From the UHGV virus genome UHGV-0086138: a stretch of 41,245 bases of DNA. The stretch is one strand, 5' to 3'. This stretch comes from a virus. How positions within the stretch are numbered: the stretch's first letter is position 1; each line of letters begins with the position of its first letter. The notes under the pieces are model-generated. The model searched no databases. It was not told where the DNA came from and was given only the letters and a program-made list of their open reading frames with translations. Shown piece by piece: positions 1 to 41,245 of the stretch. A program made the position numbers and the translations under genes.

Positions 1-49
1 ATGTTTGCAGTTTCAAGGCATTTCCTTAAATCTGCTGGTGATGCCCTGT

Positions 50-700
50 TCATGCTGCACGCTCCCGCCCCTGGTTGTCTGTTGGTGACAGCGGAGCATT
101 GCTGAATGCATTTGTTAATCCGGCAATATCCAACGCGTATCCTGGGTGTAGTTGCACTGCCGGGTCTTCGCACTGATTACCCCAAACATCGAAGCCATGA
201 GACGACTGGCGGGCGAACAGTTCAATGCGAGAAACATCGCCTAACAATTGCACAAGTTTTTCACGAACGACATCTGGTTTTCTTGAATGCTCAAGCCGCG
301 GTGCGGTAAATGACTGAACGATACCTGCATTAATGCGCGGAGGTAGTTTTCCCTTTACCGCAAACAGGCAATCTTCACTGTTGGCGCGAGTCATGTGTCC
401 CATCCCCATAACCAGTTTATCTGGTTGTCGACTACCACATTTTATCCACGTGAAGCCCTTCATGGTCATCAGACGGAATCCCCAGGCTTCAACAACTTTT
501 AGTGCTTCGAGTGGTTGTGTTGGCACCCACCACATGGCCAACAGACAGTTTTCACCGGCCAAATCCCACACAGGAAGGCGGCAGATATCCAGCACACTCA
601 TAACCGGATATTTAAAACCAGCACCGCGATTACCATCTGTGGCTTTGTCCCGGTATGCCCAGGGTGGATCTGCATAGATTAGTGTGTATTTCTTAGTCAT
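50..700 (-). CDS. DNA N6-adenine methyltransferase (MT-A70-like, DPPW motif)
   Basis: ORF contains LIYADPPWAY catalytic motif; ATG at 700 preceded by GGGGTGG RBS; track ORF 50..712 trimmed to the ATG. Confidence 0.75.
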   Translation of the reverse strand: MTKKYTLIYADPPWAYRDKATDGNRGAGFKYPVMSVLDICRLPVWDLAGENCLLAMWWVPTQPLEALKVVEAWGFRLMTMKGFTWIKCGSRQPDKLVMGMGHMTRANSEDCLFAVKGKLPPRINAGIVQSFTAPRLEHSRKPDVVREKLVQLLGDVSRIELFARQSSHGFDVWGNQCEDPAVQLHPGYALDIAGLTNAFSNAPLSPTDNQGRERAA

Positions 701-992
701 AAACCACCCCACAACATCCTATGCCGCTATAGTCGCCACGGCGAAGGCCGTTACCTTTTGTGATACATTGGTCCCTGCGAACCGCGATCCTTGCACGTTC
801 AACATCACCAGAAGCAACATCCATACACTGAAGCCAAAGGTGGGCGGCAACGCGGAACTGCCCTTTTTTCTCTCTTTCAATCGCGCGTTTTTCGATCTCT
901 ATCGCCGCAGGAGTAACGGCAACAACCTTTGAAGGGCTGCGCATTGAAACCTTGTTCATGTGATATTTTTCAAGTCGGCTTAACTTTCTCAC
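693..992 (-). CDS. hypothetical protein
   Basis: 99-aa ORF with GTG start and GAGGG RBS; stop overlaps methyltransferase start (coupling); no recognisable domain. Confidence 0.4.
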   Translation of the reverse strand: MRKLSRLEKYHMNKVSMRSPSKVVAVTPAAIEIEKRAIEREKKGQFRVAAHLWLQCMDVASGDVERARIAVRRDQCITKGNGLRRGDYSGIGCCGVVYD

Positions 993-1101
993 TTAATCCA
1001 ACCCTCTCTGAAAATTAATGCCAGCAGATAAAGCCATGCTGAAACAGAGGCCAGGAATAAGTACCATCCTGACCATTTGCTCCAGTGCCTTAGCAGCACA
1101 C

Positions 1102-1350
1102 TCATGCCGCGTTGCTCACAGGACGATATACACGTTGCTGAACAGGAGGTTTTTTACCCTGGAACTCTGCCGGGCTTGCTGCCTGACGTTCATCAAGCCA
1201 ACGCTCAACTTCATCACGGTTCCATGCGCAGCGTTTATCGGTGATATACCAGCGTTTAGGAAATTCCCCTGCGCGCTCCATACGGTCGATAGTGCTCCAT
1301 GACAGTGGCACCACCGCCAGGAGTTCCTTCTTACCTAATGCACCTTTCAT
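1102..1350 (-). CDS. AlpA-family (prophage CP4-57-type) DNA-binding regulator / excisionase-like protein
   Basis: 82 aa; HTH-like segment and conserved W/R-rich region typical of AlpA family; AGAGAGGT RBS. Confidence 0.7.
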   Translation of the reverse strand: MKGALGKKELLAVVPLSWSTIDRMERAGEFPKRWYITDKRCAWNRDEVERWLDERQAASPAEFQGKKPPVQQRVYRPVSNAA

Positions 1351-1399
1351 AAATACCTCTCTTGGTTGCAGTGCGGCGCGCGTGGCGCCGCGGTGGTGG

Positions 1400-2281
1400 T
1401 TACATAGATGTTTCGTTTAATTCTTCCCGACGAACGCTGTAAACGTCGGTGGCTTTTGCCAGCAGTTCGTCATCATCTGAAAGTTTTTGTGCAATGTATT
1501 TGTAAGCCTTATCCAGTTCGGAGACAGTGCTGTAATTCATCGCTGCGCTGGTAAAGGCCATCAGCATTTCTTCTGGATCACGGCTATCCGCTTTACGCGT
1601 TTGCTCATCAGGCTTTTTCACTGGTTTAGCGTTGATCAGACTGTTCATTCCCGCAGCAGTAGTCGTTTGCGGAGTAATGTCTCGCTCAACGCGCGGTGCC
1701 GTTTCCTGTAATTCGTCAGGGGTGTAAACACCGAGAAGTACATCAGGAGCGTGCAGGCGAGCCCATCGTTTCGTGCAAAGATAGGCAAGCTGCTGGCGCG
1801 GATCCTGTTCCCACAATGGAGAGTTACGCACTCCGGCTTGCGCCATACTGATGGTAAGCTCACGGGGTTCTGCTTCTCCTTTAAGAACTGCTGACACAGT
1901 TACCGTCAGATTCGGTGATTTATCTGTTTTGCCGTTAACATTCGACCAGTCACCGCTCCAGCGATAATTCAGGCGTGTCGCTAGCAGGCTGGAAGAGGAT
2001 ACGACCGCGTTTACCAACTGTGCTTCGTAGCCTAACGTTCCGTTTACCACATGCGTTTTCTGCGCCACGGCGAAAGGGTTCATTCCCCACTGTGCCGCCT
2101 GCATGGTCACCGCCAGACAATCGGCAGGTTTGCCTTCAAGATGTTTCGGTACAGTCGCTTTGCTTTGTGACATCAACTCCGCGAAACGCACCAGTTGATT
2201 CATGCCCTCCGGGCTGAAGATTGCCGCAGCAGTACCTACAGTTGCGCCTGGTTGTGATGTGATTGCGATATCATTGCTCAT
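1400..2281 (-). CDS. RecT/Red-beta family single-strand annealing protein
   Basis: 293 aa; resembles phage SSAPs (e.g. shares ERDITP segment with lambda Bet as recalled); 4-bp ATGA overlap with upstream exonuclease gene. Confidence 0.8.
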   Translation of the reverse strand: MSNDIAITSQPGATVGTAAAIFSPEGMNQLVRFAELMSQSKATVPKHLEGKPADCLAVTMQAAQWGMNPFAVAQKTHVVNGTLGYEAQLVNAVVSSSSLLATRLNYRWSGDWSNVNGKTDKSPNLTVTVSAVLKGEAEPRELTISMAQAGVRNSPLWEQDPRQQLAYLCTKRWARLHAPDVLLGVYTPDELQETAPRVERDITPQTTTAAGMNSLINAKPVKKPDEQTRKADSRDPEEMLMAFTSAAMNYSTVSELDKAYKYIAQKLSDDDELLAKATDVYSVRREELNETSM

Positions 2282-3099
2282 ACGTACATATCCTGTTTAC
2301 GTGCCCAGTCAGGGCGTTTAATAATTTCCACGCCGCCCCATTCATCATTGATGCGGCATTCGTGATAGGTATTCAGATCCCGGCGGAACAGAGCGTGCCC
2401 GGCATCGACATCCGGCGCATCCAGCTCGAACACGCGTACCGGATACCGACCACAATCAATGCTTTCGCTCACGGCAAGAAAGAAAAAACCATGCGACTGA
2501 CCAGTAACCCTCATCGCTCCTTCGCGGTACATTGCGTCCTGCACGTGGTAGCGGAATTCCTCGATGTGGCGTGCAAAACGGTCCATATCTGCAACCTTTT
2601 TCACGTCGACGATCACGTTGTGCTCGTTCAGCCATTTGTCTGGACGAATGCGGCACAACTCACCAGTCTCTTCATCATTCCAGTACATTGATGCTTCGCA
2701 GTAACCAGGTGCTTCCAGCATCCAGCGTGCCGCCGGGTGAGCCATTGCGCTATCACGCATCAGCTCCAGTTTTCGCCACTGCTCTGCATCAAGTACCGAA
2801 ATCCCCATATCCGCTACATCACGAATAAATGCCTCTTCGTCAGCTTTACCTTGTTTTGTCCGACGATCGAATTTCGGTGAAACGATGAAGCGTTTGTCAA
2901 ACTCTCCAGGTTCCAGAAGCAGACAGTGCAGAGCAGTACCCATGTCCAGTGCAGACTTCTTCTCTTCGTCTTCCGGAGCAGCCTTCACCCATTTCAGAAG
3001 GGCAGGGTTCTTAGCCACCATATCTAGCTGCGACTTACTCACGCCGTCACCGGCGTGGTAGTCCTCGTTGCTGATATCGAAATAAATTCCCGGATTCAT
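2278..3099 (-). CDS. PD-(D/E)XK-type exonuclease (exonuclease VIII/RecE C-terminal-like partner of the SSAP)
   Basis: 273 aa; position immediately upstream of SSAP with overlapping stop/start; conserved acidic/lysine residues consistent with PD-(D/E)XK nuclease fold. Confidence 0.65.
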   Translation of the reverse strand: MNPGIYFDISNEDYHAGDGVSKSQLDMVAKNPALLKWVKAAPEDEEKKSALDMGTALHCLLLEPGEFDKRFIVSPKFDRRTKQGKADEEAFIRDVADMGISVLDAEQWRKLELMRDSAMAHPAARWMLEAPGYCEASMYWNDEETGELCRIRPDKWLNEHNVIVDVKKVADMDRFARHIEEFRYHVQDAMYREGAMRVTGQSHGFFFLAVSESIDCGRYPVRVFELDAPDVDAGHALFRRDLNTYHECRINDEWGGVEIIKRPDWARKQDMYV

Positions 3100-3395
3100 G
3101 CCGCGTCCCTCTGCCCATCAATCTGATCAGCCAGATCCCAGCGGGCGATAATTGCCATTGCCTCGCGCCGGTAGGCATCCATTAGTTCTTCGAACTCAGG
3201 GCTGTCTTTAGCGGCCTCCAGTACTTCCTGGCGAACGCCTTTAACTGTTACAACGTCGAAAGTTGATGCCAGTTGATGAAGCCGGATACTCTCAATCAGT
3301 TCAACTTGTCGGTCATATAGCTGTTCTGACAGGCGGTAGTCCTTGTCGAATGCCAGCATGATTTTTTGAAGATTTTTCTGCTGATTAACGTTCAT
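3096..3395 (-). CDS. hypothetical early protein
   Basis: ORF in early-left operon; start assigned to ATG (MNVNQQ) that overlaps stop of upstream small ORF (TGATAATG). Confidence 0.5.
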   Translation of the reverse strand: MNVNQQKNLQKIMLAFDKDYRLSEQLYDRQVELIESIRLHQLASTFDVVTVKGVRQEVLEAAKDSPEFEELMDAYRREAMAIIARWDLADQIDGQRDAA

Positions 3396-3397
3396 TA

Positions 3398-3550
3398 TCA
3401 GCCCTCCCATATCTCGTTATCGTTGGCCACATCGCGAGCTTCTTTGCTGACGAAAGCCCACTTAATGCCTTCCTGTAAGGTGCGGAACTTCCAGCTCATG
3501 AATCCGCATGCAGTAACGCAGTACCAACCGTTGATGATTTTCCACTGCAT
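3398..3550 (-). CDS. small protein (50 aa), first gene of leftward early operon; not in ORF track
   Basis: ATG at 3550 with GAGGT RBS, translation MQWKIINGWYCVTACGFMSWKFRTLQEGIKWAFVSKEARDVANDNEIWEG, TGA stop; sits directly downstream of a TTGACA promoter and operator. Confidence 0.45.
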   Translation of the reverse strand: MQWKIINGWYCVTACGFMSWKFRTLQEGIKWAFVSKEARDVANDNEIWEG

Positions 3551-3568
3551 AACTTGTTACCTCGGTCT

Positions 3569-3585
3569 GTTACCGTTGAGGTAAT
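3569..3585. promoter_or_regulatory. operator-like palindrome GTTACCGTTGAGGTAAT overlapping -10/+1 of leftward early promoter
   Basis: matches ATTACCy-N3-AGGTAAT family; lies between TTGACA promoter and the small ORF start. Confidence 0.55.
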
Positions 3586-3606
3586 AATTATGCGTATCTG
3601 GTTTGA

Positions 3607-3612
3607 TGTCAA
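3607..3612 (-). promoter_or_regulatory. -35 hexamer (TTGACA on minus strand) of leftward early promoter (PL-like)
   Basis: perfect TTGACA, 16-17 bp from AT-rich -10 (TAATTA), flanked by two operator palindromes. Confidence 0.5.
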
Positions 3613-3630
3613 TAGATATGAGTTAAAAAA

Positions 3631-3647
3631 ATTACCCATTAGGTAAT
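3631..3647. promoter_or_regulatory. operator-like palindrome ATTACCCATTAGGTAAT
   Basis: 17-bp inverted repeat upstream of leftward promoter. Confidence 0.6.
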
Positions 3648-3654
3648 CGAATAG

Positions 3655-3682
3655 GCAATAAAAAAGCCGCCAGAAGGCGGCT
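3655..3682 (-). terminator. rho-independent terminator downstream of repressor gene
   Basis: hairpin AGCCGCC-AGAA-GGCGGCT followed by T-run on minus strand. Confidence 0.6.
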
Positions 3683-3703
3683 TACTTACTGAAAAATATG
3701 ATT

Positions 3704-4288
3704 TTATTGTTTGTTTTTTTCGTTCTGGTTGATGACAAATTCAATGTAACTTTCGATCTTTGCTTTCTCGGTTTCGGGTAACAATGCGTAGCGCGAGCGA
3801 TCATAGTTGATGGTCGCAGGGTCGTGCGGGTGAATCAGTAATTCATAGCCGTGACGCCCGAATGCGGATGCAACATTCTCCAGGGTGGAAATGGAAACGC
3901 TGACCTCATTGTTTAACAGGCGGCTGATTGTCACCTGGGCGACGCCGGATGCGCGGTGTAGTTTTCCCTGCGTTGAAAGGTCGCGGCTTTCGCTCATCCA
4001 GCGTTCCAGGTTGTGAGCCGCCAGCTGACCTATATCACTCGGGCCGACAGGCTGAAAACCTTCCTGAGAAAGCGAGCGATCGATATCAAGCCAGTTACGG
4101 GGTTTATTGGCGGCAGCTTCAATTTTTCGCGCAACCTGGTCGCCGATAACCTTCTTGCCAAGAGCCCAGCGGTTTACCAGATTTGCCTGAGTTCCAAGTT
4201 TTTCTGCCATCCGCGTCTGAACACCATTGAATTCACGGTCGATCAAGTCGTTGAGATTTTGCCTGCGGACGTCCTGGATACTTTTCAT
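3704..4288 (-). CDS. prophage repressor with two XRE-type helix-turn-helix regions; no LexA-like S24 peptidase domain evident
   Basis: 194 aa; HTH-like segments near residues 25-45 and 110-135; divergent from Cro-like gene with three operator palindromes in between. Confidence 0.7.
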   Translation of the reverse strand: MKSIQDVRRQNLNDLIDREFNGVQTRMAEKLGTQANLVNRWALGKKVIGDQVARKIEAAANKPRNWLDIDRSLSQEGFQPVGPSDIGQLAAHNLERWMSESRDLSTQGKLHRASGVAQVTISRLLNNEVSVSISTLENVASAFGRHGYELLIHPHDPATINYDRSRYALLPETEKAKIESYIEFVINQNEKNKQ

Positions 4289-4342
4289 TTTCTGGAAAAT
4301 CGCCTCATATATGAATCAGTAGATGATTCAATTTAAAGCAAT

Positions 4343-4359
4343 ATTACCCAACAGGTAAA
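4343..4359. promoter_or_regulatory. operator O1 ATTACCCAACAGGTAAA (repressor/cro intergenic)
   Basis: first of three tandem palindromes between divergent repressor and cro genes. Confidence 0.65.
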
Positions 4360-4360
4360 T

Positions 4361-4377
4361 GCACCTCATAGGTAACT
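4361..4377. promoter_or_regulatory. operator O2 GCACCTCATAGGTAACT
   Basis: degenerate member of same palindrome family, 2 bp from O1. Confidence 0.5.
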
Positions 4378-4390
4378 ATCCTTGATTTTT

Positions 4391-4407
4391 GTTACCTTAT
4401 GGGTGAA
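4391..4407. promoter_or_regulatory. operator O3 GTTACCTTATGGGTGAA within spacer of cro promoter
   Basis: follows TTGATT -35 (4382-4387). Confidence 0.55.
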
Positions 4408-4430
4408 TATTTATTATCTGAAATAAATAT
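4407..4430. promoter_or_regulatory. AT-rich inverted repeat ATATTTATT-N6-AATAAATAT in cro leader
   Basis: 9-bp arms, between cro promoter and RBS. Confidence 0.4.
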
Positions 4431-4442
4431 CAGGCAATAGCT

Positions 4443-4673
4443 ATGAGCGATAACGGACATTTCGATTTCAAAAAGCACTGGCTTGCACTTACTCCGGATG
4501 AGCGTGAAGCCTTCGCACAGGAAGCCGGAACGACGAGTCACTATATCCAGACTCACTTAACAGGTAAGCGCAAAATGCCAGGTAAAGTATTGATGAATGG
4601 GCTTTTTAAAGCCTGTAAAACAAGACAATGGCTGCGCTTAAAAGCAGAACTGGCATACTTCTTCTACTCATGA
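4443..4673 (+). CDS. Cro-like HTH regulator
   Basis: 76 aa; HTH segment; divergent from repressor; followed by intrinsic terminator. Confidence 0.65.
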   Translation: MSDNGHFDFKKHWLALTPDEREAFAQEAGTTSHYIQTHLTGKRKMPGKVLMNGLFKACKTRQWLRLKAELAYFFYS

Positions 4674-4695
4674 TATCCAGCTACAACCCTCTGTA

Positions 4696-4718
4696 GACCG
4701 CCACCCGGCGGTCTTTTC
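4696..4718 (+). terminator. rho-independent terminator after cro
   Basis: hairpin GACCGCC-ACCC-GGCGGTC then TTTTC. Confidence 0.65.
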
Positions 4719-4727
4719 ATATCTATT

Positions 4728-4744
4728 CGTACCTCAAAGGTAAT
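4728..4744. promoter_or_regulatory. operator-like palindrome CGTACCTCAAAGGTAAT
   Basis: located after cro terminator and before TTGATC promoter-like hexamer. Confidence 0.55.
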
Positions 4745-4823
4745 AAAAAACCAAATCTGGTTGATCTTTTTTTTGTGTCAGCACAAAATGACCGTAATCC
4801 CAATACTAATAACAGGGCTTACC

Positions 4824-5024
4824 ATGGAAATCATTACACGTATTGATGCCGCAAAGCGCGGACTTAAACGCTACTACACCGGAAAAACATGTAAGCACGG
4901 ACATGACAGTGAACGCTGGGTTTACAACGGACACTGTGTTGAGTGCACCATGGAATCAAACCGTCGTATCAGGGCAGAGATTAAGCAGATCATGATTAAT
5001 TCCTCCCCACAACATTCAAGCTGA
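4824..5024 (+). CDS. small Cys/His-rich protein in CII-equivalent position
   Basis: ATG 4824 with AGGG RBS; C-x-H...H-C-x-x-C arrangement; function unknown. Confidence 0.45.
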   Translation: MEIITRIDAAKRGLKRYYTGKTCKHGHDSERWVYNGHCVECTMESNRRIRAEIKQIMINSSPQHSS

Positions 5025-5039
5025 TAGCGGAGATTAATC

Positions 5040-5903
5040 ATGAGCAGACATGCAACAGATTGGGCCTGGGAGACAGATCCAGGTAGCTCATCATTAAAGC
5101 TCATACTGCTCTCGATGGCTGACAGAGCCGATGAATATAACCTCTGCTACCCCAGCATAGAACGCCTCGTTAAAGACACTTGCCTGAATAAAAAAACCGT
5201 GCAGGCCGGGCTTATATCGCTCATGAAAATGGGGCTTATTTCAGATACCGGAGAGAGAAAGGGAGCGACAAAAAGAGTGCGGGTTTTCTCTCTTAATATA
5301 ACCAAAAACGGGAACATTAAAGGCAACCGAGAGGGGGGCAATGAACCCGAAAACGGTAATGTTACCGAAAACGGGAATATACCCAAAAACGGGATGTTGA
5401 ATGATCCCAAAAACGGGATGTTGAATGATCCCAAAAACGGGATGTTGAATGATCCCAAAAACGGGATGTTGAATGATCCCAAAAACGGGATCCAGAACCA
5501 GTCATATAACCAGTCATTTAACCAAGAGAGGGAGAGCAGGACAAAAAACGGGGATTCTGTGCATCATGACCCCGGCGCAAACAACGCCGTGATGAATAAC
5601 TTTGTTCCTCCTGGTGGGCCAGGGCAATTAGGCAAATTTGTCATGCATGAACAATGGCAGCCATCAGATGACTTTCTTCGGAAAAGCTCATTGCAGGGGA
5701 TCTACCTGGACAGTCTGCCAACGGCACAGGAACTTGCAGAGTTCAGAATTTACTGGATGGCTGAGGGTAAGGCATACCATCAGGCACAGTGGGAGCAGAA
5801 GCTGGCAAGGCGGCTGCAGATTAGCAGACAGAAGCAATCAACATTACCTGATAACAACGTTCCGCACTGGAACAGCCCTGAAGCATGGGAGGATTTCTTG
5901 TGA
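5040..5903 (+). CDS. replication initiator (lambda O-like role) with N-terminal HTH and internal iteron array
   Basis: 287 aa; N-terminal HTH-type domain; 4 perfect 24-bp direct repeats inside gene (encode PKNGMLND x4); followed by P-like gene. Confidence 0.75.
   Translation: MSRHATDWAWETDPGSSSLKLILLSMADRADEYNLCYPSIERLVKDTCLNKKTVQAGLISLMKMGLISDTGERKGATKRVRVFSLNITKNGNIKGNREGGNEPENGNVTENGNIPKNGMLNDPKNGMLNDPKNGMLNDPKNGMLNDPKNGIQNQSYNQSFNQERESRTKNGDSVHHDPGANNAVMNNFVPPGGPGQLGKFVMHEQWQPSDDFLRKSSLQGIYLDSLPTAQELAEFRIYWMAEGKAYHQAQWEQKLARRLQISRQKQSTLPDNNVPHWNSPEAWEDFL
5347..5491 (+). repeat. iteron-like direct repeats inside replication initiator gene (4 perfect 24-bp units CCCAAAAACGGGATGTTGAATGAT at 5382-5477, flanked by degenerate copies)
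   Basis: perfect tandem units read directly; analogous to ori iterons inside lambda O. Confidence 0.7.
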
Positions 5904-6685
5904 ACAACGTTTTTACCGCGATACAAAACCGTGACGGAGAAGCCCTTTCTCGCATGTCAGGTTATGAGCATCAGTACACCAACAATGACAACGTGGTGAA
6001 CATGTCAGCAGAGAGGCTTGTTGATGCCCTTTTCAAACAGCTGAAACAACTGTTTCCGGCGGCAGTGGTAACCAACCTGAAGACGCCAGAGCAGGAAGTC
6101 GCTGCAAAACAGCAGTGGATTGCTGCGTTTGCCGAAGGTGGGATCCGAACCCGTGAACAGGTTTCTGCTGGTATGCGCCACGCCCGCGCCAGTGAATCTC
6201 CGTTCTGGCCGTCGCCAGGGCAATTCATCAAGTGGTGCAAAGACAGCAAGATGGTTCTTGGCGTCACCATTGACGATGTGATGGCGGAGTTTCACCGGTA
6301 CAGCAAGGAAAAAAGTTTATATCCTGGTAGTCCCGAAAGATTCCCGTGGCGACATCCGGTTATGTACTGGGTCGTATGTGATACCCGCCGTGCAATGTAT
6401 CAGCGCCAGCTTAGCGAGATTGAGGTTGAGAAACATGCGCGCAGGCTGCTCGATGATTGGGCGAAAAAGGTGGCTTCTGGACAGCAGATACCCGATCCGG
6501 TGATCAGCATACAGGCAAAGCCAGAGCCCATGAGTACACCTCCGGACACAGGGAGAGACGTTTACCATCCACCAGGGCGAAGTTTCGGATGCATGCCTAA
6601 CGCCGCCACCCTTGGGGGAATAACACCGGCGCAGTGGCTGATGGAGGAATACAGGCGAGGAAAGGCGGCAGGATTTATCAAGTAA
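5900..6685 (+). CDS. replication protein P-like helicase loader
   Basis: Recalled similarity to lambda P (segment ...GMRHARASESPFWPSPGQFIKWCK vs lambda ...GMRVARRQNRPFLPSPGQFVAWCR); start assigned to GTG 5900 after GGAGG RBS, overlapping O stop (GTGA). Confidence 0.8.
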   Translation: MNNVFTAIQNRDGEALSRMSGYEHQYTNNDNVVNMSAERLVDALFKQLKQLFPAAVVTNLKTPEQEVAAKQQWIAAFAEGGIRTREQVSAGMRHARASESPFWPSPGQFIKWCKDSKMVLGVTIDDVMAEFHRYSKEKSLYPGSPERFPWRHPVMYWVVCDTRRAMYQRQLSEIEVEKHARRLLDDWAKKVASGQQIPDPVISIQAKPEPMSTPPDTGRDVYHPPGRSFGCMPNAATLGGITPAQWLMEEYRRGKAAGFIK

Positions 6686-6690
6686 TACCA

Positions 6691-6710
6691 GCGCGATAGC
6701 GCATTTTTTT
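6691..6710 (+). terminator. weak intrinsic terminator after P-like gene
   Basis: short GC stem (GCGC-GATA-GCGC) followed by T7 run. Confidence 0.4.
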
Positions 6711-6721
6711 ACGCTCAAATA

Positions 6722-6738
6722 ATTACCCATCAGGTAAT
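6722..6738. promoter_or_regulatory. operator-like palindrome ATTACCCATCAGGTAAT
   Basis: after P-gene terminator. Confidence 0.6.
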
Positions 6739-6783
6739 AAAATATTCTAAACTCTATTGATTTCGTGTCTTATGTGGTTTTTA

Positions 6784-6800
6784 ATTACCTCAGAGGTAAA
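6784..6800. promoter_or_regulatory. operator-like palindrome ATTACCTCAGAGGTAAA overlapping RBS of 6803 gene
   Basis: follows TTGATT-17-TTTAAT promoter-like element; AGGT of right half doubles as Shine-Dalgarno. Confidence 0.6.
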
Positions 6801-6802
6801 TC

Positions 6803-7147
6803 ATGAGAAAACAGATGCAGGCTCTTGGTCGACTCAAAACAGGCCAGATGAACAAAACAGAATCTGCGTATTGCCAGCATCTTGAGCAGCGTAAACGTGC
6901 AGGGGAAATCGCCTGGTATCGATTCGAGGGTATCAAGCTGCGGTTAGCTGATAACACGTTCTATACGCCAGATTTCGCTGTGATGCTCGCCACCGGAGAG
7001 ATGGAACTGCACGAAGTGAAAGGTTTCTGGACCGACGACGCCAGGGTGAAAACCAAAGTCGCCGCAGATCAGTATCCGTTCCGAATCATCGGGGTAACGG
7101 TTAAGCCAAAGAAAGCAGGTGGCGGATGGAAAATCGAAGAGTTCTGA
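6803..7147 (+). CDS. DUF1064-family phage protein
   Basis: 114 aa; typical size and motifs of DUF1064 proteins found in phage replication modules. Confidence 0.6.
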   Translation: MRKQMQALGRLKTGQMNKTESAYCQHLEQRKRAGEIAWYRFEGIKLRLADNTFYTPDFAVMLATGEMELHEVKGFWTDDARVKTKVAADQYPFRIIGVTVKPKKAGGGWKIEEF

Positions 7148-7208
7148 ATCGACGATCTTTTTAGTTATCAATGTTATCAATAAGTTATGTGGATAAGCGA
7201 GGGTAAAG

Positions 7209-7688
7209 ATGGAAAGTAATATCAAAGGGTTAGTTGCCGCCGGGCATGAGATGGCTTCGGAACTGAAAGCAGAATGTGGTGCCGTTGATATGCGTAGTGT
7301 GGCAAAGCTGATCAGCGATTTGGCAACGCAACTGGAAGTGCAACTGGTGCGTGCTAATGCGCTGGCGGCGGAGAATGCGGGGCTGAAGTCTGGCGCTATG
7401 GACGAAATCAAGGTTATCAACCGTGGAGGGCAGGCATATTGCGTAAAAGATGGAGTGCAAGTTAATCCCATGTATGCAAGAGGGTGGAATGACTATCGCG
7501 CAAAGTCTCTGCAATCAGACACCCCAGCCACCGATGCTTTCCTGGCTGAAATTGAACGCAAAGCAATCCGCAAGTTCATTAACAGCATTGAACACATCCT
7601 GCGTGACAAGTTGTCACCGTATGACACCGAAGAGATGCTTGAGGCTATGCGTATTTTTCTGGAAGAACAGGGAGGTGAGCAAAAATGA
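7209..7688 (+). CDS. hypothetical protein
   Basis: 159-aa ORF, codon usage consistent with neighbours. Confidence 0.5.
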   Translation: MESNIKGLVAAGHEMASELKAECGAVDMRSVAKLISDLATQLEVQLVRANALAAENAGLKSGAMDEIKVINRGGQAYCVKDGVQVNPMYARGWNDYRAKSLQSDTPATDAFLAEIERKAIRKFINSIEHILRDKLSPYDTEEMLEAMRIFLEEQGGEQK

Positions 7689-7987
7689 CAATCACAAAAC
7701 AACGAGTAGAAAAAATCATATATCGCCATGAAATGGGACTGAACAGCGATGTCACCGCCGAAGAGGTTTATGACCTGGCTGTACTGGCGCTGAATTTATC
7801 AAATATCGCAAACCTGAAGCGATACGAGCTTGATATGGATGGTTGTGACTCGTTCGGTCAGGATTGTGGCGCTGACATGACTGAAGATCCTGATGGCGAT
7901 TATGTCCTGTTTGATGACGTGGTTAAGTTGTTTGAGTTTGATACATTCGAAAGCCCAGCAAGGGAGACAACCAGTGAGCAAGATTGA
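7685..7987 (+). CDS. hypothetical protein (N-terminus MTITKQR shared with two downstream genes)
   Basis: 100-aa ORF; acidic C-terminus. Confidence 0.5.
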   Translation: MTITKQRVEKIIYRHEMGLNSDVTAEEVYDLAVLALNLSNIANLKRYELDMDGCDSFGQDCGADMTEDPDGDYVLFDDVVKLFEFDTFESPARETTSEQD

Positions 7988-8372
7988 CTATCAGGCACTG
8001 CGTGAGGCGGCGGAACGTGCAATTCAAGCAATGGAACGCCTGTTAATGTTGCCAGCTGCTGATGATTTGTTAAGTGAACAGGAACTTAAAGATTACGGTG
8101 TGGATATTGATGTGCTCAACGCCTTCAAATTTCTGACCGGACCAGAAACCGTGCTGGCGCTGCTGGATGAACTAGAAGCTAAAAACAAACGCATTACAGA
8201 ACTGGAAGCGAGGGAAGTTCAATTACCGACTCGCTACGACCTTCGATATGGGCACCCAATAAATGCTGATAAGCGACATGTCATGATACCTAAAGAAAAT
8301 GGCAGTTGGCTTTGCCTGATTGACTTAGAACACGCACTACGCGTCGCTGGCATTCGCATCAAAGGAGAGTGA
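7974..8372 (+). CDS. Ead/Ea22-like protein
   Basis: GTG start after GGGAGA RBS; N-terminus SKIDYQALREAAERA typical of Ead/Ea22-like prophage proteins (recalled). Confidence 0.5.
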   Translation: MSKIDYQALREAAERAIQAMERLLMLPAADDLLSEQELKDYGVDIDVLNAFKFLTGPETVLALLDELEAKNKRITELEAREVQLPTRYDLRYGHPINADKRHVMIPKENGSWLCLIDLEHALRVAGIRIKGE

Positions 8373-8373
8373 G

Positions 8374-8781
8374 ATGACCACTATTACCAAAGAGCGACTG
8401 CTGACAATCAAGCAGTGGCGCGAAACATACGGACCGGGTAGCAACGTTGTACTGCCAGCAGAAGAAGCGGAAGAACTGGCACGAATTGCACTGGTATCGC
8501 TGGAAGCAGAGCCGGTGGCAAAGATTATAGCTCATTACCCATTAGGAGTTGACGTAGGCAAACAAAAGTTCGTACAGGCCATTGGAGAGCTTCCTGACTT
8601 TGGCGGATATCTATTTGCCGCCCCGCCAGCGCCGGTAGTGCCGGAAGAAGCAACTCCGGAAAACGTAGAAATGCTCTCTGGCTATGTTTCCACGTACAAA
8701 TTAACCGATAGCGAGCGCGATATTGCTGCCGAAATATGGAACGCCTGCCGCGCCGCTATGCTTCATGGGAAAGGAGAGTGA
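8374..8781 (+). CDS. hypothetical protein (paralogous N-terminus MTTITKER)
   Basis: 135-aa ORF. Confidence 0.5.
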   Translation: MTTITKERLLTIKQWRETYGPGSNVVLPAEEAEELARIALVSLEAEPVAKIIAHYPLGVDVGKQKFVQAIGELPDFGGYLFAAPPAPVVPEEATPENVEMLSGYVSTYKLTDSERDIAAEIWNACRAAMLHGKGE

Positions 8782-8782
8782 T

Positions 8783-9046
8783 ATGGCAACTTTAACAAAA
8801 AAAGAACGGGCATGGTTGAACGAATTACAGGACGTTCTTGATCGCTGCCCATCACCGAAAAAAATTGGTTTTTACACCATTGGCGATAAAAGCATTTACC
8901 TGTATGACCTGCGCCGCATGGATGAAATCATGGAGGCTCTTGATAATCGTTCGTCAATGGATTGGTGTGTTGCTGTCCATGATATGAATGCAGGGTTTGA
9001 TGAAAAGATTTTGTTCCCCTCATCAGTTGAAAGCACTGCGGGTTAA
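8783..9046 (+). CDS. hypothetical protein
   Basis: ATG 8783 with GGAGAG RBS; 87 aa. Confidence 0.5.
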   Translation: MATLTKKERAWLNELQDVLDRCPSPKKIGFYTIGDKSIYLYDLRRMDEIMEALDNRSSMDWCVAVHDMNAGFDEKILFPSSVESTAG

Positions 9047-9056
9047 GGAGTAACAC

Positions 9057-9635
9057 ATGACCACTATTACCAAAGAACGTATTGAATTGTTCATTAAAAA
9101 TCCGCTTGGAAACGGACTTACCCGTGGCGAACAAATGGAACTGGCACGAATTGCACTGGCATCACTGGCAGCAGTATCGGATGAACGAGCAGCCTATGAA
9201 TTATTTATGGAGAAGCGTTTCGGGGAATCTGTAGATCGCCGCAGGGCGAAAAATGGCGATAGAGAATACATGGCATGGGATATGGCGCTTGGCTGGATTA
9301 TCTGGTGTCACCGCGCCGCCATGCTTCAGGCTGGAAACTTTCGGGAAAATAAGGATTCGTCAACCAATAATTTTCGGGAAACCTCGGAAACGTCAACCAA
9401 CTCTCCGGTAACTCCGGATAGTTGGATAAGCTGTAGTGAGCGAATGCCTGAGAAGAATCAGAACGTGCTCATTTCGGTGAATTTCGATAGCTCTCTGGTT
9501 GAACCGCTAATATGCTCCGCACGCTATACCGGAAGCACTTTTCGGCGCGGAGATGCAACGATTAAGTCGGGTAATGGTATTGAGCAAGCAACTCACTGGA
9601 TGCCGCTACCGGAACCGCCGCAGGAGGTGAAATGA
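9057..9635 (+). CDS. DUF551-domain protein
   Basis: 192 aa; C-terminal region with W...PLPEPP pattern typical of DUF551. Confidence 0.55.
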   Translation: MTTITKERIELFIKNPLGNGLTRGEQMELARIALASLAAVSDERAAYELFMEKRFGESVDRRRAKNGDREYMAWDMALGWIIWCHRAAMLQAGNFRENKDSSTNNFRETSETSTNSPVTPDSWISCSERMPEKNQNVLISVNFDSSLVEPLICSARYTGSTFRRGDATIKSGNGIEQATHWMPLPEPPQEVK

Positions 9636-9696
9636 TGCTTGGCCTGAAGTATTTTATGTAATTGGTATTGCTATATTTTTATCTGGGGATAAACGA

Positions 9697-9939
9697 ATGT
9701 TCTCTCTGATTCAACGTGGTCAGATATACACCGATAGCGCTGGCTATCCAGTAAAAATCATTCGTAGTACTGATCACTCAGTATTCTTCAAGAGGATGGA
9801 TGGCTATCCTGGAAGAGTGTGCATCAGAAAATTCAATAATTTATTCGAACACATTGATCACAGAGAATATCACCAGATCCTGGCTGAAACAGAACAGGAG
9901 AACCATCTGAAAAAATTACGTGCCATGCAAAGGAGATAA
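9697..9939 (+). CDS. hypothetical protein
   Basis: 80-aa ORF. Confidence 0.45.
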   Translation: MFSLIQRGQIYTDSAGYPVKIIRSTDHSVFFKRMDGYPGRVCIRKFNNLFEHIDHREYHQILAETEQENHLKKLRAMQRR

Positions 9940-9974
9940 ACCGGTAAAGGTGTTCGCGATAAAGGTAAATATTG

Positions 9975-10313
9975 ATGGCTAAATCAGCAGCAGAGCGCAA
10001 AGCCGCTCAGAGAGCCAGACAAGCTGAATCCGGTGTACGTAAGCTGGAGATTGTGCTTGATGCTCAGGAAATTGAAATGCTGGAGCGGAACTGCGCCGCC
10101 CGGCGCCCTGGTCGAGATCCCTATGAAATGGCCGAGTACATCGCGCTGATGATCCGCCAGGATGATGCCCGGGTGCGCGGGCGTATAAAATCGATCAGCA
10201 GAAAACGTTGCGGTAAGTGCGGCGAGAGAGTTCCAGTTAATTCATGCCCGTGTAATGGTGACTCGCAATGCTGGGTGACTAAAGGCTGGCATGAAACGAA
10301 ATTAATAGTGTGA
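9975..10313 (+). CDS. hypothetical protein with Cys-rich C-terminus
   Basis: ATG 9975 after AAGGT RBS; stop TGA embedded in 14-bp palindrome. Confidence 0.5.
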   Translation: MAKSAAERKAAQRARQAESGVRKLEIVLDAQEIEMLERNCAARRPGRDPYEMAEYIALMIRQDDARVRGRIKSISRKRCGKCGERVPVNSCPCNGDSQCWVTKGWHETKLIV

Positions 10314-10322
10314 CATGTCACG
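10309..10322. repeat. 14-bp palindrome TGTGACATGTCACG (copy 1)
   Basis: perfect palindrome core GTGACATGTCAC; contains stop codon of 9975..10313; upstream of terS. Confidence 0.8.
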
Positions 10323-10395
10323 AGTAGATTATGCATGATGAATTTGATGGGTTTTGAATACTGCCGCCAACTATGGCGGCTTTATTTTGCATGGT

Positions 10396-10424
10396 ACTAT
10401 TACCACAACGGTAACTATTACCAC
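10396..10424 (+). repeat. two 11-bp direct repeats ACTATTACCAC (10396-10406, 10414-10424) just upstream of terS start
   Basis: read directly. Confidence 0.6.
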
Positions 10425-10431
10425 GGTGGTT

Positions 10432-11028
10432 ATGATGCCTGCTGAACCTAAAACCTATAAACGCAAATCAACGCAATTTAAGCCACTAACAGCAATGCAG
10501 GAGGCTTATTGCCAGTCATACATCAAAACGCCTGAAAACCAGACTCAGGCAGCGATTAACGCAGGATTCTCCCCAAATACAGCGGCAGTTAAAGCCAGTG
10601 TCATGATGCGCGATGAACGCATTCAAAAACGGATTGCCGAGCTGATGGAGGAGCGCAACAAACGAATGCGCGTCAGTGCCGATTACGTTCTTATGCGCCT
10701 GGTGGAGATCGACCAGATGGATGTGATCGACATCCTCAACGACGATGGGAGCCTTAAACCAATCCGTGAGTGGCCGAAAATCTGGCGCACTACGCTTAGT
10801 GGCTTTGATCTGTCATCGACCATCATGAACATGAACGAGGATTCGATAGAGACAATCCTCAAAAAAATTAAATGGCCTGACAAGGTGAAGAACCTTGAGC
10901 TGATTGGTAAGCATGTTGATGTCAACGCGTTCAAAGAACGTCTGGATGTTAATGTGAATGTGACAATTGCTGATCGCATAGCAGCAGCCAGGAAGCGACT
11001 CAAAGAACGTCAGGATGGTAATCAGTGA
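10432..11028 (+). CDS. terminase small subunit
   Basis: Precedes large terminase with overlapping stop/start; start placed at ATG 10432 because upstream part of track ORF is low-complexity translation of direct repeats. Confidence 0.65.
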   Translation: MMPAEPKTYKRKSTQFKPLTAMQEAYCQSYIKTPENQTQAAINAGFSPNTAAVKASVMMRDERIQKRIAELMEERNKRMRVSADYVLMRLVEIDQMDVIDILNDDGSLKPIREWPKIWRTTLSGFDLSSTIMNMNEDSIETILKKIKWPDKVKNLELIGKHVDVNAFKERLDVNVNVTIADRIAAARKRLKERQDGNQ

Positions 11029-12500
11029 CAGATGCAGCGTTATCTCCTGAAGAGCAGTTGATCGAGGATATTGCAGGGTTCACTCACGATCCGCTTGGCT
11101 ATGCCCTCTATGCGTTCCCGTGGGGGGAAGAGGGGACTGAACTGGCACATGCTACCGGCCCACGTCAGTGGCAGGCCGATGCGTTCCGAGAGATACGTGA
11201 TCACCTGCAGAATCCCGAGACGCGCTATCAGCCGCTTATGCTGGCACGTGCTTCGGGCCACGGTATTGGTAAATCAGCATTCATCTCAATGTTGATCAAC
11301 TGGGGCATGTCCACTTGCGAGGATTGTAAGGTCGTGGTGACCGCCAACACCGACAACCAGCTACGAACGAAGACCTGGCCGGAAATTATCAAGTGGTCGA
11401 ACCTTGCTATCACGAAAGACTGGTTTACCTGTACCGCTACCGCGATGTACAGCAATGATCCTGGGCACGACAAGCGGTGGCGAGCTGACGCAATCCCCTG
11501 GTCTGAGCACAACACTGAGGCATTCGCCGGACTACACAACGAGCGCAAACGCATCATCGTGGTATTCGATGAAGCGTCGAACATTGCGGATCTGGTGTGG
11601 GAAGTTGCTGAGGGTGCGCTTACGGACGAAGACACTGAGATTATCTGGGTGGCGTTCGGAAACCCTACTCGTAACACCGGGCGTTTCCACGAATGTTTCC
11701 GCAAATATAAACACCGCTGGAAAACTGCGCAGATTGACAGCCGGACGGTGGAAGGCACTAACAAACAGCAGTTGCAGAAATGGGTTGATGACTACGGGGA
11801 AGATAGCGACTTCGTTAAAATCCGTGTGCGCGGCATATTCCCTGATGCATCTGAATTGCAGTTTATCCCTACCGGTCTTACTGATGAGGCAATGAAACGG
11901 GTGGTAACCGCTGCGCAGGTGGCGCATGCTCCGGTGATAATCGGCGTTGACCCGGCATACTCCGGCGTTGATGACGCTGTGATATACCTGCGGCAGGGGC
12001 TGCACAGTAAGGTGCTATGGACTGGTAACAAGACCACCGACGATCTGATTATGGCGAAGCGTATCGCTGACTTTGAAGACCAGTATCAGGCTGACGCGGT
12101 GTTCATCGACTTCGGTTACGGTACCGGTCTGAAGTCAATCGGTGATGGTTGGGGGCGCACATGGCAACTTGTTCCGTTCGGTGGCGCGTCTACTGACCCG
12201 CAGATGCTCAACAAGCGTGGGGAGATGTTCAACTCATGCAAGACATGGCTGAGGCTGGGCGGGATGCTGGATGACCAGGAAACAGCGGACGACCTGTCGG
12301 CGGCAGAGTATAAAGTTCGAGTGGACGGTAAAATCGTTATCGAACCGAAGGAAGATATCAAGGAGCGGCTTGGGCGTTCTCCTGGTAAAGGCGATGCGCT
12401 ACTGCTGACGTTTGCTTTCCCTGTGTCAAAGCGTCTGCGAATTCCCGGGCAGCAGAACCAGCAAGGCAAGGCCATCACAGATTACGATCCCTATGCTTAA
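11025..12500 (+). CDS. terminase large subunit
   Basis: 491 aa; ATPase-like N-terminal and nuclease-like C-terminal regions; position before portal. Confidence 0.85.
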   Translation: MTDAALSPEEQLIEDIAGFTHDPLGYALYAFPWGEEGTELAHATGPRQWQADAFREIRDHLQNPETRYQPLMLARASGHGIGKSAFISMLINWGMSTCEDCKVVVTANTDNQLRTKTWPEIIKWSNLAITKDWFTCTATAMYSNDPGHDKRWRADAIPWSEHNTEAFAGLHNERKRIIVVFDEASNIADLVWEVAEGALTDEDTEIIWVAFGNPTRNTGRFHECFRKYKHRWKTAQIDSRTVEGTNKQQLQKWVDDYGEDSDFVKIRVRGIFPDASELQFIPTGLTDEAMKRVVTAAQVAHAPVIIGVDPAYSGVDDAVIYLRQGLHSKVLWTGNKTTDDLIMAKRIADFEDQYQADAVFIDFGYGTGLKSIGDGWGRTWQLVPFGGASTDPQMLNKRGEMFNSCKTWLRLGGMLDDQETADDLSAAEYKVRVDGKIVIEPKEDIKERLGRSPGKGDALLLTFAFPVSKRLRIPGQQNQQGKAITDYDPYA

Positions 12501-12550
12501 TCCGCTAGTGGGGATAATGTCGTTGATATCCTCTGATGAGGATAAAACAA

Positions 12551-12573
12551 AGCCAGCTCATCGGCTGGCTGTT
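12551..12573. terminator. bidirectional terminator between terL and convergent minus-strand gene
   Basis: hairpin AGCCAGC-TCATCG-GCTGGCT flanked by A-run and T-run. Confidence 0.55.
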
Positions 12574-12587
12574 TGTGACATGTCACG
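12574..12587. repeat. 14-bp palindrome TGTGACATGTCACG (copy 2)
   Basis: identical 14-mer next to bidirectional terminator after terL. Confidence 0.8.
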
Positions 12588-12590
12588 GTG

Positions 12591-12947
12591 TTATTGCTCG
12601 CTTAACTTCTGCTTCAGCAAGTAACCTTCGAGCATCCAGATTTTGTTTACAGCATTCTGCCGGGCAATCTTCCGACCAATTTCTGCATCAAAATTTTCCG
12701 GACTTGCACAGGCACTCTCTCCGGTGACGGTGAAGCCATTCTTCAGTACCAATACGCAGAAAGTCAGGAGGTCTGTAGATTTATGCGCTGTCCATGAATC
12801 GCCAACGCCCATATTGGCAGCACGAATGCCGTCATAAGCAGTAAAGAAATGCTCTTCAAGAATGATGCTTTCGATATATTGAGGCGTAACTCGCGGAGCG
12901 GTTTTGCCTTTCTCAACGATTTCTTTTTCGATTTGCTGGTCGTTCAT
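12591..12947 (-). CDS. small phage protein, possibly Gp49-like family
   Basis: 118 aa on opposite strand to flanking structural genes; segment FCVLVLKNGFTVTGESACASPENFDAEIGRKIARQNA resembles Phage_gp49_66-type proteins (recollection only). Confidence 0.45.
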   Translation of the reverse strand: MNDQQIEKEIVEKGKTAPRVTPQYIESIILEEHFFTAYDGIRAANMGVGDSWTAHKSTDLLTFCVLVLKNGFTVTGESACASPENFDAEIGRKIARQNAVNKIWMLEGYLLKQKLSEQ

Positions 12948-13145
12948 AATCTCACCTTAAAAAAATGCCCGGCGAACCGGGCGAACTGGAAGCAATGAGT
13001 TATGCCTTCCGTGGCTGTACTGGTTTACAGCATGAAGTCATCGCAATGGCGTCCTGCTGTAAAAAGGGCGGTGATAGTCCTTCAAGGGAAACCATCACCG
13101 CCAAGCCCCTGGAACTTCTGGCATCACGGTCCTTAGGCGTGATTC

Positions 13146-13222
13146 TGGCGTGGCATGCAGGATTCGAACCTGCGACCAACCGCTTAGAAGGCGGTTGCTC
13201 TGTCCAACTGAGCTAATGCCAC
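13146..13222 (-). tRNA. tRNA-Arg (anticodon UCU)
   Basis: Cloverleaf read from reverse complement: 7-bp acceptor stem GTGGCAT/ATGCCAC, D-arm GCTC..GAGC, anticodon stem ACCGC/GCGGT with loop CUUCUAA, T-arm GCAGG-TTCGAAT-CCTGC, 3' CCA encoded. Confidence 0.85.
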
Positions 13223-13543
13223 AACGCTGAGAGCACTTAGCCTGTTAAGGCGCCACACTTTGTCGCGGCTCCATAAATGCTCTCATCGTTGTACCCTCGT
13301 CTCTTCCGAGGCGTCACACCGAATCGCCGGGATGGTGAATCCCCGTGCGCGGAATAAAACCGCTCGACTTGCACATTCCGGCTACCTGGTTCGTTTGCCC
13401 GAGCAAGGGAGGGTGCCCCTTAAACGTATCCAGACCGCTATCGGCGCATGTGCCATACGCCGTACTGCTCAAAATAAAAGCTCACTCCACCTGTTCAATT
13501 TAACGACAAGCCAGTCAGGTTAATAACCGGAATGAACCATTTG

Positions 13544-13560
13544 CTTACCTGAAAGGTAAT
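13544..13560. promoter_or_regulatory. operator-like palindrome CTTACCTGAAAGGTAAT upstream of structural operon
   Basis: same motif family, about 90 bp upstream of 13650. Confidence 0.55.
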
Positions 13561-13649
13561 AATTCGTGCGTTAAATGTCAACTGTCTACGATAAATAAAT
13601 CATATGTGGTTAAATTGGTAATAATTTAATTGCGTACGGAGTCATTGAT

Positions 13650-13856
13650 ATGTGCATGGGTAGCTCACCGTCAGTGCCTGCAACACCAGAAGTTCAGGCA
13701 GCACCACAGGAGCAGGATGCCGCCGTTGTTGATGCCCGCGACGAAGAAACTCGTCGCCGTCGCGCTGCTGCTGGTCGTAGTTCTACGCTGCTTACCGGTT
13801 CTCAGGGTGACACATCAACCGCTAATACCAGCGGTAAAACGCTGCTTGGTCAGTAA
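13650..13856 (+). CDS. small low-complexity protein upstream of portal
   Basis: 68 aa; RBS context CGGAGTCATTGATATG nearly identical to that of portal gene. Confidence 0.4.
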   Translation: MCMGSSPSVPATPEVQAAPQEQDAAVVDARDEETRRRRAAAGRSSTLLTGSQGDTSTANTSGKTLLGQ

Positions 13857-13870
13857 CCGGAGTCATTGAA

Positions 13871-15550
13871 ATGGCGGAAACAACTAAAGAGCGATTGAAC
13901 AAACAGTTCGCACAACTTGAAAGCGAGCGTCAGTCGTTCGAGCCGCACTGGCGCGAGTTGAGTGATTACATCAACCCGCGTGGTTCCCGCTTTCTGACTT
14001 CTGAGGTCAACCGTAACGATCGACGCAATACACGCATTATTGATTCGACCGGGACTATGGCGGCGCGCACTCTCGCCAGCGGCATGATGTCAGGCATCAC
14101 AAGCCCCGCGCGTCCGTGGTTTCGCCTGGCTACGCCAGATCCTGAAATGATGGATTATGGCCCTGTTAAGTTGTGGCTTGAGGCGGTGCAGAACCGCATG
14201 AACGATATGTTCAATAAGTCGAATCTCTATCAGTCGCTGCCGCAGTTATACGGAAGCCTCGGCACATACAGCACTGGTGCAATGGCAGTGCTGGAGGATG
14301 ACGAGGACATCATTCGCACAATGCCATTCCCGATAGGCAGTTACTACCTGGCTAACTCACCTCGTGGCAGTGTGGACACCTGTTTTCGCAAGTTCTCTAT
14401 GACTGTTCGTCAGCTTGTTCAGGAGTTCGGGCTAAATAACGTCAGCGAATCCGTAAAAAGCATGTGGGAAAGCGGAACCTACGAGAAGTGGATTGAAGTG
14501 ATGCATTCGGTTTACCCGAACATTGACCGCGATACATCGAAGCTGGATAGCAAGAACAAGCCATTCAAATCGGTTTATTACGAGGTTGGTGGCGATAACG
14601 ACAAGTTGTTGCGTGAGTCCGGATTCGATGAGTTTCCAATTATGGCTCCGCGCTGGGAAGTTAACGGCGAAGATGTTTATGGATCATCATGCCCGGGTAT
14701 GCTGGCGCTTGGACCTGTTAAGGCATTGCAGCTTCTCCAGAAGCGCAAGTCGCAGTTGATTGATAAAGCCACCAATCCGCCGATGGTTGCTCCGACTTCC
14801 CTCAAGAATCAGCGCGCCTCTCTTCTTCCTGGCGACATCACGTATATCGATCAGATTACTGGTCAGGATGGTTTCAGGCCTGCTTATCTGGTTAACCCCA
14901 GTACAGCAGATCTGGTAGCAGACATTCAGGACACCCGCCAAATCATTAACAGCGCCTACTTTGTCGATCTGTTCATGATGTTGCAGAACATCAATACCCG
15001 CTCGATGCCTGTTGAAGCAGTGATCGAAATGAAAGAAGAAAAGCTTCTGATGTTGGGGCCGGTTCTGGAGCGTCTGAACGACGAATGTCTTAACCCTCTC
15101 ATTGACCGCGCTTTCTCGATGATGGTGCGTAAAAACATGCTGCCGCCACCGCCTGACGCGATGGAAGGTATGCCCCTGAAGGTCGAATACATTTCCGTCA
15201 TGGCTCAGGCGCAGAAGTCTATCGGCCTGTCCAGTCTGGCGTCTACGGTCAACTTCATTGGTCAACTTGCGCAAGCGAAACCAGAAGCTCTCGACAAACT
15301 CAACGTTGATCAGGCGATCGATGCATTCGCTGATATGTCCGGAGTGTCTCCAACCGTCATTGTTCCGCAGGAACAGGTTGAGCAGGCTCGCCAGCAACGG
15401 GCACAGCAACAACAGCAGCAACAAATGATGGCGATGGGGATGGCGGCGGCACAGGGGGCCAAGACGCTAAGCGAAGCTAAAACTTCGGATCCGAGTGTGT
15501 TGTCAGCTATGGCGAATGCAGTTAGTGGTCAGGGTGGGCAATCACAATGA
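13871..15550 (+). CDS. portal (head-to-tail connector) protein, podovirus type
   Basis: 559 aa, size and position after terminase; Q-rich C-terminus. Confidence 0.8.
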   Translation: MAETTKERLNKQFAQLESERQSFEPHWRELSDYINPRGSRFLTSEVNRNDRRNTRIIDSTGTMAARTLASGMMSGITSPARPWFRLATPDPEMMDYGPVKLWLEAVQNRMNDMFNKSNLYQSLPQLYGSLGTYSTGAMAVLEDDEDIIRTMPFPIGSYYLANSPRGSVDTCFRKFSMTVRQLVQEFGLNNVSESVKSMWESGTYEKWIEVMHSVYPNIDRDTSKLDSKNKPFKSVYYEVGGDNDKLLRESGFDEFPIMAPRWEVNGEDVYGSSCPGMLALGPVKALQLLQKRKSQLIDKATNPPMVAPTSLKNQRASLLPGDITYIDQITGQDGFRPAYLVNPSTADLVADIQDTRQIINSAYFVDLFMMLQNINTRSMPVEAVIEMKEEKLLMLGPVLERLNDECLNPLIDRAFSMMVRKNMLPPPPDAMEGMPLKVEYISVMAQAQKSIGLSSLASTVNFIGQLAQAKPEALDKLNVDQAIDAFADMSGVSPTVIVPQEQVEQARQQRAQQQQQQQMMAMGMAAAQGAKTLSEAKTSDPSVLSAMANAVSGQGGQSQ

Positions 15551-15843
15551 CAGATTACGAAGACGATCAACTGAAAGAAGAAAACGCCCGTAAGCAACGT
15601 GACATGGCGCAGCGTGAAATTGATGACATTCGCTTTGTCATGAGCAGTGAACAGGGGCGTCGCGTTGTCTGGTCGGTGCTGGAGAAAGGCCGTGTGTTTT
15701 CCGCTATCTCACCGATGGACGCTATGGCAATGGCATTTAATGAGGGGCAACGCAATCTGGCGCTGGAACTGTTTCAGCGCGTTATGGCGCATTGCCCTGA
15801 ACAGTATTTGAAGATGGCCAAAGAGGCCAGTGAACAGGAGTGA
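15547..15843 (+). CDS. hypothetical head-assembly protein
   Basis: 98 aa between portal and scaffold, overlapping stop/start. Confidence 0.45.
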   Translation: MTDYEDDQLKEENARKQRDMAQREIDDIRFVMSSEQGRRVVWSVLEKGRVFSAISPMDAMAMAFNEGQRNLALELFQRVMAHCPEQYLKMAKEASEQE

Positions 15844-15845
15844 TC

Positions 15846-16541
15846 ATGAATTTATTTGAGCGTTTGCTGTATCGCCGTCTTTGCAATGAGCAACCAGTCG
15901 ATGGTGGAGCAGCTCCGGCTGCGTCAGAACCGTCAGCGCCTGCAGGTGATAACCCTGCTCCAGTTGGTGATCCATCACAACAGGAAGGTGATAAGCCACA
16001 ACCTGTTGCTGATGGCGATAAACCTGCTGATGACAAAAAGCCTGAAAACGATAAGCAGGATGAAAAAAAGGACGGCGATAAACCAGAGGGTGCGCCTGAG
16101 AAGTACGAGTTTCAGGCAGCCGAAGGCGTAGAGCTGGATACAGAAGCGTTGAAGGAATTCGAGCCGGTGGCGCGAGAACTTAACCTGACCAACGAGCAAG
16201 CGCAAAAGCTGGTTGATGCTTATCCGAAGATTCTGGCAGGTGTTCAGCAGCGCCAGGCAGAAGCCTGGCAGAAAACAACCGAGCAGTGGGCTGCGGATGT
16301 AAAAGCTGACAAAGAAATCGGTGGCGACAAGTTGATTTCTAACCTTAGCGCCGCACAGCGTGCGCTTGACCAGTTCGGGACACCTGAACTCAAAGAATAT
16401 CTGAACACCACCGGACTGGGTAATCACCCTGATCTGGTCAAAACGTTCGTGAAAATCGGAAAGGCGATGTCTGAAGATGGCATGGTCACCGGTGGTAATG
16501 AAGGCCAGCGTAGTGCGGCCGAAGTGCTCTATGGCAAATAA
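15846..16541 (+). CDS. scaffolding-like protein
   Basis: ATG 15846 after GGAG; acidic, Pro/Ala/Asp/Lys-rich low-complexity N-half; directly upstream of major capsid gene. Confidence 0.5.
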   Translation: MNLFERLLYRRLCNEQPVDGGAAPAASEPSAPAGDNPAPVGDPSQQEGDKPQPVADGDKPADDKKPENDKQDEKKDGDKPEGAPEKYEFQAAEGVELDTEALKEFEPVARELNLTNEQAQKLVDAYPKILAGVQQRQAEAWQKTTEQWAADVKADKEIGGDKLISNLSAAQRALDQFGTPELKEYLNTTGLGNHPDLVKTFVKIGKAMSEDGMVTGGNEGQRSAAEVLYGK

Positions 16542-16555
16542 GAGAGGAAATGACA

Positions 16556-17542
16556 ATGGCTGTTAAAGGCTTAATTGCGCTGACGCTGGCAGACTGGGGT
16601 AAGCGCGTCGATCCTAATGGGAAAATCGATAAAATTACCGAACTTCTCAGTCAAACGAATCCGATTCTGGAAGACATGCTGATTGTTGAAGGCAACCTTC
16701 CAACCGGACACCGCACCACCATTCGTTCTGGTTTACCTTCAGCTACCTGGCGTTTGCTGAACTATGGCGTACAGCCAAGCAAATCAACCACAGTGCAGGT
16801 AACCGATTCCGTGGGCATGCTGGAAACCTATGCTGAAGTCGATAAGTCACTGGCTGATCTGAACGGCAATACCGCCGAATTCCGCCTGTCTGAAGACCGC
16901 GCATTTATTGAAGCGATGAATCAGCAGATGGCGCAGACGCTGTTTTATGGTGATTCCAGCGTTAACCCTCAGCAGTTTATGGGACTGTCCTCCCGCTATT
17001 CCAGCCTGTCTGCGGGTAATGCTCAGAACATCATTGATGCTGGTGGCACGGGTACAGATAACACCTCAATCTGGTTAGTGGTGTGGGGCGAAAACACCGT
17101 GCATGGCATCTTCCCGAAAGGGCAGAAGGCTGGCATCCAGATGGAAGATAAAGGCCAGGTGACACTGGAAGATGCTAATGGCGGCAAGTACGAAGGCTAC
17201 CGTACCCATTACAAATGGGACAACGGACTTGCTCTGCGTGACTGGCGTTATGTTGTTCGCATTGCAAACATCGATGTCAGCAATCTTTCAGAACCTTCCT
17301 CTGCCGCAAATATTGCGAAGTTGATGGTTAAAGCACTGCATCGAATTCCAAACCGTGGCATGGGTCGCCCGGTGTTCTACATGAACCGCACTGTAGGCCA
17401 GGCTCTTGATCTGCAATCTCTGGAGAAAACATCTCTGGCGATCAGCGTAAAAGAGACAGAAGGCGAGTGGTGGACTTCATTCCGTGGTGTACCAATCCGT
17501 GAAACTGATGCGCTTCTGGAAACAGAAGCCCGCGTGGTGTAA
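16556..17542 (+). CDS. major capsid protein
   Basis: about 329 aa, position after scaffold, followed by stem-loop; ATG 16556 chosen for RBS spacing (AGAGAGG). Confidence 0.75.
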   Translation: MAVKGLIALTLADWGKRVDPNGKIDKITELLSQTNPILEDMLIVEGNLPTGHRTTIRSGLPSATWRLLNYGVQPSKSTTVQVTDSVGMLETYAEVDKSLADLNGNTAEFRLSEDRAFIEAMNQQMAQTLFYGDSSVNPQQFMGLSSRYSSLSAGNAQNIIDAGGTGTDNTSIWLVVWGENTVHGIFPKGQKAGIQMEDKGQVTLEDANGGKYEGYRTHYKWDNGLALRDWRYVVRIANIDVSNLSEPSSAANIAKLMVKALHRIPNRGMGRPVFYMNRTVGQALDLQSLEKTSLAISVKETEGEWWTSFRGVPIRETDALLETEARVV

Positions 17543-17558
17543 CGCCTGTTATTAACCT

Positions 17559-17578
17559 GTGGGTCGTAACAGACCCAC
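17559..17578 (+). other. stem-loop after major capsid gene (GTGGGTC-GTAACA-GACCCAC), no T-run
   Basis: 7-bp inverted repeat read directly; possible transcript stability/processing element. Confidence 0.4.
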
Positions 17579-17593
17579 TAATGGAGAAAGAAG

Positions 17594-18031
17594 ATGATCA
17601 CCGACAAACTGTTGATGTTCTCCGAAGCTCAGGCGGTTACGAATACCGCGGCTTCTACTGACGTAATCGATCTCGGTCCAATTGACGGAAAACGTCGTGA
17701 TATCGGCGTGGGTTACCCGCTTGAGTTTTGGGCGCTGGTTAACACAGCCGCCGCGGCAAGCGGTGATGCAACTGTAAACATCCAGTTGCAGACGAGTGAG
17801 AATAACAGCTCATGGACCACTATTTATGATAGTGGCGCACTGGCAAAGACCGCCCTGACAGCAGGTAAACGAGTTGTTTCTGCAAAGGTGCCTGCCGGTG
17901 TTCAGCGATATCTGCGTGTTAACTACTCCGTCGCAACTGGCCCACTAACGGCTGGCGAATTCACTGCTGGTATCAGTCTTGATGTTGATGCCAATACGCC
18001 GTATCCGATCCGCTCAAAAGTAACTGGTTAA
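17594..18031 (+). CDS. hypothetical virion protein (possible capsid accessory/decoration)
   Basis: 145 aa immediately after major capsid gene. Confidence 0.45.
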   Translation: MITDKLLMFSEAQAVTNTAASTDVIDLGPIDGKRRDIGVGYPLEFWALVNTAAAASGDATVNIQLQTSENNSSWTTIYDSGALAKTALTAGKRVVSAKVPAGVQRYLRVNYSVATGPLTAGEFTAGISLDVDANTPYPIRSKVTG

Positions 18032-18041
18032 GGTGATATCG

Positions 18042-18377
18042 ATGTCAGGTGAGAAACCAAGATACCGCGTTCTGCGCCTCTCTCATATCCATAACACTCT
18101 GTGGCCGGAGGGGGCAGAAATCGAATACGAAGGTGAGCCTGGTAGCGCACTGGAACCTGTTAACGATGCAGCCAGACAGGCAAAAGCAAAAGTTGCAGGA
18201 AAGGTGTCAATGGCAGCAACCAGCACCAAAATCATCAACGATGTGTCAGATGATGGTGAACTGGATAAGCTCCGTGAAGAGTACGAATTGCTCTTTAACG
18301 AGAAGCCACACCATAACGCCAAAGCCGAAACGCTCCGCGAGAAGATCGCAGATAAGCGTAAAGAACTGGGCGTGTAA
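18042..18377 (+). CDS. hypothetical protein
   Basis: ATG 18042 after AAGGTGA; followed by GC hairpin. Confidence 0.45.
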   Translation: MSGEKPRYRVLRLSHIHNTLWPEGAEIEYEGEPGSALEPVNDAARQAKAKVAGKVSMAATSTKIINDVSDDGELDKLREEYELLFNEKPHHNAKAETLREKIADKRKELGV

Positions 18378-18394
18378 GCCTCGCGAATCAGACA

Positions 18395-18414
18395 AGGGGC
18401 TTCGGCCCCTTTAT
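18395..18414 (+). terminator. terminator-like hairpin (AGGGGC-TTCG-GCCCCT) followed by TTATT
   Basis: read directly. Confidence 0.45.
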
Positions 18415-18433
18415 TGCAGGAGTATAGAAACTT

Positions 18434-19039
18434 ATGGCCTCTGTAGTAGAGATCTGCAATCGTGCGCTGTCCAATATTGGCAATAGCCGCAGCATTAACA
18501 GCCTGACGGAAGCCAGCAAGGAAGCGGGGGAATGTTCGCTGCACTTTGAGGCCTGCCGTGATGCTGTGCTTTCTGATTTTGACTGGAACTTTGCTACCAA
18601 ACGCGTGGCGCTTGCAGATACGAGCAATCCACCGCCTGACTGGGAATATGCGTACCAGTACCCGTCAGATTGTCTGCGCATTACTGAAATTATGCTTCCT
18701 GGTGTACGCAATCCAACAGCAGCAATGCGCGTTCAGTACGAAGTTGGTGCAGACACCAACGGAACAGGAAAGTTGATCTACACAGACCAGCCTCAGGCAT
18801 GGCTCAAGTATGTCTCTCGCGTTACAGATGTGAACATGTTTGATGCCATTTTTATGGAGGCGTTGGCCTGGCGTCTTGCGGCAGCTATTAACATGGCGCT
18901 GACTGGGAATGCAGACCTCGGTACGTTTGCCCTCAATATGTACAATCGCGTGATTCTTAGTGCTGGCTTGCATAGCCAGAATGAATCACAGGAACCACAG
19001 CCACCGGTTGATGAGTTTACCATTGCGAGGTTGTCCTGA
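18434..19039 (+). CDS. tail tubular protein A-like (T7 gp11-like)
   Basis: 201 aa; N-terminal segment resembles T7 gp11 as recalled; immediately precedes an 823-aa gene. Confidence 0.55.
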   Translation: MASVVEICNRALSNIGNSRSINSLTEASKEAGECSLHFEACRDAVLSDFDWNFATKRVALADTSNPPPDWEYAYQYPSDCLRITEIMLPGVRNPTAAMRVQYEVGADTNGTGKLIYTDQPQAWLKYVSRVTDVNMFDAIFMEALAWRLAAAINMALTGNADLGTFALNMYNRVILSAGLHSQNESQEPQPPVDEFTIARLS

Positions 19040-21510
19040 TGGCTATCAGTTGGATCCAGCCCAGCTTTGCCGGTGGTGAGATTGGACCGTCGTTGTACGG
19101 GCGTATTGACATGGCGAAGTACCAGGTGGCATTGCGCAAGTGCGATAACTTTATCGTGCGGCAGTATGGCGGCGTTGAGAATCGACCTGGTACGCGTTTT
19201 GTCGGTGCCGCCAAATACCCAAATCGGAAATGCCGCCTGATCCCGTTCCAGTTCTCGACGGTTCAGACCTATGCTCTGGAGTTCGGACACCAGTACATGC
19301 GCGTTATCAAAGATGGTGCGTTGGTGCTGAACAGCAGCAATGTTATTTATGAAATTGCCACGCCATATACTGAAGCCGATCTGTTCCGAATTAAATTCAC
19401 GCAAAGCGCAGACGTGCTTACGCTGGTTCATCCGGCATACCCGCCGAAAGAGTTGCGCCGCTATGCGCATGACAACTGGCAACTGGTTGATGTGGTAACG
19501 AAGAACGGGCCATTTGAAGATATCAATATTGACGAGTCAGTGACGGTTTATGCCAGCGCCAGCACCGGGACAATTACGTTAACGGCAAGCGCCTCTATTT
19601 TTGGCTCGGAGCAGGTAGACAAATTGTTCTATCTGGAACAGCCTGCAGTGGATTCAGTGCCGGTATGGGAAACCAGTAAGAGTACGTCGATTGACGATGT
19701 TCGCCGTGCAGACAGTAACTACTATCGCGCTGTTACAGCAGGTAAAACAGGCACTTTGCGCCCTTCGCATACAGAAGGCACATCATGGGATGGCTGGGGC
19801 GGATCCGGTGATGATGATACCGGCATTGAGTGGGAATATCTGCACAGTGGTTTTGGCATTGCCCGTATCACTGCTGCAAATGGAACTACTGCAACTGCCG
19901 AGGTGATTTCCTATATCCCTTCGCAGATAGTTGGCGAGGATAATGCCAGCTATAAATGGGCTAAATATGCCTGGAACAGTATTAACGGTTATCCTGGCAC
20001 TGTTGTTTATTATCAACAACGTCTTTACTTCGCCGCATCGACTGCGTTCCCTCAGACTATCTGGGCCAGCCGTACTGGGGATTATAAGGATTTTGGCAAA
20101 AGCAATCCTACGCAGGATGACGACAGAATTATCTACACCTATGCCGGGCGTCAGGTTAATGAGATCCGCCACCTGATTGATGTTGGTTCGCTGGTGGCGC
20201 TGACTTCCGGAGGTGAGTACGTCATCACCGGCGACCAGAACAAAGTATTAACCCCATCATCATTTGCATTCAGCTCTCAGGGATCAAATGGCTCGAGCAA
20301 TGTCCCACCAATTGCCGTGGCGAATATTGCTCTGTTCGTCCAGGAGAAAGGCAGTGTTGTCCGTGATCTTGCCTACTCATTCGATGTTGACGGCTATCAG
20401 GGGAACGACCTGACCATCCTTGCCAATCATCTTTTTCAGAAGCACAGCATTGTTGACTGGTGCTTCTCTATTGTCCCTTACTCCAGCGCCTTCTGCATTC
20501 GTGATGACGGTAAATTACTGGTGATGACCTATTTGCGTGATCAGCAGGTTTTTGCATGGGCACCACAATCCAGTACCGGAAAATATGAAAGCACATGCAG
20601 TATCAGCGAAGGCAATGAAGATGCGGTGTATTTCGTCGTTAACCGAACCGTTAACGGGCAAACAGTGAGATACATCGAGCGGCTGTCCAGCCGTTTATTT
20701 ACCAGCGATGAAGATGCTTTCTTTGTTGATTCTGGCCTTAGCTATGATGGAAGAAATACGTCTGACAGAACGATGACCATCACTGGTGGTTCTGGTGAAT
20801 GGGATTACCGTGCGGAATATACAATCAGTGTTTCTGGTGGTGCGTACTTCACCAGTAGTGATGTCGGCGCGCAACTACAGTTCCCTTATACCGGAACTAA
20901 TCCTGATACTGGCGATGAGGTGTCAAAAGAATTACGTTGCGACATTATTTCTGTAACCAGCAATACCGCTGTAGTGGTTCGTGCTAACAGGAACGTCCCG
21001 CCATCCCTCAGGAATGTGGCCACCACGAACTGGCAGATGGCGCGCCGGACATTTGGAGGCCTGTCTCATCTTGAAGGCCAGACCGTAAACATTCTCTCTG
21101 ATGCGAACGTGGAACCACAGAAAGTGGTTTCCGGAGGTGCCGTCACGCTGGAATCTCCGGGGGCTGTAGTGCACATCGGCCTGCCAATAACTGCTGAATT
21201 CGAAACACTGGATATCAACATTAACGGACAGGAAACGCTGCTGGACAAAAAACAGGTGATCCCCTCCGTTACTCTGGTTGTGAATGCCAGTCGCGGCATC
21301 TGGGCGACTACGCCCGGCGGTAAATGGTACGAATATCCACAGCGTGAATTCGAGTTCTACGATGATCCTGTTGATGATGCTACCGGAAAAGTAGAAGTGA
21401 AACTGGACAGTAACTGGGGCAAAAACGGACGTGTAAAAATCCGTCAGCTTGATCCGTTGCCGCTGTCTGTTCTTGCCGTTATTCCTCGCCTTACTGTTGG
21501 GGGATTCTGA
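19039..21510 (+). CDS. tail tubular protein B-like (T7 gp12-like)
   Basis: 823 aa; size and synteny after gp11-like gene. Confidence 0.6.
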   Translation: MAISWIQPSFAGGEIGPSLYGRIDMAKYQVALRKCDNFIVRQYGGVENRPGTRFVGAAKYPNRKCRLIPFQFSTVQTYALEFGHQYMRVIKDGALVLNSSNVIYEIATPYTEADLFRIKFTQSADVLTLVHPAYPPKELRRYAHDNWQLVDVVTKNGPFEDINIDESVTVYASASTGTITLTASASIFGSEQVDKLFYLEQPAVDSVPVWETSKSTSIDDVRRADSNYYRAVTAGKTGTLRPSHTEGTSWDGWGGSGDDDTGIEWEYLHSGFGIARITAANGTTATAEVISYIPSQIVGEDNASYKWAKYAWNSINGYPGTVVYYQQRLYFAASTAFPQTIWASRTGDYKDFGKSNPTQDDDRIIYTYAGRQVNEIRHLIDVGSLVALTSGGEYVITGDQNKVLTPSSFAFSSQGSNGSSNVPPIAVANIALFVQEKGSVVRDLAYSFDVDGYQGNDLTILANHLFQKHSIVDWCFSIVPYSSAFCIRDDGKLLVMTYLRDQQVFAWAPQSSTGKYESTCSISEGNEDAVYFVVNRTVNGQTVRYIERLSSRLFTSDEDAFFVDSGLSYDGRNTSDRTMTITGGSGEWDYRAEYTISVSGGAYFTSSDVGAQLQFPYTGTNPDTGDEVSKELRCDIISVTSNTAVVVRANRNVPPSLRNVATTNWQMARRTFGGLSHLEGQTVNILSDANVEPQKVVSGGAVTLESPGAVVHIGLPITAEFETLDININGQETLLDKKQVIPSVTLVVNASRGIWATTPGGKWYEYPQREFEFYDDPVDDATGKVEVKLDSNWGKNGRVKIRQLDPLPLSVLAVIPRLTVGGF

Positions 21511-21974
21511 TGATCGATGTTCGAATTGTTCCCGCTACCGAAGAGCATCTTCAGATGATTTTGCCGGATGTTCGTCAGGCTGATATTGACGAACTGTATG
21601 CGGTATCGCTGATGACTACCGAAGATGCGCTGCGTGTTGGTCTTCGCACTGCGACTATGGCCTGGTCAGGATTTGCGAACGGAGAACTGGTAACCATGTT
21701 TGGCGTATCTCCGGCGTCAATGATCGGTGGCAATGGTACGCCCTGGCTGGTAGGAACCAGCCGTATTGAAAAATATCAGAAGACATTTCTTCGCCACTGC
21801 CGCCCTGTATTGCAGCAGATGCTGGCAGTTTATCCGCGCCTGGAAAACTACGTCGATGAGCGAAACCATGTTGCCAAAGCATGGCTGCACTGGCTTGGAT
21901 TCAGGCTTGAAGAAGCCGCGCCTTATGGTGCTCTTGGTCTTAATTTCCACAGATTTCACATGGAGAGAAAATAA
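21510..21974 (+). CDS. hypothetical internal virion protein
   Basis: 154 aa, synteny with T7-type internal protein genes. Confidence 0.4.
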   Translation: MIDVRIVPATEEHLQMILPDVRQADIDELYAVSLMTTEDALRVGLRTATMAWSGFANGELVTMFGVSPASMIGGNGTPWLVGTSRIEKYQKTFLRHCRPVLQQMLAVYPRLENYVDERNHVAKAWLHWLGFRLEEAAPYGALGLNFHRFHMERK

Positions 21975-22519
21975 TGTGCGATCCGGTTATTGCTGGTGGC
22001 GCAATGCTCGCCATGAGTGGCATTCAGGCATACACCCAGTACCAACAGGGAAAGTATGCCTCGAAGGTTGCAGAAGCGAACGCAGATATAGCCACAGCTC
22101 AGGCAAATGATGCAATAAACAGAGGTAACGCTGAAGCTGAGCAACGGCGCAGAGAGACCCGACAGCGGCTTGGTACACAGGCGGCGACAATGGGGGCTAC
22201 CGGCGCTGATTTATCTACAGGTAACGCGCTGGATATATTTGGTGACACTGCTCAGTTTGGTGCTCTTGATTCGCTAACGACGGTGAATAACGCGCAACGC
22301 GAGGCTTACGGTTATCAGGTGCAGGCTGCCAACTATAAAGCAGAAGCCAGTTCAGCCCGTAAACAGGGGAATGTAGGAGCAGCAACAACATTGCTCACTG
22401 CGCCTCTGAAGGCATACGGTGCGTACCAGATGTTTGGTGGGACGTGGAGTCCGTTTACTCAAAGCACTCCTGCGCCAATCGGGGCAGCAGCAGGAACCAG
22501 ATTACCCGGAGGATTATAA
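21974..22519 (+). CDS. internal virion protein (membrane-associated, gp14-like position)
   Basis: 181 aa, hydrophobic N-terminus, Ala/Gln-rich. Confidence 0.45.
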   Translation: MCDPVIAGGAMLAMSGIQAYTQYQQGKYASKVAEANADIATAQANDAINRGNAEAEQRRRETRQRLGTQAATMGATGADLSTGNALDIFGDTAQFGALDSLTTVNNAQREAYGYQVQAANYKAEASSARKQGNVGAATTLLTAPLKAYGAYQMFGGTWSPFTQSTPAPIGAAAGTRLPGGL

Positions 22520-25140
22520 TGCCAGTCGTACCAACAGTATCCGGACGTCAGGTTGAGAGTCGTGGAGTTCAGTCAGCAGGCTTGCAGACGTTTTCTCAGC
22601 CAGGTATTGGTGATGCTTTTGTTCGGGCAGGGACAGAGGCAATTGATGTTTTTGGTCAGGCAAAACAGCGTGCCAATATTGCCTTTGTTCAGGAGGCATC
22701 CCTTAAACTCAGTCAGACAGGCAGTGATCTGCTGAATAATCCTGAAACAGGATTGCTTAACCTGAAAGGGAAAAATGCTATTGGAAAAGGCCATGAGTAT
22801 ACGCAGCAGTTTGATGCTCAGGTTGAACAACTGGCTATGTCGCTGCCAGATGAACAGGCTCGTAATGCTTTCATGCAGCAGGCGCAGCAACAGCGTATTC
22901 AGTTCACTACGCAGGCCGGGAGGTACGAAATAGGACAGGTTCGCCAGTATGAGGCGGATATGCAGGATGCGACACTAAAAAACCTATCGATGCAGTTCCG
23001 TAACCCGACAATGGCAAACCAGGCAGGATTGAAGGCATATCATAGCATCATCGCTTACGGCGAAGCCCACGGCCAGAGTCAGGAAGAGATCGAACAGAAC
23101 TGGGTTTCGTGGCGCGAGAATGCCGCGAACGGTGCGGCGGAGGCGTGGTATGTGCCGATGTATCAACAGATGATGGGGCCGAACGGCAAGATTGAGGTAA
23201 CCGATACACCGAGTGAGGCGCAGTTATTCTCTGCAATAATCTGGCAGGAGAGTGGCGGAAATCAGTACGGAAAGGACGGAACACCTCTGGTGTCGCCAAA
23301 AGGCGCTGTTGGCGTAGCGCAGGTGACGGAAGATACTGGCCCCGAAGCTGCCCGCCTTGCTGGTGTGCCGTGGGACCGAGATAAATGGTTGAATGACCCG
23401 CGCTATAATGCCCGCTTGGGGCAAGCTTATTTCGGCGCGCAGATGAAGAAATACGACAATAACCCGGTTCTGGCAGTAGCTGCCTATAACGCTGGCCCAG
23501 GAAAGGTTGACGGCTGGATTAAACAGATTGGCGATCCGCGCACAGGCGAAGTCAGTAACGCCCAGTTTGCCGCAGCTATCCCATACGACGAGACGCGCAA
23601 TTATGTGGCAAAAGTAACTGGCAGTGCTGGAGCTATTCCTGGATCTGCGACGATGGAAAACCTCATCGCACAGCCATTCTGGAACGCCATGAGTCCGGAC
23701 AAAAAGTCGCAGATGATGAGCAAGGTTGCTGGCATGTACGACATGCAGGCTTCAGCCGGTCGCGTTGCGCTACAGAGTCGAATGCAGGACGACCTATCCA
23801 AAATTGAGGCCGGTAAGCAGGTGACGCCTATTTCAGCGCACGAATGGGCCGCCGTTATGCCGCTTCAGGCAGCGCCTGCCGAGCGCCTGCAGATGGAAAA
23901 AACCTTCCAGCAATACCAGCAGGCAATGACGCTACAACCTGTTTATCAGACCATCATGCAGGGCAACGTCCAGCAGGGTACCGCCGCCGTGCAGGCAATG
24001 GCACCGCAGGAAAACGACCCTGACTTTAAATACAAAGCCGAGCTTTATGCATCGGCAAAGGTCAAGCTTGGGCAGGTACTGAAGGCGCGGGAAGCGGATC
24101 CGGGGGTATGGCTGCAACAAAACTCTCCGGTTGTGCAGGCTGCATTCCAGCAGTACCTCAATGACCCTTCATCTGGTGAATACCTAGTTTCCCGCATACA
24201 GTCTGAAAAAGACCGCCTGGGGATAATGAGCAAAAAAGTTTTACCGGAGTCCATGGTTAACGACGTACTGCAGCGTATTGACAACACGCAGGAATCTAGC
24301 GTAAAGGCCATTCAGTCGGTGGCGCAGTCGTTCGGCAAATACTCGGATCAGGTGATGTGGCAGGTGCAAAATAAAGCATTCCCAGCTTTAAAGGTTGTAA
24401 TGTCTACAGAAAACCAACGGGCAGCAGATGCGTTGTGGCAAATACGGAATGTATCTACTTCTGATTTGAGATCTGGTTTGGATAAAAACCAGGCAGACAG
24501 TGCAGACTCATCGTGGACAGATCAATTTAAAGATTTTTCTTCAACTCTTATTCCTCAGAGAAATGGTGCTGAAAACTGGACTATTTATAACGAGCAGGGA
24601 AAACGCTTGACCTACAACTACATGCAGCGCGGAATGTCGGCGTCTGATGCAGCAAAACAGGCGTATCAGGACCTTCTCGGCGAGCAGTACCAGACCAATG
24701 GCACTTGGCGGCTACCTAAGCGTGCAGGGATAGATATTCGTGACGTTAACGATGGTGCCAATGCGTATCTGAAAAACCTGTCAGCAGATCAGATTATGCC
24801 GCTTATTGGTGACCCAAGGCTACCTGATGAGGTCAACCGTGAGCAGAGTATCTCCCGCATTCGTGATAATGCGCAGTGGGTTACCAACAGCGACGAAACA
24901 GGACTTACCCTGATGCTCAACGGGCTGATCGTCAACGGTGCCGACGGCAACCCGATTACGGTGCCGTTCAACGATCTGGCGAAACTGGGAACAACCAACC
25001 GATCAGTATGGAACAGCATTACCAAGTTCATTGATACTCCGGTGAAATATACTCCCGGACAGTCTAAGGAATACAGCGCAGAAAGTCAGCGCGACAACCT
25101 GATTAACATTTTCCAGAACGGCCAGCAATCAGGACGATAA
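22519..25140 (+). CDS. internal virion protein with soluble lytic transglycosylase domain
   Basis: ATG 22519 after GGAGGA; SLT-like motifs (IIWQESGGNQ, AYNAGPG). Confidence 0.8.
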   Translation: MPVVPTVSGRQVESRGVQSAGLQTFSQPGIGDAFVRAGTEAIDVFGQAKQRANIAFVQEASLKLSQTGSDLLNNPETGLLNLKGKNAIGKGHEYTQQFDAQVEQLAMSLPDEQARNAFMQQAQQQRIQFTTQAGRYEIGQVRQYEADMQDATLKNLSMQFRNPTMANQAGLKAYHSIIAYGEAHGQSQEEIEQNWVSWRENAANGAAEAWYVPMYQQMMGPNGKIEVTDTPSEAQLFSAIIWQESGGNQYGKDGTPLVSPKGAVGVAQVTEDTGPEAARLAGVPWDRDKWLNDPRYNARLGQAYFGAQMKKYDNNPVLAVAAYNAGPGKVDGWIKQIGDPRTGEVSNAQFAAAIPYDETRNYVAKVTGSAGAIPGSATMENLIAQPFWNAMSPDKKSQMMSKVAGMYDMQASAGRVALQSRMQDDLSKIEAGKQVTPISAHEWAAVMPLQAAPAERLQMEKTFQQYQQAMTLQPVYQTIMQGNVQQGTAAVQAMAPQENDPDFKYKAELYASAKVKLGQVLKAREADPGVWLQQNSPVVQAAFQQYLNDPSSGEYLVSRIQSEKDRLGIMSKKVLPESMVNDVLQRIDNTQESSVKAIQSVAQSFGKYSDQVMWQVQNKAFPALKVVMSTENQRAADALWQIRNVSTSDLRSGLDKNQADSADSSWTDQFKDFSSTLIPQRNGAENWTIYNEQGKRLTYNYMQRGMSASDAAKQAYQDLLGEQYQTNGTWRLPKRAGIDIRDVNDGANAYLKNLSADQIMPLIGDPRLPDEVNREQSISRIRDNAQWVTNSDETGLTLMLNGLIVNGADGNPITVPFNDLAKLGTTNRSVWNSITKFIDTPVKYTPGQSKEYSAESQRDNLINIFQNGQQSGR

Positions 25141-25141
25141 C

Positions 25142-26839
25142 ATGCCAATTTACACAGATGATCCGGGACAGGGCATTAACCAGCCAATTGGCAACGCGCC
25201 AGCAGGGCTTGGCGAATCGCTGCTTTCTTCCCTTAAGCAGGGATTTGAAGAGGGGCCGGTCATGTCCGGCTACCGCTTTGCGCAGGCCGACTCGCTGACG
25301 AATGACCCAAACTCTACAGTTATCAGTAAGCAGGACGCAGATGAGCTCCTGAAGCAGTACGGCGTAAAGAGCATAAACGTGCCAGATTCTGGCGTTACGC
25401 AGGCTTTTCTCGATCATGTTATTGCCGAACGCAAAGATTCTCTGGCACGCCAGCAGATTGCGATGTCGGCACCGAGCGGGTGGGTAGCCACGCCGCTTAA
25501 TTTCGCAGCCAGCCTAGCTGGTTCAATGGCAGATCCTGGTAACGTGGCGCTGGCGCTGGTTCCGTTCGCTGGAGAAGCAAAGGCAGCTTCTGTGCTTGGC
25601 CGATTTGGCGAGCGATTTGTTGCTGGTGCACGCATGGGGGCAGCGCAGGCGGTGGTGACCGTGCCGCTTACCGGGCTGGCAGCGGCGGCGGAAGGTGACG
25701 ACTTCACCTATAGCAACGCGTTGGAAAGTACTTTCTTTAACACGATGGCTGGCGGCCTAATGCATGCCGGCGGCGGCCTTATCGCCGATATCGTGCGACC
25801 GCGTCGCGTTCCCGATGCTGCAACGGGAGAGTCCCCGGCGTTTTCTGGCGATGCGCAGCCAACCCCGGTGATAACGCCTGACAACATTCCGGCGGGCGTG
25901 AATATCCCTGAGGTTGGCGCTAACGCAGATCTGGCGGCGGCCATTTCCAGTGAAGCGGAGAGCTACGCATACAGCCGGGCTTATGACGACGTGGTTCCTG
26001 ACTATATGGCGCGCCAGCAGGAGTTACAGAGCGGGCAGATCGGTAACGTAGCCGACCTGCGTGCCGAGCTTGCGGCTAATCAACGTCATGCTGACTCGCT
26101 TGATGCGACGCTGCAGCAGCGCACCAAAAAGTATCAGGGGCAGCGGATGAAGTTTAAGGATGCGCGCTCTAGGGCACTGAAAGAGATTCAGGCCGAGAAA
26201 GACGCCATCGCTGCACGCAATCAGGAGATCAACACATCGCTGGAGCAGAACGCGACAGCAGAGCAGGCGCGCTGGCGCCAGTCTCAGATTTCCCGCGGCG
26301 AGATCCCCGACGACCTGAAAGTCACCATTTCCGAGCGTGCGCAGCAGATCCTGGACGGCATGCAGATGTCGCCGGTCGCTGGCGCAGTTCGCACTGCCGC
26401 AAGCGCCATCAGGGATGCTGACTGGAGCGTGAACCAGCAGGCGTATCGCGCTGCGCTGGCACACATGATGGAAGGACGTAGCCCAGATGTTGAGCCCTTC
26501 TATGAACTGCACAAACCGGCACTGCGTGAACGCGCCATCCATCGCATACAGAATCCGGCACGGCAGGTTGATGAAACGGCTCGCCCAGCAAGCGAAACAG
26601 CCGATCGGGTTTATCAAGAAACGCAAAAGGCAGATCATGAAATTACCGCTGCCGCTGCAGACCTTGATAACGAGCTCAACCTGAGTAACGCCCTGCTTGA
26701 CGATATCGCTGTCGATAACCCTGATCTTGCGACCACGTTGCGCCAGAAACTCAATGATATTCGTGTCGACGCCAGCGACAATAGCATGAGCAACGCTTTC
26801 CGGGCATTTGCCGCCTGTATGATTAACCGGGGGATGTGA
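25142..26839 (+). CDS. internal virion / ejection protein
   Basis: 565 aa; Ala-rich; synteny. Confidence 0.5.
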   Translation: MPIYTDDPGQGINQPIGNAPAGLGESLLSSLKQGFEEGPVMSGYRFAQADSLTNDPNSTVISKQDADELLKQYGVKSINVPDSGVTQAFLDHVIAERKDSLARQQIAMSAPSGWVATPLNFAASLAGSMADPGNVALALVPFAGEAKAASVLGRFGERFVAGARMGAAQAVVTVPLTGLAAAAEGDDFTYSNALESTFFNTMAGGLMHAGGGLIADIVRPRRVPDAATGESPAFSGDAQPTPVITPDNIPAGVNIPEVGANADLAAAISSEAESYAYSRAYDDVVPDYMARQQELQSGQIGNVADLRAELAANQRHADSLDATLQQRTKKYQGQRMKFKDARSRALKEIQAEKDAIAARNQEINTSLEQNATAEQARWRQSQISRGEIPDDLKVTISERAQQILDGMQMSPVAGAVRTAASAIRDADWSVNQQAYRAALAHMMEGRSPDVEPFYELHKPALRERAIHRIQNPARQVDETARPASETADRVYQETQKADHEITAAAADLDNELNLSNALLDDIAVDNPDLATTLRQKLNDIRVDASDNSMSNAFRAFAACMINRGM

Positions 26840-29388
26840 TGGCAGCAAACGAATTTTTGACGCAGTGCGAGCGCAGTGTAAATGCTGCCGCTGGTCGCGA
26901 GCTTTCTTCCGATGAGATGGAGTCGCTGGTGCGTGACATGAACGACACCACTAGGCGAATTCTGGCGACCAATGAGGCGCTGTCTCTGGAAGAGGCCGCG
27001 ATGCGCGCAGCGGAAGAACTGAGCAATACCGATATGCTGGCAAAACAGATTGAGGCTCGCAATAAGGCAATCAACACCCGTATTGCAGCACAACGACTTA
27101 GAGAGCTTCGTACTATCTGGAAAGACCGCCCGGATATCGGGCTTGAAGCAATGCTGGTTGGCCGCAACGATGCGCGTACCGGCGCCCGCCGGTCGGTATC
27201 TTCGGAGGTGGCGCAACTGCGCGGCAAGTATCATTCCGGTATCAACTACGATTTTGACCGTGCCGGGCTAGTGCAATTCATCGCCAGCGGCAGCAATGAC
27301 AGGGAAATTGCCGATGCAATGTGGCGCATAGGGCGCGGGCAGTCAACTGACGGTATGACAAAGCAATCCGTAAGCGCTGCACAAATCATCATGAAATGGC
27401 AGGAAACTGCGCGCATTGATGAGAACCGCGCCGGGGCATGGATACGCAAAGAGCCGGGCTATATAGTGCGCCAGTCACACGATATCATGAAGATCCGCGC
27501 CGCAGGTTATGAAGCATGGCGAAATGCTATTCTCCCGCGCCTTGATGAGCGCACTTTTGACGGCGTGGCTGACCGCGAGCAGTTCATGCATAACATTTAT
27601 AACGGGCTGGCTTCCGGCGTGCATCTTACATCTGAAAAGCCAGATTGGATGAATGGCTTTAAGGGATCGGCGAACGCAGCTAAACGCGCCAGCCAAGAGC
27701 GAATTTTGCACTTCAAAGATGGTATCTCGTGGCACGAGTACAACCAGCAATTCGGCACCGGCAGCCTGCGAGAGGCGCTGTTTGGTGGCTTAAACAGCGC
27801 TGCCCGCACAACGGGCATGATGCGCGTACTGGGCACTAACCCACAGAACATGTTTAAGTACCTGACGGACACCATTGCTGAAGATATCAGCAAATCCGGA
27901 AGACCGGCAGCGTTAGCTGACTACATGACGAAGGTGCGTCGCATTAACCGTACCGTAATGCCGCAGGTTGACGGCTCGCTAAATATTCCTGGCAGCGTAG
28001 GCTGGGCCAATGCGTCGGCGGCTGTACGCGGCTGGTTGCGTATGAGCCAGCTTGGTGGCGCGGTAATCTCATCGTTTAACGACGTGCCTATCGCCGCTAC
28101 CGAGATGCGCTACCAAGGGCAGAATTTTATGCAGGCGTTGCTTGGTGCTATGAGAGGCCGCTTCACGCGTTACAACAGCGCGGAGCAGAAAGAGATCCTT
28201 TCCTCTATCGGAGTTTATTCCGACTCCATGACGCAGGAAATCATCCGGCGCATATCTGGTGATGACACGCTGAATGGAAAACTTGGTCGCGCGCAGCAGC
28301 TTTTCTTTAAGTACAACCTCATGAACTTCTGGACCGAGAGCGGTCGTAACAGCAACGCCATGATGATAACCAACTGGCTTGCAAAGAATGCTGACCAGTC
28401 TCATGCGCGGCTACCGGAAGACCTGCGACGCGTGCTGGATCTGCACGGTATTGGCGAACGTGAGTGGGAAATTTTTCGCAACATGGACATGGCCGATAGC
28501 GAAGGTCGTAAGTTCATGACGACCAGCGGCATGCGCGGCGTGCCTGACGAAGTGATTGCCGGTTATGTAGAGAGTAAGGGGATCAAACCAACGCAGCGCG
28601 CTATCGCTGACGCACGCGATCAATTGGAAGGGCAGTTGCGCGGCTACATCCTTGACCGCCTGAATATCGCCATGTCAGAGCCTGGCGATCGCACGCAGGC
28701 GTTTATGAAGATGGGCACGGTGCCAGGAACGGTGGCTGGGGAAGCAATACGATTCGCTGGTCAGTACAAATCGTTCACTGCAAGCTTCATGCAGAACGTA
28801 CTAGGACGCGAAGTATTCGGGCGTGGTTATATTCCTGCTGGGCTTGGTGAGTCGAAAACCGGATCGCTGACGAATGCGCTGCTACGTAACGGGAAGGGGG
28901 CTTTCCTTGGTGCTGCAAACCTCTTTGTCTGGGCGACTATGTTTGGTTATATCTCCATGCAGTCAAAACTCATGCTGAAAGGGCAAACACCACGCCCGGC
29001 AGATGCCAAGACGTTTCTCGCAGCCGCATCTCAGGGGGGCGGTCTTGGCATCTTGGGTGACTTCATGTTTGGCGAGGTCAACCGCATGGGGGCCGGGCCG
29101 GTTACGTCGCTAATGGGACCGGCTGCATCGAACGCTGACAGCATTATCACGCTGCTCCAGCAGACCACGAGGGGGGATGCAGATTTGGGTGACTGGTATC
29201 GCACGGCACTTGACAATACGCCATTCCTCAACGTGTTCTGGCTTCGTACGGCGATGAATGGTTTAATATTGAACCGGATACAAGATGCCCTTGACCCAGG
29301 CTCTCTTGAGCGTTATCAGCGCCGTGTTGAGCGTGAACAGGGTAACGACTTTCTGATCCCACCATCGCAGTTCATGCTAGGGAAGTAA
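26836..29388 (+). CDS. internal virion / DNA-ejection protein
   Basis: 850 aa; synteny with large podovirus ejection proteins. Confidence 0.5.
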   Translation: MMAANEFLTQCERSVNAAAGRELSSDEMESLVRDMNDTTRRILATNEALSLEEAAMRAAEELSNTDMLAKQIEARNKAINTRIAAQRLRELRTIWKDRPDIGLEAMLVGRNDARTGARRSVSSEVAQLRGKYHSGINYDFDRAGLVQFIASGSNDREIADAMWRIGRGQSTDGMTKQSVSAAQIIMKWQETARIDENRAGAWIRKEPGYIVRQSHDIMKIRAAGYEAWRNAILPRLDERTFDGVADREQFMHNIYNGLASGVHLTSEKPDWMNGFKGSANAAKRASQERILHFKDGISWHEYNQQFGTGSLREALFGGLNSAARTTGMMRVLGTNPQNMFKYLTDTIAEDISKSGRPAALADYMTKVRRINRTVMPQVDGSLNIPGSVGWANASAAVRGWLRMSQLGGAVISSFNDVPIAATEMRYQGQNFMQALLGAMRGRFTRYNSAEQKEILSSIGVYSDSMTQEIIRRISGDDTLNGKLGRAQQLFFKYNLMNFWTESGRNSNAMMITNWLAKNADQSHARLPEDLRRVLDLHGIGEREWEIFRNMDMADSEGRKFMTTSGMRGVPDEVIAGYVESKGIKPTQRAIADARDQLEGQLRGYILDRLNIAMSEPGDRTQAFMKMGTVPGTVAGEAIRFAGQYKSFTASFMQNVLGREVFGRGYIPAGLGESKTGSLTNALLRNGKGAFLGAANLFVWATMFGYISMQSKLMLKGQTPRPADAKTFLAAASQGGGLGILGDFMFGEVNRMGAGPVTSLMGPAASNADSIITLLQQTTRGDADLGDWYRTALDNTPFLNVFWLRTAMNGLILNRIQDALDPGSLERYQRRVEREQGNDFLIPPSQFMLGK

Positions 29389-29389
29389 T

Positions 29390-29761
29390 ATGAACAGAAT
29401 TATATTAATGATTATTCTTATGCTTTTAGTTGTAAAATCTTTTGCAGATACTACCTCACCGTTAATGATTCAGCCTAAAAATGGGGAAACACTGGAGGAT
29501 TCTAAAAAGCATACAATGGAATATTTTGGATGTATAAAAGGGCAGGTCGTAAAATACGCTAAGACAGGAGAAAGTGTTGATTCTATATCCAAAGCTTCGG
29601 TTGTGTCATGCGAGTCGTACATACAAAAGATTGCTGAATCAAATATATACTATTTAAATTCCTCTCAAGACGGTAAGCGGAAATTTATTGGAAGGCTTAA
29701 ATCAGATGGTGAAAATTTAGCAACGAAATTTGCTATGGATGAAAAGCTAAAAAATAAATAG
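29390..29761 (+). CDS. secreted protein with signal peptide (accessory gene)
   Basis: N-terminal hydrophobic signal (MNRIILMIILMLLVVKSFA); strongly AT-rich codon usage; GGGAAG RBS. Confidence 0.5.
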   Translation: MNRIILMIILMLLVVKSFADTTSPLMIQPKNGETLEDSKKHTMEYFGCIKGQVVKYAKTGESVDSISKASVVSCESYIQKIAESNIYYLNSSQDGKRKFIGRLKSDGENLATKFAMDEKLKNK

Positions 29762-29769
29762 GTGACTAC

Positions 29770-30066
29770 ATGCAAGCGATAGGATTCATTGTTTATATCG
29801 TCGTTGGTCTTTTTCAGTTGGCAGCAATTATGGCTGGGCTTGAATCATGGTGGGGATTGCACTGGATAATTGCAGCCCCCATTGCTTTCATCGTGAGCTA
29901 TATTCCATTTGTTGGAGCGATTGTTGGTATGGTTGGCGCTGTGGATGTATGGCGGTGGGAGTGGTGGCAGGCTGGCCTTCTCTTCTTTGGTGGGATCATC
30001 TTTGCTATTGTCTGCGGTGGAATGTCATCATTTTTCGAATGGCTATCATTCAGAAAAGGAACGTGA
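29770..30066 (+). CDS. small integral membrane protein (3 predicted TM helices)
   Basis: 98 aa, W- and G-rich hydrophobic segments; AGGTGA RBS; stop within 14-bp palindrome and followed by terminator. Confidence 0.5.
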   Translation: MQAIGFIVYIVVGLFQLAAIMAGLESWWGLHWIIAAPIAFIVSYIPFVGAIVGMVGAVDVWRWEWWQAGLLFFGGIIFAIVCGGMSSFFEWLSFRKGT

Positions 30067-30075
30067 CATGTCACA
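30062..30075. repeat. 14-bp palindrome CGTGACATGTCACA (copy 3, reverse-complement orientation)
   Basis: contains stop codon of 29770..30066, adjacent to terminator hairpin. Confidence 0.8.
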
Positions 30076-30100
30076 GGCCGCTTTCGCGGCCTTGTTTTTA
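30075..30100 (+). terminator. rho-independent terminator after accessory genes 29390..30066
   Basis: hairpin AGGCCGC-TTTC-GCGGCCT followed by TGTTTTT. Confidence 0.65.
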
Positions 30101-30259
30101 ACGAATGCCACCGCCGCCCGGGCGGGAATCCGCAGAACGCCCACCGCAGCGGGAGCCGTCAGCGGCAGTATCGCTGTCGTGCTGACAACGACCGGCAAAG
30201 GCCTGAGTTGAAGCTACCAGAGACAACAAAACGAACAGTGCAGCAAATGCTTTTTTCAT
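30098..30259 (-). CDS. small secreted peptide candidate
   Basis: 53 aa from ATG 30259: signal-like MKKAFAALFVLLSLVASTQAFA then Gly/Arg-rich tail; weak RBS. Confidence 0.3.
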   Translation of the reverse strand: MKKAFAALFVLLSLVASTQAFAGRCQHDSDTAADGSRCGGRSADSRPGGGGIR

Positions 30260-30352
30260 TGTGACATTTCCATCTATAAGCCACCTCAATGTGGCGTCAA
30301 TGAGTGTAGCACTGACTTTTGTTTCGTCCACAAAAAAGCCCTCGCCGCGGGC

Positions 30353-30877
30353 TTACCAAAACTTGTACCACGGGGATTTATCCTTCAATGGACAATCCTT
30401 CCATCGTGTGGCTAACCATTCATATTCTTTAAAATATGTGTTTATGTTTTCTTTTTCTCTAATAGCTTGTATAAGAGGTAGCGCAATCTGATAGTTATTT
30501 ACAACGGAGCTGTAAAATACTTCCTTAATCATGGTCTCATCATAAGTTTTCCGCTTCACGCTCACAGCCATGCGTTCGTAGAAACCTAGACAGTAAATTA
30601 TTTCTCTCTTCTCTATCTTTTCTTCATCCGTAAGATCAGCCTGCCCATTGCTTGGATACATATAAGAGCGGAATGATTTGTTCGACTCGTGAATGCGGCG
30701 CATAGTAGATAGGCCTTTCTTATAATCTACATCAAACCTGCTTTCACCAAGGAATACTGAAGTGTGTACTTTTCTCGCTGTATTTACATTATAAATAATA
30801 GTAGCGATAGCTATGAACAAGCCAAGCGAAACCGCGACTGCACTTACGATTTGAGCCACAGCCATGGCAAATTGCAT
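30353..30877 (-). CDS. membrane-anchored protein of unknown function (AT-rich accessory gene)
   Basis: N-terminal TM helix then about 140-aa soluble domain; start ambiguous between ATG 30877 and GTG 30892. Confidence 0.5.
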   Translation of the reverse strand: MQFAMAVAQIVSAVAVSLGLFIAIATIIYNVNTARKVHTSVFLGESRFDVDYKKGLSTMRRIHESNKSFRSYMYPSNGQADLTDEEKIEKREIIYCLGFYERMAVSVKRKTYDETMIKEVFYSSVVNNYQIALPLIQAIREKENINTYFKEYEWLATRWKDCPLKDKSPWYKFW

Positions 30878-30910
30878 TTCTTCACTTAACACAAACTGTC
30901 TCCAGACATG

Positions 30911-30933
30911 AAAACGGGGCCTAATGGCCCCGT
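30911..30933 (-). terminator. intrinsic terminator within leader upstream of membrane-protein gene
   Basis: 8-bp GC stem ACGGGGCC-TAAT-GGCCCCGT followed by T-run on minus strand; lies between mini-ORF and gene start. Confidence 0.55.
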
Positions 30934-31020
30934 CATTAAACTATCCGAATGTTAAACGCCTTCGTACTCGTCAAATTTTCTCATGTGGGCTCCTCCTGTA
31001 TCGGTGCCTAATCGCTATGG

Positions 31021-31037
31021 ATCACCCGTAAGGTAAT
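31021..31037. promoter_or_regulatory. operator-like palindrome ATCACCCGTAAGGTAAT
   Basis: upstream of minus-strand mini-ORF/leader and membrane-protein gene. Confidence 0.5.
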
Positions 31038-31081
31038 AGTACTCTATTCACCACCCTGTCTGCAATCGTACAGAATTATTT

Positions 31082-31099
31082 AAAAGCACATCCATGTGC
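31082..31099 (-). terminator. weak terminator downstream of antirepressor gene
   Basis: short hairpin GCACA-TCCA-TGTGC followed by TTTTAAAT on minus strand. Confidence 0.35.
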
Positions 31100-31108
31100 C
31101 ACCGCCCG

Positions 31109-31819
31109 TCAGAAGAACCCTGCCTTGTCGTTGATGTATTCCGCGTGCGTCTGGATATCACGCAGGCATTTGCTCACACCGACGATGTAGCAGAACATGG
31201 TGGTCAGCTCCGCCGCCGCGCCCGATACGTCGTGCCCGTCTTCCTGTAACTGGTTCAGCAGATTCATCAGCAGTGAGTTCTCCGTCAGGCCGAGAACACC
31301 AGACGGCGAGTGAATCAGGCTGCGGTAGCCGGGCTTCAGCGGGGCGCTGTAGGTTTTGTTCTCTATCTTCATTGCCTGCATCACTGCTGATGCTGTGGCG
31401 TTTGCAACCTGGTCGGCAACCATCTTTATGCGTTCTTCCTGCGGGAGCGAGTTTTTAATGTAACTTCCGGTGCGGCGGATCTGAGGAAGAACCTCACCTG
31501 TAACCCATTTACGAAAGCGGTAGGGGATAGTGCCTGGTGTCACTGCGTCGCGGCAGCGGAGGATCAGTGTGTAGAGGCCTGACTCGGAGATGATGTTGAT
31601 CTCTTTTACTCGGCTGTCAAAAATTGCACGATGTTCATGCCCTATGTTGAACATAGACCTTTCATCATCATCCAGTTTTTCAAGTGCTTGGGTGACGTTT
31701 TGGATACGCAGCGCACTACAAACGTCTTGGGCTACAAACCATGGTTGGCCATCGATAATGATGGAACGGATAGGGTTAACAGATTCAAATTTGAAGATGG
31801 CAGTTTGAGCATTAGCCAT
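31109..31819 (-). CDS. antirepressor (Bro-N domain plus C-terminal antirepressor domain)
   Basis: Bro-N-like N-terminus (FKFESVNPIRSIIIDGQPWFVAQDV); ATG 31819 with GGAG RBS; C-terminal domain paralogous to 32969..33226. Confidence 0.75.
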   Translation of the reverse strand: MANAQTAIFKFESVNPIRSIIIDGQPWFVAQDVCSALRIQNVTQALEKLDDDERSMFNIGHEHRAIFDSRVKEINIISESGLYTLILRCRDAVTPGTIPYRFRKWVTGEVLPQIRRTGSYIKNSLPQEERIKMVADQVANATASAVMQAMKIENKTYSAPLKPGYRSLIHSPSGVLGLTENSLLMNLLNQLQEDGHDVSGAAAELTTMFCYIVGVSKCLRDIQTHAEYINDKAGFF

Positions 31820-31975
31820 GGTGGTTATCTCCACTTAGTGATTTTAATCACCACCGCAACGCCAATTACTGGTGGTGAACTGGACAAGGTTGGCGTACCG
31901 GCCTAAGTGGTACCGGCGTCCTTTCGGACCCCTGCCCAGCCCACCATAATTCGGATATAGCTGTGCTTAACGCAT

Positions 31976-31997
31976 AAAAAAACCACGTCTGGCGTGG
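31976..31997 (-). terminator. intrinsic terminator inside antirepressor leader (minus strand)
   Basis: hairpin CCACG-CCAGA-CGTGG followed by T7 on minus strand, about 160 bp upstream of ant start. Confidence 0.5.
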
Positions 31998-32087
31998 TAT
32001 GCGCCACTTAGTAACTCGGGACGCCAATCCCGGCACTGGATTTTGCCAGTACCCGATTACTATGGCACAAGAGGAGTGCGATGTAAA

Positions 32088-32104
32088 TTTACCGCAAAGG
32101 TAAT
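32088..32104. promoter_or_regulatory. operator-like palindrome TTTACCGCAAAGGTAAT at antirepressor promoter
   Basis: overlaps -10/+1 of a putative minus-strand promoter (TTGATT...TTATCAT). Confidence 0.55.
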
Positions 32105-32181
32105 GATAAACGCGAAGAAATATTAAAAATCAACCGTATTTGGTTGGTTGCGTTTAACGCTTGATCACCTGAAAGCAAGAT

Positions 32182-32198
32182 ATTACCTTTAAGGTAAT
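32182..32198. promoter_or_regulatory. operator-like palindrome ATTACCTTTAAGGTAAT
   Basis: 20 bp upstream of the 32218 gene RBS. Confidence 0.6.
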
Positions 32199-32217
32199 GT
32201 TATTGTGAGGAAAAGCA

Positions 32218-32946
32218 ATGGAAGTTTTCTGGATAGTTGTTGGTGTGGTTGCGGTGATTATTTATGTTATCAACCAGAACAAGACTAAGATCTCTGATCG
32301 TACGGTCGTTAATCATAACAAAACGATAAAGACCGAAGATGGGGAGATAACGATTAATCGTACACAGGTGATAGAACACACCTCTACTCAGTTTCAAAAA
32401 ACTGGAGGTAATGCGCCTAATATTTCCGCACCTCCTGCTTATGATAGTGCGGTAATCCAGACATATTATAAACAGCAGGAGTTAGCAAAAGAGAGGCAAC
32501 TGATTCAGCCAAAGCCGTTTACAGCTGAGCTTCCACCTGGAGTGTCAACGCGTCCGGCATATCATGGAAGATTCCCTGGTGATGACATATCGTCTCAGTC
32601 ATCTAAAAAAGCACCTCAGGCAGTATCAGAGCCAGCAAGAATACCTTCTGTATCGCCGCCAAAAGAAGAATCAGCTAACAGAGTTTCAAGTGGTAGCAAG
32701 CAGTGCTTGCGATGCAGAATAAACCTACCATATGAAAAATTCAGGAAATCGTCAAAAAATCCAGATGGATTGACTAAGTGGTGTGCAAGGTGTCTCGATG
32801 GCCCAAAGAATACACGCCATATGAAGTGGTGCCCAATTTGTAATGTCCGCAGAAAACGAACCAGCTTTTACCCTAATAATCAAAATGCGGACGGATTAAT
32901 GGCATGGTGCAAAACGTGCTGGGATGAGCACAAAGCGAAACGATAG
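32218..32946 (+). CDS. membrane-anchored protein with duplicated C-terminal CxxC zinc-ribbon-like motifs
   Basis: N-terminal TM helix; two repeats of C-x2-C ... DGL-x-(K/A)WC-x(2)-C; GAGGA RBS. Confidence 0.5.
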   Translation: MEVFWIVVGVVAVIIYVINQNKTKISDRTVVNHNKTIKTEDGEITINRTQVIEHTSTQFQKTGGNAPNISAPPAYDSAVIQTYYKQQELAKERQLIQPKPFTAELPPGVSTRPAYHGRFPGDDISSQSSKKAPQAVSEPARIPSVSPPKEESANRVSSGSKQCLRCRINLPYEKFRKSSKNPDGLTKWCARCLDGPKNTRHMKWCPICNVRRKRTSFYPNNQNADGLMAWCKTCWDEHKAKR

Positions 32947-32968
32947 GCCGCTCTTGCGGCCTTTAAAT

Positions 32969-33226
32969 TTACCGGGTTTGTTTTCGTAATTGTTCGGCAC
33001 AATAGTCGAGATGTGTTTGCAGATCCCGCATAGACATCTGTGACCTGGTGACGTAGTTAATCAGTGCAGTCAGTTCGGCAAGTGGGCCATCGACATTAAA
33101 TCCATCCTTATCGAGATCCCGGAGTAATTTCATCAAGTGCGATCCCTCCACCAGTGATCTGACGCCTCCCGGCGTGTGAATCCTTTCGGTAAATCCGTCT
33201 TCCAGTGGATAGTGATACTGCTGCAT
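32969..33226 (-). CDS. small antirepressor-domain protein (paralog of Ant C-terminal domain), LexA-box controlled
   Basis: ATG 33226 with GGAG RBS; 86 aa aligns with C-terminal part of the 31109..31819 product; near-consensus LexA box lies upstream, which argues against the track start at 33349. Confidence 0.55.
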   Translation of the reverse strand: MQQYHYPLEDGFTERIHTPGGVRSLVEGSHLMKLLRDLDKDGFNVDGPLAELTALINYVTRSQMSMRDLQTHLDYCAEQLRKQTR

Positions 33227-33245
33227 CTTATCTTCTCCATACGAT

Positions 33246-33265
33246 AACTGTATATTTATACAGTA
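33246..33265. promoter_or_regulatory. LexA (SOS) box AACTGTATATTTATACAGTA
   Basis: CTGT-N8-ACAG with AT-rich spacer, 18 of 20 matches to consensus TACTGTATATATATACAGTA; about 20 bp upstream of the 33226 start. Confidence 0.7.
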
Positions 33266-33301
33266 ACAAATAATTTGTTTGCTATCCAGCACGTTTTGCA
33301 A

Positions 33302-33318
33302 ATCACCTGAAAGGTAAT
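33302..33318. promoter_or_regulatory. operator-like palindrome ATCACCTGAAAGGTAAT
   Basis: in divergent region between small antirepressor gene and tailspike gene. Confidence 0.55.
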
Positions 33319-33421
33319 ATCTGTTCGTATTTATGGGTTGTCTATCCATATGTGGTTTTTTAGGTAATAGAATGACCAGATATGCGGCGCAACGGGTGCT
33401 GCGACTATCTGGAGATTTAAC

Positions 33422-41245: not shown

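Follow-up and report, generated by a model that had tools for sequence, protein, structure and literature searches.

The leftward early operon of phage genome UHGV-0086138 opens with a 50-codon gene that, judged from its sequence, is almost certainly a real expressed gene of the epsilon15 gp37/phiV10 gp39 family. Its product, here called p50, is a protein of 50 aa (MQWKIINGWYCVTACGFMSWKFRTLQEGIKWAFVSKEARDVANDNEIWEG); by the window we mean the whole 41,245-nucleotide stretch of DNA that was analyzed. The role that we tentatively favor, with somewhat less than even confidence, is that of a protein-binding immediate-early effector. Such a role would be comparable to that of the small pL proteins of lambda (the Kil, CIII and Ral class) without homology to any of them, an analogy that we draw with low confidence. 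The explanation as a whole, which joins a genuine gp37/gp39-family gene to a protein-binding early effector, falls just short of an even chance of being correct.

The region around the ORF is 97-98% identical to the Escherichia phages phiV10, vB_EcoP_ZX5 and EC.W1-9, which belong to the genus Uetakevirus (epsilon15-like temperate podoviruses), and over 281 bp its match to a prophage of E. coli WP8-S17-ESBL-12 is 100%. Of 5426 complete E. coli genomes, 558 (~10%) carry the locus. On the minus strand the order runs from the repressor gene rep through its terminator and an operator/promoter/operator arrangement to p50, followed by a 99-aa gene, a DUF3799 exonuclease gene, recT and alpA (Table 1). 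The terminator of the repressor gene insulates pL against read-through.

Table 1. Position, strand and supporting evidence for the features of the leftward early region in the window
Feature	Position	Strand	Evidence or remarks
p50, 50-aa gene	3398..3550	-	ORF; PHROG 898 match; 100% identity to 16 phage records; pN/pS; annotated CDS in relatives
Shine-Dalgarno GAGGT of p50	3559..3563	-	Read from the sequence; 8 nt upstream of the ATG at 3550
pL-like leftward early promoter, TTGACA-17 nt-AATTAT	3584..3612	-	Promoter scan, 10/12 matches
Promoter hexamers	TTGACA 3612..3607; AATTAT 3589..3584	-	Promoter scan
Operator 1, TTACCGTTGAGGTAA	3570..3584		Perfect palindrome; overlaps the -10 and start site; 19 nt ahead of the p50 ATG
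Operator 2, TTACCCATTAGGTAA	3632..3646		Perfect palindrome; 20 bp upstream of the -35; centre-to-centre 62 bp from operator 1
Intrinsic terminator of the repressor gene	3664..3683	-	Terminator scan; annotated terminator in phiV10
Repressor Rep, two HTH domains	3704..4288	-	Pfam HTH_3
99-aa gene, PHROG 856	3096..3395	-	Downstream of p50
DUF3799 PD-(D/E)XK exonuclease, same operon	2278..3099	-	Pfam E 1.1e-22
RecT annealase, same operon	1400..2281	-	Pfam E 1.2e-31
AlpA	1102..1350	-	Local gene order

Several features of the surrounding genes were also recorded. The exonuclease (273 aa) and RecT (293 aa) of the window are encoded by separate, overlapping genes, as in most relatives; phiV10 PhiV10p37 (L001 1335-3095; L numbers denote compared loci) is annotated as one RecE-RecT fusion CDS of 1761 nt, which reflects either a genuine fusion or a frameshift in the sequencing of phiV10. 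The gap between RecT and AlpA holds a GC-rich hairpin, GCGGCGC-CACG-CGCGCCGC, at 1362..1395(-). It has no U-tract and matches an epsilon15 feature annotated as "stem-loop; transcriptional pausing." The DnaT-like replication protein encoded at 5040..5903(+) carries the octapeptide NGMLNDPK in four tandem copies.

The preliminary description of this stretch had proposed a 50-codon gene preceded by GAGGT, and both are present at the positions given in Table 1. An ORF of 50 codons carries no significance alone, since the first 8 kb contain 103 ORFs of at least 30 aa. That this one is coding follows from its match to a protein family, from the pattern of substitution and from the conservation of its translation signals among homologues. 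The homology and HMM search that had been suggested as a check returned a full-length match to the PHROG 898 profile (E 1.9e-38), with p50 residues 1-50 on profile positions 1-50 of 50. Across the first 38 codons in six diverged phages, the pooled pN/pS is 0.20-0.23 in the p50 frame versus 1.74 and 1.16 in the other sense frames, and the substitutions at codon positions 1, 2 and 3 number 55, 64 and 174, the third position thus accounting for 174 of the 293. The ATG and GAGG(T) are kept in nine aligned phages. Homologues of 46-54 aa, with ATG and Shine-Dalgarno conserved, form about 60 clusters and come from Escherichia, Salmonella, Klebsiella, Enterobacter, Citrobacter, Scandinavium, Pseudocitrobacter, Hafnia, Serratia and Erwinia. 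The preliminary description had made the case for the gene depend on conservation of its reading frame in related prophages, and by both pN/pS and the homologues the frame is kept there. A profile search of 1.84 billion representative proteins gave 19 matches, all from the same ~50-aa family in full-length or truncated/frameshifted form, with the single exception of P0030, a 1929-aa tandem-repeat artefact.

An ORF on the opposite strand, 3366..3584(+), was considered and rejected: a pN/pS of 0.42 is the shadow commonly cast by a sense frame such as this one (0.23), and the ORF has neither a conserved start nor a conserved ribosome-binding site. In the record of Enterobacter phage Tyrion a 70-aa CDS (NC_031077 gp39; L002 2569-2781) is annotated on the strand opposite the p50 homologue, and the homologue itself (49 aa, 85% identical) has no annotation in that record. 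The opposite-strand CDS of Tyrion is probably a mis-call.

The gene had been presented as unannotated, and this was wrong. The p50 protein is 100% identical to phiV10 gp39 (YP_512294.1), and 16 phage records in all encode the identical protein; it has a RefSeq entry, WP_001198620.1, under the name "hypothetical protein," and is 79% identical to epsilon15 gp37 (NP_848245.1). The 60-aa cutoff of the ORF list explains why it was missed. All 23 of the aligned homologues match PHROG 898. Searched at E <= 10 against Pfam and PHROGs, these 23 family members hit PHROG 898 and noise only, and p50 has no match in Pfam, NCBIfam or PADLOC. The features that mark the family are all found in p50: a length of ~50 aa with W3, G8, Y10, T13, G16, S19, F22, W31 and F33 conserved, and a place as first gene downstream of a two-HTH repressor and operators, as in Uetakevirus-type early regions. 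It has the same length, the same position after Rep and pL, and the same coupling to the next gene as epsilon15 gp37 and phiV10 gp39; the copy in the window is an ordinary PHROG 898 member and does not differ from phiV10 gp39. p50 is therefore already catalogued in phiV10, in epsilon15, in hundreds of RefSeq E. coli genomes and in a PHROG of its own, and as a sequence feature it is nothing new. A literature search by phage names and accession numbers found no paper that mentions gp37, gp39 or PHROG 898, and no functional data.

The gene had also been described as the first behind a TTGACA promoter flanked by two operators, and the promoter scan and the palindromes bear this out. The p50 ORF lies ~27 nt behind the TTGACA-17-AATTAT promoter, and TTGACA is kept at the same place in relatives. 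With one mismatch allowed, the palindrome TTACC-N5-GGTAA occurs at 14 sites in the window (9 of them perfect) versus 0.63 expected, and the equivalent operator sites are annotated as repressor-binding in the epsilon15 RefSeq record. A Rep homologue has been shown to act as a repressor in phage ZX5, in which the homologues of Rep and Ant control the lytic-lysogenic choice (PMC9782041); the same paper contains no treatment of the p50 ORF.

The pL leader comes in two architectures. It is short in the window, phiV10, Tyrion, BUCT554, Hafnia and Erwinia, and long (70-150 nt) in epsilon15, Klebsiella, Serratia, Scandinavium and EPEC, where long-leader loci (L004, which is epsilon15, L005, L010, L016, L018 and L024) have a third operator just ahead of the p50 ribosome-binding site. 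An operator-like palindrome ends 13-19 nt before the p50 start in 11 of the 12 relatives read, the half-sites being degenerate in L015. That both leader forms have an operator at this distance from the ATG is an argument for selection on tight repression, whether of the p50 cistron or of the operon beginning with its first codon. The ~27-nt leader of p50 in the window is unstructured (z 0.86). The epsilon15-type leader (L004 about 2395-2500) also has an imperfect hairpin, GCAGAAACCACCACTTCGTGGATTTCCTGC, which is absent from the short-leader form of the window.

The operator-like sites of the window lie at 3570, 3632, 4344, 4392, 4729, 6723, 6785, 10400, 10418, 13545, 31022, 32089, 32183 and 33303. 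Palindromes are found at pL and pR, and further pairs lie ahead of the DUF1064 gene (6803..7147), where the small-terminase gene (10354..11028) begins, and in the interval that separates the Bro-N antirepressor gene (31109..31834, -) from a 242-aa ORF (32218..32946). This distribution suggests that Rep has a genome-wide set of sites.

Gene order around p50 was compared across relatives. All 36 Uetakevirus phage records have p50 as the gene that comes first behind Rep and pL, and p50, the 99-aa gene and the repressor are each found in 36 phage records with an identical breakdown by organism. In 12 further genomic or metagenomic loci of Enterobacterales, p50 is directly downstream of Rep, with a Cro-like gene divergent. 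Rep is the only constant neighbor of p50, and what is invariant about p50 is its place as the first cistron behind operator and promoter. Identity to epsilon15 is 79% for p50, 42% for Rep and 51% for the 99-aa gene, which diverges faster than p50.

The genes behind p50 differ from one relative to another. In the Serratia, Hafnia and L018 loci no homologue of the 99-aa gene was detected; in L018 a 550-aa RecE-like gene comes directly after p50. In EPEC E2348/69 (L024 1966-2925), Serratia (L016 5150-6196) and Hafnia (L020 3249-4229), p50 is followed by a cargo gene (319-348 aa) that matches nothing in Pfam. These cargo genes sit between the homologues of p50 and of the 99-aa protein, and their start overlaps the p50 stop. 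The place just behind the first cistron seems to be a variable hot spot. One Hafnia relative encodes a PF28165 protein, that is, a GamL, the phi80-type anti-RecBCD, in the position of the 99-aa gene. GamL proteins have been described as an anti-RecBCD class (PMC12315714). The 99-aa protein of the window has no BLASTP similarity to the PF28165 protein of that relative, and its identification as a GamL was not confirmed; it may represent another, unrecognised type of anti-RecBCD.

At the protein level, the N-terminal 25 residues, MQWKIINGWYCVTACGxMSWKFRTL, are nearly invariant among the Escherichia, Salmonella, Klebsiella and Enterobacter copies. The residues that mark the family, together with A38, are conserved even when distant members are included, and they are mostly aromatic or turn residues. 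AlphaFold2 with 23 sequences predicted strands at residues 2-6, 9-14 and 18-22 and helices at 25-34 and 36-44 (pLDDT 75.4), whereas an earlier run with 16 sequences gave an all-helical model (pLDDT 54). Since the shallower alignment produced an unusable model, the predicted three-strand, two-helix fold is tentative. Foldseek with the p50 model returned nothing below E 0.6 in BFVD or E 3.8 in the PDB, the matches being generic, and a sequence search of solved structures returned nothing below E 0.27, the matches being short chance strings. Two other structural readings were set aside. A zinc finger or disulfide, suggested by the CxxxC spacing, was rejected because the cysteines are not conserved and are dispensable in distant members. 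A transmembrane N-terminus was likewise rejected, as the mean hydropathy of residues 3-20 is ~0.6 (Kyte-Doolittle, estimated by hand) and the better model has beta-strands there.

We propose the following role for p50. The two-HTH repressor Rep controls the leftward early operon, of which p50 is the promoter-proximal cistron. The gene has an operator a few nucleotides ahead of its ribosome-binding site; p50 should therefore be silent in the lysogen and appear with the earliest proteins after infection or induction, with its translation running straight into the start of the next gene. The product would be a soluble domain of ~40 residues, with three beta-strands followed by two helices and an aromatic core, ending in an unconstrained C-terminal tail. 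It would act by binding to a protein partner, which could be an early protein of the phage or a host component that is conserved throughout the Enterobacterales, and it would do so at an early stage of the lytic programme or during the decision phase.

The comparison with the small pL proteins of lambda and P22 is one of position. Lambda Kil blocks FtsZ ring assembly and causes filamentation. Like p50, Kil (47 aa) is small and is encoded in a repressor-controlled pL operon immediately upstream of anti-RecBCD and recombination genes; the two differ in that p50 is the first cistron and kil comes several genes after N, and they have no sequence similarity. An hmmsearch against 16 small pL proteins gave a negative score for every sequence reported, including -1.3 bits for CIII, -0.3 bits for Kil and -1.2 bits for Arf; the set comprised CIII, Kil, Ral, Orf28, Gam and N of lambda and C3, Kil, Arf, Abc1, Abc2, Ral, Orf45, Orf56, Orf78 and Orf87 of P22. 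The idea of a Kil- or CIII-type role is drawn from position only, and the positional analogy is weak evidence. By that analogy, a small early regulator or effector at the lambdoid Kil/CIII position is plausible.

The main rival to the protein-binding effector is that p50 regulates the phage's own expression as part of the immunity module, which we consider unlikely. It could be a Rep antagonist, a partner of Rep or of the Cro-like protein, a factor that binds RNA polymerase, or one that binds nucleic acid and locks in lytic transcription after pL fires, and the strict linkage of p50 to the Rep/Cro module could indeed mean a role in the genetic switch itself. However, p50 does not co-vary with Rep, as their different identities to epsilon15 illustrate, and its charge is not conserved: net charge is 0 in p50 and ranges from -3 to +4 in the family, with a pI of 4.6-9.5, and some members are net negative (pI 4.6-5.5). 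Since charge is not conserved, protein binding is preferred over nucleic acid binding, and p50 probably does not bind nucleic acid. Nor do the cysteines that mimic a zinc knuckle, or the generic and non-significant Foldseek matches, favor a regulator.

One regulator in particular, N, was compared directly. Like lambda N and P22 gp24, p50 is encoded by the first gene of a pL operon, but it differs from them in having no Arg-rich motif, no nut-like leader and no detected downstream terminators. The preliminary description had observed that the protein is not Arg-rich as N is, and this is correct: net charge is 0 versus +15, and only 2 of the 50 residues are Arg, with none in the N-terminal 22. 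No nut site (boxA/boxB hairpin) was found in the ~27-nt leader of p50. A simple consensus scan of the minus strand over positions 1-3600, whose scope is intrinsic rather than Rho-dependent terminators, detected none. An N-like role for p50 is unsupported.

It is improbable that p50 is an accessory of the RecE/RecT recombination and anti-RecBCD module, in the manner of P22 Arf. p50 is in the same operon, just upstream of the gene in the Gam position, the exonuclease and RecT, and its size resembles that of Arf (47 aa, an Erf cofactor), which is likewise encoded by a small gene just upstream of the pL recombination genes. However, p50 has no similarity to Arf, Abc1, Abc2 or Gam, all of which were in the negatively scoring hmmsearch set, and it persists with non-homologous recombinases. 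In epsilon15, L013 and L015 the exonuclease and RecT genes have no detectable similarity to those of the window, yet p50 is unchanged. It is also kept where the 99-aa gene has no detectable homologue or has been split off by cargo genes. That the downstream genes vary while p50 stays argues that p50 is independent of the recombination module, and it is because the recombination genes swap type that an accessory role is disfavored.

Slightly less probable again is that p50 is mainly a coupling or leader cistron, which loads ribosomes onto the next gene or unmasks its start, with a peptide of little function. Coupling itself is evident from the DNA. The stop codon of p50 had been described as overlapping the start of the next gene; the two abut, with TGA (3400..3398), then TA, then the ATG (3395) of the 99-aa gene (TGA-TA-ATG, junction TGATAATG), and the GGGAGGG ribosome-binding site of the 99-aa gene (3408..3402) sits within the last p50 codons. 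In every context, whichever gene follows, the distance from the p50 stop to the next start is between -4 and +5 nt. Furthermore, the last 10-12 residues of p50 are of two types, which are readings in different frames of the same conserved nucleotides, ATATGGGGGTGAGCAAGTGA, among subfamilies, and within these nucleotides the next gene has its ribosome-binding site and its start codon. The tail, conserved in nucleotides yet read in two frames, is thus constrained as DNA or RNA and not as protein. Against a leader, there is strong amino acid purifying selection on residues 1-38 (pairwise dN/dS 0.02-0.5), the near-invariance of the N-terminal 25 residues extends over four phage-host genera, and the model predicts a folded domain. 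From E. coli to Serratia the peptide keeps its sequence, which a pure leader would not do, and for this reason a mere coupling leader is disfavored.

The weakest alternative, homology to lambda CIII, is very improbable indeed and is already refuted by sequence comparison. CIII requires an amphipathic helix, inhibits FtsH and stabilises CII. A faint resemblance to CIII had been noted in the preliminary description, and it amounts to size, to position in the pL operon and to a superficially similar start (MQW..I.GW versus MQYAIAGW). Lambda CIII and P22 C3 are pL-encoded proteins of ~50 aa, like p50, but they share no homology with it: BLASTP of p50 against lambda CIII gave no alignment with E <= 100, and hhalign of the p50 family against an alignment of lambda CIII and P22 C3 gave a probability of 0.4%. 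The start MQYAIAGW differs even between lambda CIII and P22 C3. The CIII core derived from the lambda/P22 alignment, ESLLxRITRKLRxGWKRLxDILNQPGVP, has no counterpart in p50, and the predicted N-terminus of p50 is rich in beta-sheet and is not an amphipathic helix.

Small promoter-proximal phage proteins have repeatedly proved to be host-takeover or anti-defence factors. It is possible, if rather unlikely, that p50 is the founder of a class of immediate-early effectors that neutralise a conserved target of the Enterobacterales by a mechanism not yet described. A defence system, a protease and the division machinery are examples of what the target could then be. The phage group to which p50 belongs includes phages used in the detection of Salmonella and O157 and in biocontrol work. 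p50 is a lead in that it is the conserved, tightly repressed first lytic product of a group of phages resident in about one tenth of complete E. coli genomes.

What the first reader, a model, noticed from the sequence alone, without database searches (positions are those of the whole stretch)
3569..33318. Genome-wide distribution of the same operator palindrome at nearly every transcription unit (stoperator-like regulon)
Beyond the immunity switch, the ATTACCy-N3-AGGTAAT palindrome recurs at least ten more times, always intergenic: 3569, 3631 (flanking a TTGACA leftward promoter), 4728 (after cro terminator), 6722 and 6784 (in front of the DUF1064 operon, overlapping its RBS), 13544 (upstream of portal/structural genes), 31021, 32088, 32182 (antirepressor and accessory genes) and 33302 (tailspike/small antirepressor divergent region). 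The recurrent layout is terminator, then operator, then promoter, then gene. This suggests one repressor directly silences early, structural and accessory operons, which is unusual for a lambdoid immunity system and resembles the distributed operators of P1 or mycobacteriophage L5. Because the right half-site often supplies the AGGT Shine-Dalgarno, an RNA-level hairpin/translational role is an alternative.
Basis: seen in the sequence. Interest (0 to 1): 0.85.

Follow-up and report, generated by a model that had tools for sequence, protein, structure and literature searches.

The report
Dispersed repressor operators in phiV10-like prophage
A 17-bp palindrome, best explained as the binding site of this prophage's master repressor, sits at about a dozen promoter regions across a phiV10/epsilon15-type prophage. 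The feature is real and well organised, but it is typical of this phage genus and is already annotated in phage epsilon15.

Summary
ATTACC-N5-GGTAAT occurs 12 times at one mismatch or fewer, about 0.1-0.5 expected. All 12 lie in the ~8% of the prophage that is non-coding.

The window is a phiV10/epsilon15-type (Uetakevirus) prophage. Its repressor is a homolog of the crystallised tetrameric SPC32H Rep (E = 4e-42) and is paired with a LexA-controlled Ant.

The same half-sites sit at the same syntenic places in five relatives whose Rep is only 42-78% identical but keeps an invariant recognition helix. The epsilon15 GenBank record already marks seven such dispersed sites as repressor-binding.

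Most sites are fused to promoters. In five cases the last two bases of the -10 hexamer are the operator's first two bases. Two of these promoters also carry a second operator exactly 62 bp upstream.

Deviations from the palindrome are never compensated (0 of 16), which rules out an RNA stem.

So this is a directly repressed multi-promoter regulon. It works like P1 C1 operators, not like L5 stoperators, and it is not new.

Side finds:
- a second dispersed palindrome (AACCAWATNTGGTT);
- an isrK/C4 RNA-Ant module;
- operators at mosaic joints.

The parts
3704..4288 (-). rep: master repressor (194 aa), N-terminal HTH + middle HTH-like domain + C-terminal tetramerisation region
   Evidence: phmmer to PDB 5D50_A (SPC32H Repressor) E=4e-42 over residues 1-190. 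Pfam HTH_3/HTH_26, no peptidase S24. 100% identical to phiV10 and vB_EcoP_ZX5 Rep.
3569..3585 (.). OL proximal operator, overlaps the last 2 nt of the PL -10 (AATTAT 3589-3584, -35 TTGACA 3612-3607, minus strand)
3631..3647 (.). OL distal operator, 62 bp from the proximal one, 18 bp upstream of the PL -35, next to a T-rich tract
   Evidence: the 62-bp spacing is conserved in the relatives
4343..4407 (.). Tripartite switch region between rep and the cro-like gene: operators 4343-4359, 4361-4377 (weak) and 4391-4407 (inside PR, -35 TTGATT 4384-4389)
   Evidence: three sites with 17 + 30/31 bp spacing; the alignment covers four Rep clades, and phiV10 shows the same three sites
4728..4744 (.). Weak operator (left half degenerate, right half GGTAAT invariant) after the cro terminator 4695-4714, 16 bp upstream of a conserved promoter-like element TTGATC(4761-4766)-17-CAAAAT for the replication genes
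6722..6738 (.). Distal operator of the DUF1064/middle-operon promoter, 18 bp upstream of the -35 TTGATT (6757-6762)
6784..6800 (.). Proximal operator fused to the -10 TTTAAT (6780-6785); also covers the RBS of the DUF1064 gene (ATG 6803)
10399..10433 (.). Tandem operators 10399-10415 and 10417-10433, directly after terminator 10363-10380. The first is fused to an extended -10 TGgTACTAT (10392-10400). terS starts at 10435 (or 10432).
   Evidence: conserved in SPC32H, epsilon15 and Tyrion
13544..13560 (.). Operator between the terminase and portal modules. It overlaps a leftward promoter-like site (TAGACA-18-AATTAT 13588-13559) that points at tRNA 13222-13149. It lies ~45 bp upstream of the conserved box-2 element in front of gp3/portal.
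31021..31037 (.). Operator fused to a leftward promoter-like site (TTGCAG 31065-31060, 18 nt, TACTAT 31041-31036) upstream of the DUF4760 gene. It lies inside a cassette that phiV10 lacks.
32088..32104 (.). Operator abutting the -35 (TTTACA 32087-32082) of the leftward promoter that starts the isrK-like RNA (32052-31976), C4 antisense RNA (31951-31868) and the Bro-N/Ant-fusion gene (31834-31109). Homology with phiV10 breaks inside this operator.
32182..32198 (.). Perfect operator 20 bp upstream of the ATG of orf242 (32218-32946; HNH/Lar-like C-terminus), inside a cassette that phiV10 lacks
33302..33318 (.). Operator in the divergent ant/tailspike region. It abuts the -35-like TTGCAA (33301-33296) of the leftward ant promoter and lies ~50 bp upstream of the tailspike promoter-like element (box 2 33344-33357, TAGAAT 33368-33373).
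32969..33229 (-). ant: small antirepressor (86 aa), with a perfect LexA box CTGTATATTTATACAG at 33248-33263 in its promoter
   Evidence: PDB 5D50_E E=6e-46; LexA box; conserved
4443..4673 (+). cro-like small regulator (76 aa), first gene of PR, followed by its own terminator
   Evidence: phrog_35 transcriptional repressor E=5e-12; 58-84% identical across the genus, with an invariant AGTTSHYIQ segment

Best explanation
The palindromes are operators of the prophage master repressor Rep (3704-4288), a homolog of the tetrameric SPC32H Rep.

Genome layout. The phage genome is cut by terminators into many short transcription units, each with its own sigma-70-type promoter. In a lysogen Rep is inferred to switch most of them off directly.

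Proposed modes of action (all inferred from position):
- Promoter occlusion. At PL, the DUF1064 promoter, the terS promoter, the leftward 31021 promoter and probably the leftward 13544 promoter, the operator starts at the last two bases of the -10 hexamer. It therefore covers about -8 to +9.
- A second operator exactly 62 bp upstream, centred near -62 beside an A/T-rich UP-like tract, at PL and the DUF1064 promoter. One tetramer, which carries two DNA-binding units, could hold both sites.
- An operator in the PR spacer.
- Operators abutting the -35 at the two antirepressor promoters. The sign of regulation there is uncertain.

Induction. When LexA is cleaved, Ant is made and takes the Rep tetramer apart, so all units are released together.

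Shown here: site enrichment, intergenic restriction, promoter fusion, genus-wide conservation, Rep/Ant homology.
Inferred: Rep binding to each site, the mode of repression, looping.
For: Enrichment and placement:
- 12 sites with at most 1 mismatch, all in the 7.7% of non-coding DNA, against about 0.1-0.5 expected.
- The same palindrome occurs three times between the divergent rep and cro-like genes, which is the classical operator position.

Rep/Ant homology:
- Rep matches PDB 5D50_A at E=4e-42 and Ant matches 5D50_E at E=6e-46.
- According to PMC9638917, SPC32H Rep binds palindromic DNA sites as a tetramer, the paired DNA-binding domains come from different dimers, and Ant disrupts the tetramer.
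- PMC9986798 describes two DNA-binding ends about 100 A apart and a looping-type tetramerisation domain.

Conservation:
- Five relatives with Rep 42-100% identical carry TTACC-N5-GGTAA at the same syntenic places: 13-18 sites each against about 0.5 expected for Tyrion, BUCT711 and SPC32H, and for phiV10 and epsilon15 an excess at up to 2 mismatches (33-36 against about 10-11 expected).
- The recognition-helix segment N36-W41 is invariant.
- Half-site columns are invariant in 83-92% of cases, against 26-47% for other intergenic columns and 10-40% for spacer columns.
- The promoter-operator fusion and the 62-bp pair spacing are conserved in 11 of 12 pairs across six genomes.

Prior annotation and experiment:
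- The epsilon15 record annotates seven orthologous sites as protein_bind 'repressor/lysogeny'.
- In vB_EcoP_ZX5, whose Rep is identical, Rep over-expression cut endolysin and holin mRNA by 99.99% and 99.97% and abolished free phage (PMC9782041).
Against: - There is no binding or footprint data for any dispersed site in this or any relative that I could read. The primary SPC32H and epsilon15 papers are not in the library.
- Several sites do not overlap a core promoter: 4728, 6722 and 3631 lie upstream, and 13544 and 33302 lie 45-60 bp upstream of the conserved structural-gene promoter elements.
- Promoters are consensus predictions only. The scan finds no more promoter-like sites than in shuffles.
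- A Rep site abutting the ant promoter is hard to reconcile with simple repression, because induction needs Ant to be made while Rep is still bound.
- The lysis cassette of this window has no operator, although phiV10 and SPC32H have one there.
- The ZX5 over-expression effect could be indirect.
- The co-variation test was uninformative, because all Rep clades use the same half-site.
Confidence: 0.8

Rival explanations
1. The palindromes act at the RNA level: they form hairpins in the mRNA that mask the Shine-Dalgarno sequence or affect stability or processing.
For: - The sites are inverted repeats.
- Two of them (6784, and perhaps 10417) include the RBS of the next gene.
- Predicted hairpins reach -7 to -8 kcal/mol at 2 of 15 sites.
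Against: - There are 16 one-sided deviations from the palindrome and 0 compensatory ones. Internal C-A mismatches at 31021 and 33302 are conserved.
- Most hairpins are only -1 to -5 kcal/mol.
- Distal sites 3631 and 6722 lie upstream of the -35, so they are not transcribed from the promoter they flank.
- The sites serve units on both strands.
- Three copies lie in the divergent rep/cro promoter region.
- No Rfam family covers them.
Confidence: 0.03
2. The dispersed sites work mainly as roadblocks to elongating RNA polymerase, as true stoperators do. They would back up the upstream terminators rather than block initiation.
For: - Sites at 4728, 6722 and 10399/10417 lie 10-35 bp downstream of terminators (4-bp stem at 6700-6711, read).
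- In epsilon15, SPC32H and BUCT711 a third PL operator follows a leader hairpin and has no obvious promoter.
- A tetramer bound at +1 to +35 in front of terS would also stop read-through.
Against: - Conserved -35/-10 elements are fused in register to most sites.
- The sites are symmetric, so they cannot show the orientation dependence that defines stoperators (PMC9283540).
- None lies in the many short gene junctions of the 16-kb structural block.
Confidence: 0.12
3. The dispersed copies are bound chiefly by another phage regulator, and Rep matters only at the switch. Candidates are the cro-like protein 4443-4673 or the Cys-rich regulator 9972-10313. That regulator could, for example, shut off or time lytic transcription.
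For: - Cro-type proteins usually share operators with their repressor.
- Both candidate proteins are well conserved across the genus (58-84% and 74-79% identity), as the motif is.
Against: - The dispersed sites match the consensus as well as or better than the switch sites. There is no sequence basis for Rep to ignore them.
- A second dispersed palindrome (box 2) exists that could be the target of those other regulators.
- Shared binding would add to Rep control, not replace it.
Confidence: 0.05

Closest known systems
Salmonella phage epsilon15 (type Uetakevirus): 'protein_bind repressor/lysogeny' features in GenBank AY150271.2
   Same: - Same genus, and a homologous repressor (42% identity).
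- Same TTACC-N5-GGTAA core.
- The seven annotated sites are orthologous to the window's sites before terS, before gp3/portal, between ant and tailspike, at PL and before the middle operon.
   Different: - The epsilon15 annotation is a prediction and lists 7 sites. It omits the three switch sites, the proximal middle-operon site, and the sites before the lysis cassette and int.
- The window has extra sites in accessory cassettes (31021, 32182) and lacks the lysis-cassette site.
- The spacers are AT-rich in epsilon15 and mixed in the window.
Salmonella phage SPC32H Rep-Ant system (PDB 5D4Z, 5D50)
   Same: - Rep and Ant are clear homologs (E=4e-42 and 6e-46).
- ant has a LexA box.
- SPC32H carries the same operators at the same places.
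- Rep is reported to bind palindromic sites as a tetramer and to be taken apart by Ant (PMC9638917).
   Different: - The published work, as far as I could read it second-hand, concerns the protein mechanism and not the genome-wide operator set.
- PMC9986798 states that the structural mechanism of repression 'has not been extensively characterized'.
- The window also has a second, Bro-N-fused Ant under isrK/C4-type RNAs.
Phage P1 C1 repressor with many dispersed operators, including Op51 in front of the c4-icd-ant immI operon (own knowledge: Heinrich, Velleman and Schuster 1995; Lobocka et al. 2004)
   Same: - One repressor is inferred to control many scattered operons directly.
- One operator sits at the promoter of a C4-antisense-RNA + antirepressor module.
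   Different: - P1 operators are asymmetric 17-mers bound by an unrelated C1 protein.
- In P1 the late genes are controlled indirectly through Lpa, whereas here the terS promoter itself carries operators.
- No sequence relationship was tested or is claimed.
Mycobacteriophage L5-type stoperators
   Same: Many repressor sites are distributed over the whole genome in short intergenic spaces (PMC9283540).
   Different: - L5 sites are asymmetric 13-mers. Their orientation follows the direction of transcription and is required for function.
- They are bound by a monomer with two DNA-binding domains, and they stop elongation.
- Here the sites are symmetric, promoter-associated and matched to a tetrameric HTH repressor.
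Streptomyces phage phiC31 conserved inverted repeats (CIRs) bound by the c repressor (own knowledge: Ingham et al. 1994; Smith et al. 1999)
   Same: A 17-bp inverted repeat is found both at the repressor gene and in many intergenic regions near promoters and terminators across the genome.
   Different: The repressor family, host and promoter type are unrelated. This comparison comes from memory and was not checked with the tools.
Lambda CI/Cro switch
   Same: - The repressor and cro-like genes are divergent and separated by a tripartite operator.
- There are additional operators at PL.
   Different: - Rep has no S24 autocleavage domain.
- Induction is by a LexA-controlled antirepressor.
- Operators are not confined to OL/OR.
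- Transcription units are separated by terminators and have their own promoters, instead of an N/Q antitermination cascade. That last point is inferred.

Membership tests
Uetakevirus (epsilon15/SPC32H-type) Rep-operator regulon | Rep homolog: N-terminal HTH, middle dimerisation domain, C-terminal tetramerisation/Ant-binding domain | tested here: met
   5D50_A E=4e-42, residues 1-190 aligned to 2-197. Two HTH-type Pfam hits, no S24.
Uetakevirus (epsilon15/SPC32H-type) Rep-operator regulon | Cognate small Ant under LexA control, divergent from the tailspike gene | tested here: met
   5D50_E E=6e-46. Perfect LexA box 33248-33263, conserved in 6 genomes.
Uetakevirus (epsilon15/SPC32H-type) Rep-operator regulon | ATTACC-N5-GGTAAT palindrome in three copies between rep and the cro-like gene | tested here: met
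   4343, 4361, 4391. The alignment shows the same layout in four Rep clades, and phiV10 has the same three sites.
Uetakevirus (epsilon15/SPC32H-type) Rep-operator regulon | Further copies at syntenic dispersed positions (terS, gp3/portal, ant-tailspike, PL, middle operon), as annotated in epsilon15 | tested here: met
Uetakevirus (epsilon15/SPC32H-type) Rep-operator regulon | Rep protein physically binds these sites and represses the adjacent promoters | not testable with these tools
   Only indirect evidence: Rep over-expression in ZX5 silences the lysis genes, and SPC32H Rep binds palindromic sites (second-hand).
Mycobacteriophage L5-type stoperators | Asymmetric 13-bp site | tested here: not met
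   17-bp hyphenated palindrome with both halves conserved
Mycobacteriophage L5-type stoperators | Site orientation correlated with, and required for, blocking the direction of transcription | tested here: not met
   The sites are symmetric. The only asymmetry (A at position 11) has the same plus-strand orientation at leftward and rightward units.
Mycobacteriophage L5-type stoperators | Monomeric repressor with HTH plus 'Stoperator' domain | tested here: not met
   Rep is a homolog of the tetrameric SPC32H Rep
Mycobacteriophage L5-type stoperators | Sites without a promoter that stop elongation | tested here: inconclusive
   Most sites are fused to promoter-like elements. 4728 and the terS pair could also block read-through. 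There are no functional data.
P1 C1 dispersed operators | Asymmetric 17-bp ATTGCTCTAATAAATTT-type operator and a C1-family protein | tested here: not met
   The motif is a different, symmetric sequence. Rep matches XRE-type HTH families. The P1 consensus is from own knowledge.
P1 C1 dispersed operators | Repressor operator at the promoter of a c4-RNA/ant immunity module | tested here: met
   Operator 32088-32104 abuts the promoter of isrK (63.5 bits), C4 (66 bits) and Bro-N/Ant. This is a functional analogy only.
Lambda-type CI immunity | S24 peptidase autocleavage domain; operators confined to OL and OR | tested here: not met
   No S24 domain. At least 9 operators lie outside the PL and PR regions.

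The most novel reading that the evidence does not exclude
Rep is not only a simple occluder, and its sites fall into positional classes with different logic.

- Pairs centred at about -62 and +1 let a single trans-mode tetramer clamp a promoter in a 62-bp micro-loop.
- Single sites abutting the -35 (centre about -44) at the two antirepressor promoters, and perhaps at the rep promoter, act positively or neutrally. Ant would then be made only when Rep is present and LexA is gone.
- The palindromic operators also serve as recombination joints through which 'operator-promoter-gene-terminator' cassettes are swapped between phages.
Probability: 0.2. Interest if true: 0.55.

Novelty: already known. 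Interest (0 to 1): 0.3.

Why it matters
It matters mostly for annotation and for engineering.
- PhiV10-type prophages are common in E. coli, including O157, and are used as reporter and biocontrol phages.
- Their public records carry no operator annotation.
- The one recent functional paper on an identical repressor (ZX5, 2022) still called its mode of action a mystery.
- A map of about 15 operators with a clear promoter-fusion rule tells where Rep should act. It also suggests that these phages control most transcription units directly rather than by an antitermination cascade.
- It gives ready-made tightly repressible promoter modules.

It does not open a new kind of biology. The same sites are already marked in epsilon15, and the Rep/Ant proteins are structurally characterised.

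Tried and rejected
1. Primary papers. I tried to read Kropinski 2007 on epsilon15, Kim and Ryu 2013 and Kim et al. 2016 on SPC32H, and Lobocka 2004 on P1. None is held. Prior art therefore rests on the epsilon15 GenBank features and second-hand descriptions.

2. Co-variation test. I asked whether heteroimmune relatives carry a different palindrome at the same places. The test was uninformative, because all four Rep clades (42-100% identity) keep the same half-site and the same recognition helix.

3. RNA-hairpin reading. Rejected. Rfam finds nothing at the sites.

4. De novo palindrome enumeration. TTACC-N5-GGTAA is the top hyphenated palindrome in the window, phiV10 and SPC32H. Loci L002, L004 and L005 were not available to scripts, so they were scanned with the DNA search instead.

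5. A mis-spaced pattern for the second element gave zero hits. It was corrected.

6. The promoter scans are no richer than shuffles. Promoter calls therefore rest on conservation and register, not on the scan.

7. I could not place the rep (PRM-like) promoter with any confidence.

8. I did not scan a host genome for the motif. The collection scan needs 14 specified bases and the motif has 12.

Full report
**What the window is.** The window is 96-98% identical over long stretches to Escherichia phage phiV10 and its relatives, and more distantly related to Salmonella phage epsilon15 (genus Uetakevirus). It is an integrated copy. The sequence ATTGAGTGGGAGTGATT at 39512-39528 differs by one base from the attP core reported for phiV10, epsilon15 and ZX5. 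Host DNA follows it. The integrase end lies outside the window.

**Check of the observation.**
None of 100 shuffles reaches that number.
- The true consensus is the symmetric ATTACC-N5-GGTAAT.
- Twelve sites match it with at most one mismatch: 3569, 3631, 4343, 6722, 6784, 10399, 10417, 13544, 31021, 32088, 32182 and 33302.
- None of these sites contains a coding base, although only 7.7% of the prophage is non-coding in my gene map. The chance of that is about 4e-14.
- Four further 2-mismatch hits lie inside genes and look like chance.
- Site 4728 has 2 mismatches, but it is intergenic and conserved.
- The rep-cro region has two more weak copies, at 4361 and 4391.
- An unbiased count of all hyphenated palindromes puts TTACC-N5-GGTAA first in the window, in phiV10 and in SPC32H.

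**The proteins.**
- The ORF 3704-4288 (minus strand) matches the repressor of Salmonella phage SPC32H (PDB 5D50 chain A) at E = 4e-42 over its whole length.
- It has two HTH-type domains and no S24 peptidase domain.
- It is 100% identical to the repressors of phiV10 and vB_EcoP_ZX5.
- The 86-aa ORF 32969-33229 (minus strand) matches the SPC32H antirepressor (5D50 chain E) at E = 6e-46.
- A perfect LexA box at 33248-33263 precedes that ORF.
- According to PMC9638917, SPC32H Rep binds its palindromic sites as a tetramer. The paired DNA-binding domains come from different dimers, and tetrameric Ant breaks the Rep tetramer.
- PMC9986798 describes two DNA-binding ends about 100 A apart and a looping-type tetramerisation domain. 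It notes that the mechanism of repression has not been characterised in detail.

**Conservation.**
- PhiV10, Enterobacter phage Tyrion (Rep 78% identical), Klebsiella phage BUCT711 (45%), epsilon15 and SPC32H (42%) all carry TTACC-N5-GGTAA.
- At up to 1 mismatch, Tyrion, BUCT711 and SPC32H have 13-18 hits each against about 0.5 expected. PhiV10 and epsilon15 were scanned at up to 2 mismatches and have 36 and 33 hits against about 10-11 expected.
- The sites are at the same syntenic places: before terS, before gp3/portal, between ant and the tailspike gene, at PL, in the switch, after the cro-like gene, and before the middle operon.
- Except in the window, there are also sites before the lysis cassette and before int.
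- The Rep segment N36-L-V-N-R-W41 is invariant in all clades. That explains why the half-site has not changed. It also means a co-variation test cannot be done.
- In four alignments of orthologous intergenic regions, half-site columns are invariant in 83-92% of cases. Other columns are invariant in 26-47% and spacer columns in 10-40%.

**Prior art.** The epsilon15 GenBank record AY150271.2 already carries seven protein_bind features labelled 'repressor / lysogeny', at 12, 2931, 19895, 32479, 32554, 32616 and 35906. These are orthologs of the window's sites at terS, gp3/portal, ant-tailspike, PL and the middle operon. The idea of a dispersed repressor regulon in this genus is therefore on public record as a prediction. 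The phiV10 record has no such features. The 2022 ZX5 paper does not mention them.

**Anatomy.** The sites fall into positional classes.
- *Fused to the -10.* The last two bases of the -10 hexamer are the first two bases of the operator.
  - PL: AATTAT|TACC, with -35 TTGACA.
  - DUF1064/middle promoter: TTGATT-17-TTTAAT|TACC.
  - terS promoter: an extended -10, TGgTACTAT|TACC, directly after a terminator and followed by a second operator 18 bp on.
  - A leftward promoter at 31021: TTGCAG-18-TACTAT|TACC.
  - A leftward one at 13544: TAGACA-18-AATTAT|TACC. It points at a minus-strand tRNA at 13222-13149.
- *Distal partners.* At PL and the middle promoter a second operator lies 18 bp upstream of the -35 beside an A/T tract. 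It is exactly 62 bp from the proximal one. That spacing holds in 11 of 12 pairs in six genomes; the other pair is 63 bp. It places the two centres near -62 and +1.
- *In the PR spacer.* This is site 4391.
- *Abutting a -35.*
  - Site 33302 sits next to TTGCAA of the ant promoter.
  - Site 32088 sits next to TTTACA-17-TG-CATAGT. The predicted start of that promoter coincides with the 5' end of an isrK-like RNA.
- *Upstream weak site.* Site 4728 lies 16 bp upstream of a conserved TTGATC-17-CAAAAT element for the replication genes.

**The RNA alternative.**
- Among 15 sites there are 16 one-sided departures from the palindrome and no compensatory ones.
- The hairpins are mostly -1 to -5 kcal/mol.
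- The distal sites lie upstream of the promoters they flank.
- Only 6784, and perhaps 10417, include an RBS.
- I reject this reading.

**Stoperators.** As defined for L5-type phages, stoperators are asymmetric, orientation-dependent, bound by a monomer, and act on elongation (PMC9283540). None of the testable features is met here. A secondary roadblock role for the post-terminator sites cannot be excluded.

**Best explanation.**
- Rep is inferred to repress many separately promoted, terminator-bounded transcription units directly.
- It would do so mainly by sitting on the -10/+1 region.
- At two promoters a second site 62 bp upstream could be held by the second DNA-binding unit of the same tetramer.
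- In ZX5, over-expression of the identical Rep lowered endolysin and holin mRNA by 99.99% and 99.97%. That is consistent with the model but indirect.
- Weak points are the lack of binding data, the purely predicted promoters, and the sites at the antirepressor promoters, where simple repression would hinder induction.
- I put 0.8 on 'these are Rep operators', and somewhat less on the details.

**Comparison.**
- The closest known system is the same one in epsilon15 and SPC32H.
- Functionally it resembles P1 C1 with its scattered operators, down to an operator at a C4-RNA/ant module. It also resembles the phiC31 conserved inverted repeats. Both comparisons come from my own knowledge.
- It is not a lambda-type CI system.

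**Verdict.** It is of modest interest, mainly for annotation. The positional rules and the side observations below could deserve a small experimental follow-up.

Noticed in passing
window 4749-4762, 13598-13611, 32132-32145, 33344-33357, 37529-37542; weaker 6768-6779 and 3592-3603: There is a second dispersed palindrome-like element, AACCAWATNTGGTT ('box 2'; core CCATATNTGGTT).
- It gives 29 strand hits at up to 2 mismatches against 10.9 expected.
- Apart from one 1-mismatch hit inside a gene (3407-3418), the loci with at most 1 mismatch are intergenic, at or next to promoter-like elements of the replication, portal, tailspike and lysis units.
- It is conserved in epsilon15, SPC32H, Tyrion and BUCT711. 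It is absent from the rep-cro switch.
- Its binder is unknown. Candidates are the cro-like protein and the Cys-rich regulator 9972-10313.
- It may mark a second, possibly activating, regulon.
   Followed up: partly
window 31868-32052 (minus strand) and 31109-31834 (minus strand): Rfam finds an isrK-like RNA (31976-32052, 63.5 bits) and a C4 antisense RNA (31868-31951, 66 bits) in tandem upstream of a Bro-N protein.
- The C-terminal 80 residues of that protein are homologous to the small SPC32H-type Ant (5D50_E E=1e-13; phrog_450).
- The prophage therefore has two antirepressors with the same Rep-binding module. One is LexA-controlled and one sits behind a P1 immI-like RNA module.
   Followed up: partly
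window 32088-32104 vs phiV10 (L001) 20496-20512; cassettes 30121-31097 and 32094-32968: Homology with phiV10 breaks inside the 32088 operator, and the 5-bp spacer is the reverse complement (GCAAA against TTTGC).
- The two window-specific cassettes (DUF4760 gene; orf242 with an HNH/Lar-like end) each bring their own operator (31021, 32182).
- The palindromic operators may therefore act as joints for module exchange.
- These accessory genes look Rep-repressed rather than lysogen-expressed.
   Followed up: partly
window 13149-13222 (minus strand): A tRNA gene (73 bits) lies between the terminase and portal modules, followed by a strong minus-strand terminator at 13102-13067. Relatives annotate a tRNA-Arg in this region. 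It lies downstream of the leftward operator-fused promoter-like site at 13588-13559.
   Followed up: no
window 4418-4433: A LexA-like palindrome, CTGAAATAAATATCAG, lies immediately downstream of the PR -10. It is present in the phiV10 and Tyrion clade and absent from the epsilon15, SPC32H and BUCT711 clade. It could be a second LexA input or another regulator's site.
   Followed up: partly
window 5390-5481: Four tandem 24-bp repeats (TGGGATCATTCAACATCCCGTTTT on the minus strand) lie inside the DnaT-like replication gene 5040-5903. They are probably origin iterons. The terminator scan reports them as hairpins.
   Followed up: no
window 10310-10321: A perfect 12-bp palindrome, GTGACATGTCAC, spans the stop codon of the Cys-rich regulator gene, just upstream of the terminator and the terS promoter. 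It is conserved in SPC32H.
   Followed up: no
window 37423-37583: The region upstream of the lysis cassette has been replaced, together with the O-antigen-modification gene (a hexapeptide-repeat acyltransferase, 36485-37423). It lacks the Rep operator that phiV10, epsilon15, SPC32H and Tyrion have there, but it keeps box 2.
   Followed up: partly
all operator sites in the window: There is a slight asymmetry in the operators. Position 11 (just before GG) is A in 11 of 13 sites, but the mirror position 7 is T in only 5 of 13. The orientation is the same on the plus strand whatever the direction of the adjacent unit. The asymmetry is not seen in epsilon15 or Tyrion.
   Followed up: no

What the first reader, a model, noticed from the sequence alone, without database searches (positions are those of the whole stretch)
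4343..4407. Tripartite operator of a previously unassigned palindrome family in the repressor/cro switch
Three tandem 17-bp inverted repeats of the form TTACCy-N3-AGGTAA (4343-4359, 4361-4377, 4391-4407) sit between the divergent tandem-HTH repressor gene and the Cro-like gene, with O3 inside the spacer of a TTGATT promoter. The geometry mirrors lambda OR1-3 but the half-site (ATTACC) is unlike the lambda, 434 or P22 operator sequences as I recall them. The repressor has two HTH regions and no visible autopeptidase domain, implying a different induction mechanism.
Basis: partly seen in the sequence, partly recalled or inferred. Interest (0 to 1): 0.7.

Follow-up and report, generated by a model that had tools for sequence, protein, structure and literature searches.

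The report
Known ε15-type phage repressor operator cluster
The three palindromes are real and are almost certainly the binding sites of this prophage's repressor at its lysis/lysogeny switch, but they belong to a motif and a repressor/antirepressor system already described for the related Salmonella phages ε15 and SPC32H, so the finding is correct but ordinary.

Summary
The window is a phiV10/ε15-like temperate podophage (Uetakevirus). The three sites exist: O1 4344-4358 is perfect, O2 4361-4375 has 2 mismatches, and O3 4392-4406 has 1. The core is TTACC-N5-GGTAA. They lie between the divergent repressor gene and a Cro-like gene, and O3 sits inside the spacer of an invariant TTGATT promoter. 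The motif is far beyond chance: 9 exact copies against 0.04 expected, only at spacing 5, all intergenic.

It is not an unassigned family. The ε15 RefSeq record already annotates the same 17-bp palindrome as "repressor" binding sites. The repressor is a full-length homolog (E 4e-42) of the crystallised SPC32H Rep (PDB 5D50). SPC32H, ε15 and 9 other Rep loci carry the same three-site layout.

The window has a LexA-boxed small antirepressor, 86% identical to SPC32H Ant.

These include conserved operator pairs 62 bp apart that bracket promoters. There is also a second antirepressor module controlled by a C4 antisense RNA.

Verdict: observation confirmed, interpretation partly supported, novelty low.

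The parts
4344..4358 (.). O1, a perfect TTACC-N5-GGTAA operator (17-mer 4343-4359). It lies in the spacer and -35 of the putative leftward rep promoter.
4361..4375 (.). O2, a degenerate operator (GCACC...GGTAA) between the two divergent -35 elements. The same position holds a perfect site in epsilon15, SPC32H and the Klebsiella phage.
4392..4406 (.). O3, an operator with 1 mismatch (GGTGA) inside the spacer and -10 of the rightward promoter.
4382..4387 (+). TTGATT, the putative -35 of the rightward (lytic, PR-like) promoter. TTGATTTTT is invariant in six phages. The -10 is inferred at about 4405-4410, or alternatively TATTAT at 4412-4417.
   Evidence: the promoter assignment is inferred
4330..4359 (-). 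Putative rep promoter on the minus strand: -35 TTTACC (4359-4354) and -10 TAAATT (4335-4330). The core bases are invariant in the alignment.
   Evidence: inferred, no mapped transcription start
3704..4288 (-). rep, a 194-aa repressor. It has an N-terminal HTH DNA-binding domain, a middle HTH_3-like dimerisation domain and a C-terminal tetramerisation/Ant-binding domain. There is no S24 peptidase domain.
4443..4673 (+). Cro-like first gene of the rightward operon (76 aa). It is 75% identical to SPC32H orf42 and matches PHROG 35 'transcriptional repressor'.
3570..3646 (-). PL-like module. Operators at 3570-3584 and 3632-3646, 62 bp apart, bracket TTGACA(3612-3607)-17-AATTAT(3589-3584) on the minus strand. 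This is upstream of the leftward recombination/excision operon.
4729..4743 (.). Operator with 1 mismatch (GTACC...GGTAA), after the terminator that follows the cro-like gene.
6723..6799 (+). Third bracketed promoter. Operators at 6723-6737 and 6785-6799, 62 bp apart, flank TTGATT(6757-6762)-17-TTTAAT(6780-6785). The downstream operator contains the RBS of the DUF1064 gene (ATG at 6803).
10400..10432 (.). Two operators (10400-10414 perfect, 10418-10432 with 1 mismatch) abutting the terminase small-subunit start codon (10435).
   Evidence: epsilon15 equivalents at 12-26 and 30-44
13545..13559 (.). Perfect operator upstream of the head-gene operon.
   Evidence: epsilon15 equivalent at 2932
31022..31036 (.). 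Operator with 1 mismatch, between the Bro-N/Ant fusion gene and the DUF4760 gene.
32089..32197 (.). Two perfect operators (32089-32103 and 32183-32197) in the divergent region between the isrK/C4/Bro-N-Ant transcript and ORF 32218-32946.
33303..33317 (.). Operator with 1 mismatch between ant and the tailspike gene. It is conserved with SPC32H (20013) and epsilon15 (19896, annotated there as a repressor site).
32969..33226 (-). ant, an 85-aa antirepressor. It is 86% identical to SPC32H Ant (PDB 5D50 chain E).
33246..33265 (.). LexA (SOS) box AACTGTATATTTATACAGTA, 20 bp upstream of the ant start codon. It is the only strong SOS box in the window.

Best explanation
The finding is the central (OR-equivalent) operator cluster of the Rep/Ant immunity system of an epsilon15/phiV10/SPC32H-type temperate podophage.

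Rep's N-terminal HTH domains recognise the 17-bp palindrome aTTACC-N5-GGTAAt. The half-site centres are 10 bp apart, which is one helical turn. By homology with SPC32H Rep, the protein acts as a tetramer that presents two pairs of DNA-binding domains, so one tetramer can hold two operators.

At the switch, O3 lies in the spacer and -10 of the rightward lytic promoter and blocks RNA polymerase. O1 lies in the core of the leftward rep promoter and would give negative autoregulation. O2 lies between the two -35 elements. There it could supply cooperativity, and possibly activation of rep transcription.

The same operator also sits at the other early, late and accessory control regions. These include pairs 62 bp apart centred near -62 and +1 of conserved promoters. 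Rep therefore silences almost the whole prophage directly.

Induction does not use RecA-stimulated autocleavage. DNA damage removes LexA from the SOS box at the ant promoter. Ant is then made, binds the C-terminal domains of Rep, breaks up the tetramer and releases it from all operators.

Shown here: the motif, its statistics, its positions and its conservation; Rep and Ant homology; the LexA box.

Inferred: the exact promoters and transcription starts, which operators one tetramer bridges, and the role of the Cro-like protein.
For: - Identity of the element: 98% DNA identity to phiV10-like phages over 3600-4800. Rep is 100% identical to phiV10 and ZX5 Rep, and overexpressing that protein blocks lytic growth and cuts lysis-gene transcription by more than 99.9% (PMC9782041).
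- Rep is a full-length homolog of SPC32H Rep, PDB 5D50: E 4e-42 over residues 1-190. No S24 domain was found.
- The motif is extremely enriched, occurs only at spacing 5 and is entirely intergenic.
- The identical motif is annotated as repressor-binding in epsilon15.
- The same three-site layout is found in epsilon15, SPC32H, Tyrion, BUCT554 and a Klebsiella phage, and in six prophages of other enterobacterial genera.
- The half-sites are invariant while the N5 spacer varies.
- The recognition-helix segment NLVNRW..G.K.IG..AR.IE is invariant although overall Rep identity is only 42%.
- Distant homologs that match only the DNA-binding domain have a different helix and lack the motif.
- Ant is 86% identical to SPC32H Ant, and its operator, LexA box, RBS and ATG region is conserved.
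- Published descriptions of SPC32H Rep: it binds palindromic sites as a tetramer, its DNA-binding domains pair across dimers, and an Ant tetramer splits it (PMC9638917). It has an N-terminal DNA-binding domain, a middle dimerisation domain and a C-terminal tetramerisation/Ant-binding domain, with the dimerisation-domain pairs about 100 angstroms apart (PMC9986798).
Against: - There are no binding data for this phage's Rep on these exact sites in anything I could read.
- The three primary papers could not be opened (Kropinski 2007, Kim & Ryu 2013, Kim et al. 2016). I therefore cannot say which operators were mapped experimentally, or on what basis the epsilon15 annotation was made.
- The epsilon15 record annotates 7 sites but not the three in its own rep/gp39 intergenic region.
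- O2 in this window scores barely above background.
- The consensus promoter scan is no better than shuffles, so the promoter positions rest on conservation alone.
- The strongest site, O1, overlaps the rep promoter rather than the lytic promoter. This is unusual and unexplained.
- The Cro-like protein's fold match to Cro/XRE proteins is not significant.
Confidence: 0.85

Rival explanations
1. One reading: a lambda-style OR1-OR3 switch built on a new operator family. Dimers would bind cooperatively to adjacent sites, and induction would use some unknown, non-S24 mechanism.
For: There are three sites between divergent repressor and cro-like genes, with one site inside a promoter spacer. The half-site differs from those of lambda, 434 and P22. 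That last point rests on my own knowledge and was not tested here.
Against: The motif is already annotated for epsilon15. The repressor is homologous to the tetrameric SPC32H Rep, not to CI. The operator spacings of 17 and 31 bp, and the 12 further sites elsewhere in the genome, do not fit an OL/OR-only design. The induction route can be identified as LexA-controlled Ant.
Confidence: 0.04
2. The palindrome is read mainly by another protein rather than by Rep. Candidates are the Cro-like protein, another phage regulator (the PerC-like or AlpA-like genes), or a conserved enterobacterial host factor.
For: There is no direct binding evidence here. In lambdoid phages Cro shares the operators with the repressor, so dual use is plausible. 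The Cro-like protein matches a PHROG family of transcriptional repressors. All phages that carry the motif infect Enterobacterales.
Against: The motif occurs in all 12 loci with a full-length Rep and in none of the 5 loci whose homolog matches only the DNA-binding domain and has a different recognition helix. Rep's recognition helix is invariant against 42% overall identity (56). Rep overexpression silences lysis genes. The epsilon15 curators assigned the sites to the repressor. I know of no E. coli factor with this consensus; that is from my own knowledge and was not tested.
Confidence: 0.07
3. The palindromes act as nucleic-acid hairpins, such as RNA stability or terminator elements or cruciforms, rather than as protein-binding sites.
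For: They are inverted repeats. Some copies fold better than shuffled sequence (3570 gives -7.2 kcal/mol, z = -4.1).
Against: The three switch sites fold weakly, at -2.0 to -4.3 kcal/mol with z between -0.8 and -1.6. The stems are 5 bp and AT-rich, with no U-tract. The arm sequence itself is invariant, with no compensatory changes, while the loop varies. The sites lie at promoters upstream of genes, and the real terminators are separate GC-rich hairpins.
Confidence: 0.02

Closest known systems
Salmonella phage SPC32H Rep/Ant lytic switch (Kim & Ryu 2013; Kim et al. 2016; PDB 5D4Z and 5D50)
   Same: The genus, gene order and Rep domain architecture are the same: full-length homology at E 4e-42 and no S24 domain. 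Ant is 86% identical and has a LexA box at its promoter. The operator palindrome is identical, and the three-site rep/orf42 layout is the same, as are the 62-bp pairs.
   Different: Rep is only about 42% identical overall. Here O2 is degenerate (GCACC), whereas SPC32H has a perfect site. This phage also carries a Bro-N/Ant fusion gene behind isrK and C4 RNAs.
Salmonella phage epsilon15 gp38 repressor and its annotated 17-bp 'repressor' binding sites (NC_004775; Kropinski et al. 2007)
   Same: The motif TTACC-N5-GGTAA is the same and sits at equivalent places: downstream of rep, after the replication genes, before terS, before the head genes, and between ant and the tail fibre gene.
   Different: The epsilon15 record does not annotate the three sites in its own rep/gp39 intergenic region, although they are present at 33341, 33358 and 33388. 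Epsilon15 has three sites downstream of rep, and this window has two.
Phage lambda OR1-OR2-OR3 with CI and Cro
   Same: There are three operators between divergent repressor and cro-like genes, they overlap both promoters, and a second operator cluster lies on the far side of the repressor gene.
   Different: There is no S24 autocleavage domain. By homology the repressor is a tetramer with trans-paired DNA-binding domains. The spacings are 17 and 31 bp. Only one site overlaps the lytic promoter. Operators also occur at late and accessory promoters. Induction is by an antirepressor.
Dispersed-operator global phage repressors (P1 C1; mycobacteriophage L5 gp71); comparison from my own knowledge
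   Same: One repressor has many operator copies spread over the genome at many transcription units. Here there are about 15 sites in 9 intergenic regions. There is also a P1 immI-like module with a C4 antisense RNA and an antirepressor.
   Different: The proteins and site sequences are unrelated. The sites here are symmetric, whereas P1 and L5 sites are asymmetric. No homology was tested.
LexA-controlled antirepressors of non-cleavable repressors (coliphage 186 Tum; Gifsy and Fels-2 antirepressors, Lemire et al. 2011)
   Same: The logic is the same: an SOS signal leads to LexA cleavage, then antirepressor synthesis, then reversible inactivation of the repressor.
   Different: The Ant protein family and the mode of action differ. 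Ant binds the repressor's C-terminal domain and breaks up the tetramer.

Membership tests
epsilon15/SPC32H-type Rep-Ant immunity system (Uetakevirus) | Repressor with an N-terminal HTH DNA-binding domain, a middle dimerisation domain and a C-terminal tetramerisation/Ant-binding domain, and no S24 peptidase | tested here: met
   phmmer against PDB 5D50_A gives E 4e-42 over residues 1-190 of 194. Pfam finds only HTH families. The domain description comes from PMC9986798.
epsilon15/SPC32H-type Rep-Ant immunity system (Uetakevirus) | Small (about 86 aa) Ant antirepressor encoded next to the tailspike gene | tested here: met
   The product of 32969-33226(-) is 86% identical to SPC32H Ant and matches 5D50_E at E 7e-46. 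The tailspike ORF starts at 33422.
epsilon15/SPC32H-type Rep-Ant immunity system (Uetakevirus) | LexA box at the ant promoter | tested here: met
   CTGTATATTTATACAG at 33248-33263 is the only strong SOS box in the window and is conserved with SPC32H and epsilon15.
epsilon15/SPC32H-type Rep-Ant immunity system (Uetakevirus) | 17-bp palindromic operators aTTACC-N5-GGTAAt at the rep/cro region and at other promoters | tested here: met
epsilon15/SPC32H-type Rep-Ant immunity system (Uetakevirus) | Rep physically binds these operators as a tetramer and is released by Ant | not testable with these tools
   This is known only through secondary descriptions of SPC32H work. The primary papers are not held.
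Lambda-type CI/Cro tripartite OR switch | Repressor with a C-terminal S24 (LexA-like) autocleavage domain | tested here: not met
   There is no Peptidase_S24 hit at E <= 0.1. The whole length is accounted for by homology to SPC32H Rep.
Lambda-type CI/Cro tripartite OR switch | Three operators between divergent PR and PRM, two over PR and one over PRM, with roughly even spacing of about 23-24 bp | tested here: not met
   Three sites are present, but the spacings are 17 and 31 bp, only O3 overlaps the rightward promoter, and O1 overlaps the putative rep promoter. The promoter positions are inferred.
Lambda-type CI/Cro tripartite OR switch | Cro binds the same operators with the opposite order of affinity | not testable with these tools
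   For the Cro-like protein there is only a PHROG 35 hit and a non-significant fold resemblance to XRE/Cro proteins.
Dispersed-operator global repressors (P1 C1 or L5 gp71 style) | Many operator copies at many transcription units across the genome | tested here: met
   There are about 15 sites in 9 intergenic regions and none in coding sequence. This is a resemblance in how the system works, not in homology.

The most novel reading that the evidence does not exclude
The fixed operator spacings are not known to me to have been analysed. The 62 +/- 1 bp pairs are conserved at two different promoters in all 12 Rep loci and are centred near -62 and +1. At the switch the spacings are 31 bp (O2-O3) and 17 bp (O1-O2).

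These spacings may mean that a single Rep tetramer clamps each promoter in a phased micro-loop, using its two pairs of DNA-binding domains, which lie about 100 angstroms apart. The odd third site at the switch could then allow bridging to the PL pair about 750 bp away.

This phiV10-type lineage also feeds two antirepressor inputs into one repressor: the LexA-controlled Ant and a Bro-N/Ant fusion controlled by C4 and isrK RNAs.
Probability: 0.25. Interest if true: 0.4.

Novelty: already known. Interest (0 to 1): 0.12.

Why it matters
It matters little as a discovery. The operator motif, the repressor family, the antirepressor and the SOS link are all in public records and papers for sister phages, and this prophage type is common. 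Its switch region is found at 95% identity or more in 539 of 5426 complete E. coli genomes.

There is some practical value. The phiV10-type records do not annotate these operators. The ε15 record omits the three switch sites. The ZX5 paper named the Bro-N protein as 'the' antirepressor without noting the SPC32H-type ant gene and its LexA box. The site map given here could therefore improve annotation. It could also guide engineering of phiV10-based reporter phages and experiments on promoter bracketing by the Rep tetramer.

Tried and rejected
- I tried to open the three primary papers: Kropinski 2007 (PMC2698709 and by DOI), Kim & Ryu 2013 (PMC3807360) and Kim et al. 2016 (PMC4983836). None is held. 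What was mapped experimentally in SPC32H and ε15 is therefore known to me only from secondary citations, database annotation and memory.
- A literature search for the motif string returned only irrelevant hits.
- I looked for a hidden S24 domain in Rep and found none.
- I tested the hairpin reading. The hairpins are weak and show no covariation, so I rejected it.
- I looked for alternative palindromic operators upstream of the distant homologs that match only the DNA-binding domain (L013-L017), hoping for a clean covariation between helix and half-site. Only short TGATCA- or GTTAAC-type palindromes turned up, which was not informative. What remains is the weaker presence/absence correlation.
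- The consensus promoter scans gave no more hits than shuffled sequence. Promoter assignments therefore rest on cross-phage conservation.
- A single-sequence AlphaFold model of the Cro-like protein (pLDDT 71) gave only non-significant matches to XRE/Cro/C-protein folds.
- The phiV10 GenBank record has no operator features.

Full report
**What the window is.**
- The region 3600-4800 is 96-99% identical to phiV10, vB_EcoP_ZX5, phiv142-3, TL-2011b and other E. coli Uetakevirus podophages. It is 77% identical to Enterobacter phage Tyrion.
- Gene order matches phiV10 and ε15: methylase, RecT/exonuclease, two small genes, terminator, repressor, divergent small gene, terminator, DnaT-like and P-like replication genes, and so on.
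- The 154-bp rep/cro intergenic region occurs at 95% identity or more in 539 of 5426 complete E. coli genomes. This is a common prophage type.

**Checking the observation.**
- The sequence contains O1 at 4344-4358 (TTACCCAACAGGTAA), O2 at 4361-4375 (GCACCTCATAGGTAA) and O3 at 4392-4406 (TTACCTTATGGGTGA).
- They lie between rep (3704-4288, minus strand) and a 76-aa gene (4443-4673, plus strand).
- O1 is a perfect match to the core TTACC-N5-GGTAA. O3 has one mismatch and O2 has two.
- The window holds 9 exact copies where 0.04 are expected. It holds 14 copies with at most one mismatch where 0.7 are expected. There are none at spacings 0-4 or 6-11 (one search agrees).
- A PWM trained only on sites outside the finding ranks O1, O3 and O2 at 8th, 12th and 14th of about 41,000 positions.
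- O2 is not significant on score alone. It occupies a position where ε15, SPC32H and a Klebsiella phage have perfect sites.
- TTGATT (4382-4387) directly precedes O3, and TTGATTTTT is invariant in six phages. The promoter itself is inferred.

- The cluster is one of many. All 15 sites fall in intergenic DNA, although at least 93% of the window is covered by ORFs. Two apparent overlaps are caused by over-extended or spurious ORFs.
- The sites occupy nine control regions:
  - downstream of rep, before the leftward recombination operon (3570, 3632);
  - the switch itself;
  - after the cro-like gene's terminator (4729);
  - after the replication genes (6723, 6785);
  - abutting the terS start (10400, 10418);
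  - before the head genes (13545);
  - next to the accessory genes (31022, 32089, 32183);
  - between ant and the tailspike gene (33303).
- Two of these regions share a conserved module. An upstream operator is followed by an invariant CTATTGA(C/T) -35 element, a 17-bp spacer, and a -10 element fused to a downstream operator. The two operators are 62 bp apart.
- That 62 ± 1 bp spacing recurs at both places in essentially all 12 Rep-encoding loci examined.

**Identity of the repressor.**
- Pfam sees an HTH_3 match at residues 106-147, a weaker YdaS-like HTH at 21-61, and no S24 peptidase.
- The protein aligns over residues 1-190 with the Rep of Salmonella phage SPC32H, PDB 5D50, at E 4e-42.
- It is 100% identical to the phiV10 and ZX5 repressors.
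- ZX5 ORF21 (this same protein) abolished free phage when overexpressed and cut endolysin and holin transcripts by more than 99.9% (PMC9782041).
- For SPC32H Rep, secondary sources describe an N-terminal DNA-binding domain, a middle dimerisation domain and a C-terminal tetramerisation/Ant-binding domain (PMC9986798).
- Those sources also say it binds palindromic sites as a tetramer, with DNA-binding domains paired across dimers, and that a tetrameric Ant disassembles it (PMC9638917).
Only the first HTH is the DNA reader.

**The motif is already assigned.**
- The ε15 RefSeq record (NC_004775) carries seven protein_bind features labelled 'repressor / lysogeny'.
- They are copies of TTACC-N5-GGTAA, and ε15 has 11 exact copies in total.
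- SPC32H has the same set, including three sites between rep and orf42 at 34390, 34407 and 34437.
- The six-phage alignment of the switch region shows O1, O2, TTGATTTTT and O3 in register. The half-sites are invariant and the N5 spacers vary.
- Six further prophages from Superficieibacter, Erwinia, Klebsiella, Citrobacter and Scandinavium show the same pattern.
- My recollection is that Kropinski et al. 2007 reported this consensus as ATTACCWDWWNGGTAAT. I could not open the paper, so that detail rests on memory.

**Link between Rep and the motif.**
- Rep proteins of the clade are only about 42% identical overall. The segment NLVNRW..G.K.IG...AR.IE in the N-terminal domain is nevertheless invariant. 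This matches the invariant half-site.
- Five distant loci match only the DNA-binding domain at 35-40% identity. They have different residues there (TQVSRL or SIVNQH) and no copy of the motif.
- This is a presence/absence correlation, not a full covariation test.

**Induction.**
- A perfect SOS box (AACTGTATATTTATACAGTA, 33246-33265) is the only strong one in the window.
- It lies 20 bp upstream of an 85-aa ORF (32969-33226, minus strand). That ORF is 86% identical to SPC32H Ant and matches chain E of 5D50 at E 7e-46.
- The whole control region (Rep operator, LexA box, RBS, ATG) is conserved with SPC32H and ε15.
- This is the published antirepression route for non-cleavable repressors of this group (cited in PMC7380047, and in bioRxiv 10.1101/2025.11.27.690993).

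**How the switch most likely works (inference).**
- For the rightward promoter I take -35 at 4382-4387 and -10 at about 4405-4410. This puts the O3 centre at about -18, O2 at about -49 and O1 at about -66.
- On the minus strand, invariant bases fit a rep promoter with -35 TTTACC (4359-4354) and -10 TAAATT (4335-4330). This puts O1 at about -28, O2 at about -45 and O3 at about -76.
- On that reading O3 represses lytic transcription and O1 autoregulates rep. O2 lies between the two -35 elements, where it could supply cooperativity and perhaps activation of rep.
- O2-O3 (31 bp) and the 62-bp pairs are close to whole numbers of helical turns.
- The dimerisation-domain pairs of the Rep tetramer are about 100 angstroms apart. 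One tetramer could therefore plausibly hold two operators and bracket a promoter.
- None of this has been tested, and the consensus promoter scans do no better than shuffles.

**Rivals.**
- A lambda-type switch with a new operator family is contradicted by the homology results.
- Another protein as the main reader cannot be excluded without binding data. The co-occurrence of Rep and the motif makes it unlikely. Shared use by the Cro-like protein is quite possible (PHROG 35; fold resemblance not significant).
- A hairpin role is unlikely. The switch sites fold at only -2.0 to -4.3 kcal/mol with z between -0.8 and -1.6. It is the arm sequence that is conserved, not merely the pairing.

**Verdict.**
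The novelty claim and the closeness of the lambda analogy are not supported.
- Novelty: already known.
- The remaining open points are modest. They are the meaning of the fixed 17, 31 and 62-bp operator spacings for a tetrameric repressor, and the presence of a second, RNA-controlled antirepressor module in this lineage.

Noticed in passing
window 31109-32103 (minus strand): There is a second antirepressor module. The 241-aa ORF at 31109-31834 combines a Bro-N domain with a C-terminal domain that is 43% identical to the small Ant, and both match PHROG 450. Its leader carries Rfam matches to C4 antisense RNA (31868-31951, 66 bits) and to isrK Hfq-binding RNA (31976-32052, 63.5 bits). This resembles the P1/P7 immI c4-ant arrangement. 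A promoter-like TTTACA-17-CATAGT (32087..32059) abuts the Rep operator at 32089. The ZX5 paper calls this kind of Bro-N protein 'the' antirepressor.
   Followed up: partly
L002 (epsilon15 NC_004775) 33341-33402: The epsilon15 record annotates seven repressor-binding sites but not the three in its own rep/gp39 intergenic region (33341, 33358 and 33388). It also omits 24704 and 35969. It places an IHF site at 33307-33329 instead.
   Followed up: partly
window 3570/3632 and 6723/6785; loci L001-L012: Operator pairs exactly 62 bp apart (61-63 bp in a few loci) bracket a conserved CTATTGA(C/T) -35 element, and the -10 element is fused to the downstream operator. This is conserved at two different promoters across 12 phage and prophage loci. 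The downstream operator at 6785 also contains the RBS of the next gene.
   Followed up: partly
window 3704-4288 compared with L002/L003 rep, and window 32969-33226 compared with L003 ant: The Rep proteins of phiV10-type and SPC32H/epsilon15-type phages are only about 42% identical. They nevertheless share the operator consensus and a nearly identical Ant (86%). This suggests possible cross-immunity or cross-induction between E. coli and Salmonella members.
   Followed up: no
window 10400-10437: Two operator copies 18 bp apart run directly into the terminase small-subunit start codon (ATG at 10435). The second copy overlaps the likely RBS. In epsilon15 and SPC32H the equivalent sites lie 12-44 bp from the left end of the linear genome record. 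Whether they act in late-gene repression or in something related to packaging is unclear.
   Followed up: no
window 5362-5482: The DnaT-like replication gene (5040-5903) contains four tandem repeats of about 24 bp that encode NGMLNDPK. This looks like an iteron or origin array embedded in the initiator gene.
   Followed up: no
window 13146-13222 (minus strand): tRNA-Arg (anticodon TCT) between the terminase and head-gene regions. SPC32H has a tRNA-Arg at the equivalent place.
   Followed up: no
window 33303-33344 (minus strand): A promoter-like TAGACA-17-GATATT has its -10 element fused to the Rep operator at 33303-33317. It points towards ant, upstream of the LexA-controlled promoter. If it is real, loss of Rep would boost ant transcription, giving positive feedback on induction.
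   Followed up: no
L013-L017 (Paraburkholderia, Hydrogenovibrio, Thiomicrospira): These loci encode homologs of only the Rep N-terminal DNA-binding domain. They share the start MKSI.D.RR.N but have a different recognition helix, and they have no TTACC-N5-GGTAA sites. Their operators were not identified.
   Followed up: partly

What the first reader, a model, noticed from the sequence alone, without database searches (positions are those of the whole stretch)
5347..5491. Origin-like iteron array embedded in the replication initiator gene
Four perfect 24-bp direct repeats (CCCAAAAACGGGATGTTGAATGAT, 5382-5477) preceded by degenerate copies (CCGAAAACGGTAATGTT, ACCGAAAACGGGAATAT) lie inside the O-like gene, encoding PKNGMLND x4. 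This parallels lambda, where ori iterons lie within O and are bound by the O N-terminal domain. The perfect conservation of the four units suggests recent expansion or strong selection at the DNA level.
Basis: partly seen in the sequence, partly recalled or inferred. Interest (0 to 1): 0.5.

Follow-up and report, generated by a model that had tools for sequence, protein, structure and literature searches.

The report
Phage replication origin inside initiator gene
The perfect 24-bp repeats are almost certainly the initiator-binding sites (iterons) of this phiV10-like E. coli prophage's replication origin, placed inside the initiator gene as in phage lambda: a correct call, but an ordinary member of a well-known kind of origin.

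Summary
Bases 5382-5477 hold four perfect 24-bp units, followed by a partial fifth unit. Two degenerate 18-bp units lie upstream, and outlying core sites lie at 5301 and 5541. All sit in the linker-coding middle of a 287-aa initiator gene (5040-5903), which is followed by a lambda-P-like helicase-loader gene.

The origin reading is well supported by comparison, but no experiment backs it.
- Each unit is a 16-bp dyad (ATCCC-AAAAAC-GGGAT) plus an 8-bp spacer, resembling lambda's iterons.
- I grouped relatives into 32 diverged N-domain clusters. In 23 of them the core CCNRAAAACGG occurs only at gene nt 259-465 and only on the + strand. It appears in all three reading frames (PKNG, TQKRD, VPKTE).
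- Other clusters carry variant palindromes at the same place, with compensatory half-site changes.
- A conserved junction and 12-mer repeats follow the last iteron.
- Protein similarity to the Vibrio and Edwardsiella homologues stops exactly there.

The protein is not a Pfam lambda-O member: it is HTH_36 plus a DnaT-like C-terminal domain. The perfect identity reflects copy-number turnover, with 1-7 units among near-identical E. coli prophages and two as the mode.

Verdict: a new member of a known kind, of low to moderate interest.

The parts
5040..5903 (+). Replication initiator gene (287 aa). It has an N-terminal winged-helix domain (aa 1-86, nt 5040-5297), an N/G/P-rich linker that is the iteron-coding region (aa ~87-195), and a DnaT-like C-terminal domain (aa 196-281, nt 5625-5882).
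   Evidence: Pfam HTH_36 aa 18-67 (E 2e-10) and DnaT domain aa 200-268 (E 1.3e-15). phrog_1032 'replication initiation protein' (E 2e-117). PDB DnaT chains 9zbt, 6aep and 4ou6 match aa 196-281 at E about 1e-20. Hydrophobic fraction is 0.18 in the linker against 0.35 and 0.32 in the two domains.
5301..5312 (+). Distal core site ACCAAAAACGGG, the first and promoter-proximal iteron-like site.
   Evidence: family D2. Homologues carry a site at the same gene position (nt 259-292), usually in reading frame +1.
5346..5381 (+). Two degenerate 18-bp units, CCCGAAAACGGTAATGTT and ACCGAAAACGGGAATATA. Their copy number varies from 1 to 4 in relatives.
5382..5477 (+). Four perfect 24-bp units. Each is a 16-bp dyad iteron (ATCCC-AAAAAC-GGGAT, spanning the unit junctions) plus the 8-bp spacer GTTGAATG. 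Relatives carry 1-7 copies.
   Evidence: TRF 100% match. Copy-number variation. The TTGAATG spacer and the dyad are conserved in distant homologues.
5475..5492 (+). Terminal iteron GATCCCAAAAACGGGATC (6-bp arms), the partial fifth unit. It abuts the conserved junction.
   Evidence: Dyad covariation of terminal iterons across 22 clusters.
5493..5531 (+). Conserved junction CAGAACC plus 12-mer repeats (AACCAGTCATAT, AACCAGTCATTT, AACCAAGAGAGG). This is the candidate unwinding element or a second binding region.
   Evidence: TRF. The same C(A/G)GAAYC-NNTCA-N2 x2-3 element follows the last iteron in about 25 of 32 diverged clusters. Copy number is 2-3 in close relatives.
5524..5554 (+). Purine-rich tract AAGAGAGGGAGAGCAGGACAAAAAACGGGGA, which includes the last core site ACAAAAAACGGG (5541-5552).
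   Evidence: AT skew is +0.37 to +0.74 over 5300-5600. The last core site is lost (AAGCGG) in some relatives.
5900..6685 (+). Lambda-P-like helicase-loader gene. Its GTG start overlaps the initiator's stop codon.
   Evidence: Pfam Phage_lambda_P (E 6e-57). phrog_109 'P-like helicase loader'. The start is as annotated in phiV10 and RefSeq relatives.
4389..4714 (+). Context: a pR-like promoter match (4389-4417), a cro-like ORF (4443-4673) and a terminator-like hairpin (4695-4714) upstream of the replication genes. The array lies about 0.9-1.1 kb downstream of this promoter match.
   Evidence: consensus matches only.. The phiV10 record annotates a terminator at the equivalent place.

Best explanation
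The array is the iteron block of the prophage's origin of replication.

Shown:
- The window carries a run of nine sites with core CCNRAAAACGG(G). Five of them are 16-bp dyads (ATCCC-AAAAAC-GGGAT) spaced exactly 24 bp apart.
- The sites lie in the linker-coding segment of an initiator that has an HTH_36 winged-helix N-domain and a DnaT-like C-domain.
- A lambda-P-like helicase-loader gene is translationally coupled to it.
- The DNA motif, its symmetry, its orientation and its position are conserved family-wide, regardless of reading frame.

Inferred:
1. Dimers of the N-domain bind each dyad and form an O-some-like nucleoprotein complex.
2. This complex stresses the adjacent conserved 12-mer and purine-rich segment (5493-5554) so that it opens.
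3. The DnaT-like C-domain engages single-stranded DNA and/or the P-like loader.
4. The loader delivers host DnaB.

The perfect identity of the four units comes from ongoing slippage or unequal recombination. Because the unit is 24 bp (8 codons), copy number can drift between 1 and 7 without breaking the gene. Each change alters the number of binding sites and the initiator's linker length together.
For: 1. Anatomy. TRF finds a perfect 24-bp x4.6 array, and the core is 6 observed against 0.19 expected in the window. The domains are HTH_36 plus DnaT with a lambda-P-like neighbour.

2. Lambda comparison. Lambda's annotated iterons lie at O-gene nt 349-433, spaced 20-24 bp, with sequence ATCCCTCAAAACGAGGGA(T). 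They share the ATCCC/GGGAT arms and the AAAAC centre.

3. Family survey. Among 32 N-domain clusters from IMG/VR and GenBank phages there are 72 core hits in 23 clusters. All lie at gene nt 259-465, all on the + strand, and none elsewhere in the roughly 2.6-kb loci. The frames are 53/16/3, read as PKNG, (T/S)QKR(D/N) and VPKTE. Bcep176 has repeat periods of 17 and 22, which are not multiples of 3.

4. Variant dyads. Clusters without that core carry variant palindromes at the same place: GTCCCAACGTTGGGAC, GTACCAATATTGGTAC, AGCCCATATATGGGCT, GTCCCAAATTTGGGAC and ATCCCAAAATTGGGAT. For terminal iterons, 81% of half-site positions are complementary against 71% in shuffles (0/500). There are 20 two-sided changes against 8.6 (0/500). 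The covariation score is 0.31, against 0.04 or less for slid registers, and only one G-T pair occurs.

5. Independent arrays. Vibrio phage H20 (51% N-domain identity) has its own perfect 24-bp x4.6 array with the same core, followed by AGAACCAGTCATT x2.5. Edwardsiella GF-2 has 24 bp x2.8.

6. Module boundary. BLASTP similarity to the H20 and GF-2 proteins ends exactly after the iteron/12-mer block. GF-2's C-terminal part is lambda-O-like. The N-domain and iterons therefore move as one module.

7. Copy-number polymorphism. Close E. coli relatives carry 1-4 units. In 80 IMG/VR loci the gene is 792-888 bp with a mode of 816, which corresponds to two units. A 7-unit allele exists, P0037.

8. Precedent. 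Lambda has 4 iterons and Stx phages have 6, in mid-O, with the extra iterons required for replication (PMC7466680). In-gene repeats have been inferred as the origin in phage L and P22 gene 18 (PMC8022706).
Against: - There is no experimental evidence for binding or initiation here or in any member of this HTH_36 initiator family that I could find.
- The window has no clearly AT-rich unwinding element next to the iterons. GC is 0.42-0.47 over 5450-5570, against 0.28-0.37 in the flanking intergenic regions. In the window the downstream element is inferred only from conservation and strand skew.
- The window's own iterons are only 5/7 symmetric, and all nine sites are in frame 0. Within this genome alone, a protein-level repeat cannot be excluded.
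- For some loci the terminal iteron used was picked as the most palindromic candidate, which is a mild selection bias.
- The N-domain shows no significant direct similarity to lambda O (hhalign probability 2.4%, BLASTP E 0.08).
Confidence: 0.8

Rival explanations
1. The repeats are only a slippage-prone, low-complexity protein linker (PKNGMLND)n between two folded domains, with no function at the DNA level.
For: The linker is N/G/P-rich with a low hydrophobic fraction (0.18). All length variants are in frame and tolerated. All nine core sites in the window are in frame 0.
Against: The same DNA motif is kept in three different reading frames in homologues, and Bcep176 has periods of 17 and 22. 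The dyad symmetry shows compensatory half-site changes. The motif is strictly strand- and position-specific and absent from the flanks. It also resembles lambda's proven iterons.
Confidence: 0.07
2. The array is an initiator-binding site cluster used for control rather than as the initiation site. Possible roles are autoregulation, titration or handcuffing, or exclusion of related superinfecting phages. The true unwinding site would lie elsewhere, for example in the AT-rich intergenic regions at 4730-4790 or 6710-6800.
For: The local sequence is not AT-rich, whereas the flanking intergenic regions have GC 0.28-0.30. Cloned lambda iterons are known to inhibit lambda-type replication of incoming phages (PMC3349717 abstract). 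Variable copy number would suit a titration role.
Against: The conserved junction and 12-mer repeats, followed in many relatives by an A-rich run (AGAATCTAAAAATAAAAAA), sit immediately after the last iteron. This is the oriλ layout. A control role and an origin role are not mutually exclusive in iteron replicons.
Confidence: 0.08
3. The conserved DNA block is mainly a recombination boundary. It would be a short stretch kept similar between phages so that homologous recombination can swap N-terminal and C-terminal initiator modules.
For: Protein similarity to the H20 and GF-2 homologues ends exactly at the block. GF-2 joins the same N-domain and iterons to a lambda-O-type C-terminus.
Against: This does not explain the internal dyad symmetry, the covariation, the multiplicity or the 24-bp phasing. 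It is more likely a consequence of a conserved origin than its purpose.
Confidence: 0.03
4. The units act as nucleic-acid hairpins. They would be either antisense intrinsic terminators (minus strand: a hairpin followed by TTTTT) or ssDNA/mRNA stem-loops.
For: The terminator scan flags one site per unit on the minus strand. The plus-strand RNA fold has z = -3.3.
Against: The stems are only 5-6 bp. The minus-strand DNA fold is not unusual (z = -1.6, with 12 of 200 shuffles as good). The hairpin-plus-T-run is an automatic by-product of a dyad with an A5 centre. G-T pairs are essentially absent from the covariation (1 cell), which fits a duplex protein site rather than an RNA helix.
Confidence: 0.02

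Closest known systems
Phage lambda ori (four iterons plus an AT-rich region inside gene O) with O and P
   Same: The iterons lie in the middle of the initiator gene, in the segment coding the inter-domain linker (lambda gene nt 349-433, here nt 262-513). The spacing is 20-24 bp. Each iteron is a dyad with ATCCC/GGGAT arms and an A-tract/AAAAC centre. A GGGA(C/T)-C(A)-purine-rich segment lies on the downstream side. The next gene is a P-type helicase loader. A pR-like promoter lies about 1 kb upstream.
   Different: The iteron is 16 bp rather than 18-19 bp, so the half-sites are 3 bp closer. There are nine sites rather than four, and the units are perfectly identical. There is no strongly AT-rich tract. 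The N-domain is Pfam HTH_36, not Phage_rep_O, and is linked to lambda O only through shared PHROG profiles (phrog_678, phrog_345). The C-domain is DnaT-like rather than lambda-O-C-like.
Stx phage origins (933W, P27) with six iterons
   Same: This is natural variation in iteron number within one origin type. The extra iterons are bound and are needed for efficient replication (PMC7466680).
   Different: Those phages have true lambda O proteins. The variation there is 4 versus 6 fixed, non-identical iterons. It is not a 1-7 polymorphism of perfect units among near-identical prophages.
Phage L and P22 gene 18 internal repeats (inferred origins)
   Same: The inference has the same logic: short repeats inside the initiator gene of a lambdoid phage are taken as its iterons (PMC8022706).
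   Different: The repeat sequences differ (TGTCCAACGGA in phage L). Phage L was not among the tblastn relatives of this initiator family. The partner gene there is a DnaB-type helicase (gp12) rather than a P-type loader.
Iteron plasmids (RK2, pPS10, R6K, P1) with Rep initiators
   Same: Direct repeats bound by a winged-helix initiator lie next to an unwinding element made of short repeated 12-13-mers. Iteron number is linked to control.
   Different: Plasmid iterons are intergenic, and their Rep proteins belong to other families; no plasmid Rep family reached E <= 0.01 in the Pfam scan. Here the sites are coding and are read through by the ribosome.
E. coli primosomal protein DnaT (C-terminal ssDNA-binding domain)
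   Same: The initiator's aa 196-281 match DnaT residues about 85-170 at E about 1e-20 (Pfam PF17948).
   Different: DnaT works in PriA-dependent replication restart and has no sequence-specific N-terminal wHTH and no iterons. Here the domain is fused to an origin-binding module.

Membership tests
Lambdoid in-gene iteron origin (oriλ-type architecture) | Several direct repeats of about 16-20 bp, each with internal dyad symmetry, spaced about 20-24 bp apart | tested here: met
   There are five 16-bp dyads at an exact 24-bp spacing, plus four further core sites. Lambda reference.
Lambdoid in-gene iteron origin (oriλ-type architecture) | The repeats lie inside the initiator gene, between the regions coding the DNA-binding N-domain and the C-domain | tested here: met
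   The sites are at gene nt 262-513. HTH_36 covers aa 18-67 and the DnaT domain covers aa 200-268.
Lambdoid in-gene iteron origin (oriλ-type architecture) | An AT-rich unwinding region immediately on the promoter-distal side of the iterons | tested here: inconclusive
   In the window, GC is 0.42-0.47 and only strand skew is evident. However, a family-conserved 12-mer repeat sits at that spot, and many relatives add an A-rich run.
Lambdoid in-gene iteron origin (oriλ-type architecture) | The initiator gene is followed by its helicase loader or helicase partner gene in the early-right operon | tested here: met
   Phage_lambda_P at E 6e-57, with start and stop codons overlapping.
Lambdoid in-gene iteron origin (oriλ-type architecture) | The initiator binds the repeats, and the segment is required in cis for replication | not testable with these tools
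   There is only indirect support: frame-independent conservation, half-site covariation and co-inheritance with the N-domain.
Lambda O protein family (Pfam PF04492 Phage_rep_O) | The N-terminal domain matches the Phage_rep_O profile | tested here: not met
   There is no PF04492 hit at E <= 0.01, whereas lambda O scores 5.7e-36. hhalign gives probability 2.4%. The only link is the shared PHROG profiles phrog_678 and phrog_345.
HTH_36-type phage replication initiators (Pfam PF13730; phrog_1032) | An N-terminal HTH_36 winged-helix domain and a full-length match to the PHROG family | tested here: met
   HTH_36 at E 2e-10, above the cut-off. phrog_1032 at E 2e-117 over aa 1-285.
DnaT C-terminal domain (Pfam PF17948) | A match to the DnaT ssDNA-binding three-helix domain | tested here: met
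   PF17948 at E 1.3e-15. PDB DnaT chains at E 8e-21. ssDNA binding itself was not tested.
Iteron-plasmid Rep initiators | A match to plasmid Rep families, with iterons that are intergenic | tested here: not met
   No plasmid Rep family reached E <= 0.01 in the Pfam scan. The sites are coding.

The most novel reading that the evidence does not exclude
The N-domain, iteron and 12-mer block is an ancient, portable 'origin cassette'. Its DNA grammar is an ATCCC...GGGAT dyad followed by a GGGAC-AC(A/G)GAA junction, and this grammar is shared even with lambda although the proteins are no longer alignable. The cassette is spliced onto different C-terminal or loader modules. Its homogenised units, variable from 1 to 7 copies, would act as a heritable rheostat. 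Each change would alter origin strength or incompatibility and the initiator's linker length at the same time. The conserved 12-mers would be a sequence-specific unwinding or ssDNA-binding element rather than a merely AT-rich one.
Probability: 0.25. Interest if true: 0.5.

Novelty: new member of a known kind. Interest (0 to 1): 0.3.

Why it matters
- It places the probable replication origin of phiV10/epsilon15-like (Uetakevirus-type) E. coli prophages. These are present in about 8% of complete E. coli genomes (424 of 5426). GenBank and RefSeq annotate the gene only as 'primosomal/DnaT-like protein'.
- It gives a clean natural series of 1 to 7 identical iterons for testing how iteron number affects initiation, copy control and exclusion of related phages.
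- It illustrates a DNA binding site maintained inside a coding region through changes of reading frame.
- Practically, the array breaks short-read assemblies and produces truncated gene calls.
- It does not change the understanding of phage replication.

Tried and rejected
- The search for related loci with the 7-sequence N-domain alignment failed because no stretch was conserved enough. I re-ran it with 4-5 sequences and different first rows.
- A protein search with the N-domain alone returned mostly truncated contig-end fragments and was not useful for diversity. The full-length search listed only near-identical E. coli proteins, but it did reveal 3-, 4- and 7-unit alleles.
- Direct similarity to lambda O was not significant by BLASTP or hhalign.
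- DnaA boxes: none lies near the array, and the nearest perfect box is at 7188. DnaA-box-dependent initiation was therefore not pursued.
- GATC/SeqA idea: the cluster of 5 GATC is real, but GATC is absent from the Vibrio H20 unit. It is a lineage feature, not a defining one.
- Minus-strand terminator-like hits and strand folding were judged to be by-products of the dyad plus the A-tract.
- The search for TTACC-N6-GGTAA operators with 1 mismatch did not recover the sites seen by the repeat finder, because their spacer length differs.
- Literature searches for a described origin in phiV10, epsilon15 or Uetakevirus found nothing.
- Structure prediction was not run. Only near-identical sequences were eligible for the alignment, and a generic winged-helix match would not discriminate between the hypotheses.

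Full report
**1. The observation**

- Reading the sequence and running Tandem Repeats Finder confirm a perfect 24-bp repeat at 5382-5491. It has 4.6 copies, 100% matches and unit CCCAAAAACGGGATGTTGAATGAT.
- Two degenerate 18-bp units precede it, at 5346-5363 and 5364-5381.
- The array is in frame within ORF 5040-5903 (+) and encodes PKNGMLND x4.
- The core CCNRAAAACGG occurs 6 times in the 41-kb window, all in this array, against 0.19 expected.
- The feature extends beyond the reported coordinates. Looser core sites lie at 5301-5312 and 5541-5552, giving nine in all. A second tandem repeat, AACCAGTCATAT x2.4, follows at 5496-5524.
- Each 24-bp unit resolves into a 16-bp dyad, ATCCC-AAAAAC-GGGAT, plus the 8-bp spacer GTTGAATG. 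The terminal copy has 6-bp arms (GATCCCAAAAACGGGATC, 5475-5492). This is read directly from the sequence.
- Every unit junction carries a GATC, giving five in 90 bp.

**2. The gene and its context**

- The 287-aa product has an HTH_36 winged-helix domain (aa 18-67) and a DnaT C-terminal domain (aa 200-268).
- It is a full-length member of phrog_1032, 'replication initiation protein'.
- Residues 196-281 match solved E. coli DnaT structures at E about 1e-20.
- The next gene (5900-6685), whose start overlaps the initiator's stop codon, is a lambda-P-type helicase loader (Pfam E 6e-57).
- Upstream lie a repressor-like gene, a cro-like ORF, a promoter-like match and a terminator-like hairpin.
- The window is a phiV10/epsilon15-like prophage. 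The initiator gene is 94.7% identical to that of phage phiV10. Relatives occur in 424 of 5426 complete E. coli genomes, where the gene is annotated only as a 'DnaT-like ssDNA-binding domain-containing protein'.
- The segment between the two domains (aa ~87-195) is 23% Asn and 15% Gly and has a low hydrophobic content. It looks like a linker.

**3. Close relatives: copy-number turnover**

- In eight GenBank and RefSeq relatives, the length differences of the gene all trace to repeat-unit changes in the array: 24-mer x1-4, 18-mer x1-3 and 12-mer x2-3. Scattered point substitutions also occur.
- In 80 near-identical IMG/VR loci the gene is 792-888 bp, with a mode of 816 bp, which corresponds to two full 24-mers. 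Three units is uncommon, none of the 80 has four, and one has five.
- The large protein collection holds many 279-aa (3-unit) and 287-aa (4-unit) alleles and one 311-aa allele with seven units.
- The four perfect copies in the window are therefore a minority, expanded state of a polymorphic array.
- Perfect identity is best explained by recent slippage or unequal exchange (concerted evolution), not by unusually strong purifying selection on every base.

**4. Distant relatives: the motif is a DNA feature**

- tblastn found N-domain homologues in Vibrio, Edwardsiella, Acinetobacter, Burkholderia and other phages.
- Vibrio phage H20 (51% N-domain identity) has its own perfect 24-bp x4.6 array, CCGAAAACGGTACTTTGAATAGGC, followed by AGAACCAGTCATT x2.5.
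- Edwardsiella GF-2 has AATGATCCCAAAATTGGGATTTTG x2.8.
- Burkholderia Bcep176 has repeats with periods 17 and 22, which cannot be protein repeats.
- I collected 254 loci (and earlier fetches) and reduced them to 32 N-domain clusters. The core [ACT]CN[AG]AAAACGG occurs 72 times in 23 clusters. Every hit is at gene nt 259-465 and on the + strand, and none lies elsewhere in the roughly 2.6-kb loci, where about one hit would be expected by chance.
- Nineteen of the 72 hits are out of frame. The same DNA is read as PKNG, (T/S)QKR(D/N) or VPKTE.
- The nine clusters without that core carry other 16-bp palindromes at the same place: GTCCCAACGTTGGGAC, GTACCAATATTGGTAC and AGCCCATATATGGGCT. Related palindromes occur in clusters that also have the core: GTCCCAAATTTGGGAC, ATCCCAAAATTGGGAT and AACCCAAATTTGGGTC.
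- I treated the two half-sites of the terminal iteron as 'pairs' in 22 clusters. Complementarity is 81% against 71% in shuffles (0/500). Two-sided changes number 20 against 8.6 (0/500). The covariation score is 0.31, against 0.04 or less in slid registers, and there is only one G-T.
- One caveat applies to that test. In a few loci the most palindromic candidate was chosen as the terminal iteron.
- This is the signature of a duplex site bound by a symmetric dimer.

**5. Conserved neighbours and module boundary**

- The last iteron is followed in most clusters by AC(A/G)GAAYC-NNTCA-N2, repeated two to three times with a 12-bp period. In many clusters an A-rich run comes next.
- The window has the same junction: CAGAACCAGTCATAT AACCAGTCATTT AACCAAG, then a purine-rich tract.
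- The inter-iteron spacer TTGAATG is also widely conserved.
- BLASTP similarity between the window protein and the H20 and GF-2 homologues stops exactly at the end of this block.
- GF-2's C-terminal half is lambda-O-like (phrog_277, E 2e-63). The N-domain and its iterons therefore behave as one exchangeable module, as in the classical description of lambdoid O genes.

**6. Comparison with lambda**

- Lambda's annotated iterons (ATCCCTCAAAACGAGGGA and variants) lie at O-gene nt 349-433, spaced 20-24 bp. They are followed by GGGACACAAAAGACAC and an A-rich tract.
- The window's iterons share the arms, the AAAAC centre, the position in the gene, the orientation and the P-type neighbour.
- The half-sites here are 3 bp closer, and there is no strongly AT-rich tract (GC 0.42-0.47).
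- Protein similarity to lambda O is not significant directly, and Pfam places the two in different families.
- Two PHROG profiles, phrog_678 and phrog_345, match the N-terminal regions of both proteins. This hints at remote common ancestry, although part of those matches may come from the iteron-encoded segment.

**7. Mechanism**

*Shown:* the anatomy, the conservation and the covariation described above.

*Inferred from the lambda paradigm (PMC7466680) and from DnaT biology:*
1. Dimers of the N-domain occupy the dyads and form an O-some-like complex.
2. The adjacent 12-mer and purine-rich segment opens.
3. The DnaT-like domain contacts ssDNA and/or the P-like loader.
4. The loader brings in host DnaB.

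- Transcription from the upstream early promoter may help, as it does in lambda.
- No DnaA box lies nearby.
- I give this explanation about 0.8. The rivals are a pure protein linker, a control-only binding array, a recombination boundary, and hairpins or antisense terminators. Each explains less of the evidence.

**8. Novelty**

- Iterons inside the initiator gene are textbook for lambda and Stx phages. They are routinely inferred in genome papers, for example for phage L and P22 gene 18 (PMC8022706).
- I found no paper that describes the origin of phiV10, epsilon15 or Uetakevirus, or of this HTH_36/DnaT-type initiator. No characterised phage appeared among its relatives.
- The finding is a new member of a known kind.
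- The modestly interesting extras are the 1-7 copy polymorphism, the frame-independent conservation with half-site covariation, the conserved 12-mer element and the lambda-like iteron grammar.

Noticed in passing
window 36555-36648 (within minus-strand ORF 36485-37423): A perfect 8-bp x11.8 tandem repeat, CTGTGCTG, lies in the 3' end of a 312-aa ORF whose C-terminus reads TAAQQHSS x4. The ORF sits just downstream of the tailspike-like gene. My guess, which no search here supports, is that it is the phiV10-type O-antigen acetyltransferase. The period is not a multiple of 3, so gaining or losing one unit shifts the reading frame. This makes it a candidate slipped-strand phase-variation switch.
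   Followed up: partly
window 4343-4358, 4730-4756, 6722-6737, 6772-6799: Related palindromes of the type ATTACC-N4-6-GGTAA(T) occur between the repressor-like and cro-like genes. They recur on both sides of the O/P-like replication module, including a 27-nt inverted repeat at 4730-4756 / 6772-6798. They may be operators or promoter-associated sites bracketing the module (D5/I1; not recovered by the fixed-spacer search).
   Followed up: partly
window 5040-5400 and protein collection: Many database 'proteins' of 97-158 aa are N-terminal fragments of this initiator that end in or near the repeat region. Short-read assemblies evidently break at the array, so copy numbers taken from such assemblies are unreliable.
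   Followed up: no
window 5625-6500; phrog_15931: One PHROG family of 482-residue profile length, with unknown function, matches both the DnaT-like C-domain of the initiator (profile 200-268) and the P-like loader (profile 353-451). This suggests that fused initiator-C-domain/loader proteins exist, which is consistent with a physical partnership between the two.
   Followed up: no
L003 (NZ_CP076267.1, E. coli NADC1036): The only fetched relative with the same 4-unit array is deposited as a 38.7-kb circular 'plasmid', pNADC1036guaAphage. This is apparently the excised, circular form of the same kind of prophage.
   Followed up: no
L002 (PP488543.1, Escherichia phage BP9, 138 kb, Vequintavirus): A 99%-identical copy of this temperate-phage immunity and replication region sits near the end of a record for a lytic rV5-like phage. 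It may be an assembly chimera or prophage contamination in that record.
   Followed up: no

What the first reader, a model, noticed from the sequence alone, without database searches (positions are those of the whole stretch)
10309..30075. Identical 14-bp perfect palindrome at three gene ends, two of them bracketing the terminase operon
TGTGACATGTCACG occurs at 10309-10322 and 12574-12587 and as its reverse complement at 30062-30075. Two copies contain the TGA stop codon of the upstream gene and two abut terminator hairpins. Copies 1 and 2 bracket terS-terL. The half-sites resemble CRP half-sites (TGTGA/TCACA) but the spacing (4 rather than 6) does not fit CRP, so an unknown dimeric DNA-binding protein, a packaging-related signal, or an RNA processing site is possible. 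Two 11-bp direct repeats (ACTATTACCAC) sit between copy 1 and the terS start.
Basis: seen in the sequence. Interest (0 to 1): 0.6.

Follow-up and report, generated by a model that had tools for sequence, protein, structure and literature searches.

The report
Phage protein's own matS-like binding sites
The repeated palindrome is most likely the DNA target of a small, uncharacterised DNA-binding protein encoded right next to the first copy; this gene-plus-site pair recurs in many unrelated temperate phages and looks like the bacterial MatP/matS chromosome-organising system with one base fewer in the spacer.

Summary
TGTGACATGTCACG is at 10309, 12574 and, reverse-complemented, 30062. Only the inner 12 bp (GTGACATGTCAC) is a perfect palindrome. 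The window is an epsilon15/phiV10-like (Uetakevirus) prophage.

The motif generalises to Y-GTGAC-NN-GTCAC-R and is tied to one gene family: window 9975-10313, epsilon15 gp49, N15 gp46, PHROG 536. In five protein clades, down to about 27-30% identity, on podovirus, N15-like, P2-like, lambdoid and Pseudomonas phage backbones, a site starts one base before the family gene's TGA stop: 77/80, 49/49, about 48/54 and 14/18 loci. Sites occur 60-160 times more often than chance. In the Pseudomonas clade the half-site shifts to GTTAC.

The protein models confidently as a ribbon-helix-helix fold plus a Cys knuckle. The half-sites equal those of E. coli matS (GTGACRNYGTCAC), but the spacer is 2 bp, not 3, and homology to MatP is not detectable.

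Best reading: these are the cognate sites of this phage protein. In this phage they sit at the 3' ends of three rightward transcription units, beside terminators. What binding achieves is unknown; boundary or autoregulatory roadblock and MatP-like bridging are both open.

pac, CRP and RNA-element readings are disfavoured. I found no publication containing these site sequences.

The parts
10309..10322 (.). Site 1: T-GTGACATGTCAC-G. The TGA stop (10311-10313) of the gp49-family gene lies inside it.
   Evidence: The same position holds the site in epsilon15, ZX5, SPN1S, Tyrion and Kp4865-1 and in 77/80 IMG/VR relatives.
9975..10313 (+). Candidate binder: a 112-aa protein of the epsilon15 gp49 / N15 gp46 family (PHROG 536). 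It has a basic N-terminal helix, a ribbon-helix-helix core, a long helix and a Cys-rich knuckle (C79, C82, C91, C93, C99).
10363..10388 (+). Intrinsic terminator closing the early-right operon, 41 bp after site 1.
   Evidence: Annotated as a terminator in the epsilon15 and phiV10 records.
10400..10432 (.). Two tandem CI-type repressor operators (TTACC-N5-GGTAA) upstream of terS.
   Evidence: The epsilon15 record annotates the homologous site as a repressor binding site.
10435..12500 (+). terS (ATG 10435, or TTG 10354 as annotated in phiV10) and terL (11025-12500). This is the transcription unit lying between sites 1 and 2.
12551..12570 (.). Terminator hairpin after terL, with T-runs on both strands. 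It is immediately followed by site 2.
12574..12587 (.). Site 2: T-GTGACATGTCAC-G, between convergent terL and the PF13876 gene (12591-12947, minus strand).
   Evidence: Conserved in epsilon15, phiV10, ZX5, SPN1S, Tyrion and Kp4865-1, but mutated or replaced in about 18 of 77 close relatives that reach this position.
30062..30075 (.). Site 3: C-GTGACATGTCAC-A. The TGA stop (30064-30066) of ORF 29770-30066, the last gene of the structural operon, lies inside it.
   Evidence: The 12-mer is invariant in six phages while the upstream flank is unrelated in at least four lineages.
30075..30098 (+). Intrinsic terminator of the structural operon, directly abutting site 3.

Best explanation
The palindromes are the cognate DNA sites (consensus Y-GTGAC-NN-GTCAC-R) of the phage's own small ribbon-helix-helix plus Cys-knuckle protein (window 9975-10313; epsilon15 gp49 / N15 gp46 family).

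Inferred from the fold: an RHH dimer sits on each palindrome. One site always overlaps or abuts the 3' end of the protein's own gene. Gene plus site therefore travel together as a module between phage backbones, and the newly made protein has a site on hand. That arrangement would allow loading in cis and probably autoregulation.

Further copies are scattered in the genome, from none to about ten per 20 kb. In this prophage all three lie at the 3' ends of consecutive rightward transcription units, next to intrinsic terminators.

The most likely consequence is a DNA-bound boundary: a roadblock that limits read-through between separately repressor-controlled units, and/or MatP-like pairing of sites.

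What is shown: the motif, its conservation, its linkage to the gene, the half-site change between clades, and the predicted RHH fold. What is inferred: actual binding, oligomeric state, and everything about what binding achieves.
For: 1. The perfect 12-mer is kept at the same three syntenic places in epsilon15, ZX5, SPN1S and Tyrion although the flanks diverge. phiV10 has one mismatch at site 1. The two Klebsiella uetakeviruses keep sites 1 and either 2 or 3, and carry extra sites inside structural genes.

2. In unrelated phages that carry a homologue, the motif sits on the homologue's stop codon and is over-represented in the flanking DNA:
- ZF40, AH07, a Yersinia P2-like phage and N15. In Vibrio K303 the nearest site is about 230 bp downstream of the gene.
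- IMG/VR loci: 77/80, 49/49 and about 48/54 have a site starting at -1 of the stop. Observed versus expected sites were 134 vs 1.3, 105 vs 0.84 and 57 vs 0.84.
- In lambdoid phage Chlobot the site lies 7 nt after the stop, and homology with the window ends right after it.

3. Protein and site change together. The central dinucleotide is clade-specific. In the Pseudomonas clade (about 27% identity) the half-site becomes GTTAC, a site still sits at -1 of the stop in 14/18 loci, and 86 sites were found against 1.03 expected.

4. N15 and phiV10 share a host species but differ in the centre of the site (TG versus AT). That argues for a phage-encoded rather than a host-encoded reader.

6. Sites are enriched in intergenic DNA and near stop codons: 21/76 against 9% expected, and 27/76 against 11%.

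7. Lambda and P2, which lack the gene, have no enrichment.

Against: Site 2 is mutated or deleted in about 18 of 77 close relatives that reach it, so extra sites are dispensable. Yersinia P2-like phages mostly have only the stop-codon site.

In the Pseudomonas, Klebsiella, N15 and ZF40 phages many sites are intragenic. This weakens any model that depends on terminators.

A site at the 3' rather than the 5' end of a regulator's gene has no well-studied precedent, so the autoregulation step is speculative.

The half-site change in Pseudomonas coincides with a change of host, so on its own it does not exclude a host factor.
Confidence: 0.65

Rival explanations
1. The sites are read by a host protein, above all MatP (or another host factor that recognises GTGAC half-sites). 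The prophage borrows or perturbs host chromosome organisation, and the gp49-family protein is only an accessory or a competitor.
For: The half-sites are identical to matS, GTGACRNYGTCAC. The variant half-site GTTAC is also the natural matS variant of Photorhabdus. Most hosts in the phage collection are enterobacteria, Vibrio and Aeromonas.
Against: All sites have a 2-bp spacer, and none of the 12 full genomes except K303 has a 13-mer. The family and its sites also occur in Pseudomonas phages; to my knowledge Pseudomonas has no MatP. A host-factor site has no reason to sit on this gene's stop codon in five different backbones. The centre of the site differs between phages of the same host.
Confidence: 0.1
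2. The palindrome is a recombination or cassette-boundary sequence, that is a junction at which gene modules are exchanged. Its conservation would reflect recombination history or a site-specific exchange mechanism.
For: At site 3, homology among six phages begins exactly at the left edge of the 12-mer, and at least four unrelated genes precede it. Next to site 2 the moron cassette is swapped in many relatives. Homology between Chlobot and the window ends right after the site.
Against: When the cassette after terL is swapped, the site and terminator go with it instead of being retained as a junction. Several sites lie inside conserved genes: N15 repA, the ZF40 cII-like gene and Pseudomonas terL. 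No recombinase is linked to the sites. Selection for a protein site at module edges explains the same pattern.
Confidence: 0.08
3. Site 1 is part of a late promoter or antitermination device of the lambda Q/PR' type. GTGACA would serve as a -35 element followed by a short transcript ending at the terminator, and gp49 would be the late regulator.
For: The promoter scan finds GTGACA-18-CATGAT at 10310-10339, upstream of the terminator at 10363. The gene sits last in the early-right operon, where Q sits in lambda. No Q homologue is annotated in Uetakeviruses.
Against: Promoter-like hits are no more frequent than in shuffles. terS has its own operator-controlled region downstream of the terminator. 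Homologues coexist with Q-like or Ogr regulators in ZF40, AH07, N15, Chlobot and P2-like phages. Sites 2 and 3 lie between convergent genes.
Confidence: 0.05
4. The palindrome acts in RNA, as a small hairpin that forms part of terminators or of an RNase III or other processing site.
For: The sites adjoin terminators, and the folds place a 4-5 bp hairpin there. GTTAC/GTAAC in Pseudomonas is a compensatory pair.
Against: The stem is only 4-5 bp, and the two central bases cannot form a loop on their own. Hybrid GTGAC..GTAAC sites at the stop codon break the pairing in 14/18 Pseudomonas loci. The flanking Y/R preference lies outside any stem.
Confidence: 0.04
5. The sites are a packaging (pac) or terminase recognition signal flanking terS-terL.
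For: Copies 1 and 2 bracket terS-terL. In Vibrio phage K303 one site lies just upstream of terS.
Against: The same module is present in cos phages N15, P2-like phages and lambdoid Chlobot. Site 2 is lost in many relatives. The third site is 17.5 kb away, and the sites follow the gp49-family gene, not the terminase.
Confidence: 0.03

Closest known systems
MatP / matS (Ter macrodomain organiser of E. coli and relatives)
   Different: The spacer is 2 bp, not 3. The protein has no N-terminal four-helix bundle and carries a Cys knuckle at the C-terminus in place of the coiled coil that pairs MatP dimers and contacts ZapB. There is no detectable sequence homology (hhalign P 0.16; no Pfam MatP hit). 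The protein is phage-encoded and has a site embedded in its own stop codon. It also occurs in Pseudomonas phages.
Ribbon-helix-helix repressors and antitoxins (Arc, Mnt, CopG, ParD, TacA, AmrZ, omega/ParG)
   Different: Those proteins bind operators at the 5' end of their own operon. Here the invariant site is at the 3' end of the gene and further sites are scattered. The protein also has an additional Cys knuckle.
DksA/TraR-type C4 zinc-finger proteins (TraR, YbiI, P2 Orf82)
   Same: The three best PDB sequence matches of the family profile are TraR (two chains) and YbiI, at E about 0.03. They share the CxxCGxx(I/L)P...G...C spacing.
   Different: The match is below significance and the fourth Cys is displaced. 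The helix that aligns with TraR's channel-inserting helix is helix B of the RHH core, so the mode of action is unlikely to be the same.
Dispersed-operator phage regulators (for example P1 C1; the TTACC-N5-GGTAA repressor system of this very prophage)
   Same: One phage protein has many copies of a short site spread over the genome. The window's CI-type operator occurs 14 times.
   Different: Those sites sit at promoters, at the heads of transcription units. The palindrome sits at their tails or inside genes.

Membership tests
MatP/matS | 13-bp site GTGACRNYGTCAC (3-bp spacer) | tested here: not met
   All window sites and all 112 unique related sites have a 2-bp spacer. The window has no 13-mer with one mismatch or fewer that is above chance. 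The half-sites are identical to matS.
MatP/matS | MatP N-terminal four-helix bundle (Pfam PF06303) | tested here: not met
   The protein is 112 aa and has only one helix before the RHH strand. There is no Pfam hit.
MatP/matS | Sequence homology of the RHH/C-terminal part (Pfam PF17414) | tested here: not met
   hhalign of the 58-sequence profile against E. coli MatP gave P 0.16. hmmscan gave no hit at E up to 10. A MatP family profile could not be built because only near-identical MatPs were returned.
MatP/matS | Bridging of two sites by tetramers; interaction with MukB or ZapB | not testable with these tools
   This needs biochemistry or multimer modelling.
Ribbon-helix-helix DNA-binding proteins | Strand-helix-helix topology | tested here: met
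Ribbon-helix-helix DNA-binding proteins | Obligate dimer forming a two-stranded sheet that reads a symmetric site | not testable with these tools
   Only monomer prediction was available. The palindromic site is consistent with this feature.
DksA/TraR zinc finger | CxxC-N17-CxxC zinc finger with significant profile match | tested here: inconclusive
   E is about 0.03 to TraR and YbiI. The spacing of the first three Cys is shared and the fourth is absent at the expected place.
CRP/FNR sites | TGTGA-N6-TCACA spacing | tested here: not met
   The spacing is N4 in all copies.
pac / terminase recognition site | Association with headful terminase genes and with the packaging start | tested here: not met
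   The module occurs in cos phages (N15, P2-like, lambdoid). Site 2 is lost in relatives. Packaging ends themselves could not be tested.
Intrinsic terminators | GC-rich hairpin plus T-run | tested here: not met
   The palindrome itself gives only a 4-5 bp stem with no T-run. Genuine terminators lie beside it.

The most novel reading that the evidence does not exclude
Temperate phages of gamma-proteobacteria carry an orthogonal 'phage matS' system. A minimal MatP-like RHH protein would load onto 12-bp sites on phage DNA only. There it would either act on host SMC-type complexes (MukBEF, MksBEF, Wadjet), for example by unloading them, or pair and insulate phage DNA segments, or, through its TraR-like zinc knuckle, act on RNA polymerase arriving at the ends of transcription units. 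It would be the first MatP/matS-type architectural system described on a virus. The stop-codon-embedded site would represent a new kind of cis-coupled gene-and-site module.
Probability: 0.2. Interest if true: 0.88.

Novelty: new variant of a known kind. Interest (0 to 1): 0.7.

Why it matters
The work assigns a concrete, testable target to a widespread phage gene family (epsilon15 gp49, N15 gp46, PHROG 536). That family has so far carried only the unsupported label 'transcriptional regulator'.

It uncovers a conserved gene-plus-site module whose site includes the gene's own stop codon. That arrangement has no well-studied precedent.

The sites share their half-sites with matS. An earlier survey reported that prophages avoid 13-bp matS motifs (PMC3603311). 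Prophages carrying a one-base-shorter version, read by their own protein, would change how that avoidance is understood. It would also open the question of whether phages organise or shield their DNA in a MatP-like way.

In practice, the motif marks the ends of transcription units in Uetakeviruses. It is also a simple handle for finding this module in new genomes.

Tried and rejected
- **Pfam, NCBIfam and PADLOC scans** of the protein: no family. The only signal was a weak YbfE/CopG-like hit.
- **Foldseek against PDB and BFVD**: nothing significant beyond a fragment of the same family. The afdb50 library was not available.
- **The search for related loci with protein alignments**: failed because no stretch was conserved enough. 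I used single proteins instead.
- **MatP family profile**: the search returned only MatPs at least 97% identical, so no profile could be built for profile-profile comparison.
- **Dupaigne 2012 MatP-matS structure paper**: not held, so I could not compare the base-contacting residues.
- **Text search for the site sequences**: six variants returned only unrelated primer matches.
- **ZX5 paper**: it deals only with the repressor, antirepressor and integrase.
- **Readings rejected**: CRP (wrong spacing), pac site, RNA hairpin, and a Q-like late promoter. Reasons are given under the rival explanations.
- **phiV10 record start**: the record begins inside site 1, but this is not a physical genome end. 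The record was simply cut after the last gene's stop codon.
Full report
**1. The observation**

TGTGACATGTCACG occurs at 10309-10322 and 12574-12587 on the + strand and at 30062-30075 on the - strand. No shuffle reached the observed count. The perfectly self-complementary part is the inner 12-mer GTGACATGTCAC; the outer T...G pair is not complementary.

Copy 1 contains the TGA (10311-10313) that ends ORF 9975-10313. Copy 3 contains the TGA (30064-30066) that ends ORF 29770-30066.

Copy 2 follows the terL terminator hairpin (12551-12570) directly. Copy 3 directly precedes a terminator (30075-30092). Copy 1 is 41 bp upstream of one (10363-10380).

**2. Context**

The window is an epsilon15/phiV10-like (Uetakevirus) prophage. 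About 1.8 kb of likely host DNA lies at the right end.

That operator occurs 14 times in the window against 0.63 expected. It flanks the CI-like repressor gene and heads the terS, portal and tailspike units. The epsilon15 record annotates the homologous sites as repressor binding sites.

So terS-terL has its own repressor-controlled start downstream of the terminator at 10363. The three palindromes lie at the tails of three consecutive rightward transcription units: early-right, terS-terL, and portal to last structural gene.

**3. Conservation in relatives**

epsilon15 is only about 81% identical in the terminase region, yet it has the perfect 12-mer at the same three places. So do ZX5, SPN1S and Tyrion. 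phiV10 has one mismatch at site 1. The two Klebsiella uetakeviruses keep sites 1 and either 2 or 3 and carry extra sites inside structural genes.

At site 3 the 12-mer and the terminator stem are invariant in six phages. The sequence to the left belongs to at least four unrelated genes.

The conservation is not absolute. Of the 77 close IMG/VR relatives whose contig reaches site 2, 13 have the terminator-plus-site block replaced by another cassette and about 6 have point mutations in the site.

**4. The key finding: linkage to one gene family**

ORF 9975-10313 has no Pfam family and belongs to PHROG 536, labelled 'transcriptional regulator'. Its homologues occur in quite different phages. In each phage examined a GTGAC-NN-GTCAC site lies on or next to the homologue's stop codon, and the motif recurs in the genome. 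About 0.04 copies per genome are expected by chance.

| Phage | Sites |
|---|---|
| Pectobacterium myovirus ZF40 | 14944, 2 nt after the stop; also 5125 and 7622 |
| Pantoea phage AH07 | 22826 on the stop; also 34430 |
| Yersinia P2-like phage | 7292 on the stop |
| N15 | 39269 on the stop of gene 46; also 33237 in repA and 28550 |
| Vibrio phage K303 | three sites, the nearest about 230 bp downstream of the gene |
| Lambdoid phage Chlobot | site 7 nt after the stop; homology with the window ends right after it |

In IMG/VR loci the site starts exactly one base before the TGA, so the stop is bases 2-4 of the site:
- 77/80 epsilon15-like loci
- 49/49 N15-like loci
- about 48/54 Yersinia-type loci, with four more at +9

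Observed versus expected sites in the flanking 10 kb on either side were 134 vs 1.3, 105 vs 0.84 and 57 vs 0.84.

Lambda and P2, which lack the gene, show no enrichment.

**5. Covariation**

The central dinucleotide is clade-specific: AT in epsilon15-like phages, ZF40 and Chlobot (AG in the AH07 stop-codon site), TG/CA in N15-like phages, GC in the Yersinia type, and AC/GC/CC in Vibrio. N15 and phiV10 infect the same species yet differ here.

In the most distant clade sampled (Pseudomonas phages, about 27% identity) the half-site becomes GTTAC. The stop-codon site is a hybrid, GTGAC-NN-GTAAC, in 14/18 loci. A second site lies in codons 7-10 of the gene. Sites of the form GT[GT]AC-NN-GT[CA]AC number 86 in 270 kb against 1.03 expected, and reach ten per 20 kb, many inside genes.

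The hybrid sites break self-complementarity. That argues against a hairpin or cruciform function and for a dimeric protein that tolerates one altered half-site.

**6. The protein**

A 58-sequence alignment shows these features:
- a conserved basic N-terminal stretch (ERKxAQRxR)
- a strand-helix-helix core
- a long helix
- a Cys knuckle (CxxCG..LP...C.C..G...CW)

The family profile's three best PDB sequence matches are TraR (two chains) and YbiI, both DksA/TraR zinc fingers, at E about 0.03 with matching Cys spacing. This is suggestive but below significance.

**7. Comparison with MatP/matS**

E. coli matS is GTGACRNYGTCAC, with consensus GTGACATTGTCAC. Photorhabdus uses GTTACNNNGTAAC (PMC6907758; PMC8669397). 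The phage site therefore has the same half-sites and the same natural variant, but one base less in the spacer.

Bobay et al. found no 13-bp matS in 500 prophages (PMC3603311). A 12-bp form would have escaped their pattern.

Membership in the MatP family fails on every testable point:
- the spacer differs
- there is no four-helix bundle
- there is no Pfam hit
- hhalign gives P 0.16, although the aligned segment is the expected RHH-plus-helix region

The family also occurs in Pseudomonas, which as far as I know lacks MatP. So the system resembles MatP/matS in site and fold class, but it is not shown to be a member of that family.

**8. What it does**

The well-supported step is that the palindromes are the cognate sites of this phage protein. 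What binding achieves is inference.

For a boundary or roadblock role:
- In Uetakeviruses the sites lie at the tails of transcription units, beside terminators.
- Salmonella members have a degenerate fourth copy on the Rz stop codon.
- Across 18 representative genomes, sites are enriched in intergenic DNA (21/76 against 9%) and near stop codons (27/76 against 11%).
- The N15 site at 28550 lies near the end of the repA operon, ahead of a terminator.

For an architectural, MatP-like role:
- The sites are dispersed and often intragenic in the Pseudomonas, Klebsiella, N15 and ZF40 phages.
- A long helix follows the RHH core.

The invariant position of one site on the gene's own stop codon, plus a second at the gene's 5' end in the Pseudomonas clade, suggests loading in cis and/or autoregulation. 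It also explains why gene and site move together between podovirus, siphovirus, myovirus, P2-like and lambdoid backbones.

**9. Rivals**

- **Host MatP or another host factor:** disfavoured by the spacer, by the Pseudomonas members and by the gene linkage.
- **Cassette-junction sequence:** consistent with the flank patterns at sites 2 and 3, but not with the intragenic sites.
- **Q-like late promoter:** a weak GTGACA-18-CATGAT match exists, but it is no better than chance. The family also coexists with Q or Ogr regulators elsewhere.
- **RNA hairpin:** only 4-5 bp, and broken in the hybrid sites.
- **pac site:** the module is present in cos phages, and site 2 is dispensable.

**10. Novelty**

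Text searches for the site sequences found nothing relevant. No family database describes the protein.

I rate it a new variant of a known kind: an RHH site-specific DNA-binding protein with dispersed palindromic sites, closest in site and fold class to MatP/matS. The unprecedented feature is the stop-codon-embedded site.

Noticed in passing
window 3570-3646, 4344-4406, 4729, 6723-6799, 10400-10432, 13545, 31022, 32089-32197, 33303: The inverted repeat TTACC-N5-GGTAA occurs 14 times against 0.63 expected. It flanks the CI-like repressor gene and sits upstream of the terS, portal, tailspike and other units. The prophage repressor therefore seems to control every transcription unit directly, late ones included.
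   Followed up: partly
L200 (E. coli K-12 NC_000913.3) 2461-2473, 25 bp upstream of the matP start: A matS-like 13-mer with the GTTAC variant half-sites (GTTACACGGTAAC) lies just upstream of the host matP gene. It may be a MatP autoregulatory site.
   Followed up: no
window 12500-13250 and loci L017, L030, L032, L035, L038, L040, L050, L065, L069, L074, L077, L079, L084: The region right after terL is a swap point. In 13 of the close relatives the terminator, site 2 and the PF13876 gene are replaced by at least four unrelated cassettes that start at the terL stop codon.
   Followed up: partly
window 15599-15610; phiV10 L001 5306; ZX5 L003 24810: A near-copy of the palindrome lies inside the small gene after the portal gene. 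It reads GTGACATGGCGC here and GTGACATGGCAC in phiV10 and ZX5. It is conserved in position, and may be a decayed site or coincidence.
   Followed up: no
epsilon15 L002 26618; SPN1S L091 26722; window 39398-39410: Salmonella Uetakeviruses have a degenerate copy (GTGACATGGCAT or GTGACATGTCAT) overlapping the TGA stop of the Rz spanin gene, at the end of the lysis unit. The window has lost it (GATAGCATGGCAT).
   Followed up: partly
L201-L218 (Pseudomonas phage contigs), about 363 nt upstream of the family gene's stop: In the Pseudomonas clade a second site, GT[GT]ACNNGTAAC, lies in codons 7-10 of the family gene and encodes V-T-G-N. The gene is therefore bracketed by two sites about 362 bp apart. 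A further site recurs at a fixed place inside terL.
   Followed up: partly
window 39620-40693: Two leftward genes (DUF5384, and a glycine-zipper/TraT-like lipoprotein) follow the lysis cassette where relatives have attP and the integrase. This looks like the prophage-host junction. The integrase gene is outside the window.
   Followed up: no
clusters of P0192, P0203, P0242: Many distant family members (Serratia, Vibrio, Pseudomonas) sit on contigs of 38-46 kb, one of them labelled a plasmid. This suggests the family is common in N15-like phage-plasmids.
   Followed up: no

Follow-up and report, generated by a model that had tools for sequence, protein, structure and literature searches.

What is encoded on the minus strand between the terminase and portal genes of the virus genome UHGV-0086138, and what could the stretch without an ORF in this gap do? 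In the window (the whole stretch of 41,245 nucleotides analyzed here), the terminase gene ends at 12500, a 68-aa ORF starts from 13650, and the portal gene starts from 13871 (PF12236, 624 bits), as shown by the ORF list and a Pfam search. A reverse-oriented accessory module had been predicted in this gap from the sequence alone. The module is present, and every predicted item was found in its place.

The small gene at 12591-12947 on the minus strand encodes a Gp49-like protein of 118 amino acids, as predicted. The protein matches PF13876 (Phage_gp49_66) with 118.6 bits (E = 1.7e-34; cut-off, 27 bits) over profile positions 1-82 of 82. The RefSeq label for the product is 'Gp49 family protein', the family is also known as Gp49/Sf6-gp66, and the corresponding PHROG 322 is of unknown function. 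This gene is hereafter called the cargo gene. The stretch of about 320 nt at 13223-13540 indeed lacks a credible ORF; only short, overlapping, and non-conserved ORFs are found there. Its G+C content is 53.5%, its structured core (see below) has 59%, and the whole window has 48.8%.

The arrangement recurs elsewhere: its identity is 100% with E. coli SW070919 and 97.6% with phage phiV10, and 223 complete E. coli genomes carry 80% or more of it. The best explanation is that the minus strand from 13581 to 12541 is a single repressor-controlled early transcription unit with a predicted promoter. The order of the unit would be a promoter/operator, a leader of about 83 nt, a structured RNA of about 240 nt, tRNA-Arg(UCU), the terminator-like hairpin T1, the terminator T2, a swappable cargo gene, and the terminator T3.

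The tRNA-Arg(UCU) Gene

The tRNA gene lies at 13146-13222 on the minus strand and encodes the CCA tail. The predicted tRNA is genuine: ARAGORN found tRNA-Arg(tct) as the sole tRNA in the window, and its Rfam RF00005 score is 73.3 bits (gathering score, 29). The covariance-model scan was thus above threshold, with zero non-canonical pairs. The D arm, the T arm, and the anticodon loop are identical to those of K-12 argU, and the acceptor and anticodon stems have compensated changes. Unlike argU and the argN/argO genes of Stx phages, the window tRNA is fused to a structured RNA, has a repressor-controlled promoter, and lies between terminase and portal.

Does this tRNA support the expression of accessory genes, as proposed originally? 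In a crude ORF set of the window, AGA and AGG occur at 6.0 and 5.6 per 1000 codons, respectively. In E. coli as a whole, the respective averages are about 2 and about 1 per 1000 codons. AGA is absent from the terminase, portal, and capsid genes and is concentrated in accessory and early genes. This distribution makes the AGA supply for accessory genes plausible, though weakly supported. The tRNA seems to be an optional passenger providing AGA decoding.

Operator and Predicted Promoter

According to the original prediction, the tRNA promoter could lie within 13223-13540. Rather, the predicted promoter lies upstream of that stretch, with a -35 hexamer TTGACA at 13581-13576 and a -10 hexamer TACCTT at 13558-13553. 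In an alignment of E. coli, Salmonella, and Klebsiella phages, TTGAC of the -35 hexamer is invariant and the 17-nt spacing is kept, while the spacer sequence is variable. At the -10 hexamer, which is inside the operator, ATTACCTTT is invariant in four out of four phages. Judging from these letters, transcription probably starts near 13546. With strict criteria, a promoter scan detected a sigma-70-like site in the 150 nt preceding the RNA element in only 32 of 94 contexts; the predicted promoters are accordingly supported locus by locus.

The palindrome TTACCTGAAAGGTAA (TTACC-N5-GGTAA) at 13545-13559, predicted as an operator, overlaps with the -10 hexamer and the predicted start. The operator assignment holds: there are 14 TTACC-N5-GGTAA sites in the window versus 0.63 expected, none of 100 shuffles reached 14, and in epsilon15 the equivalent site bears a repressor-binding annotation ('repressor, lysogeny'). 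The 5′ leader (13464-13546, minus strand; 39% G+C) is Uetakevirus-specific, being conserved among Uetakevirus copies only, and lies outside the covariance model described below. A terminator scan found one weak, terminator-like hairpin in the leader (13530-13511).

A Pseudoknotted RNA Upstream of the tRNA

The original prediction also noted several GC-rich inverted repeats in 13223-13540 and suggested that the stretch possibly encodes a small RNA. That an RNA is made there was borne out. However, it is neither a mere small RNA nor a set of incidental inverted repeats, but a member of a covarying, pseudoknotted family of about 240 nt. The structured RNA runs from 13463 to 13223 on the minus strand. 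It comprises helices P1 to P6 and a single pseudoknot, and it has near-invariant junctions, among them CCGGAAUGUGCAAG. Across the family, its size ranges from 165 to 240 nt.

All the following elements are on the minus strand. P1 (13442-13462) is a 9-bp hairpin, CGGCGUAUG-GCA-CAUGCGCCG, supported by covariation. One of its pairs alternates between G-C (31 sequences) and A-U (35 sequences), and divergent members carry CGCUG/CAGCG. P2 (13381-13438) is a stem, GCGGUCUGG ... CCAGGUAGC, that is long and irregular and whose apex is variable. Two of its pairs interchange C-G and U-A, while the inner helix shows G-C, A-U, C-G, and U-A. The 3′ strand of P2 and the following junction form a near-invariant segment, GGUAGCCGGAAUGUGCAAG (13368-13386), which has at most one change in the copies that BLAST found independently of this segment. 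Among the 52 untruncated loci added by a 3′-anchor scan, 39 have the exact segment, 10 have one change, and three are divergent, with GGUAGCC altered and CCGGAAUGUGCAAG retained. P3 (13345-13368) is a variable hairpin whose length and sequence differ by lineage, and it is an insertion region in the covariance model (R1).

P4 (13329-13343) is a hairpin, GGGA-UUCACCA-UCCC, in which three of the four pairs covary (A-U/U-G/C-G, C-G/G-C, and A-U/G-U/G-C). CACC in its loop (13337-13334) forms a covarying pseudoknot with GGUG (13320-13317), so that the knot spans 13317-13337. One pseudoknot pair is C-G in 67 sequences and A-U in eight with no discordant sequence, and 98.9% of the pseudoknot cells are paired. 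P5 (13295-13311) is a hairpin, CCUCG-GAAGAGA-CGAGG, in which four of the five pairs covary; its variants include CCUCG/CGAGG, GCCGG/CCGGC, and CCUGG/CCAGG. Since the P5 loop contains AGA triplets, a T-box-like tRNA sensor was considered and rejected; the loop is unchanged beside tRNA-Arg, beside tRNA-Ile, and in loci with neither.

The P6 domain (13223-13290) has a closing helix, AACG.UGAGAGCA ... UGCUCUCA.CGUU, with two small hairpins inside, based on folding and covariation. Its 3′ end is flush with the first base of the tRNA, and its fold has -31.3 kcal/mol (z = -5.3). The closing helix varies by lineage (GAGAGCA/TGCTCTC, AAGAGCA/TGCTCTT, GAGCGCA/TGCGCTC, and AGAGAGT/ACTCTCT), with 53-190 nt between the strands. 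In a generic search for 7-bp closing helices, shuffled controls scored equally often. Thus, only the specific covarying P6 pairs were used.

Covariation and Strand

Is this structure real? In a MAFFT alignment of 47 sequences, 94.8% of the cells are paired, and 15 pairs have changed on both sides. The covariation is 0.306 versus 0.134 in shuffles (none of 500 reached it) and at most 0.075 when the partners are slid. When the model was used to align 68 distinct sequences, 95.7% of the cells were paired, with a covariation of 0.322 versus 0.145 in shuffles (again none of 500). The strength of the covariation is thus measured against the shuffle and slide controls. The fold of the single sequence only modestly beats shuffles (z = -2.9). 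G.U accounts for 296 of 1902 paired cells (15%); if the opposite strand were read, only 80% of the cells would thus be paired. The RNA is transcribed from the minus strand of the window.

Other kinds of elements were also considered. A repeat, a transposon end, or another DNA-level element was rejected, because there is one copy per locus, there are zero flanking repeats, and the share of G.U makes the structure strand-specific. A protein-coding gene was rejected as well; a conserved ORF was not found, and short ORFs are kept between near-identical copies only. Length differences among the variable segments are not multiples of three, and the changes are compensatory at the RNA level. A retron or another reverse-transcriptase template RNA was dismissed, as no RT-like family was recognised among the recurrent neighbour families, part of which were scanned with profiles. 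The resemblances to the RfaH ops element and boxA are 6-nt matches seen by eye (GGTAGC and UGCUCU), and these candidates were discarded.

In a search of both strands of 12450-13700 with Rfam 15 (E up to 10), the tRNA alone passes; all other hits have at most 26 bits, far below threshold. The negatives include GOLLD, ROOL, EAR, riboswitches, ribozymes, 6S, tmRNA, and RNase P RNA. At the gathering scores, the whole window has matches to tRNA, C4, and isrK only. A literature search including exact sequence strings did not find a description of the RNA, the antiterminator RNAs of King et al. 2011 being outside the scope of that search. The RNA thus appears to be undescribed so far.

Distribution and Genome Contexts

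Copies of the RNA are widespread among temperate phages and form a strongly conserved and covarying family. By blastn, the element was found in 86 GenBank phage records. More than 170 IMG/VR loci were found with a conserved 19-mer and an independent 3′ anchor, a detection that depends on the exact seed. It is also present in 24 species-representative genomes, nearly all of which are Enterobacterales. Model R1 gave 111-175 bits for every intact full-length copy, including those of a Stenotrophomonas phage and Klebsiella phage SopranoGao. A copy cut by a contig end gave 113.4 bits, and the deleted remnant of epsilon15 gave 36 bits.

There are three kinds of contexts. In Uetakevirus phages, the element lies in the same terminase-portal gap and is often joined to tRNA-Arg. 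In lambdoid phages, it is the PL leader directly after cI. In P1-like phages, it lies between trnI and ban. Stx2c-converting and other prophages of E. coli, Salmonella, and Klebsiella also carry it. In cdtI, the order is cI, a terminator, a strong predicted promoter with operator-like repeats, and the element about 45 nt after the start. Of 128 loci, 61 have a cI-like repressor gene in the same orientation, the end of which is about 150 nt upstream of the element. The P1 element is part of the ban operon, which is controlled by C1; it lies 10 nt past trnI (8-10 nt in P1-type loci), with the promoter about 2.3 kb away. Thus, in all three kinds of contexts, the RNA is inside a repressor-controlled early operon, upstream of same-strand protein genes. 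Each phage has one copy, and none of the copies surveyed is in a PR operon. A packaging RNA, which the terminase-portal position might suggest, was ruled out by the homologues found in PL leaders and in the ban operon of P1.

A same-strand tRNA abuts 47 of 128 copies, while the other 81 loci have no adjacent tRNA. Could the stretch simply be a tRNA promoter and leader with functionless inverted repeats? Its position between the promoter and the tRNA and the modest z score of the single-sequence fold (-2.9) would agree with this. However, the element occurs in the 81 loci without a tRNA, conservation of the family extends from phages of E. coli to one of Stenotrophomonas, and its covariation goes well beyond the controls. 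This minimal explanation is thus contradicted and hardly credible.

Some lineages have lost the element. In epsilon15, two thirds of the RNA and the tRNA are lost, while T2 and the cargo gene are kept. Thus, the element is dispensable for the phage. Similarly, the CPS-53 prophage of K-12 has kept the downstream genes yfdP-yfdT and lost the element. In almost all the phage records inspected, the element is unannotated, and the epsilon15 remnant bears the annotation of an RNase III processing site. Several records have a doubtful 'hypothetical protein' called over the element.

The annotation in epsilon15 raises the possibility that the RNA serves processing or stability, perhaps as a self-cleaving ribozyme, by defining the 5′ ends of downstream RNAs or protecting these from degradation. 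The compact pseudoknotted core, the invariant junction nucleotides, and the neighbouring tRNAs, which are RNAs needing processing, are consistent with it. However, the RNA matches none of the Rfam families of self-cleaving ribozymes, tRNAs need no such element, most copies are not beside a tRNA, and a cleavage site is not identifiable in the sequence. I consider this explanation highly improbable.

The leader position raises another possibility. The RNA may be riboswitch-like or a protein-bound sensor: on meeting a metabolite, an ion, or a protein of the phage or the host, it would refold and thereby control whether the early operon is transcribed or how stable its transcript is. Aptamer domains are similar in size and in having a pseudoknot and invariant unpaired nucleotides, and the RNA occupies a 5′ leader. 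RNAalifold also suggested a possible long-range pairing, GCACAU/AUGUGC, which competes with P1. This alternative helix, however, has no covariation, and two single variants break it. Furthermore, there is no conserved expression platform; the core is followed by P6 and a tRNA, by ban, or by unrelated sequence depending on the lineage. No Rfam riboswitch matched at E up to 10. A sensing leader is therefore improbable.

Terminators Downstream of the RNA and Possible Functions

What follows the RNA? In the window, a terminator scan found T1 and T2 on the minus strand downstream of the tRNA. T1 (13059-13102) is a terminator-like 14-bp hairpin followed by CUUUUUA (-22.8 kcal/mol, z = -4.6), and its stem covaries between phages. 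T2 (12959-12982) is an intrinsic terminator, GCCCGG-UUCG-CCGGGC followed by U7. T2 ends 12 nt ahead of the ATG of the cargo gene, and thus there is no room for a separate cargo promoter. In Uetakevirus-type loci, such a junction of a T2-type terminator and a start codon precedes at least six unrelated cargo genes. T3 (12541-12570, minus strand; -12.1 kcal/mol) is the last element of the unit and points toward the end of the terminase gene, and a terminator is annotated here in phiV10.

Over the family, the 1.2 kb downstream of the element were scanned in 99 distinct contexts. In 35 of them, there is an intrinsic terminator with an ORF of the same strand behind it, and in 61, no intrinsic terminator was predicted. 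The N gene is absent from the PL operons of 2H10, cdtI, and mEp460, and the first downstream ORF families match no Pfam family. N-less lambdoid phages may use RNA-mediated antitermination, according to a 2025 paper (PMC12315714).

The favoured reading of the function, to which I assign somewhat less than an even chance, is processive antitermination in cis: the RNA would have the mode of action of HK022 put without being a member of the put family. The folded nascent RNA would act in cis on the transcribing polymerase and let it resist intrinsic and probably also Rho-dependent termination. In the window, the modified polymerase would cross the untranslated RNA/tRNA stretch, T1, and T2 and then reach the cargo gene. 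In lambdoid phages lacking N, it would continue through the entire PL operon, and ban would be its destination in P1. By cutting at the 5′ end of the tRNA, RNase P would release the RNA from the transcript. In favour of antitermination are the repressor-controlled early operons, the position of T2 directly ahead of the cargo ATG, the PL operons without N, and the short blocks shared with put (see below). Against it are the 61 contexts with no predicted terminator, the single copy per phage with none in PR operons, the distance from the promoter in P1, the loss in epsilon15, and the larger size and failed homology searches relative to put.

On the other hand, the same neighbourhood may be read as that of a stable, trans-acting non-coding RNA cut from the early transcript and binding a conserved host or phage component. 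Such an RNA may modulate the ribosome or RNA polymerase, serve as a decoy for a defence nuclease, or act as a protein sponge. It might be released by RNase P at the 5′ end of tRNA-Arg in the window and by 3′ processing of tRNA-Ile in P1. The 47 copies abutting a tRNA fit this, with P6 flush with the first tRNA base and the P1-type copies starting 8-10 nt past trnI; the processing of the tRNA would therefore give the RNA defined ends. The near-invariant junctions and loops suggest a conserved binding partner, and the terminator-like T1 right after the tRNA in the Uetakevirus unit is what a free-standing RNA gene would have. The survival of epsilon15 without the element is expected of an accessory or anti-defence function. 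However, 81 of the 128 copies have no adjacent tRNA, and in many lambdoid copies there is no terminator for about 2 kb, which makes the element the 5′ end of a long mRNA. A conserved partner gene was not found among the neighbours, and same-strand coding genes always follow the element. A trans-acting RNA is thus rather unlikely.

What would an antiterminator mean? RNA-only processive antitermination is experimentally known from very few systems (HK022-type put and EAR). If the RNA has this function, it would explain the expression of the early-left operon in many N-less lambdoid phages and the expression of cargo genes behind terminators in epsilon15/phiV10-type phages. It would also add an extra regulatory layer to the long-studied ban operon of P1. 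Whatever the function is, a covarying RNA of about 165-240 nt with near-invariant junctions exists in P1 and in hundreds of complete E. coli genomes. Model R1 can be used for annotating the family, and the RNA is short enough for direct tests.

Comparison with Known RNAs

The put RNA of HK022 acts in cis, makes RNA polymerase resistant to termination, and binds the beta' zinc-binding domain. Like the put sites of HK022 and HK639, the present RNA lies directly downstream of a repressor-controlled, predicted PL in lambdoid phages lacking N. It opens with two consecutive stem-loops, as put does, and terminators and long untranslated stretches likewise follow downstream. The two RNAs also share colinear blocks, ACGGCG, N7 (N11 in put), CAUGCGUCG, N1-2, and AGCG, a total of 19 nt that was chosen after the fact and whose put-spaced form (first gap N8-13) has about seven chance matches in IMG/VR. 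In putL, these blocks correspond to the base of stem I, CAUG holding U28, and the junction between the stems (PMC9378689).

Is the RNA then a put? Model R1 misses putL and putR of HK022 and putL of HK639 at E up to 10. Conversely, a put profile HMM of 31 put sequences searched with nhmmer against the 47 representatives gave E values of at least 3, no better than shuffles. Membership in the put family was therefore rejected, as the searches fail in both directions. A 14-nt match to HK022 is inside the nun coding region and is thus due to chance. Unlike put, which is about 70 nt, the family is two to three times larger (165-240 nt) and has a 3′ domain with P3, P4 with the pseudoknot, P5, P6, and the near-invariant CCGGAAUGUGCAAG junction. 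Furthermore, there is one copy per phage, and the RNA also occurs in P1, in Uetakevirus, and beside tRNAs.

A second reading is somewhat unlikely in my estimation. The RNA may represent a new large pseudoknotted class that is unrelated to put by descent, reprograms a conserved host machine (most likely the elongating RNA polymerase) without a phage protein, and has been exchanged among P1-like, lambdoid, and epsilon15-like phages. As an 'early-operon opener', it would be portable and in some cases joined to a tRNA, and the likeness to stem I of put would reflect convergence on the same polymerase surface.

EAR (eps-associated RNA) is a processive antitermination RNA of Bacillales, which is conserved, pseudoknotted, longer than 100 nt, and lacks an expression platform. 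The present RNA is similarly a pseudoknotted RNA of more than 100 nt in or heading a long operon without an expression platform. In contrast, it does not match EAR in Rfam, belongs to another phylum, and occurs in phage early operons rather than in a chromosomal exopolysaccharide operon.

GOLLD and ROOL are large, ornate non-coding RNAs of phages and prophages in Firmicutes or rumen/lake taxa, often found beside tRNAs. Like them, the present RNA is a large structured RNA of temperate phages and often adjoins a same-strand tRNA. Unlike them, it has no Rfam match, is about 240 nt rather than about 580-800 nt in length, and is found in Enterobacterales at a fixed position as an early-operon leader.

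The locus in the window

Judged by its sequence, the window belongs to the phiV10/epsilon15 type (genus Uetakevirus) of Escherichia coli prophages; a 1.16-kb query matched E. coli SW070919 at 100% and phiV10 at 97.6% identity. The original prediction of a reverse-oriented insert between the terminase and portal genes was borne out. The terminase ends at 12500 and the portal starts at 13871, and a conserved 68-aa ORF begins at 13650, ahead of the portal. The small Gp49-like gene is an ORF at 12591-12947 (-) matching PF13876 (Phage_gp49_66) at 118.6 bits. The tRNA-Arg(UCU) was recovered by ARAGORN as the single tRNA, tRNA-Arg(tct), at 13146-13222 (-), and by the Rfam tRNA model at 73.3 bits. From the tRNA to 13540, where no convincing ORF had been seen, there are merely short, non-conserved ORFs. 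The supposed operator palindrome at 13545-13559 has the form TTACC-N5-GGTAA, which occurs 14 times in the window where 0.63 sites would be expected; the epsilon15 counterpart of the palindrome carries a repressor-site annotation.

The unit is read from the minus strand. Its predicted promoter has a -35 hexamer TTGACA (13581-13576) and, after a 17-nt spacer, a -10 hexamer TACCTT (13558-13553) lying under the operator (13559-13545). The hexamers and the 17-nt spacing are kept across three host genera, while the spacer sequence is variable; the transcription start is likewise a prediction. A leader runs to 13464 and is followed by the structured RNA, which consists of P1 (13462-13442), P2 (13438-13381), an invariant junction (13386-13368), P3 (13368-13345), P4 (13343-13329), a pseudoknot (13337-13334 with 13320-13317), P5 (13311-13295), and P6 (13290-13223). 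Then come the tRNA-Arg(UCU) (13222-13146), a trailer hairpin (13143-13123), the predicted terminators T1 (13102-13059; -22.8 kcal/mol, then CUUUUUA) and T2 (12982-12959; a GC-rich stem plus U7), a Shine-Dalgarno sequence, the Gp49-family cargo gene (ATG at 12947, to 12591), and a third terminator, T3 (12570-12541).

The 14 palindromes (3570, 3632, 4344, 4392, 4729, 6723, 6785, 10400, 10418, 13545, 31022, 32089, 32183, and 33303) are scattered ahead of many operons, including those of the small terminase subunit and tailspike genes. Together they make up a dispersed repressor regulon that recalls P1 and its C1 operators. The palindromes at 32089 and 32183 flank a C4 antisense RNA (66 bits) beside an isrK-like RNA (63.5 bits) at 31868-32052 (-), a pair that looks like a P1-style immI (c4/ant) immunity module in an epsilon15-like prophage.

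Structure and covariation

The structure (P1, P2a/b, P4, the pseudoknot, and P5) was written by hand on a MAFFT alignment of 47 representatives. In this alignment, 94.8% of cells are paired and both sides have changed in 15 of the 29 pairs. The covariation score is 0.306, compared with 0.134 in column shuffles (0 of 500 reach 0.306) and at most 0.075 with partners slid by 1-3 columns. A model-based alignment of 68 distinct sequences gave 95.7% pairing and a score of 0.322 versus 0.145, values biased towards the structure since the alignment was fitted to the covariance model R1. All intact, full-length copies score 111-175 bits with R1; the score is 113.4 for a copy truncated at a contig end and 36 for a deleted remnant in epsilon15.

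One P1 pair is split nearly evenly between G-C (31 sequences) and A-U (35). The pseudoknot pairs the P4 loop CACC with a downstream GGUG; at its variable pair, 67 sequences have C-G and 8 have A-U, and none is discordant. P6, a sixth helix closing a variable insert, covaries between lineages as well (GAGAGCA/TGCTCTC, AAGAGCA/TGCTCTT, GAGCGCA/TGCGCTC, AGAGAGT/ACTCTCT); in the window, its domain has a folding energy of -31.3 kcal/mol (z = -5.3) and runs right up to tRNA base 1. Because G.U accounts for 296 of 1902 paired cells and the complementary strand would pair in just 80% of cells, the RNA is read from the minus strand of the window. The RNA is almost certainly genuine, conserved, and structured.

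A long-range GCACAU/AUGUGC helix replacing P1, proposed by RNAalifold, shows no covariation and is broken by two single variants. In two IMG/VR loci, invariant positions have changed together: AGCGG to AGCAG with AAUGUG to AAUAUG (L249), and AGCGG to AGUGG with GCCGG to GCAGG (L246). Such double changes may stem from the P1/P2 linker making non-canonical tertiary contacts with the invariant junction.

Distribution and genome contexts

An alignment of the window with phiV10, Salmonella phage SPN9TCW, and a Klebsiella phage shows invariant blocks between variable, indel-rich segments, with compensatory changes. In a sensitive blastn search with 13223-13545 as query, 86 widely differing phage records proved to carry the element: Uetakevirus phages, where it occupies the same gap between terminase and portal; lambdoid phages of the SfV/cdtI-like kind, among them Stx2c-converting phages, mEp460, 2H10, and Ayreon; P1, P7, D6, SJ46, and RCS47; Klebsiella phage SopranoGao; and a Stenotrophomonas phage. 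An exact 19-mer from the most conserved block picked out at least 120 loci in IMG/VR, which fall into 47 clusters at 93% identity, and 24 loci among species-representative genomes, nearly all Enterobacterales. A scan anchored in the 3′ domain gave a mostly overlapping set with 54 new loci, of which 39 have the exact 19-mer, 13 an altered one (a single change in 10), and 2 are truncated. The divergent L250, L265, and L296 have an altered GGUAGCC and retain CCGGAAUGUGCAAG; L250 and L265 add a further P1 covariation, CGCUG/CAGCG. The element also occurs in metagenome-assembled contigs labelled Oscillospiraceae and Bacillota (L146 and L158, the latter at 172.5 bits), which are probably enterobacterial phage DNA in the wrong bin rather than evidence of a true Firmicutes host.

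Contexts were counted in 128 loci, comprising the window, close phage and E. coli relatives, and 120 IMG/VR loci from the 19-mer scan. The tRNA-Arg(UCU) lies directly downstream of the element in 30 loci, a tRNA-Ile(CAU) lies 8-10 nt upstream in 17 (the P1 type), and no tRNA is nearby in 81. In 61 of the 128, a cI-like repressor gene (HTH plus S24 peptidase) stops about 150 nt upstream on the same strand. In cdtI, the cI stop is followed by an intrinsic terminator, a strong promoter (TTGACA-N16-CATAAT) with flanking operator-like repeats, and the element, which begins about 45 nt past the predicted transcription start. Thus, the element is the leader of the early-left (PL) operon there; its placement is the same in mEp390 and the Stenotrophomonas phage. 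In P1, it lies between trnI and ban, in the C1-controlled ban operon. The feature common to the three context types examined is a repressor-controlled early operon with same-strand coding genes downstream. In SopranoGao, the element is found past the lysis genes, close to the end of the genome.

The P1 ban operon is unusually rich in non-coding RNA, with an annotated dicF-like region and two further tRNAs upstream (L005 269-370 = P1 68791-68892). The cdtI copy (L006 2735-2745) ends in ...AGUGCUCUCAGCGUUGUGG. Compared with window 13238-13219, it still has the four bases with which tRNA-Arg starts after the RNA in Uetakevirus phages, and so marks recombination at the RNA/tRNA junction between lambdoid and Uetakevirus phages. 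The element is normally single-copy per locus, and L025 has two (3994-4157 and 4801-4962, both on the minus strand), about 650 nt apart and flanking an inserted gene on the opposite strand (4269-4769). Just past the downstream copy is another ORF on that strand (3457-3948). All of this lies between PL and its operon, an arrangement suggestive of a duplication of the element on cassette insertion.

The tRNA and the cargo genes

The tRNA shares its D arm, T arm, and anticodon loop with E. coli argU, from which it differs by compensated changes in the acceptor and anticodon stems. Host genes average about 2 AGA and 1 AGG per 1000 codons; a crude ORF set of the window has 6.0 and 5.6. AGA is missing from the terminase, portal, and capsid genes and is concentrated at 5040-5903, 9697-10313, 32218-32946, 33422-36496, and 36485-37423. 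By these counts, the suggestion that the tRNA supplies AGA decoding for accessory genes is reasonable, but the tRNA is under a repressor-controlled promoter, is missing from Tyrion and epsilon15, and accompanies the RNA module as an optional passenger. None of the cargo families has a known function.

Several gene calls look wrong. Those for the cargo genes SPN9TCW_003 (L002 2085) and QBQ71862 (L003 1989) have N-terminal extensions translating through T2 (e.g. ...GHFFREEI-M...). "Hypothetical proteins" have been called over the RNA or tRNA in mEp460 (mEp460_037, L241 4943-5311), phiV10 (PhiV10p04, L001 1986-2237), and Tyrion (gp54, L008 2711-2872); the first two are on the opposite strand, and Tyrion gp54 is on the same strand, over the P6 region.

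Possible function

The RNA may be a cis-acting processive antiterminator, plausibly put-like in action. T2 ends 12 nt ahead of the cargo start codon and thus leaves no room for a separate promoter; for the cargo gene to be expressed, polymerase must pass both T1 and T2. The same junction of terminator and ATG is found in other Uetakevirus-type loci ahead of at least six unrelated cargo families. Of 99 distinct contexts, 35 have an intrinsic terminator no more than 1.2 kb downstream with a same-strand ORF after it. The long untranslated stretch of RNA and tRNA should also be open to Rho. An N gene was not seen in the PL operon of lambdoid carriers, and N-less lambdoid phages may use a put-like mechanism, according to a recent survey (PMC12315714).

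Other observations count against antitermination. No intrinsic terminator was predicted within 1.2 kb in 61 of the 99 contexts, no copy serves the early-right (PR) operon, and the P1 element lies about 2.3 kb away from the promoter. Epsilon15 has undergone a natural deletion with its endpoints in CCCTTGATGCT repeats of the P2 apex and the T1 loop; the RNA has lost its 3′ two thirds and the tRNA is gone, but T2 and the cargo gene remain. That the element is often flush with a tRNA would fit equally well with a stable trans-acting RNA released by tRNA processing, an explanation I consider unlikely. A sensing leader is improbable, and a processing or ribozyme element slightly more so, as there is neither a conserved expression platform nor an Rfam match. 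Antitermination in cis is the reading preferred here.

The epsilon15 record annotates the RNA remnant as an RNase III site. The repeat at the deletion is an 11-mer, and the deletion joins the P2-apex and T1-loop copies (L007 2546-2652, compared with SPN9TCW, L002). A UCCCUU motif is common to the P2 apex and T1 loop in other phages.

Comparison with known RNAs

No Rfam 15 family matches the RNA, and no description was found in the literature searched, exact sequence strings included. The HK639 element, annotated from the work of King et al. 2011 on put-like RNAs, is put-type and not the present RNA. Most GenBank/RefSeq records have nothing annotated over the element, and a few have a doubtful "hypothetical protein" call. 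An R1 search did not find putL, putR, or the HK639 element, and with a put profile HMM the element sequences score no better than shuffles. As far as these comparisons reach, the RNA is no detectable member of the put family. The start of the element and HK022/HK639 putL have three colinear blocks in common, ACGGCG, N7 (N11 in put), CAUGCGUCG, N1-2, AGCG, a short match that speaks for antitermination in cis. Against family membership, the put-spaced form of this pattern (first gap N8-13) has about seven chance matches in IMG/VR too. In put, these blocks are the base of stem I, the CAUG holding U28, and the inter-stem junction (PMC9378689). That the RNA represents a distinct new class is less likely than not, but a real possibility; among known systems, it falls with phage leader or antiterminator RNAs.

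Follow-up and report, generated by a model that had tools for sequence, protein, structure and literature searches.

SieA of phage P22 is an inner-membrane protein of about 162 amino acids with three predicted transmembrane (TM) helices and the cytoplasmic motif FxRYPxEAxxFNK, and its gene follows the last E-protein gene and precedes the tailspike gene (PMC10883804). It is an accessory gene carried by only some relatives, lies on the strand opposite to the late genes, and has its own annotated promoter. T4 Imm and HK97 gp15, which block DNA entry, are likewise small multi-TM phage proteins at the inner membrane; Cumby et al. (2012) reportedly described gp15 as a moron within a late structural operon. 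Small multi-TM proteins are also typical as immunity proteins against pore-forming toxins. In the periplasm, T4 Spackle (gp61.3) inhibits the tail lysozyme gp5; it carries a cleaved periplasmic localisation signal and forms a compact, small α-helical bundle with one disulfide (PMC7677548). The Rap1a/Tai4 immunity proteins of T6SS amidases (PF18602) are also periplasmic: small, helical, Sec-exported binders that depend on a disulfide (PMC3852654, PMC3533786). Lambdoid morons in the Juhala/Hendrix definition (e.g., lambda bor and lom) are variable between conserved flanks, are followed by a terminator, have an atypical composition, and encode envelope products.

A variable slot behind the last virion gene

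The window (the whole stretch analyzed, 41,245 nucleotides of the virus genome UHGV-0086138) is an epsilon15/phiV10-like E. coli prophage. Its relatives phiV10, TL-2011b, phiv142-3, and HEMP4 belong to the epsilon15-like genus Uetakevirus, so the phage itself is not of the P22-like type with which the initial annotation compared it; P22 sieA, in contrast, resides in a Lederbergvirus. The last large internal-virion (ejection/core) protein, of 850 aa (26836..29388, plus strand), matches phrog_684 ("virion structural protein", E 1.6e-270) and is a homologue of phiV10 gp20 and epsilon15 gp17. Upstream lie a 568-aa gene and an 873-aa gene with an SLT domain; the latter encodes an ejection protein within the operon of ORF1 and ORF2. 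ORF1 (29390..29761, plus strand) and ORF2 (29770..30066, plus strand) follow the 850-aa gene, and ORF3 (30098..30259, minus strand) converges on them. All three ORFs of the initial annotation are present, and the RefSeq annotation of an identical stretch in E. coli SW070919 places them at the same coordinates. They are real genes rather than chance ORFs, because all three are under purifying selection (dN/dS 0.08-0.15 for ORF1, 0.02-0.07 for ORF2, and 0.04-0.12 for ORF3).

The ATG of ORF1 lies 2 nt past the stop of the virion gene, and a gap of only 8 nt separates ORF1 from ORF2, which is preceded at 5 nt by the Shine-Dalgarno sequence AGGTGA. A promoter search upstream of ORF1 and ORF2 found none. 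Both presumably end the late operon as its final cistrons, with their translation coupled to that of the virion gene. The right boundary of the slot is a perfect 12-bp palindrome, GTGACATGTCAC (30063..30074), which overlaps the ORF2 stop and has three exact copies in the window versus 0.00 expected; it is kept at the slot end in phiV10, BE311, TL-2011b, and BUCT711, whichever gene fills the slot. A terminator scan placed a G+C-rich hairpin with a T-run directly behind it, between the convergent ORF2 and ORF3 (30075..30092; seven pairs, six of them GC, tail TGTTTTTAAC). This intrinsic terminator closes the late/slot transcription unit; the homologous position is annotated as a terminator in phiV10, and the element is invariant in five phages.

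Comparison of about 85 related loci at the position after the last large virion gene reveals extensive mosaicism. In these loci, the first ORF running in the direction of the virion gene starts 1-4 nt past its stop, and in the 84 with a differing downstream gene the last 162 codons of the virion gene are 85-100% identical. The slot is occupied by at least ten unrelated families, supporting the proposal of a variable accessory slot between the last ejection gene and the antirepressor/tailspike region. Every family possesses a signal peptide, a lipobox/lipoprotein, or TM segments; occupants so uniformly of the envelope type are far from a random protein sample, which points to selection for envelope action. 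One occupant, in Leclercia and Klebsiella prophages (118 aa, loci L023/L070/L073), is a true Rap1a-family protein (PF18602; score 48.1 bits, cutoff 27.7). Like ORF1 and ORF2, phiV10 gp21 (46 aa, two TM segments) and an unannotated 57-aa, two-TM ORF of BE311-type prophages follow the last virion gene and precede the same palindrome and terminator; neither has a sequence relationship to ORF1 or ORF2, and both are equally uncharacterised. In TL-2011b, the slot region carries Arc and Ant, paralleling the P22 immI region.

ORF1 and ORF2 are found singly or together, and the similarity of the cassette is decoupled from that of its flank: a virion gene at 94% stands beside an ORF1-like gene at 31%, and conversely ORF2 at 100% beside a virion gene at 28%. 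Both patterns are expected of accessory genes. ORF1 and ORF2 are missing or exchanged in close relatives whose virion genes are nearly identical, and thus show the presence or absence between conserved flanking genes of related phages by which morons are recognized. The slot also resembles lambdoid morons in its downstream terminator and envelope products. Unlike these morons, however, ORF1 and ORF2 have no identifiable promoter of their own and are apparently coupled in translation to an essential gene upstream. The initial annotation regarded all three genes as AT-rich and compositionally distinct, which holds for ORF1 only (GC 0.328, versus 0.548 in the structural gene and a window mean of 0.488). 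ORF2 (0.465) is near the window mean and at most marginally moron-like in composition, while ORF3 (0.580) lies above the structural gene and is not AT-shifted.

The same variable region contains a DUF4760 gene (30353..30892, minus strand; PF15956, E 1.6e-30), present or absent between otherwise alike loci and encoding a 179-aa protein with an N-terminal TM segment. Of all genes here, it is the most similar to P22 sieA in position and orientation; a BLASTP comparison of its product with SieA gave no similarity (E 43).

Products of ORF1, ORF2, and ORF3

ORF1 encodes a 123-aa protein with a canonical Sec signal (MNR, a hydrophobic core, and SFA↓D), and the product is probably periplasmic. Its AF2 model (pLDDT 87) contains only helices. 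Cys48 and Cys74 are invariant in the family down to 22% identity and presumably form a disulfide. ORF1 is the founding member of a small unannotated family: a Pfam search of 20 members gave zero matches, no PHROG matched significantly, and the family is absent from NCBIfam. An exhaustive profile search recovered only about 15 true clusters among 1.84 billion representatives, and the family occurs in none of 50,697 deposited phage records; ORF1 is carried by seven of 5426 E. coli genomes. Distant relatives (31-42% identity) are located at the same slot position, and a lipoprotein relative is also encoded right after the last internal-virion gene of an epsilon15-like prophage. All distant members with readable context are in the phage slot and none is beside an effector gene. 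The family is thus almost exclusive to the slot of epsilon15-like prophages, with which a phage-specific target fits better than a general bacterial one.

ORF2 encodes a 98-aa protein with three hydrophobic stretches (residues 1-25, 28-61, and 66-90), modeled by AF2 (pLDDT 91) as helices 2-28, 32-42/46-59, and 65-97. Trp-rich loops (ESWWGLHW and WRWEWWQ), a basic C-terminus, and a 10-residue C-terminal tail complete the protein, which we infer to reside in the inner membrane with an N-out/C-in topology. It matches the functionally uncharacterised PHROG 3075 over its full length (phrog_3075, E 1.6e-54), and its 52 homologues are all from Enterobacterales. ORF2 and/or ORF3 are common: of 5426 complete E. 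coli genomes, 541 contain part of the region. phiv142-3 carries both genes at 100% identity. A match of ORF2 to Phage_holin_5_2 (PF16079; E 0.027) reaches 15.2 bits against a gathering cutoff of 29.2; with a lysis cassette containing holin-family genes elsewhere, the assignment as a holin was rejected.

ORF3 encodes a 53-aa pre-peptide with a signal (MKK.../AFA↓G) and a 31-aa mature part. Among 18 aligned homologues, the signal peptide is variable and about 30 residues of mature peptide are kept (C-x12-C ... DGSRCGGRSADSRPGG). It matches PHROG 14503/3117 over its full length (phrog_14503, E 2.3e-40); 14503 is labelled "membrane associated protein" and is functionally uncharacterised, and the NCBI name is "transmembrane anchored protein". 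A longer, 77-aa version with a GTG start is unlikely, as this GTG is inside the T-run of the terminator that precedes ORF3, and Klebsiella homologues do not conserve the frame farther upstream. Terminators flank ORF3 on both sides; that of the upstream DUF4760 gene (30336..30354, minus strand, terminator scan) forms the left end of the ORF3 module, and its hairpin also precedes ORF3 in TL-2011b, there after a YafO toxin gene. The module moves independently of ORF1 and ORF2 and occurs also in a Pectobacterium prophage outside Uetakevirus. ORF3 is preceded by a TTGACG-16-TATAGA element, which Klebsiella homologues do not conserve.

The sequence features agree with the initial description of a signal-peptide protein, a three-TM protein, and a convergent small pre-peptide, as does the failure to recognize a domain: profile searches of Pfam, NCBIfam, and PADLOC with ORF1-3 gave no family above threshold, and PADLOC-DB 2.0 models had no match at E <= 0.1 to ORF1-3, the DUF4760 protein, or a 242-aa neighbor. 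At the level of sequence, ORF1-3 are unrelated to P22 SieA, T4 Imm, T4 Spackle, Rap1a, or a holin. Their designation as sieA-type genes is not borne out: comparing P22 SieA with the ORF2 family by hhalign gave a probability of 0.4%, and orientation and promoter differ. SieA and ORF2 share a small size, a predicted inner-membrane location, and three predicted TM helices, and the place of sieA after the last ejection gene and before the antirepressor/tailspike is analogous to the slot. ORF2 is shorter, however (98 versus about 162 aa), and on reading the sequences, none of ORF1-3 contains the FxRYPxEAxxFNK motif. ORF1 and ORF2 run in the same direction as the late operon, in contrast to sieA, whose orientation is matched only by ORF3 and the DUF4760 gene.

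Similarly, ORF2 is like T4 Imm and HK97 gp15 as a small multi-TM phage protein predicted to be at the inner membrane, although hhalign detected no similarity to T4 Imm (probability 0.7%). ORF1 shares with Spackle, all by prediction, the signal, the small helical bundle, and the conserved Cys pair, and both phages deliver a murein hydrolase to the periplasm with the virion (in the case of ORF1, again by prediction); hhalign revealed no detectable homology (probability 0.7%). Spackle comes from an early gene in a virulent myovirus and targets a T4-type lysozyme, whereas ORF1 is the last-but-one late-operon cistron of a temperate podovirus and its candidate target is an SLT transglycosylase domain. 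The predicted Sec signal, small α-helical bundle, and Cys pair of ORF1 are shared with Rap1a/Tai4 as well, but hhalign against the Rap1a-like slot proteins gave a probability of 0.15%, and PF18602 was matched neither by ORF1 nor by 20 family members.

Proposed protection at the envelope and competing readings

ORF1-3 are uncharacterised accessory genes that plausibly protect against incoming phages or toxins at the envelope. Superinfection exclusion is a reasonable hypothesis for them, and since a Rap1a-family T6SS immunity protein fills the slot elsewhere, anti-bacterial immunity is an equally legitimate reading. We tentatively interpret the region as a set of envelope-acting protective cassettes, an explanation with a substantial chance of being correct that stays somewhat below even. 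Recombination would swap small genes between fixed anchors, the stop of the virion gene on the left and the palindrome with the terminator on the right. The slot itself would hold two independent cassettes, ORF1 and ORF2, and ORF3 would be a third, separately transcribed from the other strand just past the terminator. All three products are predicted to reach the envelope: ORF1 as a Sec-exported, disulfide-locked helical protein of the periplasm, ORF2 as a three-TM protein of the inner membrane, and ORF3 as a secreted or anchored peptide of roughly 30 residues with one disulfide loop. There they might shield an infected cell or a lysogen from attack from outside. Both this function and its targets are hypothesised. 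The role proposed for ORF1 is to bind and inactivate a protein through which an incoming phage acts in the periplasm, as Spackle does with the gp5 lysozyme and Rap1a with T6SS amidases; the most plausible target would be the ejection protein with the SLT murein-hydrolase domain in related podophages. ORF2 might act like SieA and Imm, disturbing the ejection conduit at the level of the inner membrane. The composition of the slot, its Rap1a occupant, the predicted ORF1 architecture and near-exclusivity to the slot, the SLT gene in the operon, the decoupling from the flank, and the sieA-like position together argue for envelope protection.

A related reading, which we regard as rather unlikely, holds that the slot genes are orphan immunity proteins protecting the lysogen from T6SS effectors or bacteriocins of competitors; ORF1 would then represent a new family of immunity proteins, while ORF2 and ORF3 would confer immunity at the membrane. 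The true Rap1a-family protein that fills this position in prophages of Leclercia and Klebsiella speaks for it, as does the small multi-TM form of ORF2, typical of immunity to pore-forming toxins. The predicted design of ORF1, small, helical, disulfide-bonded, and Sec-exported, is also that of Rap1a/Tai4 (PMC3852654), although ORF1 is unrelated to Rap1a by both hhalign (0.15%) and the Pfam search of 20 members. A family of about 15 clusters, whose readable distant members are in the phage slot and never beside an effector gene, argues against this reading, as does the failure to find a promoter for lysogenic expression. Alternatively, ORF1 and ORF2 might act during virion production, either in lysis timing (ORF2 as a holin/antiholin-like protein and ORF1 as a regulator in the periplasm like T4 RI) or in envelope conditioning before release. 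The tight late-operon coupling (an ATG 2 nt past the virion gene stop, only 8 nt with a Shine-Dalgarno sequence before ORF2, and a common terminator) and the 1-4 nt junction kept in about 85 loci would suit such a role, and ORF2 resembles class I holins in size and three-TM layout, with the weak Phage_holin_5_2 match (E 0.027). That match, however, is far under threshold (15.2 versus 29.2 bits), and phages of the Uetakevirus type already possess a complete lysis cassette after the tailspike, made up of an endolysin, spanins, and two holin-family genes. Close relatives can dispense with ORF1 and with ORF2 and have unrelated proteins in their place, which does not suit a core function in lysis; we regard a lytic-cycle role, too, as rather unlikely.

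Less probable still are host-fitness or virulence morons with no role in conflict, acting in serum resistance or surface modification as lambda Bor and Lom do, a reading that would fit ORF3 best. The phiv142-3 prophage, which carries ORF2 and ORF3 at 100% identity, enhances serum survival; its orf10, adjacent to their counterparts in the same variable region, is transcribed in the lysogen, and its deletion lowered serum resistance (PMC7724020). ORF3 is also bounded by a terminator on each side, as classical morons are, and is shared among unrelated phage types by movement between them. Yet orf11 (ORF3) and orf12 (ORF2) of phiv142-3 were not among the serum-induced genes, orf10 is absent from the window, lysogeny by ZX5 had no detectable host phenotype (PMC9782041), and Klebsiella homologues do not conserve the promoter-like hexamers that precede ORF3. 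It is highly improbable that ORF1 and ORF2 are structural or assembly proteins of the virion: they share operon and strand with the internal virion proteins, but neither ORF1, with its cleavable Sec signal, nor ORF2, with its three TM helices, is compatible with packaging into a capsid that assembles in the cytoplasm, and close relatives whose virion genes are almost identical lack these genes or have others in their place.

Implications for epsilon15-like phages

Envelope-acting accessory genes of prophages decide which phages and competitors can attack the lysogen, and few such mechanisms are understood (SieA, Imm, Spackle, Cor, and Llp). The slot constitutes a compact natural library of at least ten unrelated small envelope proteins at one defined junction beside ejection-protein genes. 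In a bolder form of the envelope-protection reading, which we consider rather unlikely, the slot would be a dedicated hotspot for periplasmic and inner-membrane protective cassettes, the ORF1 family a new disulfide-locked class of SLT inhibitors (a Spackle analogue evolved independently in temperate phages), and ORF2 a new blocker of the ejection conduit. If the cassettes do no such blocking, the region would be an ordinary moron patch. If some of them block genome delivery, they would provide a way into the periplasmic conduit of epsilon15-like phages, which is poorly understood, and would be relevant to the host range of therapeutic phages.

Gene layout and phage type

The three small genes that follow the last large internal-virion gene (26836..29388, + strand, 850 aa) lie where the initial annotation had placed them: ORF1 at 29390..29761 (+ strand, 123 aa), ORF2 at 29770..30066 (+ strand, 98 aa), and ORF3 at 30098..30259 (- strand, 53 aa). 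The RefSeq annotation of E. coli SW070919 contains these three genes too, in DNA with 100% identity to 29300..30400 of the window. The ATG of ORF1 is located 2 nt 3' of the TAA of the virion gene, with GGGAAG upstream as a possible Shine-Dalgarno sequence, and 8 nt separate its stop codon from ORF2 (Shine-Dalgarno sequence AGGTGA). The TGA of ORF2 falls within a 12-bp palindrome directly followed by a strong hairpin with a T-run (30075..30092), onto which ORF3 converges from the opposite side; ORF3 itself is preceded by the terminator of the DUF4760 gene (30336..30354). Purifying selection against diverged homologues acts on all three (dN/dS of 0.08-0.15 for ORF1, 0.02-0.07 for ORF2, and 0.04-0.12 for ORF3), which are therefore real genes. 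A composition distinct from that of the structural genes, claimed for the whole cluster, is seen in ORF1 (GC content 0.328) but not in ORF2 (0.465) or ORF3 (0.580), compared with 0.548 in the virion gene and 0.488 in the window.

The relatives of the window are epsilon15-like members of the genus Uetakevirus (phiV10, TL-2011b, phiv142-3, HEMP4, ZX5, and PAS61), not P22-like phages. Upstream of ORF1, the operon encodes an 873-aa SLT-domain protein, a 568-aa protein, and the 850-aa protein (phrog_684; phiV10 gp20, epsilon15 gp17), which we take to be the internal core proteins thought to be ejected and to form a periplasmic conduit in epsilon15. ORF3 is followed by genes for a DUF4760 protein (-), a Bro-N antirepressor-like protein (-), a 242-aa Cys-rich protein (+), an epsilon15 gp19-like protein (-), and the tailspike. 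This layout is analogous in position, not homologous, to the P22 order 16-sieA-mnt-arc-ant-9; TL-2011b has Arc and Ant in the corresponding region. The suggested parallel with P22 thus survives as a similar position with variable envelope-protein genes, but without homology to P22 SieA.

By position and orientation, the closest analogue of P22 sieA in the window is the DUF4760 gene (30353..30892, - strand), which has no sequence similarity to it (BLASTP E 43). It encodes 179 aa with an N-terminal TM helix, lies opposite to the late genes with its own terminator, and is variably present across related prophages; nothing on DUF4760 function was found in the literature. The 242-aa protein (32218..32946, + strand, phrog_6762), encoded between the Bro-N gene and the tailspike region, starts with a TM-like segment and has two CxxC...CxxC modules toward its C-terminus, which weakly match the Stc1 domain as well as endonuclease VII, HNH, and Lar-like PHROGs. 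The tailspike ORF (33422..36496, + strand, 1024 aa) is intact, whereas in the otherwise near-identical SW070919 prophage (NZ_CM129861.1, 1451151..1455538) it is split by an IS3-family element, so the window represents a different, possibly still functional, copy of the prophage.

Predicted products, known families, and expression

Hydropathy agrees with the product types first proposed. ORF1 has a single N-terminal signal (MNR, a hydrophobic core, and SFA|D), ORF2 has three hydrophobic stretches, and ORF3 has a signal ending in AFA|G and a mature peptide of 31 residues, two of them cysteines. AlphaFold2 models built on family alignments are confident for ORF1 and ORF2. The ORF1 model (pLDDT 87) is all-alpha after the signal helix (helices 35-57, 63-73, 76-83, 86-89, and 93-121). 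Across aligned family members as distant as 22% identity, the only invariant positions are M1, C48, and C74; the cysteine pair implies a disulfide and hence an oxidizing compartment. The ORF2 model (pLDDT 91) comprises TM1 (2-28), a kinked TM2 (32-42/46-59), and TM3 with a tail (65-97). As the C-terminus is basic throughout the family, the positive-inside rule suggests an N-out/C-in topology with a periplasmic WxWEWWQ loop. In the ORF3 family, the signal peptide is variable and the mature peptide, C-x12-C...DGSRCGGRSADSRPGG, is near-invariant.

As first observed, the three proteins carry no recognizable domain: no Pfam, NCBIfam, or PADLOC model reaches its threshold. ORF2 belongs to phrog_3075, which has no assigned function, and ORF3 to phrog_14503/3117 ("membrane associated protein"; "transmembrane anchored protein" at NCBI). 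ORF1 has no significant match in PHROG, none by tblastn over 50,697 phage records, and is present in only 7 of 5426 complete E. coli genomes. The proposed sieA-type identity is not borne out for ORF2 by remote homology (hhalign 0.4% against P22 SieA); its family is likewise negative against phiV10 gp21 (0.65%) and T4 Imm (0.7%), as is the ORF1 family against T4 Spackle (0.7%) and the Rap1a-like proteins described below (0.15%). Profile searches over PDB sequences gave only noise, and fold searches gave no specific match.

No sigma-70-like promoter (score of at least 9/12) was found on the + strand between 29000 and ORF2, nor do synonymous sites form any conserved run within the final 80 virion-gene codons of 57 distinct sequences. 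Most simply, the late operon would end with ORF1 and ORF2 as its last two cistrons, followed by the conserved terminator. In this they differ from P22 sieA, which is read from the opposite strand and has an annotated promoter of its own, and the arrangement weakens a classical exclusion role expressed from the prophage. Upstream of ORF3 lies TTGACG-16-TATAGA, an element that Klebsiella homologues do not conserve. Phage phiv142-3 encodes ORF2 and ORF3 at 100% identity (Orf12 and Orf11), and the only experimental paper found touching the region reports a serum-resistance phenotype for the neighboring orf10, not for Orf11 or Orf12 (PMC7724020). Absent from the window, Orf10 (MN187550.1, 6498..6656, 52 aa) is encoded immediately upstream of the ORF3 homologue, within the same variable region; the gene is reportedly strongly induced in chicken serum and adds to serum resistance and colonization (PMC7724020), so lysogens transcribe the left side of the region.

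The perfect palindrome at the end of ORF2, GTGACATGTCAC, occurs three times in the window (10310..10321, 12575..12586, and 30063..30074; 0.00 expected by chance), each time at a transcription-unit boundary. Besides the copy overlapping the ORF2 stop just 5' of the terminator, one overlaps the TGA of an ORF for a Cys-rich, regulator-like protein of 113 aa, located shortly ahead of the terminase genes, and one follows a hairpin 3' of the large-terminase gene. In phiV10, whose slot gene is unrelated, both equivalent internal positions have an exact copy; the third would coincide with the ends of its linear record. Candidate roles for the palindrome are a site for a regulator or antiterminator, a hairpin in the RNA, and an anchor for recombination.

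A variable slot behind the last internal-virion gene

The comparison covered about 100 loci with genes for relatives of the 850-aa protein or of ORF1-3. The virion gene is closely related in 84 of them; in nearly all of these, the ORF that follows in the same orientation begins 1-4 nt past the virion-gene stop codon, and across the 84 it belongs to at least ten unrelated families: those of ORF1 and ORF2, a 186-aa signal-peptide protein (phrog_11983), a 118-127-aa signal-peptide protein, lipoproteins of 160 and 136 aa, 2-TM proteins of 64-68 aa, a 51-aa TM protein, a 108-aa 3-TM protein, and 110-aa TM proteins. Further occupants are phiV10 gp21 (46 aa, 2 TM) and, in a common E. coli arrangement, a 57-aa 2-TM ORF. 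All are exported or membrane-embedded. The 160-aa lipoprotein is a distant relative of ORF1 (hhalign 88.8%).

The 57-aa ORF, unannotated in the E. coli BE311 prophage (locus L092, 3330..3503), has a GTG start and two hydrophobic stretches, and fills the 195-nt "gap" that separates ORF2 from a virion gene of the phiV10 type; many E. coli genomes have an equivalent arrangement. It ends just 5' of the junction AAATAGGTGACTACATG, which also precedes ORF2 in the window, and a terminator-like hairpin (3473..3489) lies within its 3' end.

The 118-aa protein belongs to the Rap1a family (PF18602, 48.1 bits against a cutoff of 27.7), whose members confer periplasmic immunity to T6SS peptidoglycan endopeptidases (PMC3533786, PMC3852654); a phage late operon therefore ends with a T6SS immunity homologue. 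Such genes (118-127 aa; phrog_3870, "unknown function") occur in Leclercia, Klebsiella, and some IMG/VR prophages (loci L023, L070, L073, L024, and L025) as the first ORF past the virion gene, from about locus position 5389.

ORF1 and ORF2 are mutually independent cassettes. ORF1 without ORF2 is found in prophages of Klebsiella and Phytobacter; ORF2 without ORF1 in prophages of Cronobacter and Yersinia, in some of Salmonella, and in most of E. coli; and the two together in the window and in other Salmonella and E. coli prophages. Cassette similarity is decoupled from that of the flanking virion gene, measured over its last 162 codons: a virion gene of 94% identity adjoins an ORF1-like gene of 31% (L094), one of 28% an identical (100%) ORF2 (L092), and one of 92% an ORF2 of 61% (L005). 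An exhaustive profile search of 1.84 billion representatives yielded only about 15 genuine ORF1-family clusters. The three placeable distant members (42%, 31%, and 34% identity) all lie directly 3' of the last large internal-virion gene of epsilon15-like prophages, the exception being a Sodalis homologue beside a Rep3 gene; ORF1 thus represents a slot-specific family, not a wandering gene. The Sodalis gene (L004, contig JBPESW010000158.1, 6001..6369, 60% identity), the only one found outside a phage slot, directly follows the gene for a Rep3-family replication initiator; its contig, which may be a plasmid or phage-plasmid, encodes RecT and a DUF3799 protein as well and stops just past the ORF1 homologue. 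ORF3 forms a separate convergent module, including about 95 nt upstream and the downstream terminator, that follows many different slot occupants and also lies between the tail genes and a MuF_C gene of an unrelated Pectobacterium prophage.

Possible functions of the slot genes

We tentatively favor envelope-level protection as the function of ORF1-3, because the genes are real, their products are envelope-targeted, the slot is hypervariable, has precise limits, and contains only envelope proteins, a Rap1a protein is among its alternatives, and an SLT murein-hydrolase ejection protein is encoded in the same operon. ORF1 might act as a periplasmic binder or inhibitor, of a design like that of Spackle and Rap1a/Tai4, which combine a Sec signal, a small helical bundle, and a disulfide, as predicted for ORF1 (PMC7677548, PMC3852654). 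Its most plausible target would be the SLT ejection protein of related incoming phages, while ORF2 could obstruct the ejection conduit at the inner membrane. Protection from lysis-from-without, reportedly the original phenotype of Spackle, would be consistent with late expression.

The Rap1a cassette also speaks for immunity to bacterial toxins, which we consider doubtful, and a part in the lytic cycle, such as lysis timing, appears similarly unlikely, even with the operon coupling and a sub-threshold holin match in its favor. Host-fitness conversion, which would best suit ORF3, is improbable as an account of the cluster, and a role in the virion or its assembly is very remote indeed, given the signal peptide and TM helices, which leave it almost no room. 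The slot genes are prophage accessory cassettes for envelope proteins, a biology of familiar type. The ORF1 family has not been annotated, and no paper was found on the regular build of the slot, which may be new to the literature.
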